NCBI RefSeq assembly: GCF_964188315.1
Contig: NC_135670.1
Coordinates: 17,794,001 to 17,858,000 of the forward strand
Length of the DNA: 64,000 bases
Direction: 5' to 3'
DNA from: Podarcis muralis
Lineage: Eukaryota
Translations under genes and position numbers: made by a program
Part shown: positions 1 through 64,000 of the stretch, in pieces
Numbering within the stretch: the first letter of the stretch is position 1
Layout of the letters: each line of letters starts with the position of its first letter
Notes under the pieces: model-generated
Database searches by the model: none
Told to the model about the DNA's origin: nothing
Seen by the model: the letters and a program-made list of their open reading frames with translations, nothing else

Positions 1-730
1 AACCACAGTAAAAAACTTCCCTGTACAGAGCTGCCTTAAGAGGTCTTTTAAAAGTCAGATAGTTGTTTATTTCCTTGACATCTGATAGGAGGGCATTCCA
101 CAGGGTGGGCACCACTACCAAGAAGTCCCTCTGCTTGGTTCCCTGTAGCCTCACTTCTCACAATGAGGGAACCGCCAGAAGGCCCTCAGAGCTGGACCTG
201 AGTGTCTGGGCTGAATGATTGGGGTGGAGACACTTCTTCTCATGTACAGGGCTGAAGCCCAAGGCACTGTCCACCCAGTGACCCGCCTTGCCAGCCAAAC
301 ACATTTTGGCACCTAAGGCGAACCACAAAATGGTGCCTCCTCCCCCAGCCATGGAAGAAGGGGTGAGTTAAGCTCTACATCAGGAACAAAGGGGGAATAA
401 AGATCTCCACTGGAAGCAAGGGTGGGAGGAGACCAGCAGTGGCTCCTATTTGCCATGATGCCACTGTGGCGTAGCGTGGGGGGGGGGTTGCCACGGAGAC
501 AGCAGATCCAGCCTCCAAGGAGTGCATTGCAGCAGTTGCTGCCACTGTGGCAGCAGCAGCGGGTGATGCATTCCTTTGGAGGTCGGATCTGCTGCCTCCG
601 TGGATCCTGTCCACAGAGGCGGCCACCTCACCTCAGTGGTGGACCTACATTTTCGGGGCCTCTTCACAACCAGCAAGTCTGGGTAATCGCTGTTGTCTAC
701 TTCAACAGGGTTGTTTACAATATTTGGGTT

Positions 731-1092
731 AAAGTAAAGGTTAAGGTACCCCTGCCCGTACGGGCCAGTCTTGACAGACTCTGGGGTTGTGCGCCCATCT
801 CGCTTAAGAGGCCGGGGGCCAGCGCTGTCCGCAGACACTTCCGGGTCACGTGGCCAGCGTGACAAGCTGCATCTGGCGAGCCAGCGCAGCACACGGAAAC
901 ACCGTTTACCTTCCCGCTAGTAAGCGGTCCCTATTTATCTACTTGCACTTAAGAGTGCTTTCGAACTGCTAGGTGGGCAGGAGCCGGGACCGAACGACGG
1001 GAGCTCACCCCGCCGCGGGGATTCAAATCGCCGACCCGACGATCGGCAAGTCCTAGGCTCTGAGGTTTTACCCACAGCGCCACCCGCGTCCC
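731..1092 (-). mobile_element. Sauria SINE, full length
   Basis: The minus strand starts GGGACGCGGGTGGCGCTGTGGG and ends in an (ACCTTT)n-like tail. Confidence 0.85.
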
Positions 1093-1205
1093 AAAACTTT
1101 GGGATTGTTGAAATGCATACCAATTTATTTATTTATGAATCAATTTGAGTCAGGTGGCAAAAATTGGTTCTACCAACCCATTTTTAAAAAAAGCAACGTG
1201 GACTG

Positions 1206-1347
1206 AAGTTGCACTGACTGGCAGCAGTGGCTGGCCAGGGTTTCAGGCAAGAGCCTCTCCTATCCTAGTTTTCCTGGAGATGACAAGGATTGAACCTGGG
1301 ACCTTCTGTATGCAAGGCAGAGACTCTACCACTGAGCTGTGGCCCTT
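1206..1347 (-). mobile_element. tRNA-derived short SINE (Squam3/MIR-like)
   Basis: Minus strand head GGGCCACAGCTCAGTGGTAGAG...GGTTCAATCC (A/B boxes); related copies lie at about 61275-61640. Confidence 0.6.
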
Positions 1348-4163
1348 CCCTTCCCTCGAGGACCCCTGCTGTGGTGGTCCACAGAGCAGTTTTGGAACTC
1401 GCTTCTTCTCTTTTCTTTCCAGGGCTGCTCCAGCTCCTGCCAGACCCTTTGCCAGCCAAAGTTTGGAGCCTCGCCGCCAGCAAGGATGGGGGGACAGGTT
1501 CAAGTCCATAATATGTGCTCTGATGTGACAGGTGTGTCTTGCTGCTGAATTGACTGTCCAGTGGGAGCTTTAGAAGGGTATTGATGCTCTTCTGGTCCAA
1601 ACCACCATTCGTAAACTGTGGCACACCGCTTCTCTGAGGAACACAAGTGCTCTTCCGGGCCCGGCCAAAGTGGGACCACCTAGTCCGGCATCCTGTTCTC
1701 AGCACTGGCTGGCCGAGTGCTTCTGGGAAGTTCACGCACAAGGCATGAAGTCCACCCCAGGATTAATTGGGTCCCTCAACATCATTGGTGCTCTGATAAC
1801 ACCAGTTTAGTCACATTGGAAACTGCCTTGTTAGACCACAGATCCAACTGGCTCACGGCTCACTACTAGATATGTGCACAAAATTTCTTACAAAGTATTG
1901 TGTCTTTAATGAGATGATCAAAATTACATATCAACACATCACAAACCCTCCAGAACTTGCATTACTGAATCTGTAATGCAACTGTGCTTCATGGATAAAC
2001 CACTAATTGGATTTCTTTAAGGGGCTCTAGATAGACACATGATGGAAGGACTTGAAAGGGACAAGTGTGAAGGCTTGCTACAAGAGAGGATGGCATATTG
2101 CCCTTACAGAAAAAAACTGACTCACCAGTTTAGACCAGCAAGGGGAACAAAGCACAAAGTGTGATTGCTATTGTGTGCCTTCATAGAAGCAAGTGCACAC
2201 TGGGTAAGATTCTGCGGGCATTTGTGGAATTATGATGCCCTGGACCATATCATTTTCAAATCTTCTTTTTTTGTAATAATACATCCTGCTACACTAGTGT
2301 CACTTCACACAAGTAATCTCCTTTCTATATACATGTATCTCATGTGCCCATAAGAAAATTGCATAAGCCCAAATTTGTTACCAAACACCTGGCTGGAATG
2401 CATGTTACGAAACACACATCAAAGATGTCTGAAACAATTGGGATGCTGCTAATATTACCCAAGTATGGGCTATGGAGTAAATTAAATTTACAGAGCCTCC
2501 ATCTCTGTCTAAATGTGTGGCTTTGCAAAAGAGCAAAGAGCTCTGGTTGTTCTGTTTTGAAGAGTTGGAAAAATTGAAGTAAAGGAATAATGTTCAAACC
2601 AACCAGGGGGCTAGCACAATTTAAGGGCTTCAAATCCTCCACTAAGCTATGAGGCTCATTGGTCGTGATCTTTCAGGCCAGTCACTGCCTCTCAGCCTGG
2701 CCTACCTCACAGGGTGGTTGTGCAAATAGAGGTGGAGGGGAAAGAACCACATACACCACCTTGAGCTCCCTGTAGAAAAGATGGGATATCATTGTGATAA
2801 CATTCACACAATAGCACTCAATCAGAGCTTTCCAAACCGCGTGTCATGACATGTTAGTGTGTCGGCTGCAGTGTGTAGGTGTGTCACATGAATGCCCCCC
2901 TTGCTTCTCCCAGGGCTGGAAAGGGATGAGTTTAACCTCTGGTTTGCTAGTAAAACTGAATTACAGTACTGTGGCATGAAATGATACATCCCTAAAAAGT
3001 GTGTCGCCAACATGAAAAGTTTGGAAAGCTCTGCACTAAACACACAAGGCACAACAAAGCAGGAAGTTCTCCTGCAGAAGCCACTTTCAATCCAGTGGGA
3101 ACTCAAGCAACACCACTGCCCTGTGGGGCAAAGCTGACACACTCAACAAGACAGCCCCAGCCTGCCTTTCCCGAAATTAGAGTTCACACTGGGGTGAAGA
3201 GGGCAAAACAAGATTAAGAACAGAAGCAGAAATATTTTGTTATTGGGGGGTGGGAAAGAAAGCATGAAGCGCACAGCACAGGACACACCTGCAGACATTC
3301 TCCCTGCCCCATAAAGCTGGGTGACTGTTAAGGAGAAGGGGGATTGGCACCCGCGGGGGCGGCAGGGAGGTAGCAAAGAAGAGGAAGGAGGGATGTTAGG
3401 GTGGAAGGAGAGAAAAACACAGAAGACACTTTGCAATTTCAGGTGGTTGTTTTTACATCCCTCCTTACAGAATTAGGAGACTCTCAAAAAAGAAGGAGGT
3501 TATTGGTGCTGATGGGGATTTTTTTTGGGGAGGGGTGTTACAAAAAAAAGCAAAAACAGCAACACAGGAGAGGGCACACGCTTCCAGGCACACACACCGT
3601 CCAGCTATTTTGCTATTTTCTTGCATTTCTCAACCCCTCTCTGTAAAACAAAGGAGCTGTTAGACAGGGAGTATTATTGAAGGTGGGGAGCATTTTACAT
3701 CCCCACCCTTGAGTTTCACTATAATCCTGTCTAATGTTGGTGCAATTAACTGAGTTCTCATTACCCAGTTTATCTTATTGCACAGGAGATCCTGCCCTAT
3801 TGCTAAATAATTAATATTAATAATACATTGTGGAGCGGCAGTTGGAAGGAGCTAACTTGATGACCCAGTTGGATGGCTTTAGAAGAGGATTAGGCAAATT
3901 CCTGGAGGAGGCTGTTCTCCCTCAACTATTGCAAGCTGCATGCCTCTGAACACCGGTTGCTAGCAATAACAAGTGGGAAGAGTTTTCTTGCATCCAGGTA
4001 CTGCTTACAGGCATTTCAAGAGGCCTCTCCTTGCTCACTGTGAGAATAGGATGCTGGATGAGGTGGGCCACTGCCCAGTTCTCTGAGTGCATGTTCTGGA
4101 AGTTGGGCAATAGGGGCAGTACAGTATTCCTTTTGGTGTACTGACCTCTCTGCTGCACCAAGG

Positions 4164-6720
4164 ATTCCCTGCCCGAGCTGCTTCAGGTCGTGGCAGATGT
4201 TCTCCTGGAGACACCTAGTTTGGTTGTCCTAGGGGATTTTAACATCCACGCCGACACGACCTTACAAGGGGCCGCTCGGGACTTCATGGAAAGCATGGCC
4301 TCCATGGGGCTGTCCCTGAATAAGTCTGGCCCAACTCATAGCTGCAGACATGCCTTAGACCTGGTGTTTACCTCTATGGATGTTGGTGATCTGACACTAA
4401 GTAAAAGTGAAACTAAAGAAGTGTCATGGTCAGATCACTTCCTGGTGCAACTGGACTTCTCTGCGACCCTTCCCCTCAGCAGGGAGGTGGGACCGATTCA
4501 GATGGTCCTCCCCCGCCACTTAATGGATCCAAATGGTTTCCAAAGAGTGGTAGGGGATGCTTTGTCCCATGTTGATGGCCTTTCAGCTGATTCCCTGGTG
4601 GCCCGCTGGAATGTGGAGTTAACCAGGGCTATTGACTGTTTGGCTCTGAAGCATGGAGCCCGGACAGCCCCGTGGTTTTCCATGGATCTGAGGGCAATGA
4701 AACAATCGCTCAGACGGGTAGCGTGCCGGTGGCGGATAATTCATTCTGAAGCTGACCGAACACGGGTTAGAGCTCAATGTTGAGCCTACCAAGTGGCGAT
4801 AGCGACGGCAAAGAAGACGTTCTTCACCACCTCTATTGCATGGAGAAAATAAACAGCAGCAGGAGACTCTTTCAGGTGGTTTGCAATTTAGCAGAACCAC
4901 CTGCTCCATCAGGGCCCATTACAGGCCACATGATCTCCTGCAATGATTTCGCAATTTTTTTTGCAGATAAAGTCACTCAGATTCGGGAAGAGGTAGACTC
5001 CACCGTGGGAGCAGGGCCGGGGCGGGAGAGTGCTAGAATCCTGTCTAGTCAAGTTGCATGGGATCAATTCCAATCTGTTACCTCCGAAGATGTGGACAGG
5101 CTGCTTGGACGAGTGAAACCAACCACCTGTCTCCTTGATCCTTGCCCATCCTGGCTTATAAAAGCTAGCCGGGGAGGGCTGGATGATAGGCTTGGCGGGG
5201 TGGGGGGTGGGGGGGGGGTGAATGCTTCTCTCTGTGAAGGAGCCTTCCCAGATCTGCTGAAAGAGGCGGTCATTAAACTGCTTCTTAAACAAACATCTCT
5301 AGACCCAGCCATTATGGCCAACTATCGCCCAGTCTCAAGTCTTCCATTCTTGGGCAAGGTGACTGAGTGGTTGCTGAACAACTCCAGGCATGCCTGCAAG
5401 AAGTGGACCATTTTGGATCCCTTCCAGTCAGGATTCAGGCCTTATCATGGGACTGAAACTGCCTGATGATCTCTGGCAGGCTAGGAAGAAAGGTGAGAGC
5501 TGTTTCCTAGCTCTGCTAGATCTCTCAGCAGCTTTTGATACCATCGACCATAACATCTTTCTGGACAGTCTAGAGGGGCTGGGAGCTGGGGGCACTGTTA
5601 TACAGTGGTTCTGCTCCTTCCTCCTGGGCCGTGTTCAGAAAGTGGTGGCGGCGGATGAGTGTTCAGACCCCTGGGGTCTCACTTGTGGGGTGCCTTAGGG
5701 TTCTGTCCTCTCCCCCATGCTTTTCAACATCTACATGCAGCCGCTGGGAGAGATCATCAGGGGGTTTGGGTTGGGTGTTCATCAATATGCCGATGATATC
5801 CAGCTCTACCTCTCTTTCAAATTAGAACCAGTGAAGGTGGTGAAGGTCCTGTGTGAGTGTCTGGAGGTGGTTGGAGGATGGATGGCAGCTAACAGATTGA
5901 GACTGAATCCTGATAAGACAGAAGTACTGTTTTTGGGGGACAGGAGGCGGGCAGGTGTGGAGGATGCCCTGGTCCTGAATGGGGTAATTGTGCCCCTGAA
6001 GGACCAGGTGCGCAGCCTGGGAGTCATTTTGGACTCACAGCTGTCCATGGAGGTGAAGGTCAATTCTGTGTCCAGGGCATCTGTTTACCAGCTCCATCTG
6101 GTACACAGGCTGAGACCCTATCTGCCCGTGGACTGTATTGCCAGAGTGGTGCATGCTCTAGTTATATCTCGCTTGGACTACTGCAATGCGCTCTACGTGG
6201 GGCTACCTTTGAAGGTGACCCAGGAACTACAACTAATCCAGAATGCAGCAGCTAGACTGGTGACTGGGAGCGACCGCCGAGACCACATAACACCGGTTTT
6301 GAAAGATCTACATTGGCTCCCAGTACATTTCCGAGCACAAATCAAAGCGTGGTGCTGACCTTTAAAGCCCTAAATGGCCTCGGTCCAGAATACCTGAAGG
6401 AGCATCTCCACCCCGATGGTTCTGCTGAGGTCCAGCACCAAGGGCCTTCTGGCAATACCCTCACTGTGAGAAGCCAAGTTACAGGGAACCAGGCAGAGGG
6501 CCTTCTCAGTAGTGGTACCCGCCCTGTGGAACACCCTCCCACCAGATGTCAAAGAGAATAACAACTACCAGACTTACAAGACAGACTTCCCTGTTTAGGG
6601 AAGCTTTTAATGTTTAACAGACCACTGTATTTTAATACTTTGTTGGAAGCCCCCCAGAGTGGCTGGGGAAATCCAGCCAGATGGCTGGGGTATAAATAAT
6701 AAATTATTATTATTATTACC
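4164..6720 (+). mobile_element. L2-clade LINE, 5'-truncated and degenerate (end of EN, RT, 3' tail)
   Basis: LGDFNIH, LDLVF and SDH (APE endonuclease); YRPVS, DLSAAFDTIDH, QYADD (RT); multiple stops and frameshifts; (TTA)n tail. Confidence 0.9.
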
Positions 6721-7116
6721 TCTTTTGTCACCACAATGTCCTGGCAAGGGCAGTGATACTGCTGTTGGCAGGAAATCAACACTGGCATGAATATGTCATC
6801 CATGGGAACCTGGGCTCTCTGAATCATGAGGGATGAAAGAGAACAAAGTATGAGAACGCTTTGTGAAGATGTGTTGAAGAACGTTTTAATGAGAACAATT
6901 TGCGAAGAACAGTTTGTGAAGGTGTGTTGCAGGGAAAATATTTTAGATAAAAGAAGGATGCGTGCCCTGATCTGATTGGCCTTCAGAGTATAGAAATCCC
7001 ATGCACCTCTTCTTGGCTGAGGATGTTCTCTTGCATATGCTGGAGACTTCTACAAAAGCCACTTGGCATCCGTCAAAGGGAAGGTCCCTACCTCTGTGCT
7101 TCTGAGCTGAAGGGAA

Positions 7117-10100
7117 ATGGCGTTTGGTGGAATTCTGTGGATGCTGATATTATATATGACCATTTTCATTCACTCCTTGCTGTTTGCACGGGGAGTTTAT
7201 TATCATTTTACAAGGACCCACATTCCTCCAGGAATCACCCACGGCAGAAAATTATCTTTTTTATCTTTTGCATTGGGATATCTCCTTGAACTGGTAAGTT
7301 TGTTTTACATATATCACAATCAAGGGGTTGGGGTGATACTCCCCCCCCCTTCATTAAAAAAGGCTGCAGTGTTTGGGATTTTTTAGTTTAGAGAAAAGGC
7401 AAGCTGCAGGTGACGTGATAGCAGTCTATAAAATTTGTGCATGTCACGGAGAAAATGTTTCTCCCTGTCTCATGACACTAGAACTAAATGTTGGAAGATT
7501 CAGGAAAGCTATAAGAGGGGACTTGTTCGCACTGGACATTTTCAAACTATGGAAGTCTTTTTCACAGGGGGCAGTGATGGCCAGTGCTTTTTTCTAAAAA
7601 AAAATATGTTTAGAAAACTCTCATTTTGACTCAAGAAAATCACCATGTAATAGTTCAAATCAGGAAAAATAAATACAGTAAATGGAGAAAAGTACAAAGA
7701 TTCACAAAATGTTTAGGGGTATGCGTACCCCTGTGTCCCCCGCCAGAAAAAAGCACTGTGAATCCAAAGGTAAATTAAGGAAAGAGAGGGCTATGGATGG
7801 CTGCTAGCCTGCATGGCTATGCTCTGCCTCTGCAGCTCAAGGCAGCAATGCTTCTGTACACCAGATAGGGGAAGGGGACAGGGCTCCTGTGCTCACATCC
7901 TGCTTGAAGGTTTCCCACAGGCAGTGGCGTAGCGTGGGGGGTGCGGGGGGGGGGGCGGCCGCACCGGCCGCAACATCTGGGGTTAGGGCAAATCCACGGG
8001 TTAGGGGGCGCAAATCCACAGGTTAGGGGGCGCAAATCCACGGGTTAGGGGGCGCAAATTACTTGCCTTGCCCCGGGTGCTGACAACCCACGCTACGCCA
8101 CTGCCCACAGGCACTGTGAGGAATCATCTGCTGGACTAGATGGGCCACTGGCCGGGACCAACAGGCTCTTTTTACATTCTTATGGAGAGAGGGAGAGAGA
8201 GAGAGAGTTTCATGCCAGCCCAAACTCCAAGAAGTGAGTGGTGAATGAAAGGATATACTGTACAGTGGTACCTTGGTTTGCATACATATTGGTTTGCATA
8301 TATTTTGGATTACAAACACGTCAAACCTGGAAGTGCGTGTCCCGGTTTGCAACCTTTTTTTTGGATTACAGCCCATTTTTTTGGATTATGAAATTTTTTT
8401 TTGAGGAGGCCCCTGTGGCGAAAGCGCGCCTTGAATTACAACCTGTTTTGGTTTACAAACGGACCTCCAGAATGGATTTGGTTGTAAAGCAAGGTACCAC
8501 TGTACAATTTAGTTGCCCCACATATGAGAGGTTCGTTCCACAGGCAGTGCATACCGTATTTTTTGCACCATAACACTCACTTTTTTCCTCCTAAAAAGTA
8601 AGGGGAAATGTCTGTGTGTGTTATGGAGGGAATGCCCACGGGTGGCATGCATACGGATTTTCCTCCTCTAAAAACTACGTGCATGTTATGGTCGGGTGTG
8701 TGTTATAGAGCGAAAAATACGGTATATGCAAAATATGTTTTTTATATGCAAAACTATCTAAGCCTGATCATAAATGCTGAATGTTTTGGTTTAAACAGGG
8801 CGTGTTTCTGGAAAAACTGGGCATTTGCCATAGATATGTCATCTGCAGGGCTGCGTACGATGCCATGCCAACAAAGAAGGACTTAAACCTGATCAGAAAG
8901 GACCTGGTTTTTGATGGGGTGCCAGTGAGGGTATACTGGCCCAAGACACCAGCTGCTGGGAACAGGAGAGGAATCATCTATCTTCATGGAGGTGCTGGAC
9001 TCCTTGGAAGCATCCGTAAGTTCTTTGAAAGAGTCTCAAAATGGTTCACTGTATTGTTTGAGGAGAATTTGGGCTGGCACATTAGTATAAAAGTCCTGAA
9101 GTGTTTGCTATGGCGGGCTTCGGGTGGTTTGTACTGCCCCTGTAGGCAGTTTAAGTTTAATGCAAGATGGGACCATGAGGCAAGAAAACGGGGCTGAGGC
9201 CCCCGTCACAAAGGCGTCCAGTTCTGTAGTAATTCTGTGAACGGCCCTGAAATTCTGTGAACCGCCCTGAGACCTCCGGGTATAGGGCGGTAGATAAATT
9301 CAATAAATAAGTAGAAATATATAAATTAAAATTAAAATTCCTAGTGTCACAGTCAATGAAAATAATTATTATTTATTATTTATTATTTATTATTTATTAT
9401 TTATTATTTGTACCCCGCCCATCTGGCTGGGTTTCCCCAGCCACTCTGGGCGGCTTCCATAAAAACCAAAAATACACTAAAATATCATACATTAAAAACT
9501 TCCCTGAACAGGGCTGCCTTAAGATGTCTTCTGAATGTCAGGTAGTTGTTTATCGCTTTGACATCTGATGGGAGGGCGTTCCACAGGGCGGGCGCCACTA
9601 CCGAGAAGGCCCTCTGCCTGGTTCCCTGTAGCTTTGCTTCTCGAAATGAGGGAACCGCCAGAAGGCCCTCGGTGCTGGACCTCAGCGTCCGGGCAGAACG
9701 ATGGGGGTGGAGATGCTCCTTCAGGTATACTGGGCTGAAAAATCCTAAAAATGCCAAAGAAGGTGTTTCTGCTTCATGTACCAAGGGACTTCTATGAAAG
9801 GGTTTTAAGAGGTGATCAGAAATAACTGGAAAGAAGCCAAGAAATGTGGGTGGAAGTTTGTTTTTGTTTTTTACCCACTGACACTGCTTGATCTCTGCTA
9901 CAGATCAGGAGAGGGTAAAACCACAGAATGCCCCATTTACAAAGAGTTCAGTGCAACTGAGTTTTTCCCAGAGGAACTTCATTAAAAGTTGTTGTTTTCT
10001 ACAGTCAAGTGGCATACAGTATACAATTTATGACATAAAAATAAATAAATAAGCTCATCTAAATTAGCTATATCTCTTGATTTCAACAGATTTACTTTTA

Positions 10101-10363
10101 GGAGGACTAAGCCTGGTGTCAACTCACAATGATTTCAGTGTGAATGAGCAGGGGAAATTGTAATGGAGGGGTTGTGGGGCTTGTGTTTTCTTCCAGGAGC
10201 CTGTGAAAACGTCTGCTGTTCCATTGTCCACGAAAGTGATTCAGTGGTTGTGAATGTTGGGTAAGTGGTTTCACTCTCTTGCTATCCGAAACAATGCGTA
10301 ATGCCTCTCAGCTTCCAACCTTTCCTGAGCCCAGAGGAATGATGTTGCTGCTGCTGCTGCTGG

Positions 10364-10404
<41 letters not shown>

Positions 10405-13400
10405 TCTTTTTATGATGCCGATCTGACTGGGTTGCCCCAGCCACTCTGCGTGGCACCCAATGAAAAAAGTAGTAAAACACAATACACCAAACACTAAAAG
10501 CTTCCCTGGACAGGGCTGTCTTCAGATGTCTTTTAAAAATCACATAGATGTTTAACTCCTTGAAATCTGCTGGGGGGGGGGCATTCCACAGGGCAGGTGC
10601 AACTACCAAAAAGGCCCTCTGCCTGGTTCCCTGTTACCTCACCTTTCACAATGAGGGAACCACAAGAAGACCCTCGGAGCTGGGTTGGACGATGGGGATG
10701 GAAATGCTCCTTCAGGTATACAGGGTCATAGCTGTTTAGGGCTTTAAAGGTTAGCACCAACATTTTGAATTGTGCTCGGAAACCTACTGGAATCTGTGGT
10801 AAGAATTCACTTCAACACCACCTTGTTCGTTAACCAGGTGAGAAATCACATTTAAATGATGATAGCCTGGAAATAAAATTCCCAATATTAAGAGATCTAA
10901 AGGAAAATAGTGCCCTCTTTCTAAACCCACCCCCACGTAGACATTCGAAAGATTGCCAAATCAACTATGCTGGATTCTGCCTGGCTTTGTTACAAATAAG
11001 TCTTGACCTGATCATTGCAAATGGGGCATTCCCTGGGGACAGAGAAGGCGAGTATACATACATAAATACAAATGGAGCCAGCACAGTAGACTACTGTCTC
11101 ACTAACAGAGAGGCCTTCGAATCAATTAAAAAATTCACCATAGATAATAGGACTGAAAGTGACTACTTACCTCTAATCATCTCCACTACTGGCCAAAATT
11201 CAATTCAGCGCTCTCACATAGAACATGAGGATATAGATAAAGCAAATGATCCAGCATTGCGTAGGAAAAAATGGACACCTGAGATAGCAATTGCAGTTGA
11301 GAATAGATTGAATTCACAAACTGCAATTAAGTTAAGATCAATTATAATAAACAATTTATCAATAGACTCCTCCCTGACAGCTTACGAAAATCTCATTGAG
11401 TCCTTGCAGGATGTGGTCTTGGTTAACATAAACTCAGCCGGCAAGCCACGCACTGCTAAAGGGTGTGGTTGGTTTGACCAAGAGTGCCGCACAAAGAAGG
11501 AAGCCTTAAGGAACGCCTATTTGGCCTATAGAAACACTGGATTAAACTATTTACCTCAATCTTATTTCAAAATCAAAAAAGAGTACAAAGCCCTTTTGGC
11601 CTCAAAAAAAAGGCAGTCCGAACAAAATTCCTGGTCCTTACTATTGAATGCCTCACTAAACAATGAAACTAAACTCTTTTGGCAACTGGTCTCCGACTCA
11701 ATGAAAAATAGTTCCTCAGCCCCCAGCTGTGTCATTCCAGCTCAGGTTTGGGAGAACCACTTCAGAAATATATTTATGGAAAATCCAAACCTCCCTTCCA
11801 GCTTACAGGAGGATGACAGGGTAGAATTGTCACTGCTCCCTAATTGGAGGCCAGTTACTGTGGAGGAAGTCCATATATTAATTGGGAATCTGAAGAGTGG
11901 AAAGGCCCCGGGAAAAGACTTTATCCCAGCAGAGTTGATTACATCAAACCAGCACTGGTGGGCTCCGCTTCTGGCAGCACTCTTTACGGTAGTAAATAAC
12001 TCGGGTAAGGTACCATATAGCTGGAAACACGCTATAGTAGTTCCAATCTTTAAGAGAGGCCACCCAAATGTACCATCCAATTATAGGCCTATTAGCCTGC
12101 TCTCAATAATTGGGAAGCTGTATGCCCGTTTCCTCAGTAGCAAACTGACAACTTTTCTAAATGAACATAATATACTGTCTGAAGCCCAGGCAGCTTTCCG
12201 TGAGAACCATTCAACAACAGACCACTGTCTAATGCTGTCCTTCTGTAGCACCCTGCTTGTGGTTAACGCTTAGCTGGAATGAAATATTCAACGCAGCAAT
12301 AGAGAAATTAAAATAATAATTTATTTGTCAGACAAATAAATGAGAGGCACAGTGGTATATGGTTACCAAGCTCTGGCCTGGCCTCCTGCCATTATGGCCA
12401 GCACTTATATTCCCTCAGCCCAGCTCCCTTGCTCCTCCTTTGGCTGCCTCTGTCCAATCAGCCTGGTTGAAATTTCTATTGGCTGATTGCCAGAACCAAT
12501 CATAAGAGATACACCCATTTCCTATTACCTTTTATGGGAGACAGAGAGCCATATTTCCTTCTATTTATAATTGGCAAACAAGTAGCCATTAACCTCTACA
12601 AGGCACCTTAATTACCAGATCACCTTTGCCCCTCTTGCCCTATTCCCTGCAAAACAGATGGCTAATGGTTCTAATTTTATCTGAACAGAGATCTTGGGTT
12701 CACCAGCTATGAAAGATCGCCTTCTTTGGAGCCATATGTCAGGAGTGCTCTGATGGTGTTTCCTGCCTGGCAGGGGGCTGGGCTCAATGGCCCTTGTGGT
12801 CTATTCCAACTCTAGGATTCTATGATTCTATGAAATAAGAATCTAACATAAGAATCTAAATTTCTAAATCCTTTGCATAATTACATTTAAGCCAATATAT
12901 TTCATACATTAACATATATAGCTTTTTAGAAGGAAAGGAACTTAGTAAAAGCTAAGCTAAATTCTCTCTAAATTCTCTAAAGCTTCAAAGCAGTTTCAGA
13001 GAGCTGCTTTTCCTAGTTTAGCTGCTGTTCCTATTTGTGACTCAAGTCTCATATGGGAGGCATAATAATTCTTACTATTTACCAGCTTAATTGTGTTTTT
13101 GCAACTTGATTATTCTGTAATTTGTAAGGTCAGTGACCTCTCTTCCCAGCCTTTTTATGACCGCAATAAACCAAAGGGGCCCTCTGCCTAAGAGGATGAA
13201 CATCTGCCAAAATCTTAGCCAGCCTAGTTCCTGCCTGGCATGAAACATTTGTGAATTTAAGCCCATTTTTAGAATTATAGGAACCTGATCAAAATATAAG
13301 CCTTGATTATAATGCAGGCTCAGATGCCTCACTTCCTAGCTGAGAAGTATACCAGACCTCTACAGGGTAAACTCTTTGTGGCCTTTATGGATCTGAAATC

Positions 13401-16400
13401 AGCATTTGACACCATCCCCAGATCCCAGCTATGGTCCAAATTGAGTCTGATTTTGCAGGACAAACGACTTCTCTTTCTTATAAAAGCCCTATACAATGGA
13501 ACCAAACTGCAGGTCCGATGCGGTCGACAGGGACAGCTATCGGACAGCATCGAGATGACTAGGGGGGTGAGACAGGGTTGTATTTTGGCCCCCACACTGT
13601 TTTGTCTATTCGTAAATGACCTAGAAGAGAACTTAATGGACCCAGATGGACACACTCCAAAAATAGGAATGAGAAGGACCCCTTTGTTGTTGTATGCTGA
13701 TGACGCGGCCATCATCTCGCGTTCCAGACCGGGTTTGAATTATCTGTTGAGGAAATTTTCTGATTACTGTTCTGGAAATGGTTTATCCATTAATTATGAA
13801 AAATCTAAAATTTTAGTCTTCGAAAGAAGATTCTCCCAGTCTAAATAGGTGCTGGATGGCCATAACCCTGAACAGGTAAAATACTTCAGTTACCTAGGGC
13901 TCACATTCCATCATACAGGATCTTGGAAGCACCATTGGCAAACCTCCTTTCAAAAGGCGGAGATTACAAAGCTAGCCATACATAGATTCTTCTACACAAA
14001 GGGTGGCAAATATGTTCCAGCAGCCTTAAGGGTTTTCAACGCAAAGCCCGTTTCCCAACTCCTGTATGCAGCAAATGTCTGGCATAATGGGGACCTGCCA
14101 AAGCTAGATGGCTTTCAGGCAAAATTTATACGAGCTCTGCTGCAGGTACCTAACTGCGTCCCCAACTCCGTACTTCTGTTGGAAGCTGGTGAATGCCCAA
14201 TTTCAGCTAGAGCGTGGTGGGCTGCCCTAAAACATTGGCTCAGGATTTCAGTGTTTAATTTAGGGAAGGGTCTGTACCAACATTTGACCAATGAGGAATT
14301 TGTCAGCAAATGGCAGAAAACCATGGCTAAAAAAGCCACCTCTATTGGTCTGTCTCCCCCCCAACTGTATTACCTGGGTTATGAAGGCGCCCAAAAGGTT
14401 TTAAAGCAAAGATTATGGGACAATGCACACAGCGACTTGTGATCTCGATCACACACAGTCTGTAGCCCGCTGGCAGCAGGAGTTCAATATGGGTATGTCT
14501 TTGAGTTAACATCTTACATCAAAAACCTGACAGTACCTAACTATCGAAGGCTTTTCACTAAAGCCAGACTAAATGTCTTCCCCTCTGCAGTGCTAGATGG
14601 TAGGTTGAGAGGAGTTCCCTACCAGGACAGACTTTGCTCGTGTGCTCAAGACATCGATTCCATAAATCATATTTTGTTGCATTGTACGAAGTATGAGCAG
14701 GCCAGGGCTGAACTGATACTACCTTTGCTGGTACCTTTCCCGGGAAAATCAGAGGCTCACTATGTCAGGTTCCTACTGGAAGACTGGACAAAAGCTAGAA
14801 CGTTGGCAGTGGCAAAGTTTCTATCGGTGGTTGCAAGAACAAATGAGCCCTATATTCTAAACAAAATGATTAATTAACCTGGAGGTAGGCTGTATGAACT
14901 GTGTATTGATTTGTAATGTTTTGTTGGGTCTCTGGACCGTAATAAAGATTGTTGTTGTTGTTTAAATAAACCACAGAAAACTATTTTCAAGTCCAGCATC
15001 TTGGTTAGGCACCTGGTGTTTTTATTTATCTATTGCAATAGGACAGAGCTCAGTTCAATGTGCCCATTAAGAAGGTCTGTCTGAGGCACATCAGATCATT
15101 AGGAAGAACTTCCTGACAGTAAGAGCTGTTTCACAGTGGAATTTGCTGCCAAGGAGTGTGGTGGAGTCTCCTTCTTTGGAGGTCTTTAAGCAGAGGCTTG
15201 ACAACCATATGTCAGGAGTGCTCTGATGGTGTTTCCTGCTTGGCAGGGGGTTGGACTCGATGGCCCTTGTGGTCTATTCCAACTCTATGATTCTATGAGA
15301 TCAAAAGCTTATAGAGTAACACAGCACACAAAGAGTCATAAAACTCTTTGTATGGTGTTTTCCTACTATCAACCCCCCCCCCCCATAACTTAGGGCCTGT
15401 GTTCTTTAGGGGCACAGTTTCCCCATTCAGTTTCCTCCACACCTCCCCCGCCCCCGTTCACCAGAAACAGTACTTCAGTCTTATTGGGATTCAACTTCAA
15501 TCCATTAACTGTCATTCAGCCAGATAAAGTTTTAAATATAATGATTTTTCCAGCAATTAGAATAGGTGTTCATTTTTTAAAATATAGATTTTTTTTATGT
15601 TTGGGGCGCATCTCCCTTTTACTTTGAACATAGTAAGAACTCTGCTGGATCCGACCATCGTGTTCTCAGTGGCGGTAGCACATCCTGCTTGTGACTAGTA
15701 CCCACTGGTATGAATGATTGCTAGGAGGCCTGCCAACCAGATCAGGAGAGCTGCAGTAGAACCTGCTAATGGACAAGGGAAAGCAAGAAGGAAGGAGCTG
15801 GAGGGTAGAGAAAGGTGTGTTGTAATGAAACAGCTATTTGTCCAAAGGGAGAGTTTAAATTTGCTTTCCATTTTTGCCTCAGGTCCCACCCACAGCTGCC
15901 ATGTGGCCCCCATAGGGTTGCACAGAAAGAAACGTGGCCCTCGGTGTGAAAAAGATTCCCAACACTTGCAGTATGCCATTACAGAAAATGGTCTTTTTTC
16001 CCCATGAAGTGTATGGTGTTGAAGGTGGGTGATATCTTGTTTTTTCTTTAGATTTCGTTTAGCTCCTGAGCATCCCTATCCAGTCCCTGTACTGGACAGT
16101 TTAACTGCTGCAATATATTTTCTGAAGAATGCAGAGGAATACGGAGTGGACCCCAACTGCATTGCCATTGCTGGGGAGAGTAGCGGAGGCACATTTGCTG
16201 CAGCTATTTGTCAAGAACTGGTGACCAGAGAGGGCCTCCCAAGACTGCGAGCTCAGGTCCTCATCAACCCATTCTTACAACCAGGGGACTTTGATTTGCC
16301 ATCCTATCAGCAAAACCAATCAGTTCCCCCCTTGTTCAGGAAACAAATTATCAAATTTGGTTTGACATATCTCACTGGGAAGACAATGAATGTAGATGGA

Positions 16401-16826
16401 ATTCTGAAAGCCGCCCATGTCCCTCCTGATTTGAGGGAGAAATGCCGAAAATGGATCAGTGCTGATAACATTCCAGAAGAATTTAAAGCTAGGGGCTATG
16501 TTCCTGTAGAACCTGCTCCATTTTCAAAAGAACTTTATGAACAAGTTAAAAGAGGTACTGAGACAATGTTTTGCCCCCTTGTAGCAGAGGATGACATAAT
16601 CCGCCAGCTCCCAGAGACTTTCATTCTAACCTGTGAATATGATGTTCTACGGGATGATGGGCTGTTGTACAAGAAGCGGCTAGAGGACCACGGTGTGCCA
16701 GTGACATGGTATCATGTTCAAGATGGATTCCACGGAATAATGGCCATGGCTGGTTGGCGGATCCTTGAATTTCCGAGCACACAGAAATGTTTGCAGAGTG
16801 TAATACAGTTCTTAAAAGATTTATAG
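7117..16826 (+). CDS. AADACL4: AADACL4-like esterase paralog A, join(7117..7293,8799..9015,10197..10260,16052..16826), 410 aa
   Basis: GT-AG junctions with consistent phases 0/1/2, total 1233 nt. Features: N-terminal hydrophobic anchor, HGGAG oxyanion motif, FRLAPEH, GESSGG nucleophile, CEYDVLRDDG, DGFHG. Motifs RLRAQVLI, PSYQQNQ and KWISADNIPEEFKARGY match the AADACL3/4 family from memory. Family assignment is solid; one-to-one orthology is not established. Confidence 0.9.
7922..8103. mobile_element. hAT-type MITE with 8-bp TSD
   Basis: TIRs CAGTGGCGTAGCGTGGG/CCCACGCTACGCCACTG and TSD CCCACAGG; empty site in paralog B at about 23385. Confidence 0.85.
8263..8502. mobile_element. Tigger/pogo-type MITE (paralogous copy at 23532-23771)
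   Basis: TA TSD; TIRs CAGTGGTACCTTG/CAAGGTACCACTG. Confidence 0.8.
8554..8722. mobile_element. Tc1/mariner-superfamily (pogo-like) MITE
   Basis: TIRs CCGTATTTTT..ATAACAC/GTGTTAT..AAAAATACGG and TA TSD; clean empty site in paralog B at 23821. Confidence 0.8.
9360..9740 (-). mobile_element. Short L2 3'-end copy, one of many (others at about 1-215, 10403-10790, 31135-31645, 41870-42450, 53350-53560)
   Basis: Reverse complement of the 3' end of the 4164-6720 L2, with a (TAA)n/(TAAA)n tail; absent from paralog B intron 2. Confidence 0.75.
10858..14960 (+). mobile_element. Non-LTR retrotransposon, RTE-X-like (EN-RT-CCHC), 5'-truncated, interrupted by a solo LTR
   Basis: One reading frame: EN (NGAFPGD..STVDY), RT (NYRPISLL, FVAFMDLKSAFD, GVRQGCILAP, LLYADD) and C-terminal RLCSC...HILLHC. 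AATAAA plus (TTG)n tail; 7-bp TSD TTTAAAT (10851-10857/14961-14967); empty site in paralog B at about 25200. Clade assignment is from motif memory. Confidence 0.85.
12244..13331 (-). mobile_element. Solo LTR inside the RT ORF, containing a CR1 3' fragment (about 12716-12832)
   Basis: TG...CA termini and 4-bp TSD CTTC (12240-12243/13332-13335); removing it restores MLSFLAEKY in frame. CCAAT boxes, a TATA-like motif and AATAAA lie in order on the minus strand. Confidence 0.85.
15099..15297 (+). mobile_element. CR1 3' fragment
   Basis: (ATTCTATG)n tail and TSD AGATCA; absent in paralog B. Confidence 0.85.
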
Positions 16827-17128
16827 AAATGAAAGACCTTCTGTGTCTTCCAATGGCAGCCTTCCCTTTCTGTGGGAACAATCCCCCTTTCCTATTGTCC
16901 CAGTCCTAAAGTAAGAAGAAAAGGTCAGGTCCACAATTCTACCCAGTCAGATTTATTAAAATCACCATGACATCTGTGAGTACATAAGCAGCATTCATTG
17001 GCATACAACCTGTCATAATGCAAACATTCCTAGAGCCTCCTCCATGAATTGGTCTGATCCTCTTTTAAAACTACTCAACCAGATCACCAAGTTAGCTAAT
17101 TCCATTGATTAGCTGTCGCTCCATAATA

Positions 17129-17376
17129 CCATATTGGTCCGAATATAAGCCACACCTTTAAAATTCAACAGGGGGAAAAAAGACAATACCCAAATATAAG
17201 CCGTTCCCTTAAAATTCCACAGGCACTCACAAATGTTCTGTTTTACCATATGTCTGTTTGAGCAGCAATATCGTAAAAAAGCAAATTTTTGTAAGGTCAT
17301 CAATTTAAGCCGCACTTTAACTTTTCATGGTTGGAATTTGGGGGAAAAACTGCGGCTTATATTCAGGCCAATACAG
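17129..17376. mobile_element. pogo-like MITE
   Basis: TIRs CCATATTGGTCCGAATATAAGC/GCTTATATTCAGGCCAATACAG; absent from the homologous block downstream of paralog B. Confidence 0.7.
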
Positions 17377-18298
17377 AATTTGGAAGATATTTAGCAATAA
17401 GAAAGGAGCTCCTGGGCAAGTAGCTAAATGGAGCTAAACCCTTGTGAATGATATGAACTCATTTAATTACACCAACATTAGACAGGATTATAGCGAAACT
17501 GAAGGGTGGGAATATATTTACCCTTCAAAATTAGGGCCATGATACCTGAAGTATCTTTCTATATGTACCTCTTCCGACCAGATGTGTACACCTGAAAGCA
17601 GACTGGGATCTACGAAAGAGGGTGAGGGACTGAGGAGATATGGTTCTGCTGCACAGCCCCAAGCTATGTCTCCACAGCTATTGTCAGCACTAACCAAAGT
17701 TTCCAGAACATTTTGAAGGTCACCTTCATGTAGAACCCATTGCAGTAATCCAAATGGGAGGTCAATAGTGTTGATCCTGACAGGAAGATAATGCCACAGG
17801 CCAGCATGGGGAGATGATGGGGTAAGGAGGAAAAGGACACAGAATAAGAGCTCCCTCGTAACTTGCAGACCTCATTTGACTCAGAGGGAATTATCTTACC
17901 CGCTCTCTCCAATTTCAGTGTTTGGTGGAAGGAGAACTATGCCTCTATGCAGAAGGAGGACACCAGGATGAGGTGGGTGCTAGAAGGTGGAGTGCAACTC
18001 AGCTTACAGAAGAGGCATGGGGTTAAGGCAGAGGGAGGGCCCCCCAGACTCCCAGACTATCCCTGTGCCTTTAACCTCTCAGCTGACTTCTCCATCTCTT
18101 CCTTGATTAGTCTGCTTCATCTGAGGTTACAGCCTGTTTTCCTTTTCCTCCTCCTATTTCTCTCTTGGAGCCTAAGATGAGGGAGCACCTTCAAACTATC
18201 CCGAGACAACAAAAGAGCCGGCAGGGCTGCCTTTTTCTTCTCAAGTCTAGTTCATAAGTCTAGAACTTGATACCTTTTCCTTCCAAGTAGCCTACCTT

Positions 18299-19435
18299 GT
18301 AGCCTACCTTGATTTCAGCAAGGCATTCGACAAGGTGCCCCATGATATTCTTGTAAAGAAGCTGGTAAAATGTGGTCTTGACTATGCTACCACTCAGTGG
18401 ATTTGTAACTGGCTGACTGACCGAACCCATAGGGTGCTCATCAATGGTTCCTCTTCATCCTGGAGAAGAGTGACTAGTGGGGTGCCACAGGGTTCTGTCT
18501 TGGGCCCGGTCTTATTCAACATCTTTATCAACGACTTGGATGATGGACTCAAGGGCATCCTGATCAAATTTGCAGATGACACCACACTGGGAGGGGTGGC
18601 TAACATCCCAGAGGACAGGATCACACTTCAAAACGACCTTGACAGATTAGAGAACTGGGCCAAAACAAACAAGATGAACTTTAAGAGAAATGTAAATTAT
18701 TGCACTTGGGCAAAAAAAATAAGAGGCACAAATATAAGATGGGTGACACCTAGCTTGAGAGCAGTACATGTGAAAAGGATCTAGGAGTCTTGGTTGACCA
18801 CAAACTTGACATGAGCCAACAGTGTGACGCGGCAGCTAAAAAAGCCAATGCAATTCTGGGCTGCATCAATAGGAGTATAGCATCTAGATCAAGAGAAGTA
18901 ATAGTGCCACTGTATTCTGCTCTGGTCAGACCTCACCTGGAGTACTGTGTCCAGTTCTGGGCACCACAGTTCAAGAAGGACACTGACAAACTGGAACGTG
19001 TCCAGAGGAGGGCAACCAAAATGGTCAAAGGTCTGGAAACGATGCCTTATGAGGAACGGCTAAGGGAGCTGGGCATGTTTAGCCTGGAGAAGAGGAGGTT
19101 AAGGGGTGATATGATAGCCATGTTCAAATATATAAAAGGATGTCACATAGAGGAGGGAGAAAGGTTGTTTCCTGCTGCTCCAGAGAAGCGGACACGGAGC
19201 AATGGATCCAAACTACAAGAAAGAAGATTCCACCTAAACATTCGGAAGAACTTCCTGACAGTAAGAGCTGTTCGACAGTGGAATTTGCTGCCAAGGAGTG
19301 TGGTGGAGTCTCCTTCTTTGGAGGTCTTTAAGCAGAGGCTTGACAACCATATGTCAGGAGTGTTTCCTGCTTGGCAGGGGGTTGGACTTGATGGCCCTTG
19401 TGGTCTCTTCCAACTCTATGATTCTATGATTCTAA
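18299..19435 (+). mobile_element. CR1 LINE, 5'-truncated RT fragment
   Basis: [37 protein letters not shown] and an (ATTCTATG)n tail; empty site at about 34745. Confidence 0.92.
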
Positions 19436-20302
19436 GTATTTCCTAAGTAAACCAGCTTTACTGTTTTCTTACGTACAAGCATCTGTCGGTGTGCGATTGC
19501 GACAGGTAAAGTCTGCTCTCTAAAGTCTATTCACAAGAACGATGCTGTTTACTGACCCAAGAGCTTCAAAAGGTAAAGGGGGTCAAAAGGGAGCAAGCTT
19601 TATTTCAACAAATTATTGGCCCATTTATCCCAATAGCATGGGAGAAAGGAGATCTACCTTATAACTAGAGTGAATGATTTCAGCAAGAAACCAAATACTT
19701 TTTCATTCCCTTCCCAACAAAAAAGGACGAGTTTAAAGGTTCTAAGCTGAAAAGCCCCCTGTGACAGACATCAGAGCCAGACCCCAATCTGGTGATGCAG
19801 TTACTTAGAATTCCACCAGAATTTTCACCAGGGAAATGTTAGAGGGTATAGAGTTATGCAAACCCCAAGCCCAAGGCGTAATATAGCCTTTAGAAGATAT
19901 CTGAAGCCAGCAATGTCTTGGGAAGTCTTGTAATGTCTTATGTTTTGCTATGTTTTTATATATGTTGGAAGCCACCTAGAGTGGCTGAGGAATCCCAGTC
20001 AGATGGCTGGCGTATAAATAATAAAATCATCATCATCATTATCATTATTGAATTGGACACCCCAATTTTCATCAGAGAAATGTGTGAAAATATACACCAT
20101 TTGAATGGCAATGCCTGTCAATTGTGGGGGATAGAGGCCCCCTCAAATATTTTCCCAGTGGGGGAAACACCCCTTAGCCGCTTGGCGTTGGCTCCTTTGT
20201 TTTCTGGCTAGAATGTGTCCTTGAACTTCAATAAATGCCTCTTGTTTGCTAGGAAAGAGAAGGGCTTGTATCAAAACTCCATCACTATTTAGAAGACAAA
20301 AT

Positions 20303-21887
20303 GTTGTTGTGTTGTTGTTTAGTCGTTTAGTCGTGTCCGACTCTTCGTGACCCCATGGATCAGAGCATGCCAGGCACTTCTGTCTTCCACTGCCTCCCGC
20401 AGTTTGGTCAAACTCATGCTGGTAGCTTCGAAGACACTATCCAACCATCTCGTCCTCTGTCGTCCCCTTCTCCTTGTGCCCTCCATCTTACCCAGCATCA
20501 GGGTCTTTTCCAGGGAGTCTTCTCTTCTCATGAGGTGGCCAAAGTATTGGAGCCTCAGCTTCACGATCTGTCCTTCCAGTGACCACTCAGGGCTGATTTC
20601 CTTAAGAATGGATAGGTTTGATCTTCTTGCAGCCCATGGGACTCTCAAGAGTCTCCTCCAGCACCATAATTCAAAAGCATCAATTCTTCGGCGATCAGCC
20701 TTCTTTATGGTCCATCTTTCACTTCCATACATCACTACTGGGAAAACCATAGCTTTTACTATACGGACCTTTGTTGGCAAGGTGATGTCTCTACTTTTTA
20801 AGATGCTGTCTAGGTTTTTCATTGCTTTTCTCCCAAGAAGCAGGTGTCTCTTAATTTCGTGGCTGCTGTCGCCATCTGCAGTGATCATGGAGCCCAAGAA
20901 AGTAAAATCTCTCACTGCCTCCATTTCTTCCCCTTCTATTTGCCAGGAGGTGATGGGACCAGTGGCCATGATCTTCATTTTTTTGATGTTGAGCTTCAGA
21001 CCATATTTTGCACTCTCCTCTTTCACCCTCAATAAAAGGTTCTTTAATTCCTCCTCACTTTCTGCCATCAAGGTTGTATCATCTGCATATCTTAATTCCG
21101 GCTAGGGATTCATCCAGTCCAGCCTTTCGCATGATGAATTCTGCATATAAGTTAAATAAGCAGGGAGACCATATACAGCCTTGTCGTACTCCTTTCCCAA
21201 TTTTGAACCAATCAGTTGTTCCATATCCAGTTCTAACTGTAGCTTCTTGTCCCACATAGAGATTTCTCAGGAGACAGATGAGGTGATCAGGCACTCCCAT
21301 TTCTTTAAGAATTTGCCATAGTTTGCTGTGGTCGACACAGTCAAAAGCTTTTGCATAGTCAATGAAGCAGAAGTAGATGTCTTTCTGGAACTCTCTAGCC
21401 TTCTCCATAATCCAGCGCATGTTTGCAATTTGGTCTCTGGTTCCTCTGCTCCTTCGAAATCCAGCTTGCACTTCTGGGAGTTCTCGGTCCACATACTGCT
21501 TAAGCCTGCCTTGTAGAATTTTAAGCATAACCTTGCTAGCGTGTGAAATGAGTGCAATTGTGCGGTAGTTGGAGCATTCTTTGGCACTGCCCTTCTTTGG
21601 GACTGGGATGTAGACTGATCTTCTCCAATCCTCTGGCCACTGCTGAGTTTTCCAAATTTGCTGGCATATTGAGTGTAGCACCTTGACAGCATCATCATTT
21701 AAAATTTTATATAGTTCAGCTGGAATATCATCACTTCTACTGGCCTTGTTATTAGCAGTGCTTTCTAAGGCCCATTTTACTTCACTCCCCAGGATGTCTG
21801 GCTCAAGGTCAGCAACCACACTACCTGGGGTGTACGAGACATCCATATCTTTCTGGTATAATTCCTCTGTGTATTCTTGCCACCTCA
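20303..21887 (-). mobile_element. RTE-BovB LINE, 5'-truncated
   Basis: RT motifs NYRTIALISHASKVMLKILQ, FIDYAKAFDCVDH, GVRQGC and YADDTT (with a small deletion just upstream). 3' end KSRTRLND with (CAA)n tail; TSD AAAAT; empty site at about 39100. Confidence 0.92.
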
Positions 21888-22805
21888 AAAATAAAAGTGC
21901 CCATTTCTGAAGCAGGTGGCTTTCAGAAAAATCAAGAACGTCCTGCTGATTTCTACTTCTGGTGGCTGCTGCGAGGGACCCTCCCTGCCCCTGGCAGAAG
22001 AGGGAGATTTCTTTGGAAATGTCTTACAGTGTGAGATCACCTAATCCTTCCTATTCAATGATGTCCTTCTCCTCATCAAGAAAAAGAGTGAGGAGAGTTA
22101 CAGAGTCCTCAGCTGTGCCGTGCTTGACAGCTGTCCACAGAAAAAACTGAAAAGCTGGATGCTGCCTCTTTTTATAAATAAATGAAATAAAGAAATGAAA
22201 AGTGGAGTTGCATGTGCAGCAATCAAATTTGTGCAAGAGCAGGATTGGCTCCCATTGTGTGCATGGACAGTGCCAACCTCTTTGCTCACCACACTGTCCT
22301 GACAGGGGCAGTGATACTGCTGTTGGCAGGAGGTTAACGCTGACATTGATGTGCCATCCCTGATAACGTGCGCTCTCTGAATTACAAGGGATGAAAGACA
22401 CCACAGTATTTTGTGTGGGAGGGCAAGCACCACAAAAATGAAGACGTGTTGCGAGAGCAGTCAGTGTCTCTTGTAAGGAAGGATGCTTGTCGTGACCTGC
22501 TTGGCCTTCAGAGGCTATGGAAATCACATGCACCTCTTCCCTCTGGAGGAAAGGTTGGGAAAATGCACACACCTCCACATACACTCCACCCTGTGTGCAA
22601 TACAACCACAGTAACCAAGGAATGCACGATAGCCTGCAATCTCTGAACAGATTACGAAATTACTATTTTTTTCTTCTCAATTGAAAGCAATGTGGGTTGG
22701 GCGAGGATGTTCTCTTGCACATGCTGGAGACTGTTCTTCTACAAAAGCCACTTGGCATCGGTCAAAGGGGAAGTCCCTATCTCTGTGCTTCTGAGCTGAA
22801 GGGAA

Positions 22806-25800
22806 ATGGCGTTTGGTGGAAGTCTGTGGATGCTGATATTATATATGATCATTTTCATTCACTCCTTGCTGTTTGCACGGGGAGTTTATTATCATTTTAC
22901 AAGGACCCACATTCCTCCAGGAATCACCCATGGCAGAAAATTATATATTTTTTCTTTTGGATTGGGATATCTCCTTGAACTGGTAAGTTTGTTTTACATA
23001 TATCACAATCAAGGGGTTGGGGTGATACTCCCCCCCCCATTAAAAAAGGCTGCAGTGTTTGGGATTTTTTAGTTTAGAGAAAAGGCAAGCTGCAGGTGAC
23101 GTGATAGCAGTCTATAAAATTTGTGCATGTCATGGAGAAAATGTTTCTCCCTGTCTCATGACACTAGAACTAAATGTTGGAAGATTCAGGAAAGCTATAA
23201 GAGGGGACTTGTTCGCACTGGACATTTTCAAACTCAAGAAAATCACCATGTAATAGAGGGCTATGGATGGCTGCTAGCCTGCATGGCTATGCTCTGCCTC
23301 TGCAGCTCAAGGCAGCAATGCTTCTGTACACCAGATAGGGGAAGGGGACAGGGCTCCTGTGCTCACATCCTGCTTGAAGGTTTCCCACAGGCACTGTGAG
23401 GAATCATCTGCTGGACTAGATGGGCCATTGGCCGGGACCAAGTGGCTCTTTTTACATTCTTATGGAGAGAGGGAGAGAGAGTTTCATGCCAGCCCAAACT
23501 CCAAGAAGTGAGTGGTGAATGAAAGGATATACAGTGGTACCTTGGTTTGCATACATATTGGTTTGCATATATTTTGGATTACAAACACGTCAAACCTGGA
23601 AGTGCATGTCCCGGTTTGCAACCTTTTTTTGGATTACAACCCATTTTTTTGGATTATGAAAATTTTTTGGGGGGAAGGCCCCTGTGGCGAAAGCGCGCCT
23701 TGGGTTACAACCTGTTTTGGTTTACAAACGGACCTCCGGAATGGATTTGGTTGTAAAGCAAGGTACCACTGTACAATTTAGTTGCCCCACATATGAGAGG
23801 TTCGTTCCACAGGCAGTGCATATATGCAAAATATGTTTTTTATATGCAAAACTAACGCTGATCATAAATGCTGAATGTTTTGGTTTAAAAAGGGCGTGTT
23901 TCTGGAAAAACTGGGCATTTGCCATAGATATGTCATCTGCAGGGCTGCGTACGATGCCATGCCAGCAAAGAAGGACTTAAACTTGATCAGAAAGGACCTG
24001 GTTTTTGATGGGGTGCCAGTGAGGGTGTACTGGCCCAAGACACCAGCTGCTGGGAACAGGAGAGGAATCATCTATCTTCATGGAGGCGCTGGACTCCTTG
24101 GAAGCATCCGTAAGTTCTTTGAAAGAGTCTCAAAATGGTTCACTATATTGTTTGAGGAGAATTTGGGCTGGCACATTAGTCTAAAAGTCCTGAAGTGTTT
24201 GCTATGGAGGGCTTCGGGTGGTTTGTACTGCCCCTGTAGGCAGTTTAAGTTTAATGCAAGATGGGACCATGAGGCAAGAAAACGGGTCTGAGGCCCACTG
24301 TTACAAAGGCGTCCAGTTCTGTAGTAATTCTGTGAACAGCCCTGAAATTCTGTGAACCGCCCTGAGACCTCCGGGTATAGGGCGGTAGATAAATTCAATA
24401 AATAAGTAGAAATATATGAATTAAAATTAAGATTCCTAGTGTCACAGTCAATGAAAAATCCTAAAAATGTCAAAGAAGGTGTTTCTGCTTCATGTACCAA
24501 GGGACTTTTAGGAAAGGCCTTTAAGAGGTGATCAGAAATAACAGGAAAGAAGGCAAGAAATGTGGGTAGAAGTTTGTTTTTGTTTTTTACCCACTGACAC
24601 TGCTTGATCTCTGCTACAGATCAGGAGAGGGTAAAACCACAGAATGCCCCATTTACAAAGAGTTCAGTGCAACTGAGTTTTTCCCAGAGGAACTTCATTA
24701 AAAGTTGTTTTCTACAATCAAGTGGCATACAGTATACAATTTATGACATAAAAATAAATAAATAAGCTCATCTACATTAGCTATATCTCTTGATTTCAAC
24801 AGATTTACTTTTAGGAAGACTAAGCCTGGTGTCAACTCACAATGATTTCAGTGTGAATGAGCAGGGGAAATTGTAATGGAGGGCTTGTGGGGCTTGTGTT
24901 TTCTTCCAGGAGCCTGTGAAAACGTCTGCTGTTCCATTGTCCACGAAAGTGATTCGGTGGTTGTGAATGTTGGGTAAGTGGTTTCACGCTTTTGGTATCC
25001 GAAACAATGCGTAATGCCTCTCAGCTTCCAACCTTTCCTGAGCCCAGAGGAATGATGATGATGATGATAATAATAATAATAATAATAATTCTTTTTATGA
25101 TGCCCATCTGACTGGGTTGCCATGCACACAATGCATGGGATCTGTGGTAAGAATTCACTTCAACATCACCTTGTTCGTTACCCAGGTGAGAAACCACCTT
25201 TTAAATAAACCACAGAAAACTATTTTCAAGTCCAGCATCTTGGTTAGGCACCTGGTGTTTTTATTTATATATTGCAATAGGACAGAGCTCAATTCAATGT
25301 TGGGGACGCGGGTGGCGCTGTGGGTTAAACCACAGAGCCTAGGACTTGCCGATCAGAAGGTCGGCGGTTTGAATTCCCGCAACAGGGTGAGCTCCCGTTG
25401 CTCGGTCCCTGCTCCTGCCAACCTAGCAGTTTGAAAGCACTCCAAAGTGCAAGTAGATAAATAGGTACCGCTCCAGCGGGAAGGTAAACGACATTTCCGT
25501 GCACTGCTCTGGTTCGCCAGAAGTGGCTTAGTCATGCTGGCCACATGACCCGGAAACTGTATGCTGGCTCCCTCGGCCAATAAAGCGAGATGAGCGCCGC
25601 AACCCCAGAGTCGGTCACGACTGGACCTAATAGTCAGGGGTCCCTTTACCTTTACCTTAACAATTCAATGTGCCCGTTAAGAAGATCTGTCCGAGGCACA
25701 TCAGATCAAAAGCTTATATCAGGGGTCAGCAACGTGCAGCCCATGAGCCAGATGCGGCCCATGAAGACCATTTTACCGGCCCATGGGCTGCCCCAGAACC

Positions 25801-28276
25801 GGGCCGCCCACTTGTCAAGTCCCCTGCGTGCTGCAATAAACCGACGCAGCGCAGTGCGGGGACTCGCGAGCGGTGCTGGAAATTGCTTCTGCGCATGCCC
25901 AGATGCCGAAAACCACTTTTGTGCAGGCACAATTTTTGGCATCTGGGCATGCGCAGACACGAGAGTAATTCAGCCCATGGCCAGTAAGCTTTGCCAACCC
26001 CTGGTTTATATAGTAACACAGCACACAAAGAGTCATAAAACATCCCCTTCACATGTGTCAAGAAAGGTCACAGTCTTCCTGCTATCAATCTCTCCCCCCC
26101 CCCCCAGTACCTTGGGATGCCCACAAGTGACTAGGTCATTGGACCATTCTAGGTATCGGATGTCCCATGTTGACCTGGCAAGCTAGCCCATGATCACTCT
26201 TTATTGACATTCTTCCATCTATCTTTCAGGAAACCTCCAAGGATTTCTGATAAACACCACTTTCAGAGTTAGATAAGGAAAGATGGAATGCAATGTAGGA
26301 TGCAGAGACTCATAACCGCAGAAAACACAAAGTCTTGCTCATTTTTAAAGGTTAAATGGAATTAAAAGTGAACCATTGAACATTATTAAAATAAAAATAC
26401 AAGGCGTGACCAGAAAGTTTGGTAAATGGTCACAGAAATCGGACAGCGAGAAATATTTGAACATACATACCTTACAGGCCTTCAAAGTAGGCCCCCTCTG
26501 ATACAATGCACCATTGACAACAGCTTCCCTCGTCACAGCAGCTTGGACGTGTGAAATGTTGGAAAATCTGTGCCTTTTCAGAGCAGATTTCAGTTTTGGA
26601 AAAAGAAAAAAATCAACTGGGGCTAGATCGGGAGAATCTGGAGGGTGGGACAACCCAGTAACCTCAGTAATGATTTCATGCGGAACACGCAACTCTTGCG
26701 CCATCATTCGGATGGACAAACGCCGATCCCGCATCAGTAATTCACAAACTCTGTTGACATTTGCCGCCATTTTGCTCATCGACGGTCTTCCAGACTGAGG
26801 GCCATCTTCAGTGGTTTGCCGCCCTTCACGGAAACGCTTAAACCACACATACAGTGTCTTTCGAGTTACAGCTTCATCTCCGTACACAATTGTGAGCATT
26901 TTGTGGGTTTCCAATGCCGATTGTATGCTTGAATATTTCTCACTGTCCCATTTTTGTGACCATTCACCAAACTTTCCAGTCACACCTTGTATATACAACT
27001 TGGATCTCTAATTCTTATATCAGATCCAATATAGTTATTTTAAGACTGGTTTCATAAAGCAGGACCTGAGCAATTTCCAGCAGCTGGTGTTCAGAAGCAT
27101 TACTGCCTCTGATAGTGGTGGCAGCACACCATCCTTGTGACTAGTACCCATTGGTATGAGTGATTGCTAGGGGTCTTGCTAACTTGATCAGGAGAGCTGC
27201 AGTGGAGCCTGCTAATGGACAAGGGAAAGCAAGAAGGAACCCGCTGGAGGGTAGAGAAAGGTGTGTTGTAATGAAACAGCCTATTTGTCCAAAGGGAAGA
27301 TTTGCATTTGCTTTCCATTTTTGTCTCAGGTCCCACCCACAGCTGCCATGTGGCCCCCACAAGGTTGCACAGAAACAAATGTGGCCCTAGGGGTGAAAAA
27401 GATTCCCAGCACTTGCAATACGTAATGCAGGAAAACGGTCCTTTTCTGTGAAGTGTATGATGTTGAGTGTGGGTGATATCTTGTTTTCTCTTTAGATTTC
27501 GTTTAGCACCTGAGCATCCCTATCCAGTCCCTGTACTGGACAGTTTAACTGCTACAATACACTTTCTGAAGAATGCAAAGGAATACGGAGTGGACCCCAA
27601 CTCCATTGCCATTGCTGGGGAGAGTAGCGGAGGCACATTTGCAACAGCTATTTGTCAAGAACTGGTGACCAGAGAGGGCCTCCCGAGACTGCGAGCTCAG
27701 GTCCTCATCAACCCATTCTTACAACCAGGGGACTTTGATTTGCCATCCTATCAGCAAAACCAATCAGTTCCTCCCTTGTTCAGGAAACGAATGATCAAAT
27801 TTGGTTTAAGACATCTCACTGGGAAGGACATGAACGTGGACCCAGTTATAAAAGGTGCCCACATCCCTCCTGATTTGCGGGAGAAATTCCGAAAATGGAT
27901 CAATGCTGATAATATTCCAGAAGAATTTAAGGCTAGGGGCTATGTCCCTAATGCTCCTGCCCCATTTTCAGAAGAACTTTATGAACAAGTTAAAAGAGCT
28001 GCTGAGGCAATGTTTTCCCCCCTTTTAGCGGAGGATGACATAATCCGTCAGCTCCCGGAGACTTTCCTTCTAACTTGCGAGTATGATGTTCTCCGGGATG
28101 ATGGGCTGTTGTACAAGAAGCGGTTATTGGACAACGGTGTGCCAGTGACACATCATCATCTTACAGATGCATGCCATTCAACAATTTGCTATTTGGGTTG
28201 GGGGCCACTTGAATTTCCGAGCTCAAAGAAATGTTTGCAGCATGTGGTACAGTTCTTAAAAGGTTTATATAGATGA
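22806..28276 (+). CDS. AADACL4: AADACL4-like esterase paralog B, join(22806..22982,23893..24109,24910..24973,27496..28276), 412 aa
   Basis: Same exon sizes and phases as paralog A, 1239 nt open. GESSGG, EYDVLRDDG and DACH (catalytic His). The exon-2 acceptor is AAG rather than CAG. Confidence 0.9.
25302..25660 (+). mobile_element. Sauria SINE, full length
   Basis: Canonical head, ACCTTT tail and 11-bp TSD CAATTCAATGT; empty site in paralog A at about 15055. Confidence 0.9.
25720..26003. mobile_element. hAT-type MITE
   Basis: CAGGGGTCAGCAA...TTGCCAACCCCTG; 8-bp TSD GCTTATAT/GTTTATAT. Confidence 0.75.
26400..26989 (-). mobile_element. Internally deleted mariner transposon (590 bp)
   Basis: ~58-bp TIRs and TA TSD. 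Transposase remnants WFKRFREGR..EDGPQSGRP (HTH) are fused to HPPDSPDLAPVDFFLFPKLK. Confidence 0.9.
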
Positions 28277-29441
28277 ATGACCTCCTTTGTCTTCCAATGG
28301 CAGCCTTCCCTTTCTGTGGGGGGAACAATCCCCCTTTCCTAGTGTCCCAGTCCTAAAGTAAGAAGAAAAGGTCAGATCCAAAATTCTATCCAGTCAGATT
28401 TATTAAAATCACCATGACATCTGTAAGTACCTAAGGAAAGCCCTGCTGGATTGGCCCACTTCATCCAGCATCCTGTTCTCAGTGACCAAGAAGAGGCCGC
28501 TTGAGATGCCTGCCAGCAGTACCTGGGTGCAAGAAAATTCTTCCTACTTGTGATTCCTAGCAAGCAGCATGCAGTGGCTTACAGCCTACAATTGTGCAAA
28601 CATACCTATAGCCTCCTCCATGAATTGGCCTAATCCTCTTTTAAAGCCATCCACATGGGTCACCAAGTTAGCTCATTCCATTGACTAACTGTTGCTTCAA
28701 AATATTTGAAAGATTTAGCAATAACAGAGGAGCTCCTGTGCAATAAACTAGACCAATCTAAGCCCTTGTGAATGATATGAACTCATTTAATTACACCAAC
28801 GTTAGACAGGATTATAGTGAAACTGAAGGGTGGGAATATATTTACCCTTCAAAATTAGGGCCATGATACCTGAAGTATCTTTCTATATGTACCTCTTCCA
28901 ACCAGATGTGTACACCTGAAAGCAGACTGGGATCTACGAAAGAGGGTGAGGGACTGAGGAGATATGGTTCTGCTGCACAGCCCCAAGCTATGTCCCCCCA
29001 GCTATTGTCAGCACTAACCAAAGTTTCCAGAACATTTTGAAGGTCACCTTCATGTGGAACCCATTGCAGTAATCCAAATGGGAGGTCACTAGTGCTGATC
29101 TTGACAGGAAGATAATGCCACAGGCCAGCATGGGGAGATGATGGGGGTAAGGAGGAAAATGACACAGACTTCCGGTCCACTGCAAAGGGAAATGGTGGCG
29201 AGCTCCGTGTCATCCTATTAAGGAAGGACACGGTCCAGGCTGTCAGGGCTTTGAGGGTGAGTGCCAGGGCTAGGCACCCCCTGAAAAATCCCCACGGAAG
29301 CGTGGGGACTTCAGGGGTCCAGCGGAGCATTGGTAACTCACCGTAATCCGACCCCCCCCGGCTGCTGGCGCTGCGTCAGGGAAGAAAGAGGCTTGAGTCC
29401 GCTCCTGCAGCCAAAGCCACACACCGCCCCCGTAAGCAGTA

Positions 29442-29804
29442 AAGGTAAAGGTAAAGGTACCCCTGCCCGTACGGGCCAGTCTTGACAGACTCTAGGGTTG
29501 TGCGCCCATCTCACTCAAGAGGCCGGGGGCCAGCGCTGTCCGCAGACACTTCCGGGTCACGTGGCAAGCGTGACATCGCTGCTCTGGCGAGCCAGAGCCG
29601 CACACGGAAACGCCGTTTACCTTCCCACTAGTAAGCGGTCCCTATTTATCTACTTGCACCCGGGAGTGCTTTCGAACTGCTAGGTTGGCAGGCGCTGGGA
29701 CCGAACAACGGGAGCGCACCCCGCTGCGGGGATTCGAACCGCCGACCTTTCGATCGGCAAGCCCTAGGCGCTGAGGCTTTTACCCACAGCGCCACCCGCG
29801 TCCC
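29442..29804 (-). mobile_element. Sauria SINE, full length
   Basis: Head and tail as for the other copies; TSD TAAGCAGTA. Confidence 0.9.
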
Positions 29805-29834
29805 ATAAGCAGTAGATTTTCCAATTAAGAGGTA

Positions 29835-30093
29835 CCATATTTTTCGCTCTATAAGACGCACCAGACCACAAGACGCACCTGGTTTTTGGAGGAGGAAAAC
29901 AAGAAAAAAAATATTCTGAATCTCAGAAGCCAGAACAGCAAGAGGGATCGCTGCGCAGCGAAAGCAGCAACCCCTCTTGCTTTTCTGGCTTCTGTGATAG
30001 CTGCGCAGCCTGCATTCGCTCCATAAGATGCACACACATTTCCCCTTACTTTTTAGGAGGGAAAAAGTGAGTCTTATAGAGCAAAAAATATGG
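29835..30093. mobile_element. pogo-like MITE (second copy in opposite orientation at 32299-32555)
   Basis: TIRs CCATATTTTTCGCTCTATAAGAC/GTCTTATAGAGCAAAAAATATGG; TA TSD. Confidence 0.85.
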
Positions 30094-31649
30094 TACAAAC
30101 CAAATAAAGCTTTTAGAGAAGAAATTAGGTTTAAATTGACTGATTTGGTAAAAAGGAAGCCAAAAACGAAGTCAGCTTCCGATTTCTGCAGGCAAGCTCT
30201 GCAAGGTGACGTTTTTGTGAATGGGAGCAGAGAGTAATGGCAGCTAATGGAGACTTTGTAGTATTCTGACTTTTGAGGGACTCTCTTTCTATTAGACACA
30301 TATTAGTTCCAGTTGTGTCAAGTTGTATTTTGGATACTCGTGGGATACAATTTGACAGCTGGACAGAGTTTGACAGATTGATACTTTGGCAGAGTAGAAA
30401 GCAAAAAGACTTGTATAAAAGAGTTGTGGAAATGCAAGCTTTAATTTTAAGCCCTGGAACTTGGTGGTACAAAACCGAGGCTAAGCAGGAGAACTTTCTA
30501 TTATATTGGGGAAGAAATTCCCCAAGAAGGAAAGAGAACCTGGAATAGCTGGAGTTATATTCAGTACCTACTGAAGACCAGGGGAATTTATGCAATACTA
30601 CCTGCCAACAATTTTGGATATTCTTGGACGCATATCTCTCAAACCTTAAAATTGGAAGACTTGGATTACAATATATTGGAGAACAATACATTTGGATTTA
30701 TATTTTGGATTACAATTATAAATTCGGATCACCTCTTATTTGCCGCCACCTCTTTGAAAAGGAAAAGAACTACTGAAGAGAAGTACACAACTCTATATTA
30801 ATAGTTTCTGTTGGTTTTTGTTTAATTCTAGGCTTTGATCTGGGTAAGAAATGTCCTATTTGATATAGGGTATGTAATTTTGAACATAGAAAGATTTGGC
30901 TGGGGTGCAAGGGGTCTGAGAGCAACAACAGTCATTTTCTGTTTTTTATGGGATTATTGGACTTTTTACTCTCTCCCACCAGACAGGGACTGGTGGGGGG
31001 GGGGGAACGTTTAAAGGGTAAAGGAAAAAGTTTATGGTTTAGCCTGGGAGTGGTAAAATACTTTCACTTTTGGGCAGAACCAAGAAGCGCAGGTGTGACC
31101 TTGAACAGATCATAATATCCCAGGCTCAAATCTTCCATTCCTGGGCAAGGTGACTGAGCGAGCGGTTGCTGAACAACTCCAGGCACGCCTGGAAGAAGCG
31201 GACCATTTGGATCCCTTCCAGTCGGGATTCAGGCCTCACCATGGGACTGAAACTGCCTTGGTCGCACTGGTCGATGACATCCGGCGGGCTAGGGACAAAG
31301 GTGAGAGCTGTTTCCTAGTTCTGCTGGATCTCTCAACGGCTTTTGACACCATCAACCGCCAAGACCATATAGCACCAGTCTTGAAAGACCTACACTGGCT
31401 CCCAGTACGTTTCTGAGCACAACTCAAAGTGTTGGTGCTGACCTTTAAAGCCCTAAATGGCCTCGGTCCAGTATACCTGAAGGAGCGTCTCCACCTCCAT
31501 TGTTCTGCCCGGACACTGAGGTCCAGCGCCGAGGGCCTTCTGGCGGTTCCCTCACTGTGAGAAGCCAAGTTACAGGGAACCAGATAGAGGGCCTTCTCAG
31601 TAGTGGCACCCGCCCTGTGGAACGCCCTCCCACCAGATGTCAAAGATTC

Positions 31650-32885
31650 AAATCATTAAAATTCCAACTTAATATTTTAAGATTGGCCATCGTCAGAGTC
31701 ACTTACAATATCTGTTTTTCCACCTGATGCTCCTTCCAGTGAAAGCCACTCCAAAGCAGCTGCTTGTTCTGCTAGTGGGTTGTCCTGCCCAGCGTTTAGG
31801 TCTCTTCTGTGTTTTCCAAAAAATTCTTTGGCCTGGTATTCTGTTGTCAGCCTATATATCTTTTTCATAAATGTAAACAAGATCCCCTCTGGGTATTCCC
31901 ATTTATATTTAATGTCTACTCTTCTCAACGCTGTCTCTTCCTGTACACTTGCACGTCTCCTATCAATAGCAGATTTCCTTGTGACGGCTCCTGTGTCTTG
32001 TTTACCAGCCATTTCTAGGCCAGAAAGTTTTCCCATAACTGAATGCTTTTATTTTGAACTGTATATTGTGATCGAAATCTTCCCACCTTTAAGCTTAAAA
32101 TATATACGTCCAGAATGTCCAAAGCCCAAAATTTATAAAACCCAAAATGTAGATCCAAGTGAACTATATATTGTAATCCAAATCTTCCAACCGTTAGGCT
32201 TAAAATACGTACATCCAGAATGTCCAAAGATATTAAAGTTATTTCTTGGCAGGTAGCATTGCGTAAATCCCCTGGTCTTCAATAAGCACTAAATATTAAC
32301 ATATTTTTTGCTCTATAAGACTCACTTTTTCCCTCCTAAAAAGTAAGGGGAAATGTGTGTGTGTCTTATGGAGTGAATGCAGGCTGCGCAGCTATCCCAG
32401 AAGCCAGAACAGCAAAAGGGATCGCTGCTTTCACTGTGCAGCGATCCCTCTTGTTCTAGCTTCTGTGATTCAGAATTTTTTTCTCTCTTGTTTTCCTCCT
32501 CCAAAAACTAGGTGCGTCTTATGGTCTGGTGCATCTTATAGAGAGAAAAATACGGTAATTCCAAAGCAATTCCAGGTTTTCCTTCCTTCCTGGGGAATTT
32601 CTCCCCTAGTGTGATGGAGAGTTCTCCTGCTTAGCTTTGGCTTTGTGCCACTAGGTTCCAGGGTTTAATTGGGGCTTGTATTTCCACAACACTTTTATCC
32701 AAGTCTTTTTACTTTCTACTCTGCCAAAGTATCAGCCTGTCAAATTCGGTACAAATCCGCGCAGAAATGTCAGCCCGGGGGGGGGGGGGGCGGCTCAGGA
32801 GGGCAAGTTCACGTGCTCTGCTGGACCGCTAGGATCCCCACTCCTCTGTGGGGAGTTTTTTTTTGGGGGGGGCGCCTAGCTGTGC
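31650..32885 (-). mobile_element. L1-type element 5' portion with internally deleted ORF1
   Basis: ORF 31677-32036 ends in TALRRVDIKYKWEYPEGILFTFMKKIYRLTTEYQAKEF, resembling the squamate L1 ORF1p C-terminal domain as recalled. Confidence 0.6.
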
Positions 32886-32989
32886 CAAGCTTGACCAGCT
32901 GTCGACAAAGAAAACTGAAAACCTGGATGCTGCCTCTTTTTATAAATAAATGGAATAAATAAATGAATGAAAAGTGGAGTTGCTAGGGG

Positions 32990-33490
32990 CCTATCCAGTC
33001 CCTGTGCTGGACTGTTTAACTGCTGCAATACACTTTCTGAAGAATGCAAAGGAATACGGAGTGGACCCCAGCCGCATTGCCATTGCTGGGGACAGTAGTG
33101 GAGGCACATTTGCTGCAGCCATTTGTCAAGAACTGGTGACCAGAGAGGAGCTCCCAAGACTGCGAGCTCAGGTCCTGATCTACCCATATTCCTACAACCA
33201 GGGGACTTTGATTTGCCATCCTATCAGCAAAACCAATCAGTTCCTCTCTTGTTCAGGAAGCAAGTTGTTAAATTTGGTTTGACATATATAATTGGGAAGG
33301 AGATAAATGTGGACGGGATGATAAAAGGCACTCATCTCCCTCCTAATTTGCGGGAGAAATACCGAAAATGGATCAGTGCTGATAACATTCCAGAAGAATT
33401 TAAGGCTAGGGGCTATGTCCTTAAAGCTCCTGCCCCATTTTCAGAAGAACTTTATAAACAACATAAAAGAGGTCTTGAGGCAATGTTTTC
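32990..33490 (+). pseudogene. AADACL4-like exon-4 remnant: no exons 1-3, frameshift near 33190, 3'-truncated
   Basis: YPVPVLDCL...GDSSGG...VLIYP, then a frameshift into LQPGDFDLPSY...KRGLEAMFS. The catalytic Asp/His region is missing. Confidence 0.9.
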
Positions 33491-33589
33491 ACTCTTTGTT
33501 TACTGGTGTAAACAATGCCTCACCTGGACTTCCCAACCTATCTTTCCTTGACATCCTAACCCAGTCATTTTAGTTTGCTGCAACTCCTA

Positions 33590-34440
33590 AAGCTTTCCAA
33601 TCCTTCCCTCCTCTCTCTTTCACTCTTTGTTTACTGGTGTTTACTGTTTTCATGTGTTTACTGGTGTTCATGTTTATCTCTACTTGTAAATTTATATTTA
33701 TACTGCTTCTATTTAAATACTCTTGTAGTTCCCACTCGCTTAATACTGTTTATCTCTTTGTATTTCTTATTTTGGCTGTCATCGTGACTAATTCTACATA
33801 TTCTATTAGTTTAAGCAACCACTGGTCTTTGGTTGGGATTTTCCTCTCCTTCCATATTTTAGCGGATAGTACCCTTGCTCCTGCTGTTGCATAAAGGAAG
33901 AAGTTTTTTAACTTTAATCTCCTGTCCTATTATAGCTAACAGGAATGCTTCTGGCTTCTTGGGGAAGGAACATTTAAGCATATTCTTCAGTTCTTCATAA
34001 ATCATTCCCCAGTATTATTATTTTTGCAAATTCACATTACCACCACATGTGGATTAATGAGCCCTCCTTGTCTAAACATTTCCAACATAAATTGGATCCT
34101 CTTTTCTACATTTTAACCAGTTTGCTAGGCGTTAAATGCCACCTGAAGAACATTTTTTTGGATGTTTTCTCTAATTGCATAACAAGATGAGAATTTTATC
34201 ATGTTATTCCATAATTTTTCCTATGCTGATAATTCTACAGTATACTGTATCCAAAATAAAACACCCAATGAATCATTGCCTTCTTCACCAACTTGTTTTT
34301 GGTCTCCCATTCCAAGAAGATCCCAAATTCTGATTCTTCTTCTGAAAATCCTTTCTCTCCGTCTTTCCTGAATAGCTCATTTATTCAAAAGTACTGAAAC
34401 CAATCTGTCACAAATTCTTTAGTTTCTTCTCCCTTTTTCA
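33590..34440 (-). mobile_element. L1 ORF2 3' fragment
   Basis: The minus strand reads NFFLYATAGARVLSAKIWKERKIPTKDQWLLKLIEYVEL, homologous to the + strand L1 end at about 47340-47480. Confidence 0.75.
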
Positions 34441-35108
34441 GTCTTATCAAATCACCTTGGAATTCCAGAAGAGGCATTTGCATGGGGTTAAGGCAGAGTG
34501 AGGGCCCCCCAGACTATCCCTGTGCCTTTAACCTCTCAGCTGACTTCTCCATCTCTTCCTGGATTAGTCTGCTTCATCTGAGGTTACAGCCTATTTTCCT
34601 TTTCCTCCTCCTATTTCTCTCTTGGAGCCTAAGATGAGGGAGCACCTTCAAACTATCCCGAGACAAAAATAAAAGCCGGCAGGGCTGCCTTTTTCTTCTC
34701 AAGTCTAGTTTGTAAGACTAGAACTTGATACCTTTTCCTTCCAAGTATTTCCTACAATAACCAGCTTTACTGTTTTCTTACATACAAGCATCTGTCTGTG
34801 TGTGATTGTGACAGGTAAAGTCTGCTCTCTAAAGTCTATTCACAAGATCAATGCTGTTTACTGACTCAATAGCTTCAAAAGGTAAAGGGGGTCATTAAAA
34901 GCAAGCCCTATTTCAACAAATTATTGGCCCATTTATCCCAATAGCGTGGGAGAAAGGAGATCTACCTTGTAGCTAACTAGAGTGAATGATTTCATCATGA
35001 AAGTAAATATTTTGTCATTCCCTTCTGCGTAGAAACATCCACTCTGAGGAAAATAATCTAAAGCTAGAGAAAGGAGCCTCTGAGCTTAGTGCAAAGGGCT
35101 GTGTGGAG

Positions 35109-35434
35109 CAGGGGTAGGCAACCTAAGGCCCGGGGGCCGGATGTGGCCCAATCGCCTTGTCAGTCTGGCTCGCAGATGGTCCAGGAATCAGTGTGTTTTT
35201 ACATGAGTAGAATGTGTCTATTTATTTAAAATGCATCTCTGGGTTATTTGTGGGGCCTGCCTGGTGTTTTTACATGAGCAGAATCTTTGCTTTTATTTAA
35301 AACGCATCTCTGGGTTATTTGTGGGGCATAGAAATTACTTCATCCCCCCCCCAAAAAAAATATATAGTCCGGCCCACCACATGCTCTGAGAGACAGTAGA
35401 CTGGCCCACTGCTTAAAAAGCTTGCTGACCCCTG
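35109..35434. mobile_element. hAT-type MITE
   Basis: CAGGGGTAGGCAA...TTGCTGACCCCTG; perfect 8-bp TSD GTGTGGAG. Confidence 0.85.
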
Positions 35435-36369
35435 GTGTGGAGTGTCCTGTGAGAGTATTAAGGCAGGAGTTAGTTGGAGGGCTGAGTTTGAGCCAGGAGA
35501 AGTAGAAGCTGTGTGGATACAGCCTACATGGGTCTCATTCCAGTCAGGAGGGGAGAGATCTTCTAGAAAGAGAAGACTCCCAAACCATTTAAGAGGGGTG
35601 TTCTGATCCCCTGTGTCTGTTGTCCATTTGGAGTACCTCAGGAATGGGATGGTCAAAAGGTTGGGGAACTGACAGAAACAACCATCTTGTTTGAAAACCA
35701 ATGTATTAAGCTGTGACGACAACTGTGTTAAGAAACTGAAGTAACTGAAAATAAGCTGAGCATTTACCATCTAGTCTATAAACTTGTAACATCTAACTGA
35801 TAATAAGCAGCTGAAGTTTAACAGAAGCTGGTGGGAGGTTTTATTTACCTGATGCTTAAAGTCTTTATCCAAGCAGTCTGGTAAGTCAGTGGTTTGAAAG
35901 CTTGTTATTCTGGAGAGAGACGAGAGACGCTGTTCACAGTGCCATCCGCAAATGGGAAGTCCAGGGGTTCCATTATCGGGCATCATGACTACCGGTAATT
36001 GTCAGGGACTGACTGGACACTGAGGAGGGGTGGTGGGATTTTGATGAGTGAGCACCAGGAGAAGGGCGGGGTGGCAGGTTGGAGACTGACTTGGAAGAGA
36101 ATCAGTAAACTGCAGGAACCTGTAACAGCCAGGAAATGAGGAAAGAACGTATATAATAATAATAATTTATTATTTATACCCCACCCATCTGGCTGAGTCT
36201 CCCCAGCCACTCTGGGCGGCTCCCAATCAAATGTTAAAAACAATACAGCATTACATATTAAAAACTTCCCTAAACAGGAAGGAAGGGAGAGATAAGTCAG
36301 GCTGGTGTAGTCAAGGGCTTCCACACCTCTTCCTCCTGCCCCCGCCTCTCCTGGAGGAGGCTATGGTTA

Positions 36370-37320
36370 TGTTCTCTCTTCATTAGCACACTACCATCCT
36401 CTGGCCGCTTCTTGAACAACAGCCCGTCGTCTCAGGGAACATCATACTCACAGGTTAAAATAAAAATCTCAGGAAGCTGGCGGATAATGGTATCCTCCAC
36501 TAACAGGGGGGCAAACATTGCTTCACCAGCTGATTTACAAATTTCATAAAGTATTTATGAAAATGGAGCAGGTGCTGTAGAGTCAAAGCCCCTAGCTTTA
36601 AATCATTTTGGAATGTTATTGGCTGATCCATTTTCTGGTATTTCCCTTTTCTGGGAAAAGGGTGCTTTTCATAATTCCATCCAGATTGACCATCTGTTCA
36701 GTGAGACATCTTACGCCAAGTTTGACGGTGTCAGATGGCAAGGGTGGTTGCTCACGAGTAACCAGGCAGGACTCCGACCTGTCTTTTACGGGTTTTGTTT
36801 TGGTGCGAAACTATTTACAGTGCAGAACCCCAAAGTTCATGTCTGCCTCAATCGCTAGCAGAATCCGGGAGTGGTTGTTTCCTGGACCTCCCCCAACATA
36901 AAAGTCTCGTTACTCCCAGCCTTTTCCTTCCCTCTTTGCGCTTTAGACTTCTGCACAGGGTGGGTGACGGAAGGGGTGGGCGTGCTTCCCTCCTGGCCGG
37001 CTTGGCCAGCAAGGGTGCTGAGGCTCCCACCAGCATCCTCTGGTCCTTTTCCCTCTTCCCCACTGGAGGTGGGGCTTTCCTCATCACCGGAAGAGGAACT
37101 GCTTCGCAAGATTTTCAGAGGCTCCCTGTAACATAACTGCCCCTCTGTTTCCTGCCCCTGTTCCGATGGCAGTTTCCTGACAGACAGCTTGTTTCTTCAA
37201 CAAGGGAGGAACTGAATGGTTTTGCTGACAGGTTGGCAAACTGAAGTCCAGTACTTGTAGGAATGGGTAGATGAGGATCAGTCTTGGGAGGTCCTGCCTG
37301 GCCAGTAGTTCTTGACAATT
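36370..37320 (-). pseudogene. Inverted, degraded AADACL exon-4 remnant interrupted by a solo LTR
   Basis: The minus strand reads CQELLARQDLPRLILIYPFLQ...QQNHSVPPL, then after the LTR a KFG/LTG-like segment, WISANNIP*FKARG, and CEYDVP*DDGLLFKKR, with stops and indels. Confidence 0.85.
36729..37182. mobile_element. Solo LTR (454 bp) inside the inverted AADACL remnant
   Basis: Termini TGTCAG...CTGACA and 5-bp TSD GACGG/GACAG; the exon frame resumes on both sides. Confidence 0.8.
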
Positions 37321-37915
37321 AGTCATCTCTAGTCACTTAAATGGGTAAACAAACATTGAATGCAGTTCTATAGGGGTTTGTTCTTTCATCTTGAAGAATA
37401 CTCAGATCAATGTGAAATCAGATCTGTCCCTTGCCTCTCCCTCCAGTCCGCACACCCTTTCACCTGGCCACAAGGGCCATACTTCAAATCCTTGTTGAAT
37501 ACTTTTTCCTGGCAGAGGTACCAGCTTGAATAAAATATTGTGAGGCAAGTAAGCTCCAACCCACATAATCGGACACATGATGCAGTGGGTGCACATAATC
37601 AGACCCTCCAAGCACACCTATTTTACAGGGACAGTCCTGCATTTATAAAAGGCGTCCCGGTTTCTGATTTGATTCTGGAATGTCCCACTTTTCCTTAGGA
37701 TGTTCCTATTTTCACCAGAGAAATGTTGGAGGGTATAGAGTTATGCAACCCCGGAGCCAAGGAGATAAGTAACTATATAGCCTTTAGAAGACATCCGAAG
37801 CAAGCAATGTATTGGGGAGTTTTGTAATGTTTTATGTTTTGTTATGTTTTTATTTATGTTGGAAGCCACCTAGAGTGGCTGAGGCACCCCAGTCAGATGG
37901 CTGGCGTATAAATAA

Positions 37916-37952
<37 letters not shown>

Positions 37953-38839
37953 GAATTGGACACCCCAATTTTCATCAGAGAAATGTTTGAAGATATACGC
38001 CATTTGAATGGCAATGCCTGTTGACTTTGGGGGAGGGAGGCACCCTCAAATATTTTTCCAGTGAGGGAACACCCCTTGGCCCCTAGGAGTTGGCTCCTTT
38101 GTTTCTGGCTAGAATGTTTCCTTGAACTTCATAACACCTCTTGTCTGCCAGGAAAGAGAAGGACTTGTATCAAAAACCCCAAACTATTTAGAAGACAGTA
38201 TAAAGGTGCCCATTTCTGATGCAGGTGGATTTCAGAAAAATAAAAAAAAGTCCTCTATGCTCCAAGGACTGTCCTGGCAAGGGCAGTGACACCGCTGTTG
38301 GCAGGATGCCAACGCTGGCATTGATGTCGCAACCTTGATAACCTGGGCTCTCTGAATCACGAGGGATTAAAGACGCCAAAGTATTTTGTGTGGGAGTGCA
38401 AGCACCACAAAAATGAAGACTTGTCTGTTATAAAATTGTTGTTGTTGATGAACAGGACACCCCAATTTTCATCAGAGAAATGTTTGAAGATATACACCAT
38501 TTGAATGGCAATTCCTGTCAACTTTGGGGGAGGGAGGCCCCCTCAAATATTTTCCCGGTGGGGAAAACACTACTTGGCCCCTTGGCGTTGGCTCCTTTGT
38601 TTTCTGGCTAGAATGTGTCCTTGAACTTCAATAAATTCCTCTTGTTTGCTAGGAAAGAGAAGGGCTTGTATCAAAACTGTCAGTGTTTGTAAAAAGCAAA
38701 AAAAAAGAAGGAAAGGGTTCTGACCTCCCTTTGTCTCTTCAGCCTGGTCCTCGGACCCTTGTCTGCATAAAAGAGTCCACGAGAATATCCTTGCAGAGTT
38801 TTATTCTTAAAAGTCTTTGTGCAAAAGCGACTGACACAC

Positions 38840-38986
38840 NNNNNNNNNNNNNNNNNNNNNNNNNNNNNNNNNNNNNNNNNNNNNNNNNNNNNNNNNNNNN
38901 NNNNNNNNNNNNNNNNNNNNNNNNNNNNNNNNNNNNNNNNNNNNNNNNNNNNNNNNNNNNNNNNNNNNNNNNNNNNNNNNNNNNNN
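38840..38986. other. Assembly gap (147 N)
   Basis: Run of n characters. Confidence 1.
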
Positions 38987-39881
38987 ACATTTCTCACTTT
39001 ATATATACAACCTGCTGCAGGCCGCTGACTCATGCTGACCCAGCTTTATTCGCATTAAAGAAACAGCGGCCATTTTAGCCGTGACAATTTAGAAGACAAA
39101 ATAAAAGTGCCCATTTCTGAAGCAGGTGGCTTTCAGAAAAATCAAGAATGTCCTGCTAATTTCTACTTCTGGTGGCTGCTGGGAGGGAGATTTCTTTGGA
39201 AATGTCTTACAGTGTGAGAAAACCTAATCCTTCCCATTCAACGATTTCCCGCTCCTCATCAAGAAAAAGAGTCAGGAGAGTTACAGAGTCCTCAGCTGTG
39301 CCGTGCTTGACCAGCTGTCCACAGAGAAAACTGAAAAGCTGGATGCTGCCTCTTTTTATAAATAAATGAAATAAATAAATGAAAGTGGAGTTGCATGTGC
39401 AGCAATCAAATTTGTGCAAGAGCAGGATTGGCTCCCATTGTGTGCATGGACAGTGCCAACCTCTTTGCTCAACACACTGTCCTGACAGGGGCAGTGATAC
39501 TGCTGTTGGCAGGAGGTTAACGCTGACATTGATGTGCCATCCCTGATAACGTGCGCTCTCTGAATTACGAGGGATTAAAGACTCCAAAGTATTTTGTGTG
39601 GGAGGGCAAGCACCACAAAAATGAAGATGTGTTGCATAGGCAACACCTGACTTAAGAGAAGGGTTCTTGCCCATCTGATTATCCTTCAGAGGCTATGAAA
39701 ATTCAGAGGCTATGGATAGCCTGTAAATTCTGAACTGATTAGCAAACTGTTTGTTTTCTTCTCAACTGTGTGGGTTGGCCACAGGATGTTCTCTTGCATG
39801 CTGTAGACTGTTCTTGTACAAAAGCCACTTAGCAATTGCTAAGACGAAGTCTCTACCTCTGTGCTTCTGAGTTGAAGGGAA

Positions 39882-42800
39882 ATGGCATTTGGTGGAATCC
39901 TGTGGATGCTGATATTATATATGACCATTTTCATTCACTTCATGCTGCTTGCATGGGGAGTTTATTATCGTCTTACCAGGCCCTACCTGCCTCAAGGAAT
40001 AAGCGGTCGTGCAAATTTAATATTTGTTGATTTCGTAGTGGGATATGGATTTGTACTGGTAAGTTTATTTTATATATGTCGCAGGAATGAGGTGGCCCCT
40101 CTACTAGAAGGGCTGTAACCTTTCAAATATTTTAGTTTAGAGAAACGGCGAGTAATAGGCGACATGATAGAAGTTTATAAAATCTAGCATAACATGGAGA
40201 AAGTGGATAGAGAGTTTTTCTCCCTCTCTCATGAACTTGTGCACAATCGAATGAAGCTCAGTGTTGGAAGATTCAGGACAGATGGAAGAAAGTACTTCTT
40301 CACACCGAACATATTCAAATTATGGAAGTCGCTCCCACAAGGGGCAGTGATGGCTGCCAAATTGAATACCTATCCAAAGGTACGGTAAGTTCACGAAGGA
40401 GAAGGCTATGGGTTGCTACTAGCCTCCTAGCCTATGCCTCTAGAGCTGGAGGCAGCAATTCTTCTGAACACCAGATATGGAAAGAGGAAAGGGCTCCTGT
40501 GTTCAGATCTTGCTTGAAAGTTTCCCACAGGGAACAGGCTTCTGGACTAGATGTGCCATTGGCCAGGTCCAACAGACTCTTTTTACGTTCTTATGTGTAT
40601 ATATGTTTATATATGTGTACATATATCTATATCTATATCTATAGATAGATACCTTCACAACATCCCAATCTCTAAGTGGAGAGTGGTGAGTGAAAGGATA
40701 TACAGTGTAGGTGCCTCACAAGTGAGGGGTTTGTTCCATAGGCAGTGCATGTATGCACTTTTTTAAAATGCAAAATTATCTAAGACTGATCATAAATGCT
40801 GAATGTTTTGGTTTCAACAGGGAGCGTTTCTGGAAAAACTGGGCATTTGCCGTAAGCATATCTTCCTCAGGGTTATGTACGATGCCATACCAACAAGGAA
40901 GGACTCAAAGTTGATCAGAAAGGACCTGGTTTTTGATGGGGTGCCTGTGAGGGTGTACTGGCCCAAGACACCAGCTGCTGGGAACAGGAGAGGAATCATC
41001 TATCTTCATGGAGGCGCTGGACTCATCGGAAGCATCCGTAAGCTCTTTGGAATGTTTTTGAAAAGGATAATTTGAGGTGGTACTTTAATGTAAAGGTCTT
41101 GAAATGCTTGTTATGTGAGGTGTGGAAGTGGTTTGTACTGCTCCTGTAGGCAGCTTAAGTTTTGTGAAGGATTGGATTGTGTGGTCAGAAAACAGGTGGA
41201 GACCTCTTGTTACAAAGGTGACCAGTTCTGTATTAATTCCTAGTATCACAGTCAATGAAAAATCCTTAAAATGTCAAAGAAGGTGTTTCTGCTTCAAGCC
41301 CGAAAGGACTTTTTTGTAAGTGCTTCCAGAAGTGATCAGAAATAACTGGAAAGAAGCCAAGAAATGCGGGTGGAAGTTTGTTTTTGATCCATTGAAACTG
41401 CTTGATCTCTGTTACAGATCAGGAGAGGGTAAAACTCACAGAATGGTTTTTAGCTAGCGATGCCCCATTTACAAAGAGTTCAATGCAACTGAGTTTTTCC
41501 CAGAGGAAATTCATTAAAAGTTGTTGTTTTCTACAGTCAAGAAGCGCATCCAATTTATGACATATAAATAAATAAGCAGATATATCCATCTATCTCTATA
41601 TTTCAACAGTTTTACTTTCAATAGAACTAACATTGGATTCAACTCACAATGATATCAGTGTTCTTGACCAGGAAAAATTGTAATGAAGGGGTTGTGGGGC
41701 TTGTGCTTTCTTCCAGAAGTCTATGAAAAGGTCTGCCGTTTCATTGCACACCAAAGTGATTCAGTGGTTATGACTGTTGGGTAAGTGGCTTCACTCTCAT
41801 TGTATCAGAAAGAACATGGAATGCCTCTCAGTTTCTAACCTTTCCTAGGGAATATTAATTATATATATATAATAATTTATATGGTACGCATCTGGCAAGC
41901 CCCAGCAACTCAGGACGGCTCCTGAAAAAAAATAGTAAAAACACAATAAATCATCAAAGACTAAAAACTTCCCTGATCAGGGGTGTCTTCATATGTATTT
42001 TAAAATTTACATAGGTGCTTATCTCCTTGACATCTGCTGGGAGGGCATTCTACAGGGTGGGTGCGATTACGGAAAAGGTCCTCTGCCTGGTTCCCTGTAA
42101 CCTCACCTCTGGCAATGAGGGAACCACTAGAAGTCCATTGGAGATGGATCTCAGAGTCTGGGTTGGACAATGGGGGTGGAGACACTGCTTCAGGTATACC
42201 GGGCCCAAGTCGTTTACGGATTTAAAGGTCAGCACCAACAGCGGCGTAGCGTGGGTTGTCAGCACTCGGGGCAAGGCAAGTAATTTGCGCCCCCTAACCC
42301 GTGGATTTGCGCCCCCTAACCTGTGGATTTGCGCCCCCTAACCCATGGATTTGCCCTAACCCCAGATGTTGCGCCCGGTGCGGCCGGCCCCCCCTGCACC
42401 CCCCATGCTACGCCACTGAGCACCAACATTTTGAATTGTGCACAGAAACGTATTGGGAGCCAATCAGTGGAGTAGCTAGGCAGAAGTGTACGGGGTGACT
42501 TGCCACAGGAAGCACTTACCTTTGGGGGTGGTACAACAGCGCCCCAAGAGCCCAGTGCACCTCTAGGAAAGTCAGTGCAGCCAGGGGCTTGGCCCACAGC
42601 ACACCAGAGCTGCTGCATCCCCCCAGTCACCCTCTGGTGGCTGAGAAAGAAACAATGGGGATGTGTTGGCCACACAAGGAGGGCCGCTGGAAGGGACACG
42701 TCTTGGGCGCCCAGCAGGCCCAGTGCTGCCCAAAAAAGCAGCATGGGGGCAGCACACTCCCACTATGTCCCCCTCAGCTGGTGGGTGCCCAGGAGGGATG

Positions 42801-45033
42801 CGCCACCTTGGGCACCCCCAGGCCCAGCACTTCCCGAAAAAGTGCAACCTGCATGCCCCATGGAGCTCACTATGGCGTTGGAGCCAATGTAGTTTTCTTA
42901 GGACTAGTGTTATGTGGTCCTGGCTGCTTCTCCCATTCACCAGTCTAGCTGCTACATTTTGGATTAGTTGTGCTTTCCAAGTCACCTTCAAAAGTAGCCC
43001 CACATCCAGCACATTGCAATAGTCAAAGCCAGAGATGACCAGAGCACGTACCACCCTGGTGAGACAATGTGCAGGCAGGTAGGGTCTCAGCCAGCCTACT
43101 AGATGGAGCTGGTAGACAGCTTCCCTGGACACAAACCTGACCTGTGCCCCCATGGACACCTGTGAGTCCAGAATGACTCCTAGGCTGTGCACCTGGTCCT
43201 TTAGGGGCACAGTTGCCCGACTCAGGACCACACCCACCCAGCCCGTCCCCCAGAAACAGTATTTCTGTCTTGTTGGGACTCAAGTTCAGTGGGTGAAATG
43301 CCATCCAGCTTTATAAAGTTGTAAACATAGTGATTTTGCCAACATTTAGAATGGGTGTTCATTTTTGTATTTAGATTTCTAGCTCAAATCCCTTTGACTT
43401 TGAACATAGTAAGAAATCTGCTGGATCAGGCCAAAGGGGACTCATCTAGTCCAGCACCATGTTCTCACAGTGGCAAACCAGATGCCCGAATGGGAAACGC
43501 ACAAGCAGGACCTGAGCAGAAGAGCTCTCTCCCCAGGTCCAGTTTCCAGCAACTGGTATTCAGAAGCATTACTGCCTCTGATAGTGGCACATCATCCTTG
43601 TGACTAGTATCCATTGCTATTAGCAATTGCTAGTAGTCTTGCCAACCTGATCAGGTGAGCTGTGGATGGAGGAAGGTAGATACCAAGTAGTGGGATTATA
43701 ACTTCACTGATGCACAGGATGCTGGACAGTGCTACAGGAACATGATAATGGACTCATTTACAGTTGTGGTTTTTAACACTCAAAACGAGTTTTAAACGGG
43801 TTAGGATATCCAGTTGAAGAACTTAAACAATGTGCCATTGAAACATGACACCAGGGGGCAGTGCAGAGTCATTCCTGTCAAATAATTTGGTATATGTTGT
43901 AGAAAAGGATGCGAAGGAAAAACCAAATGCCTTTACATTTTAGAATGACATTAAAATATCTTTCTAAGAACACTTAAAAAGTGAGTGTAGATCCAGATAT
44001 GGACAGGGGAAAACAAGAAGGAAGCAGCTGGAGGGGAGAGAATGGTGTGTGGCTATGTGTAGCAACAAGTGTAGATTTCCAAAGGGAAAGTTTGCATTTG
44101 CTTTTTATTTTTGTCTCAGGCCCCCATAGGGTTGCACAGAAAGGAATGTGGCCCTAGGGGTGAAAAAGATTCCCAACACTTGCAATATGTAATGCAGGCA
44201 AACGGTCCTTTTCTGTAAAGTGTATGATGTTGATATCTTGTTTTCTTTTTAGATTTCGTTTAGCTCCTGAGCATCTCTATCCGGTCCCTGTCCTGGACTG
44301 TTTAACTGCTACAATACACTTTCTGAAGAATGCAGAGGAATACGGAGTGGACCCCAACTGCATTGCCATTGCTGGGGACAGTAGTGGAGGCACATTTGCT
44401 GCAGCTATTTGTCAAGAACTGGTGACCAGAGAGGACCTCCCAAGACTGCGAGCTCTGGTCCTGATCTACCCATTTCTACAAGCAGTGGACTTCGATTTGC
44501 CATCCTATCAGCAAAACCAATCAGTTCCTCCCTTGTTCAGGAAACGAGTTGTTAAATTTGGTTCGACATATATCACTGGGAAGGAGATAAATGTGGACCC
44601 AGTTATAAAAGGTGCCCACATCCCTCCTGATTTGAGGGAGAAATACCGAAAATGGATCAGTGCTGATAACATTCCAGAAGAATTTAAGGCCAGGGGCTAT
44701 GTCCCTAATGCTCCTGCTCCATTTTCAGAAGAAATTTATGAACAACATAAAATGGGTCTTGAGGCAATGTTTGCCCCCCTTCTAGCAGAGGATGACATAA
44801 TCCGCCAGCTCCCAGAGACTTTCCTTCTAACCTGTGAATATGATGTTCTCCGGGATGATGGGCTGTTGTACAAGAAGCGGCTAGAGGACAACGGTGTGCC
44901 CGTGACACATCATCATCTTCCAGATGCAGGCCATGCAGGACTTAGCATTTTTGGTTGGGGGCCATTTGAATTTCCGAGCTCAAAGAAATGTTTGCAGCAT
45001 ATGGTACAGTTCTTAAAAGTTTTATCGAAATAA
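39882..45033 (+). CDS. AADACL4: AADACL4-like esterase paralog C, join(39882..40058,40821..41037,41717..41780,44253..45033), 412 aa
   Basis: Four exons with GT-AG junctions and an open frame; GDSSGG, EYDVLRDDG, DAGH. Confidence 0.9.
42239..42418. mobile_element. hAT-type MITE, same family as 7922-8103 in opposite orientation
   Basis: TIRs as above and TSD AGCACCAA; nested in an L2 3' fragment. Confidence 0.85.
42900..43315 (-). mobile_element. L2 RT fragment (paralogous, longer copy at 57313-57990)
   Basis: VPLKDQVHSLGVILDSQ...YQLHLV...LIQNVAARLV. Confidence 0.8.
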
Positions 45034-45724
45034 ATGACCGTCTTTGTCATTTCCTGGATCAGATCATTGGCCCACTTCATCCAGCATCCTGTTCTCACAG
45101 TGACCAAGCAGAGGCCTCTTGAGATGCCAGCAAACAGTACCTAGGTGCAAGAAAAGTCTTCCTATTTGTGAGTCCTAGCAAGCAGTATTCAGTGGCATAC
45201 AACCCACAATAGTGCAAACATACCTATAGCCTCCTCCATGAATTGGCCTAATCTATGATTAGATGGGCTCAAGATCTTGGCCATAATACAGAGATGTCCC
45301 AGTGGGAAAACTTTTGGAGGGTTTAGGCATTCACAAACTAAAGGAAGGATTGAACTCTGATTAATAAGAATACACACAGAGGCTTGAACCAGCAAGACTC
45401 TGGGAAGGGTGCATATAATAATCTCTGTCTCTCTGTGTCTCCAGCCCCCTCGGCCCCAGGTCGTTTTATTCACAAAAGAGCTTTTTACAGAGTGACATTT
45501 GGCAACCGCCCCCCCCCCTGGAGGTGATAAACAATCAATACATATGATAAGAAGGATGGCCAGGAGGACAACGATCATTATCACCTTCATGTGAGATCTG
45601 TTTCCTGGCCCTAAGATTAACATCCTACATCAAAGAAACTTGCCCTCTGTCTTTGATGACCCAGAAGCCTGCCTGTCTAAGCAACTGGGCTGTGTGACTT
45701 GTGAAGAAAGAGAAATGGGCAGTA

Positions 45725-46866
45725 CAGTGGTGCCTCGCAAGACGAAATTAATTCGTTCCGCAAGTCTCTTCGTCTTGCGGTTTTTTCGTCTTGCGATGCA
45801 CGGTTTCCCATAGGAATGCATTGAAAATCAATTAATGTGTTCCTAGGGAAACCGCCTTCAGACCAGGTCCGGGGACAGTCTGTCCCCCGACCTCTTCTGA
45901 AGGCTGGGGGGGGGACAAGGTGTTCCCGCCCCCCCGCCCCGCTTCGGAGCAGCGTTCCGAAGCGGGGCGGCTGGGGCAGGTGTTCCCGCCCCCCCGCCCC
46001 GCTTCGGAGCAGCGTTCCGAAGCGGGGCGGCTGGGGCAGGTGTTCCCGCCCCCCCGCCCCGCTTCGGAGCAGCGTTCCGAAGCGGGGCGGCTGGGGCAGG
46101 TGTTCCCGCCCCCCGCCCCGCTTCGGAGCAGCGCTCGGAAGCGGGGTGGCTGGGGCAGGTGTTCCCGCCCCCCCGCCCCGCTTCGGAGCAGCGTTCCGAA
46201 GCGGGGCGGCTGGGGCAGGTGTTCCCGCCCCCCCGCCCCGCTTCGGGGCAGCGTTCCGAAGCGGGGCGGCTGGGGCAGGTGTTCCCGCCCCCCCGCCCCG
46301 CTTCGGAGCAGCGTTCCGAAGCGGGGCGGCTGGGGCAGGTGTTCCCTCCCCCCCGCCCGGCTTCGGAGCACCGGGAGAAGCGATCTCCCCGCAGCCCCTT
46401 GCTTCAAAAGAGGTCCGGGGGCAGCGGGGAAGAAGCGCTGCGCTTCCCGCTGCCCCCGGACCTCTTTTGAAGCAAGGGGCTGTGGGGAGATCGCTTTTCC
46501 CCGCAAACCCTTGCTTCAAAAGAGGTCCGGGGGCAGCGCGAAGCGCTTCCCGCTGTCCCCGGACCTCTTTTGAAGCAAGGGGCGGTGGGGAGAAGCGATC
46601 TCCCCGCAGCCCCTTGCTTCAAAAGAGGTCCGGGGGCAGCGGGAAGCGCTTCCCGCTGTCCCCGGACCTGGGGCTGCGGGGAGAAGATCGCTTCTCCCCG
46701 CCGCCCCTTGCTTCAAAAGAGAAGACCCGCTGTCCCCTGGGCAAGCTTCGTTTTGCGAAGCAAGCCCATAGGGAAATTCGTCTTGCGAGGCAACTCGAAA
46801 ACGAAAAAACCTTTCGTTTTGCGAGTTTTTCGTCTCGCGAGGCGTTCGTCTTGCGGGGTACCACTG
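45725..46866. mobile_element. Tigger/pogo-type non-autonomous DNA transposon carrying GC-rich minisatellites
   Basis: TIRs CAGTGGTGCCTCGCAAGACGAA/TTCGTCTTGCGGGGTACCACTG; TA TSD. Confidence 0.85.
45919..46370. repeat. 60-bp GC-rich minisatellite, about 7.5 units, each with an internal palindrome
   Basis: Unit GGTGTTCCCGCCCCCCCGCCCCGCTTCGGAGCAGCGTTCCGAAGCGGGGCGGCTGGGGCA. Confidence 0.95.
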
Positions 46867-47039
46867 TAGAGGAAATGGCCAGAGATGCAGAGGGTTGTGG
46901 GATTTGATCAGAAATTATTGTCAATGAATCAAACCCAGTCAACACAATGCATTCATCGTGGACACAATGGCTTGATGCATATTTTATAATTCCTCATAGT
47001 AATCCCACCTGACCCCACACTCTGGATATTTGCACTCCT

Positions 47040-47700
47040 ACAGAGGGTTAATTGGAAGTTTACTATAAGGGTTGCACTATAAGGGAAAACCTCCAAAAAG
47101 TTTTTTATCGCTGGCACTTGACACCCTGTAAACTTGCTAAGATGTATAGAAACCTCTCTAAGAATTGTTGGAGATGCGGCGAACCTGGTGGGACTACATT
47201 ACATATGTGGTGGGCATGCAAAGGGATTAAACCATTTTGGAATGACATCTCTCTTGAACTTAAATTTTTTTAAAAAGTAAATATTCTGAAAAAAACGGAA
47301 TCATTGGGCATTACCGGTCTGGATATCCCTAAAAAAACAAGGATAATCTTTTTGTATGCCACCACAGCTGCGAGGGTTATAATAGCTACACATTAGAAAA
47401 GTGAATATATACCCACTAGATCGGGCTGGATACTAAAACTGACAGAATATGTGGAGCTAGACTATTTATCAGAAAGAATTAAAGATAAATCCAAACAGGA
47501 GTTTATCTCAAATTGGAATTGTTTTAAGGAATATTTAAAAAGTAATTGTTGCAATCTGAAAACGGTAACAGCCTTTGAGTAATTTCTGTAGACACTGAAT
47601 ATAAAAGGAAAATCGATAGAAAAGACAATACTGTTAATAAAAAGATAATAGACAATACAGGCAACAAGTTTATTAGTACAAAATGGAAGAGATGGGAAGT
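47040..47700 (+). mobile_element. L1 ORF2 3' fragment with CCHC knuckle
   Basis: RWHLTPCKL..CWRCGEPGGTTLHMWWAC..FW. Confidence 0.85.
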
Positions 47701-47799
47701 CATTTATTTATGGAAAATATTATGATTTTAAAATTACATCTTCTTTTCTTTTTCTATTTGTGTTTAGTAATATAGGTTGACTTAAGAATGATGACAATA

Positions 47800-48275
47800 A
47801 TAGTCACCAAATACATTTTGAAAACAAAAACATGTTTAATGGCAAGATGTAAAGTTATGATTTAAAGATTTTCTGGTTTACTTAACATTGTGAGCATAAG
47901 CACTTAAAACCTTTCCCCCCTAAATTTGTTCTCTGCAAATTTTGAATCACATCATCAAAATCAATTCCTTTTGCTTTCGGTGGAAAGAAACACCCACCCC
48001 CCTTCCTTATTCATACGCTCTCCACTACATCGAGTTCAGCCGCGTTTTGTTGCGTTTGTTGACTGATCTAAAAGGTTTCAATGACTTGTTGAGGTTAATT
48101 AATTGTCAGACAAAGTTATTAAACTCATTTTAAATAATATTACTTTTTCAAAAAATGTTGTGAGCCCAAATTTTTAAATTTTATTTTAAAAACACATATT
48201 TTTGGCATTTTGTCACCCCCCCCCCAGTGATGACACCTGAGGAGACCCGCACCCCCCTTCCTGCGCCGCTGGCGA
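47800..48275 (-). mobile_element. Possible hAT transposon remnant
   Basis: The minus strand has IDFDDVI (like the hAT dimerisation-domain end) and a GTCACCCC...-type terminus shared with about 54215-54275. Confidence 0.4.
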
Positions 48276-51239
48276 GAGTATGACTTCATTACTAAAAGGT
48301 CATTTTTCTAGGTGCTTTTGGAAGAAACTTATTTTCTGGATCCATTTCTATTGGGGTTTAGGGCTGGTTTTGGCAAAGAAACTGCTTTGGTCGCCCTGTA
48401 TGATGACCTCTGTCGAGAAAGAGACAAGGGAAGCATGTCTGGGAGGGGTGGATGAGGCGACCTGAAACAGATTGACTTCCTTAAAATTAGTTTTTCAGCT
48501 AATTGCTTTTTTTCTGTATTCTCTACAAAAGTCATCAGAATAAATCCAATCAGGCTTTATTTATAACAGCTAGTGTCTGTCTTTAGATCTGTCTGCATGT
48601 GGACGATTCCATAAGCAGGGAATCCGGTAGTGCATTGACACCCCTGAACCCCAGATCATAAACAAACAAGTCTTTTCCAACTTAACACAGGTAATGCTCT
48701 ACTCATGCGCACAGTTACTAATGCGTGTAAATCCATTAAAATATAGGGACTCCTAAATAAATATGAATAGGCCCAGGCTGCCCCCAAACTGGTATTTAGT
48801 ACTTCTTCAGCCCACATCTCAGAATAAGATAGGCACCATACTGAGATTTCTGTAACTGCTCCATACAGTGCCTGTTATAAGGTAAAGAGGAGAAGATAGC
48901 GCTGAGGTAAGATGCGCTTGTTAGAGCTCTCCTCAGTTATATATTGGGGACTCCTACTCCTTTTTCACTTTTTAAGCTTTTAAAACTTTGAAACCCTGTT
49001 CTTATCGAAAGTAGGGTATGTATTATGTGTTTGGCAACCTGGGATCTTACATCAGAGAATCAGATCTAACGAAGTCAAACAGCTTAACAGTCGCCGCCCA
49101 GCCTATTTCAAGGACTCGTAACTCTAAACAATTTTAATTAACCTTCTGAACTTTTTCCAGAACTGACTCTGACTCAGGCTTTGATTCTGTGTTTTATATG
49201 AACTAAGGGAGGTGGAGAACGGTTATTGCTACCAAGGACTCTATGTTACAAGAGTGTTCCATTTGGGCTTGCCTCTAGCCTCTTAAGCTTGTGAATCCAA
49301 CTGTGCTGTACGCCTTGCCTCTATCTTCCCAGTTGTGAATCCAACTGCCTGCATGCCAGCAGTACTCCTAAACTGAAACAAACTGATTAAATGCTCGGCA
49401 TGGAGCCTGGGTCAAGATATATTACTCTGCAGAGGACTCGACTGAAAGGCACCTAGGGAAGTTGGAGAGGGGGGTTCCACTCTCAAGACACCAGAGATTT
49501 TTAAGCCACAGGGCTGGCAGCTGGCCATAGCAGAGGTGGTAACCAACAGAACTTACGTGAGGCCAAGGCTCTCAGGGGCCTTTGTGGTGAGGGCCTTCCA
49601 CCTGGGGGTGAGACGACATCAGTTCTTCAGGTGGCAGCTGGAGTTTAGGGTGAGGCCAATTCTGAACCTCTCAGGTCTCGAGACACCCGCGATTGAACCT
49701 ACCCAGGTGGCAGCTGGGGGACGGTCGGTCCTGGAGGCAGCAACATTGGCAGTTCCCGCCCTGGCATGGAGAAGGATGATGTAACAGAGGCTCCCCTCCC
49801 CCCGGAGGTATCACCCCGTGGCCCTGAGAACACCAGCTGTGGGGGGAAACCTGAGGACTCCTGATGCTTAGAGGAACACTTTCTCTGCCACTACAAGTGC
49901 TAGTGCAGCAGCAAGGGAGGGTCCCCTGAGACCATCGGGCACGGCATCGACATTGAACAGGGCATTTACCGAGCCTGCCCCTCCTTCCTTTGCCCGTCCC
50001 CCAATGTCGCCTGGTTGTCCAGGTTGGCAGATTCAGAGATCATTCGAGTAGAGCTGGAGCGTGATGCTACAATAACCTTGTCTGCTACAAGAACCCCTTT
50101 TTTCTTTTCTTTTCCCCTGCCCCCTTCCTTTGCCATCTGTTTTAGTTCTTTATAGTCCATTGTTTTATGATTATATTTAAGTTCTGTTTGTCTACTGTTA
50201 GATGCTTGATTGTTGTTTTCCTGCTATCTAGGTGGTTTTTCTTTCCTGAATGTATGTTATATGGTACTTCTGTTTAGCTGTGGAATGTTTTGTGGTTTAT
50301 TCTCCAGTTTAATTAATTGGTTAGTCTAATATTATAATAATAGGTTGACAAATAATATAATAGTTTTCATATAATCAGAGAGGTAGCTGATGGTTAGGTG
50401 GTTTGTCCTACTCGACTAATTAAGAGTTTATCGAGTTGTTGATATTATAAGCAGAATAACTAGGCTGGGAAAGAATAACATCAATGCCATCAATGGAGGC
50501 TAGTATGAGGCTTGGGATTGCTACCGTGGAGGGGCGAGGGAGGTATGGTGAGGCATTCCCAAAGTAAAGGAAGGATTGAACTCTGATTAATAAGAATACA
50601 CACAAAGGCTTGAACCAGCAAGACTCTGGGAAGGGTGTGTATAATAATCTCTCTCTCTCAGCCTCTCCACCACGTGGCCCAGGTCGTTTTATTCACAAAA
50701 GAACTTTTACAGGGTGTTCGTAAGAACTAATCCGATTTCCTCTGAGCATTTCAACAAACCCCACGTAGGAACAAAGTTAAACTACCAAAGCTAATTAAGC
50801 ACGGGGTAAATAAAACAGAACTACAAAGGAGTTCATTTTGTGACCCTGGAGGTGATAAACAAGCAATATACATGATAATAAGGATGGTCAGAAGGACAGC
50901 AATCATTATCACCTTCATGTGAGATCTGTTTCCTGGCCCTAAGATTAACATCCTAAGATTAACATACCAGAAAAGCTACATCAAAGAAACTTGCCCATTA
51001 TCCTTATGGCTCAGGATGCCTGCCTGGCAACAACTGGCAGTGTACCTGACTTGTGAAGAAAGAGAAATGAAACAGGGATGCAGAGGTGTGGATTGATCAA
51101 GAATCAAATCAAAATAGTTTAAACCCAGTCAACGCAATGCTTTCATTGCTGACACAGATGGCTTACTCTATATTTGTTATAATTCCTCATAGCAATCCCA
51201 CCTGATCACTACAGTATGGAGGTGGGGGCAGATTTAATA

Positions 51240-51915
51240 GGCGAAGGGGATTGAGATACGGATACGCTCGTACCCCTTCCAATCTGCGCCCCATCCCAAG
51301 GGACGAGGGTAGGGTGAGCAAGGATTACTCACCTCCATCACTGGTGCTGTGCAATGCCAGGTCTATAGGCAACAAAACCGCCACCCTGCGAGATTTCTTT
51401 ACCTCGCAGGGGGCTGACCTGGTTTGTGTGACAGAGATCTGGGTGTGTGAAGGAGAAACAGTTACCTTACGAGCGATGGCGCCCCCGGGTTTCTCTGTCC
51501 TCCACCAGTCGCGGACAGTGGGCCGGAGGGGAGGGATTGCATTATTAATCCGGGAAGATTGTTCTTTCAGGGCTCTGCCATCGCCATCGATCCCCAGCAC
51601 TGAATGTGTTGGCCTAGTGTGGGGTTCTGAGGAGAGCTTGGCTGTCTGGCTGGTGTACCAGCCACCTAGCGCACCAGCAGCCACCCTGTCAGGCCTACTG
51701 GAGGCAGTGGCCGGCTGGGCCTTGGAGTTCCCTAAGGTATTGGTATTGGGGGACTGCAACATCCATGCTGATGCCACTCCCTCCTCACAGGCTCTGGACC
51801 TGGTGTCTTCCATGGCAACACTCTCCCAGTTTGTTTCGGGCCCCACACATCAAGCAGGCCACACGCTGGATTTCATATTTGGCGCAGGTATATGTGTGAT
51901 CATGTTCCCACCCTG
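51240..51915 (+). mobile_element. L2 endonuclease-domain fragment
   Basis: LCNARSIGNK, VTEIW, RGGIAL, LGDCNIH, GHTLDFI (APE motifs). Confidence 0.85.
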
Positions 51916-52057
51916 AGATTCCTTCTCCTTTCGCTCTCCAATTTTACAAAGGCAAACTCCTATTATGCAAAGGTGGGCTGCCGAACTTCTAATAAAATGT
52001 TGCTTAAAAAAAAAATTGTGGTGGTTCCCTCATTGCGAATAAGTGAGGTTCGTAGAC

Positions 52058-52194
52058 CATAGAATCACAGAGTTGGAAGGGACCAAGAGGGTCATCTAGC
52101 CGAACCCCCTGCAAGGCAGGAATCTTTTTGACAAGGTGGGGCTCGAACCCACAACCCCGAGAGTCTCATGCTCTACCAACTGAGCTATCCCAGG
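52058..52194 (-). mobile_element. tRNA-Lys(CUU)-derived SINE with CR1-type 3' tail
   Basis: Minus strand GGATAGCTCAGTTGGTAGAGCATGAGACTCT...GTGGGTTCGAGCCCCAC lacks part of the anticodon arm and is followed by ...CCTTCCAACTCTGTGATTCTATG. Confidence 0.75.
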
Positions 52195-52613
52195 ACTCAG
52201 ATCAAATTCTGCCGGTAGGATTGCAAAGGATGAATTGGGAGCAAAGGTTTTGTATGAATATATTACCTCAAGTTATTCTGATGCTTCCAAATGCACTGGT
52301 ACAAATAACTTTTCAGACTGAACAGGTGGTATAATAGTAATAATAATAATAGTAATAATAAGAATAAGAATAAGAATAAGAATAAGAATAAATTATTCCC
52401 CAGCCACTTTGTGCAGCTTCCAGCAAAATATAAAAACGTAATAAGACATCAAACATTAAAAACTTCCTGATCCTGCTTCTTTGAGAAGCTGACAGTTTAG
52501 GATAGACGCTCTATATCAACTCAGTGACAGGGAACCAGGTAGAGGGCCTTCTCAGTAGTGGCGCCCTCCCTGTAGAACGCCCTCCCGTCAGATGTCAAGG
52601 AAATAAACATCTA

Positions 52614-52853
52614 CAGTGGTACCTCTGGATGCGAAAGGGATCTGTTCTGGAGCCCCGTTTGCATCTTGAGCAGAACGCAACCCGCGTCTGCACGGGTCGC
52701 GATTCGCCACTTCTGCGCATGACGTCATTTTGAGCGTCTGCGCATGTGTGAGTGGCAAAACCCGGAAGTAACCCGTTCCGTTACTTCCAAGTCACTGTGT
52801 AACGTAACCTGAAAACGCTCAACCTGAAGCATCTTTAACCCAAGCTACCACTG
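52614..52853. mobile_element. Tigger-type MITE nested in an L2 3' fragment
   Basis: CAGTGGTACC...GCTACCACTG; TA TSD. Confidence 0.75.
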
Positions 52854-53270
52854 TATCTGACTTTTATAAGACATCTGAAGGCAGCCCTGTATGGAGAAGC
52901 TTTTAATGTTTGATGTTTGATTGGTTTTTAAAAAATATTCTGTGGGGAGCTGCCCAAGTTGTTGTTAAATTATTGTTACACTTAACTGAATAGCAGTTGC
53001 CAGGAGCCGCTGGAGGGGAGAGATGCCTTTGGGCTCCAATCCTCCTTGCAGGCTTGGCCACCGCGAGGAGACGATACTGAGATTCCTGCATTGCAGGGGT
53101 TGGACTAGATGACTCTCAGGGTCCCCTTCCATCTCTAAGATTCTATGATTCTATTCCATCTCTAAGATTCTATGATTCTAACAGGGTGCGGGACTAGATG
53201 GGCCGTTGGCCTGATCAAACTACAGGGCTCTTCACGTGATCTGTGTGTTCACGCAGACGCACACACGTGA

Positions 53271-53303
<33 letters not shown>

Positions 53304-53343
53304 TACCTTCAGAGAGAAGCCCGTCTCTTCTTTGCAACGAGGA

Positions 53344-53384
<41 letters not shown>

Positions 53385-53635
53385 TTATTATTTGTACCCA
53401 GCCCATCTGACTGGGCTTCCCCAGCCACTCTGGGCGGCTTCCAAAAATATATATATATTAAAATACTCTAATACATCAAACAATAAAAGCTTCCCTAAAC
53501 AGGGCTGCCTTCAGATGTCTTCTAAAAGTCTGGTAGTTGTTGTTCTCTTTGACATCAGCTGCAATCCCCCTCCCCACCTGCCCCACAGCTTCCCTGCCTG
53601 CTCTCTCTCCACCCCTAACCCCAATTCCACGGGTA

Positions 53636-53700
53636 TTGCATTGCATTGCATTGCATTGCATTGCATTGCATTGCATTGCATTGCATTGAATTGAATTGCA
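53636..53700. repeat. (TTGCA)n pentanucleotide microsatellite
   Basis: 10 perfect units followed by TTGAA variants. Confidence 0.95.
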
Positions 53701-54734
53701 CAAACACCCAAACACACCCAAAGCTTGCTGCAACCCAAGGTGCTTTGCACTCACCCGACTCGTTGCAGTACCCGACAGCAGAGGAGACGGGTCAGCTGTT
53801 CTTCTGAGGCCGCGCCCCCTTTCCCAAGTCAGCATCCAGCATCTCTCTCTCTAGCAGCTCCCACTCTCTAGCTTTAACCCTTAAGGCAACGAAGCCGGCA
53901 ACTTCGCCCCCGAGGGAGGCTGTGTGGATGTATGGAAAGTCCCCCGAGGTTGGCAGAAAGCTCCTCTCTCCGTTTGCAAGGCTAGTCTGCGGCCCGGCAC
54001 CTGCCTGTCTATAAAAGGAAACAAGATGGAAGGCCTGCGCTGCTTTCCCTTTCATGCAGGCGGATGCACCGTGAAAGCAAAAGCAGGGGAGTCGGGTAGG
54101 AACTGCGTGCTGGGCGGGCGCAGGAGGGAGAGGAAGGACTAGGCAAGGCGGGAGCGGTGGGCGGGCGAGAGGGAAGGCGGGGGAAAGAGCCAAGGCGGAA
54201 TACTGTTTGTGCCGTTTTGTCACCCCGCTCAGTCTTGACACCCGGGCGGTCTGCCCCCACCGCAGCCCATGGCCACACCTGCATAGATGTGCCATCCCTG
54301 ATCACCTGAGCTGCCCAATTCATGGGGGATGAAAGATGCTGAAGTATTTTGTGTGGGAGAGGAAGCATCCTAAAAATGAAGATGTGTTGCAAAGGTGGTG
54401 CCTATCATAAGAGAAGGATGCTTGGCCTGATCTGCTTGGCCTTCAGAGTCTATGGAAATCCCATGCACCTCTTCTCTCTGGAGGAGGAATGGGAAGGTAC
54501 AGCCACACCCTGTGTGAGGAACAATCGCAGCAGTCAGTAATCCAGGCTAGACTGCAATCTGAACAGATTAATAAAATATTTTCTCAATTGAAAGCTATGT
54601 GGGTTGGCCGAGGATGTTCTCTTGCACATGGAGGAAGACTAGTCTCATACAATTAGCATTGTCCCAGACAAAGTCCTTACAAAAGCATCGGCTCAGGCGA
54701 AGTCCCTACCTCTGCACTTCTGAGCTGAAGGGAA

Positions 54735-55096
54735 ATGGCATTTGGTGGAACTCTGTGGATGCTGATATTATATACATTTTCATTCATTCATTCCTTGCTG
54801 TTTGCATGGGGAGTCTATTATCATTTTAAAAGGACCCACATTCCTCCAGGAATCAGCCAGGGCATAAAATTACGAGTTTTCAGTTTTGCAATGGAATATA
54901 CACTTGGACTGGTAAGTTTGTTTTGAATATATCACAATCGAAGGGATGGAGTGACCCACCCTCCTTATCAATAAGGCTACAATGTTCAGGATTTTTTAGT
55001 TCAGAGAAAAGGCAAGCAACTGGCGACAGGATGGAGGTCTGTGAAATTATGGATGACGTGGAGTCTCTTTCACAGGGGGCAGTGATGGCTACCAAG

Positions 55097-55146
<50 letters not shown>

Positions 55147-58100
55147 TTATACTCTGCCCATCTGGCTGGGCTTCCCCAGCCACTCTGGGCGGCTTCCCCA
55201 AAAAATATTAAAATACTGTAATACATCAAACAAAGTTGAATAGCTTCCAAAGAGGATTAGATAAATTCAGTGAGGAGGAGGTTTTGGGTGGCTGCTAGTC
55301 TCCATGCCTATACCCTGCTTCTAAAGCTACAGGCACCAATGCTTCTGAATACCTTTTGCTGGGAGAGGGTTCCTGTGCACAGATCCTGCTTGAAGGTTTC
55401 CCACAGGTACTGTGAGAACAGGCTGCTGGACTAGATGGGCCATTGGCCAGGCCCAACAGGCTCTTTTTACATTCTTATGTACATATATGTTATGCTGAAT
55501 GTTTTGATTTAAACAGGGATTGTTTCTGGAAAAACTGGGCATTTGCCATAGATACATCATCTGGAGGATTGCGTTCAATGCCATACTAACAGGAAAGGAC
55601 TCAAAGTTGATCAGTAAGGACCTGGTTTTTGATGGGGTGCCAGTGAGGGTGTACTGGTCCAAGACACCAGCTGCTGGGAACAGGAGAGGAATCATCTATC
55701 TTCATGGAGGCGCTGGACTCACTGGAAGCTTCCGTAAGTTCTTTGAAAGAGTCTCACAAAGGTTTACCAAGTGGTTTGTGGAGAATTTGGGGTGGTACTT
55801 TAATGTAAAGTTCCCAAAATGTTTGCTACATAGAGGTGGGGTGCTTCATACTGCTGCTGTTGACAGTTTAAGATTAATGTAGGATGTCTTTGTGTGGTAA
55901 GAAAATGGGGCTGAGAGGCCCCCTGTTACAAAGGTGACCAGTTCTGTATCACACTCAATGAAATATCCTTAAAATGTCAAAGAAGATGTATCTGCTTCAT
56001 GCCGCAAAGGACTTCTATGAAATGGCTTCCAGAGATTATCAGAAATAACTGGAAAGAAGCCCAGAAATGTGGGTGGAAGTTTTGTTTTGTTTTTTACCCA
56101 TTGACACTGCTTGTTCTGTTACTGATCAGCAGAGAGTAAAACCCACAGAATGGTTTTTAGCTAGTGATTTACAAAGAGTTCAACTGAGTTTTTCCCAACT
56201 GAGCTCTATTAAAAGTTGTTGTTGTTTTCGCTAATCAAGTGGCATCTACATTTTATGACATAAAGGTAAAGGTAAAGGTACCCCTGCCCGTACGGGCCAG
56301 TCTTGACAGACTCTGGGGTTGTGCGCCCATCTCACTCAAGAGGCCAGGGGCCAGCGCTGTCCGGAGACACTTCCGGGTCACGTGGCCAGCGTGAAATCGC
56401 TGCTCTGGCAAGCCAGAGCCGCACACGGAAACGCTGTTTACCTTCCCGCTAGAAAGCGGTCCCTATTTATCTACTTGCACCCGGAGGTGCTTTCGAACTG
56501 CTAGGTTGGCAGGCGCTGGGACCGAGCAACGGGAGCGCACCCCGCTGCGGGGATTTGAACCGCCGACCTTTCGATCGGCAAGCCCTAGGTGCTGAGGCTT
56601 TTACCCACAGCGCCACCCGCGTCCCTGACATAAAAATAAATAAGCAGATCTCTTGATTTCAACAGATTTACTTTTAGTAGGACTGACACAGACTTCAGCT
56701 CACAATGATATCAGTGTTCTTGACCAGGAAAAATTGTAATGGAGGTTGGGGGGGGGGGGCTTTTGCTTTCTTCCAGGAGCCTCTGAAAAGATCTGCCGTT
56801 TCATGGCCAACCAAAGTGATTCAGTGGTTGTGAGTGTTGGGTAAGTGGTTTCACTCTCTTGGTAGCCGTGTAATGCCCCTCAGCTTCTAACCTTTCCTAA
56901 GACCTGATCCCAGAGGAATTGTTCTATTCTATTTTATTTTATGTTATTTTATTTATTTGTACCCCACCCAGCCGCTCTGGGTGGCTTCCAACATATATAA
57001 AAATGTAATAAAACATTGCACATTAAAAAGCTTTCCTTAACAGGTCTGCCTTCAAATCTCTTCTAAAGGTTACATAGTTACTCATCTCCTTGACTTCTGA
57101 CATACCCAGCAACAATTCTCCGATGAAAATAGGGACCTCCTACCATAGCATCCAATGTTTCTCCGATGAAAATACTGATGTCTTACCATACTCTTCAACA
57201 TTTATCGGATTAAAATAGGGACATCATAAGGAAAAGTGGGCCATTCCAGGATCAAATCAGAAACTGGGACAGCTTCTGTAAATCCGGGGCTGTCCCTAGA
57301 AAATAGACTCACTTGGAGGGTCTGAGGAGGGTGTTCCATGGGGCGGACACCACTAACCAAGCCATCTGCTTGGTTCCCTGTAGCTTTACATCTAGCAGTA
57401 AGGGAACATCCAGAAGGCCCTCAAAGCTGGATCTCTTATGTCCTGGCGGGATGATGGGGGTGGAGATGCTCCTTCAGGTATACAGAGCTGAAGCCATTTA
57501 GGGCTTTAAAGGTCAGCACCAACACTTTGATTTGTACTCTGAAATGTACTGGGAGCCAATGTAGCTCTTTTAGGACCATAGTTATATGCTCCCGACGGCT
57601 GCTCCAAGTCACCAGTCTAGCTGCTACATTCTGGATTAGTTGTACTTTCCAAGTCACCTTCAAAAGTAGCCCCACATCCAGCGCATTGCAATAGCCAAAG
57701 CCAGAGATGACCAGAGCATGTACCACCCTGTTGAGACAATGTGCAGGCAGGTAGGGTCTCAGCCAGCCTACTAGATGGAGCTGGTAGACAGCTTCCCTGG
57801 ACACAGACCTGACCTGTGCCCCCATGGACACCTGTGAGTCCAGAATGACTCCTAGGCTGTGCACCTGGTCCTTTAGGGGCACAGTTGCCCGACTCAGGAC
57901 CACACCCACCCAGCCCGTCCCCCAGAAACAGTACTTCTGTCTTGTTGGGACTCAAGTTCAATCGGTGAAATGTCATCCAGCCTTATAAAGTTGTAAACAT
58001 AGTGATTTTGCCAACATTTAGAATGGGTGTTCATTTTTGTATTTAGATTTCTAGCTCAAATCCCTTTGACTTTGAACATAGTAAGAAATCTGCTGGATCA

Positions 58101-59841
58101 GGCCAAAGGGGACTCATCTAGTCCAGCACCATGTTCTCATAGTGGCAAACCAGATGCCCGAATGGGAAACGCACAAGCAGGACCTGAGCAGAAGAGCTCT
58201 CTCCCCAGGTCCAGTTTCCAGCAACTGGTATTCAGAAGCATTACTGCCTCTCATAGCGGCACATCATCCTTGTGACTAGTATCCATTGCTATTAGCAATT
58301 GCTAGTAGTCTTGCCAACCTGATCAGGTGAGCTGTGGATGGAGGACAGGTAGATACCTAGTAGTGGGATTATAACTTCACTGATGCACAGGATGCTACCG
58401 GAACCTGCTAACGGACAGAGGAAAACAAGAATAGACCCTCCAGGTGCCCCTATTTGCAGTGACTGTCCCAGATTTTCAGAAGCCATCCTGGTTTCTGATT
58501 TGATCCCAGAATGTCCCACTTTTCTTCAGGACATCCCTATTTTCATTGAGAAATGTTGGGAGTGTTTGGAATTATGCAACCCCTGAGCCAAAGAGATAAG
58601 AGATACGGCATCTGAAGGCAGCCCTGTATAGGGAAGTGTTTTAATGTTTAATGCTTTATTACGTTGTTATATATGTTAGAAGCTGCCCGGAGTGGCGGGG
58701 GCAACCCAGTCAGATGGGTGGGGTATAACTAATCTATTATCATTATGGAATAGAATGCCCCTATTTTCATGGGAGAAATGAGGGGGGGGGGTATGCAAGA
58801 AGGAAGGAGCTGGAGGGTAGAGAAAGGTGTGTTGTAATGAAACCACCTATTCATCCAAAGGGAAAGTTTGCATTTGCTTTCCATTTTTGCCTCAGGTCCA
58901 CCTGTAGCTGGCATGTGGCCCCCACAAGGTTGCATGGAAAGGAATGTGGCCCCAGGGGTGAAAAAGATTCTCAGCACTTGCAGTATGCCATTACAGAAAA
59001 TGGTCTTTTTCCATGAAGTGTATGGTGTTGATTGTGGGCGATATCTTGTTATCTCTTTAGATTTCGTTTAGCTCCTGAGCATCCCTATCCCGTCCCTGTA
59101 CTGGACAGTTTAACTGCTACAATACACTTTCTGAAGAATGCAGAGGAATACGGAGTGGACCCCAACTGCATTGCCATTGTTGGGGACAGTAGTGGAGGCA
59201 CTTTTGCTGCAGCTATTTGTCAAGAACTGGTGACCAGAGAGGACCTCCCAAGACTGCGAGCTCAGGTCCTGATCTACCCATTTCTACAATCAGGGGACTT
59301 TGATTTGCCATCCTATCAGCAAAACCAATCAGTTCCTCTCTTGTACAGAAAACGAGCTATCAAACTTGGTTTGACACATCTCACTGGGAAGGAGATCAAT
59401 GTGGACCTAGTTATAAAAGGTGCCCATATCCCTACTGATATGAGGGAGAAGTACAAAAAATGGGTCAGTGCTGATAACATTCCAGAAGAATTTAAGGCCA
59501 GGGGCTATGTCCCTAATGCTCCTGCCCCATTTTCAGAAGAACTTTATGAACAAGTTAAAAGAGCTGGTGAGGCAATGTTTTGCCCCCTTGTAGTAGAGGA
59601 TGACATAATCCGCCAGCTCCCGGAGACTTTCCTTCTAACTTGCGAGTATGATATTCTCCGGGATGATGGGCTGTTGTACAAGAAGCGGTTATTGGACAAC
59701 GGTGTGCCAGTGACACATCATCATCTTCCAGATGGATTCCATGCAACACTTAGCTTTTTTGGTTTATGGCCACTTGAATTTCCGAGCTCAAGGAAATGTA
59801 TGGAGCATGTGGTACAGTTCTTAAAAAGTTTATATAAATGA
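54735..59841 (+). CDS. AADACL4: AADACL4-like esterase paralog D, join(54735..54911,55517..55733,56777..56840,59061..59841), 412 aa
   Basis: Four exons with GT-AG junctions and an open frame; GDSSGG, EYDILRDDG, DGFH. Confidence 0.9.
56265..56625 (-). mobile_element. Sauria SINE, full length
   Basis: Head and tail as above; TSD TGACATAAA. Confidence 0.9.
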
Positions 59842-60992
59842 ATGACCTTCTTTGTCTTCCATTGGCAGCCTTCCCCTGTTGTGGCTGAACATTCCCCTCT
59901 CCCTGTTGTCCCAATCCTAAAGTAAGACGAGAAACTCATATCCAAAATTCTACCCAGTCTGATTGATTAAAATCACCATGACATTTGTAAGTTCATAAGC
60001 AAAGCGCTGCTGGATCAGGCCATTGGTCCACCTCATCCAGCATCCTGTTCTCAGAGTGGCCAAGCAGAGGCCTCTTGTGATGCCAGCAAGCAGTACCTGG
60101 GTGCAAGAAATCTTTTGCAGCATTCAGCAGCATACAGCTTCCAATAGTGGAGGAAGAACATAGCTATTGTCTCCTCCATGAATTGGGCCTAATCCTCTTA
60201 AAGCCATTCTACCGAGTCACCAGGTTAGCTTATTCCATTAACTGCTGCTACATAATATTTGAATATATTTAGCAATAAAGAAGGCGCTTCTGTGTATTAA
60301 GCCAAACTGAGCTAAGCCTATGGGAGTGATATAAACACATTTAATTACACACATTTAATTAGACAGGATTATAGCAAAACACTCATTTCGTAACACTCAT
60401 TCCGCATTCCTAAGAAATTGAACTTTTAGTGTGGCAGGACACACACTTTGGAACTCCCTGCCTATTGATAGCAAACAGGGCCCCTCACCACACTATGTTT
60501 GGTGCCTGATAAAATTGTTGTTAATGCCAGCCTATCCAGATATGAATAATGTTGATATATGTTTTAAGCTCGTTGTTGATTTCATTACTCTTTTCCGAAT
60601 CTTTTAAACCGCTGTTGTTACTGATACTTTTGTTGTTTTGTTCCTCTTGCAAACTGCTTTGCAATCAAGGTGTATATAGATTTCATGAAACAATAAAAAA
60701 TAAAGGTGTTAAAAAGCAAGGCTTGTGTTTGCAACTGTCACCCGACAGGTGTATATTGCAGAGGTTGGGCTGCTCTCTAACAGCGATAAAGCTTTTAATA
60801 ATGCCAGTCAGAGAAAAGCCAGTAGCAAAAATCATTTATTTAAAAAACCCTTTAAACGCGCAGCAATCCAGCGCTAAATACAACACGGCCCCTAAACAAG
60901 CAGCTCTAACCCTCCTCGCTGGTCCCTTTGGTCCCCTCCCTTCAATTCACCCACAATCCTTTGCAGCCAGGGCGTGGCTGGGGAAGGATCTT

Positions 60993-61031
60993 ACTTCCTG
61001 TCAAGATGGCCGCACCCGTGTTGATCACGTG
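60993..61031 (+). promoter_or_regulatory. Probable GPATCH4 core promoter motifs (ETS, YY1, E-box) in a CpG-richer segment
   Basis: ACTTCCTG (ETS-like) is followed directly by CAAGATGGCCGC (YY1-like), with CACGTG at 61026-61031 and a candidate donor GTGAG at about 61083. Confidence 0.55.
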
Positions 61032-61746
61032 TCTGCATCAAAAGTGAAGCGCCGCAATTCCGAGTGATCCGCAACTGGAGTTTTTTCGTTTTCTGGACGA
61101 CTGGTGAGCTGGGTGCTTTTTATTGTGTGCGGGGGTTGCTAGAGAGATGCGGGAATGCAGTCCGAGGCTATTCCGCCTTTGGGCAGAGTGGAGGGTCGCT
61201 GGTGGGAGCGTTTGAGTTCCCTTCTGCAGGATTAAGGTCGTTGAGAGCTAAGTACAGTAATTCTCCTCCTCCTTGTGTAGGGCTATGGTAGAGCAACTGG
61301 TTTGCGTGCAGAAGGTCCCAAGTTGGCTGCTGCAGGCAGGACTGGGGGGGGGGGGAATTCCCTGCCTGAAATCCTGGAGAGCAGCTGCCAGTCAGTGTAG
61401 GTAATACTGAGGTAGGGGGGCCAAGAGTCTGATTCAGTATAAGGCAGCTTCCTGGGCTTCTATTTAAATCAGTCCTTTATTCAGAACCGTGAGGGCTGTA
61501 ATTTTTCTTTTTCTTCTGGGGAAAGGCTGTAGCTCAGTAGCACAGTATCTGCCTTGCATGCAGAAGGCTCAATCCCTGGCATGCCCAGTAGGGCTGGGGT
61601 AGGACTCCCTGCCTAAAATCCTGGAGAGGGACAGCCAGTCAGGGCTCATTCAGACTTCCTTTTGTGCCGTGTTTCTAGGCACAGGTCTGCTGCTCTTTTA
61701 TTTCGCAGTCTCTTTATGTTCCATATGTGTCTATCCAGCTTCTATC

Positions 61747-63408
<1,662 letters not shown>

Positions 63409-64000
63409 GTAGTGAGATGTTAAAGATTCAAACTTGTAGTGTTGATGGTGGGGCTTGGCGTGTTTGGAATGGTTTGTAGCTCACTGGAAGAGCCCCTGCG
63501 CTGCATGCAGGAAGTTTTGGGCTCAGACACCCCCAGTTTAAAGTGATCTCCTATGGAAGGGCCATTTCCAGTCAGAATGTGGCTTAACAGTGAGTAAAGA
63601 TACATTTTTGGCCACCTTATACCCATCTCCCGATATGCCCCACGGAGAGCCTCAAGGTCCATAAATAGCAAGACCCTAGTGGTCCCGGGCCCTAAGGAAG
63701 TTAGATTGGCTTCAACCAGAGCCCAGGGCCTTTTCAACACTGGCTCTGGCCTGGTGGAATGCTCTGCCTCATGAGACCAGGGCCCTGCCGGATCTGATTT
63801 CTTTCCGCAGGGCCTGTAAGACAGAGTTGTTCCACCTGGCCTTTGGCTTGGAGCCAATTTGATTCCCTACCCCTCTTTCTTTTTTCTTTTTCCTCCTGTG
63901 ATGAGGCTGCATTTTAATATTTTAATGTTGTATTTTAATCTTGTTTTTAAGTTGTATTCATTCAACTTGTTTTTATTATTGCTTGTTAGCTGCCCTGAGC

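Follow-up and report, generated by a model that had tools for sequence, protein, structure and literature searches.

The 64,000-nucleotide stretch of the Podarcis muralis genome analysed here (the window; NC_135670.1, positions 17,794,001 to 17,858,000, numbered below from 1) carries a tandem array of AADAC-family genes whose products are nearly identical over part of their length and radically different in short patches, and the question that this locus raises is how both conditions arose within the same genes. The initial annotation, made from the sequence alone, read the array as a birth-and-death family with an invariant catalytic core and patches under diversifying selection. Gene birth and death and the excess of amino-acid replacement in the patches both stood up to analysis, but a core kept alike by purifying selection alone and the idea that the patches are hypervariable at present did not. 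Instead, the coding sequences are mosaics, in which the patches follow orthology while the 'invariant core' groups by genus.

The window contains four intact AADACL4-like genes (A-D), all on the forward strand, each with four exons of 177, 217, 64 and 775-781 nt and with GT-AG introns throughout. Gene A (exons 7117-7293, 8799-9015, 10197-10260 and 16052-16826) encodes 410 residues, and B (22806-22982, 23893-24109, 24910-24973 and 27496-28276), C (39882-40058, 40821-41037, 41717-41780 and 44253-45033) and D (54735-54911, 55517-55733, 56777-56840 and 59061-59841) encode 412 each, D being the terminal gene of the array. A TPR gene flanks the array on one side and G-patch and YjeF_N genes on the other; downstream of D, a G-patch gene and a YjeF_N gene are also found in P. 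raffonei and L. agilis. The products of C and D are 100% identical to the P. muralis RefSeq proteins P0133 and P0121, respectively, both named 'arylacetamide deacetylase-like 4', and were analysed through these database entries, while A and B were searched exon by exon. RefSeq P0129 is identical to exons 2-4 of B, its annotation lacking exon 1, and orthologs of B are present as P0003 in P. raffonei (92.7%) and P0005 in L. agilis. Together with 10 orthologous CDS the set spans four lacertid species, and none of the 14 CDS is disrupted or departs from canonical splice sites. A search of sequencing runs with exon 4 of C recovered no run recorded as RNA; 14 contig sets guessed to be possible RNA contain 17-65% of the C exon-4 words, and these were not taken as evidence of expression.

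Family membership is clear. Pfam Abhydrolase_3 (PF07859) matches exon 4 of A-D with E-values of 3e-34 to 4e-33 (115-119 bits, cut-off 25), and among more than 1000 homologs the named ones in the best 120 are nearly all AADACL4 or AADACL3, as annotated automatically at source. The array is one sub-array of a lacertid-specific, AADACL4-type expansion, where 'AADACL4-like' is the name given by automatic RefSeq annotation. The catalytic serine, aspartate and histidine were said to be kept in all four paralogs, and so they are: HGG at 122-124, Ser196 within GESSG or GDSSG, Asp350 within EYD[VI]LRDDG, and His380. In gene A the three codons lie at 16179-16181, 16641-16643 and 16731-16733 of the forward strand. 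The ordered series H122-G-G, G194-[DE]-S196-S-G198, D350 and H380 is present in 4/4 copies and 10/10 orthologs; 70 homologs show no variation at G194, G198, D350 and H380, and at least 90% of them have S196. Like members of the vertebrate AADAC family (AADACL4/AADACL3, AADAC and NCEH1), the lizard proteins are about 410 residues long with an N-terminal hydrophobic helix (residues 2-32), and they share the HGG oxyanion motif, the GxSxG nucleophile, the Asp and His and the Abhydrolase_3 domain. Unlike that family, B, C and D carry other residues in place of the DGFHG motif that members otherwise share beside the catalytic His, a loss that could reflect altered or reduced activity rather than a new specificity.

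An AlphaFold2 model of C (pLDDT 90.3) has an alpha/beta core and a predicted helix at residues 2-32 across the hydrophobic stretch. Its top Foldseek matches are HSL-family esterases (E ~1e-21), with target TM-scores of 0.7-0.82 to family IV esterases, and a profile search of PDB sequences likewise returned HSL-family esterases at 1e-41 to 1e-45; no vertebrate AADAC-family structure was among the 50 Foldseek matches listed. Fold and catalytic motifs are common to the lizard proteins and the solved family IV esterases EstD11, EST2, Est8 and EstDL136, at identities of only 19-27%, and the lizard proteins differ in having an additional membrane anchor and a longer cap-2 insertion (approximately residues 262-335). 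A-D are predicted to be N-terminally membrane-anchored serine esterases of the HSL (Abhydrolase_3) family.

All four sets of patch strings quoted in the initial annotation are present as written in A-D, and in gene C the patches occupy 40005-40058, 40851-40889, 44545-44571 and 44920-44952. The conserved stretch, at 40920-41024 in the same gene, proved to be 35 residues long (93-127) and not 37, although it does contain a single replacement (P to S in D), and any two copies differ at 1-3 nt per 105 nt. In HSL-family enzymes the cap has two parts, one formed by N-terminal helices and the other by a segment inserted between beta6 and beta7 (PMC7905190). By AlphaFold2 secondary structure and alignment to EstD11, the patches map to the helices of the N-terminal cap, to the cap-2 helix and to the post-His loop, the cap parts having been identified from their position and from an alignment that pairs residues 186-265 with EstD11 133-211; patches 1-3 fall in the two parts of the family IV cap that covers the pocket (PMC7905190). 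Cap helices 1 and 2 are variable throughout the family, from turtle to anole. At its 3' end, exon 4 is distinctive in each copy.

On the whole alignment, orthogroups B, C and D are recovered within the lacertid clade. Along the CDS, however, quartet counts alternate between blocks that support orthology (up to 229:4) and concerted blocks in which paralogs of one genome group together (26:2, 31:6 and 28:11), with the control quartet pattern low throughout. Sites of the two kinds are strongly clustered (23 runs vs 58 expected, p < 1e-4), and a four-gamete, PHI-like test also indicates recombination (p = 0.0005). Trees of the converted and non-converted partitions conflict: AU tests reject the orthology tree for the former (delta lnL 61, p 0.005) and the genus tree for the latter (delta lnL 458), it being important to note that the partitions were defined from the same data on which they were then tested, and that the runs test and the intronic block described below are independent of that choice. 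Within the converted partition, synonymous divergence between B, C and D of the same genome (dS 0.10-0.16) is lower than that between orthologs of different genera (0.16-0.22).

Homogenization is not confined to coding sequence. An 844-bp block of intron 3 in gene C (42880-43723, forward strand) pairs with 57552-58396 in gene D and is a non-coding conversion tract with an old LINE fragment inside it; C and D are 96.4% identical here, compared with 94.4% between the P. muralis and P. raffonei orthologs of C. The two genes group by species in this block in 4/4 species, with 11-27 concerted quartets against 0-9 for orthology. Of the changes derived recently in P. muralis B, C and D, approximately half agree with a paralog in the same genome. 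A site-level count gave 38 concerted against 26 control sites, a non-significant difference (p 0.17), under a tie rule that assigned mixed sites to the control class; the case for conversion is therefore built on quartet totals, runs test, AU tests and intron block. Since the core groups by genus and not by orthogroup, interlocus gene conversion is indicated, and it has included non-coding DNA. Purifying selection as the only cause of the near-identity of the core is at odds with a paralog dS below the ortholog dS, with rejection of the orthology tree, and with the concordant intron block; the 'conserved core' is conserved in part because it has been copied between genes.

The patches have a different history. 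Pairwise (NG86) dN/dS between the four copies is 1.7-2.5 in the 51 patch codons and 0.43-0.71 elsewhere, the patch values exceeding the 1 at or below which the initial annotation would have held its reading refuted, and a single-ratio codon model (M0) gives an omega of 1.02 for the non-converted partition vs 0.47 for the converted one. In the non-converted partition M2a improves greatly on M1a (LRT 34.8, p 3e-8; 32.8 when A is left out) in our own implementation of the codon models, with relative branch lengths fixed from M0 and calibration on only 6 null replicates, which yielded LRTs of 0-2.2. The positively selected class comprises 11-16% of sites at omega 3.4-4.4, an M2a result that residual recombination or multi-nucleotide changes may have inflated, and the sites with posterior above 0.9 (47, 48, 50, 56, 75, 78, 252, 257, 258 and 384) all lie in the four patches. 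Omega is thus above 1 in segments located in the cap. It is also unevenly distributed in time: the post-duplication stems have an omega of 2.18, significantly above 1 (LRT 8.25, p 0.004), vs 0.81 within orthogroups. From this contrast it follows that the patches of B, C and D differ by old changes; most of these are kept in the Lacerta and Zootoca orthologs, and the pattern is one of post-duplication divergence, not of hypervariability at present. The within-orthogroup value of ~0.8, which refers to the non-converted half, also means that weakly constrained cap helices may contribute some of the signal.

We consider it likely that two processes have acted on different segments of these genes, conversion of the scaffold and faster-than-neutral divergence of the patches after duplication. 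Conversion repeatedly copies the catalytic scaffold among paralogs (codons ~101-120, 161-220 and 261-380, including the HGG strand, the nucleophile elbow and the Asp region) as well as at least the terminal 850 bp of intron 3 in C and D, and the copied parts remain almost the same within one genome. Four segments escape homogenization: the pair of N-terminal cap helices at residues 43-65 and 71-80, the end of exon 2 with exon 3, the cap-2 helix at 249-261, and the post-His loop and helix with the C-terminus. These paralog-specific segments would have undergone rapid amino-acid change soon after the B/C/D duplications and then been largely kept in orthologs. Such segments can themselves be moved by conversion, as in gene A, a recent copy of B whose His loop, C-terminus and, in part, cap-2 helix are foreign, which gives a new combination of segments.

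Other explanations can be weighed against the same data. If the patches had merely drifted under relaxed constraint, with no adaptive divergence of the cap helices and His loop, one would expect the variability of cap helices 1 and 2 that is seen across the vertebrate family, the within-orthogroup omega of ~0.8, and the 64-70% of sites that M1a places at omega = 1 in the non-converted partition; one would not expect a class of sites at omega 3.4-4.4, an LRT so far beyond the null simulations, a stem omega significantly above 1, or intact reading frames and splice sites in all 14 CDS across four species, and we judge such a history unlikely. About equally unlikely overall is the model of the initial annotation, in which birth and death, ongoing diversifying selection on the pocket and purifying selection on the core operate with no conversion. 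Relics and lineage-specific copies, a patch omega above 1 and the recovery of orthogroups on the whole alignment all agree with it, but the grouping of core segments and the intronic block by species, the low paralog dS of the core and the patches that are largely conserved within orthogroups, where omega has dropped after the stems, do not, and for the core this model is already contradicted. Lastly, every patch difference might be an imported cassette from a divergent donor, with no substitution in place. This is true of A in two short tracts; the patches of B, C and D, however, are orthogroup-specific, recur in the orthologs from Podarcis, Lacerta and Zootoca, and have no counterpart in any other subclade of the family table, making it very improbable as a general account.

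Gene A deserves separate consideration. It is a young duplicate of B in the P. muralis lineage: the JC distance between the two in intron 2 is 0.027, and in P. raffonei the 10 kb preceding gene B contain no A-like exons. DNA identity between A and B falls only in two short tracts of exon 4 (~16375-16434 and ~16675-16854), and there the protein (His loop, C-terminus and some of the cap-2 helix) is 88-91% identical to members of subclade 2. The donor is a member of this second lacertid subclade, which is another subfamily. The string QDGFHGIMAMA in A, the most radical of the patches, is the ancestral family motif, imported by short conversion tracts. An assembly artefact was considered as the origin of gene A and dismissed, given that an earlier P. 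muralis annotation, made independently, already includes an A-type protein (P0022, 96.5%).

It is tempting to go further and to view the array as a cassette system, in which conversion maintains a shared scaffold and specificity modules (cap helix, His loop and C-terminus) are occasionally transplanted between sub-arrays, as in A, so that lacertids would gain esterases of new specificity, perhaps acting on the blends of waxy esters that skin or femoral glands secrete. We think this more ambitious scheme improbable, albeit worth stating. We do infer that the paralogs are active esterases that differ in acyl or alcohol specificity. Nothing in this analysis supports a skin, femoral-gland or dietary role, and the text and two supplements of a Lacerta agilis femoral-gland proteome paper contain no esterase, deacetylase or AADAC term.

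Interlocus gene conversion combined with divergent segments protected by selection is familiar from tandem families of the primate opsin, globin, RH and MHC type. The lizard array shares with these the sharp-bordered homogenized tracts, segments particular to each paralog whose omega exceeds 1, gene relics and copies confined to single lineages, and differs in that it encodes an enzyme, with the catalytic scaffold as the homogenized part and the cap as the protected part. It adds a clear case to an evolutionary pattern that is already known. The rodent Abp, Mup and Esp pheromone families (PMC3477143) are related as a birth-and-death system in which conversion plays little part. Our literature search returned no paper joining AADACL4 and lizards and nothing connecting AADACL3/4 with conversion or selection, and yielded no published account of the pattern in AADACL genes; judged by title, none of the AADACL4 papers among the matches listed concerns its function. 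AADACL4-type enzymes have expanded in squamates with no assigned function, and the array marks the targets of change as the two cap helices, the cap-2 helix and the His loop. The natural chimeras that it offers (A vs B, and the His-loop variants of B, C and D) make a patch-swap test of substrate range possible, and the locus is a compact case for partitioning site tests on tandem paralogs.

Gene turnover in the array, as initially proposed, is borne out by two relics, by the duplicate A, and by additional copies in other genera, since Zootoca has two B-like genes and Lacerta carries a copy in inverted orientation. Both relics are of exon 4 and were absent from the initial annotation. The first, psi1 (32992-33500, forward strand; detected by tblastn, open reading frames and Pfam), is a fragment covering residues ~162-330, with a frameshift near 33189, a still readable GDSSGG and an Abhydrolase_3 match at 32974-33282; it lacks exons 1-3 and the part containing Asp and His, and is also found in P. 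raffonei. The second, psi2 (37317-36300, reverse strand; tblastn), consists of old inverted pieces with 46-65% identity to the intact genes, and has counterparts on the minus strand in P. raffonei, P. lilfordi, L. agilis and Z. vivipara. The sole run of N in the window (38840-38986, 147 N) separates psi2 from the first exon of C; it is an intergenic assembly gap 896 bp upstream of the C start codon and touches no exon or open reading frame of the array. Its flanks are colinear and in the same orientation in P. raffonei, where 123 bp separate them, and in P. lilfordi, where the distance is 77 bp.

Four intact AADACL4-like esterase genes lie on the + strand of the window, which is from Podarcis muralis: A (7117-16826; 410 aa) and the 412-aa genes B (22806-28276), C (39882-45033) and D (54735-59841). 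They were found by tblastn with lacertid AADACL4 proteins, themselves retrieved by a search with exon 4 of C, followed by a splice-site search, and each consists of four exons of 177, 217, 64 and 775-781 nt with GT-AG introns throughout. As modelled, C and D match the RefSeq P. muralis proteins P0133 and P0121, respectively, at 100% identity, and exons 2-4 of B match P0129, which RefSeq annotates without exon 1; A has no exact protein match among the matches listed. The sequence observation made in the initial annotation was confirmed. All four copies are intact and keep Ser196 (in G-[DE]-S-S-G), Asp350 and His380, along with H122-G-G, and the variable strings at the end of exon 1, at the start of exon 2, after LFRK/LYRK and around the catalytic His (patches 1 to 4) are all present as quoted. 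The near-invariant 'core' spans 35 aa (residues 93-127), not 37, with one replacement and 1-3 nt differences between copies. The interpretation was supported in part: change has been faster than neutral in segments assigned to the cap, but the pattern as a whole is a conversion mosaic with old orthogroup-specific patches, rather than current hypervariability around a core that is merely constrained.

Ten orthologous coding sequences were built for comparison, using DNA of P. raffonei, P. lilfordi, Lacerta agilis and Zootoca vivipara; 8 of the 10 translate exactly to RefSeq proteins, and exon lengths are the same in all. In a protein tree A-D fall within a lacertid-specific clade of three orthogroups, one each for B, C and D, with A grouping in that of B, and a second lacertid subclade falls elsewhere. 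Quartets of two species and two paralogs, counted along the CDS, favour orthology at nt 1-300, 361-480, 661-780 and 1141-1242 and concerted evolution at nt 301-360, 481-660, 781-840 and 1021-1140, while the control pattern is low along the CDS. This arrangement is non-random (23 runs versus 58 expected, p < 1e-4), and a PHI-like four-gamete test gave p = 0.0005. Trees from the two partitions conflict, one recovering the orthogroups with 100% bootstrap and the other grouping by genus; in AU tests the orthology tree is rejected for the converted partition (p 0.005) and the genus tree for the other. Synonymous distances in the converted partition are lower among the P. muralis paralogs B, C and D (0.10-0.16) than between orthologs of different genera (0.16-0.22). 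Where these three genes carry recent derived changes, a paralog of the same genome shows the matching state in about half of the cases.

Conversion extends into non-coding DNA. Intron 3 of C and D ends in a shared 844-bp block (C, 42880-43723; D, 57552-58396), which includes an old LINE fragment. Within P. muralis this block is 96.4% identical between C and D, versus 94.4% between C of P. muralis and its P. raffonei ortholog. The block groups C with D by species in each of four lacertid species, with 11-27 concerted versus 0-9 orthology quartets, and this holds even between the two Podarcis species. The block shows, independently of any selection at the protein level, that conversion between C and D is ongoing in non-coding DNA. 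Several core residues, unlike the patches, are species-specific across paralogs (for example KTPAAGN in Podarcis versus KTSPAGN in Lacerta and Zootoca; N, K or H after YVP, by species). Given the quartets, runs, trees, synonymous distances and intron block, the supposedly invariant core, with its near-identical DNA, consists of conversion tracts.

The patches behave differently. Between copies, NG86 dN/dS is 1.7-2.5 in the 51 patch codons versus 0.43-0.71 elsewhere. Codon likelihoods were computed with our own GY94-type F3x4 implementation, each partition being analysed on its own tree. For the non-converted partition (214 codons; M0 omega 1.02), M2a improved on M1a with a likelihood-ratio statistic of 34.8 (p 3e-8), placing 16% of sites in a class with omega 3.4. 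Sites with posterior > 0.9 (47, 48, 50, 56, 75, 78, 252, 257, 258 and 384) all lie inside the set formed by the four patches. Removing A, which is chimeric, leaves a statistic of 32.8 (omega 4.4 for 11% of sites), and six null simulations under M1a gave 0-2.2. The converted partition (200 codons; M0 omega 0.47) also yielded a significant statistic (30.7; 6.5% of sites, omega 3.8); since no single tree is correct for that partition, we do not rely on it. These likelihood results, like the branch-model values below, come from our own code with relative branch lengths fixed, few null replicates and partitions picked from the same data, and multi-nucleotide changes may contribute.

Faster-than-neutral change is upheld, but as older divergence and not as current hypervariability: in a branch model omega is 2.18 on the three stems separating B, C and D versus 0.81 within orthogroups (stem omega > 1, likelihood-ratio statistic 8.25, p 0.004), and in a 14-sequence alignment the B, C and D patch sequences are largely common to Podarcis, Lacerta and Zootoca orthologs. 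These patch sequences are old paralog signatures.

Exon 4 of every copy matches the Pfam family Abhydrolase_3 with an E-value near 1e-34, and Foldseek and a PDB profile search place the proteins with family IV (HSL-type) esterases. The AlphaFold2 model of P0133, the protein of C (pLDDT 90.3), has an N-terminal helix (2-32), helices 43-65 and 71-80, an alpha/beta core, a helix (249-261) within the beta6-beta7 insertion and, following His380, a short helix (382-385). Two cap subdomains roof the EstD11 pocket: the first is made of N-terminal helices, and the second (residues 172-225) lies between beta6 and beta7 (PMC7905190). An alignment of C (residues 186-265) with EstD11 (133-211) puts patch 3 in cap subdomain 2; by position, patches 1 and 2 are assigned to the predicted N-terminal cap helices, so that patches 1-3 map to counterparts of the two-part EstD11 cap. 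There is accordingly real evidence for faster-than-neutral change in predicted pocket-covering segments. Patch 4 follows the catalytic His. At residues 370-392 of B, C and D (in C, 44902-44970), VTW.H..DGFHG around this His is replaced by VT[HY]HHL.D[AG].H[AS]; elsewhere the former motif has been conserved, in turtle and chicken as well as in the second lacertid subclade.

Gene A is a chimera. It matches B at 93-98% identity over a stretch that starts ahead of exon 1, runs to the end of exon 3 and takes in the introns (JC distance 0.027 in intron 2), and no A-like exons occur within 10 kb upstream of P. raffonei B. In exon 4, identity to B drops to 0.72-0.75 only at 16375-16434 and 16675-16854, with flanks at 92-100%. 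Over residues 331-410, A shares 88-91% identity with second-subclade proteins and carries VTWYHVQDGFHGIMAMAG, the motif that turtle, chicken and anole have also kept; what looked like a 'radical' patch at its His loop is thus an ancestral cassette that was imported. The derived state at this motif belongs to B, C and D, not to A. The UniProt protein P0022, which comes from an older assembly of P. muralis, is 96.5% identical to A, differing at 11 of 312 residues (noted at exon 4, 16052-16826); for D, annotation versions differ at 1 residue of 412. Gene A is perhaps unusually polymorphic, or its copy number may vary. Its intron 3 is 5.8 kb, versus 2.5 kb in B and C, because of LINE reverse-transcriptase ORFs (428, 181, 197 and 95 aa) at 10987-14877.

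The A-D genes themselves were already annotated and the evolutionary pattern is of a known kind, but as far as could be found a conversion mosaic is undescribed for the AADACL4 family: our literature search found no paper that treats AADACL4 in lizards or in connection with conversion or selection. The text and two supplements of an L. agilis femoral-gland proteome paper contain no esterase or AADAC term, which is weak negative evidence, and a search of sequencing runs for exon 4 of C returned no run on record as RNA.

The locus runs from a TPR gene through B, the relics, C and D to a G-patch gene and a YjeF_N gene; Lacerta has an inverted copy between C and D. Since 59842-63643 is colinear (94.5%) with P. 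raffonei DNA downstream of D, which carries the G-patch and then the YjeF_N gene, and a TPR-repeat gene lies upstream of B in Lacerta, the array is bounded on both sides. Between B and C lie two relics common to other lacertids, psi1 (32992-33500, + strand; exon 4 only, with a frameshift) and the older psi2 (37317-36300, - strand), also an exon-4 relic. The only run of N in the window (38840-38986) sits in the interval separating psi2 from C exon 1, 896 bp ahead of the C ATG, and touches no exon; its flanks keep their order and orientation in P. raffonei, where they lie 123 bp apart, and in P. lilfordi, where 77 bp separate them, and our conclusions on the array are independent of it. In L. 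agilis (L005), the interval between the TPR gene and B holds two traces of lost copies: an isolated relic resembling exon 1 (7745-7891; 84% to that of B) and, on the minus strand, a piece of exon 4 (6190-6372). Downstream of C by 0.9 kb lie a GC-rich 60-nt minisatellite (45918-46370; 7.6 copies, 96% matches) and a 103-nt repeat (46440-46669; 2.2 copies), and these produce long spurious ORFs on both strands.
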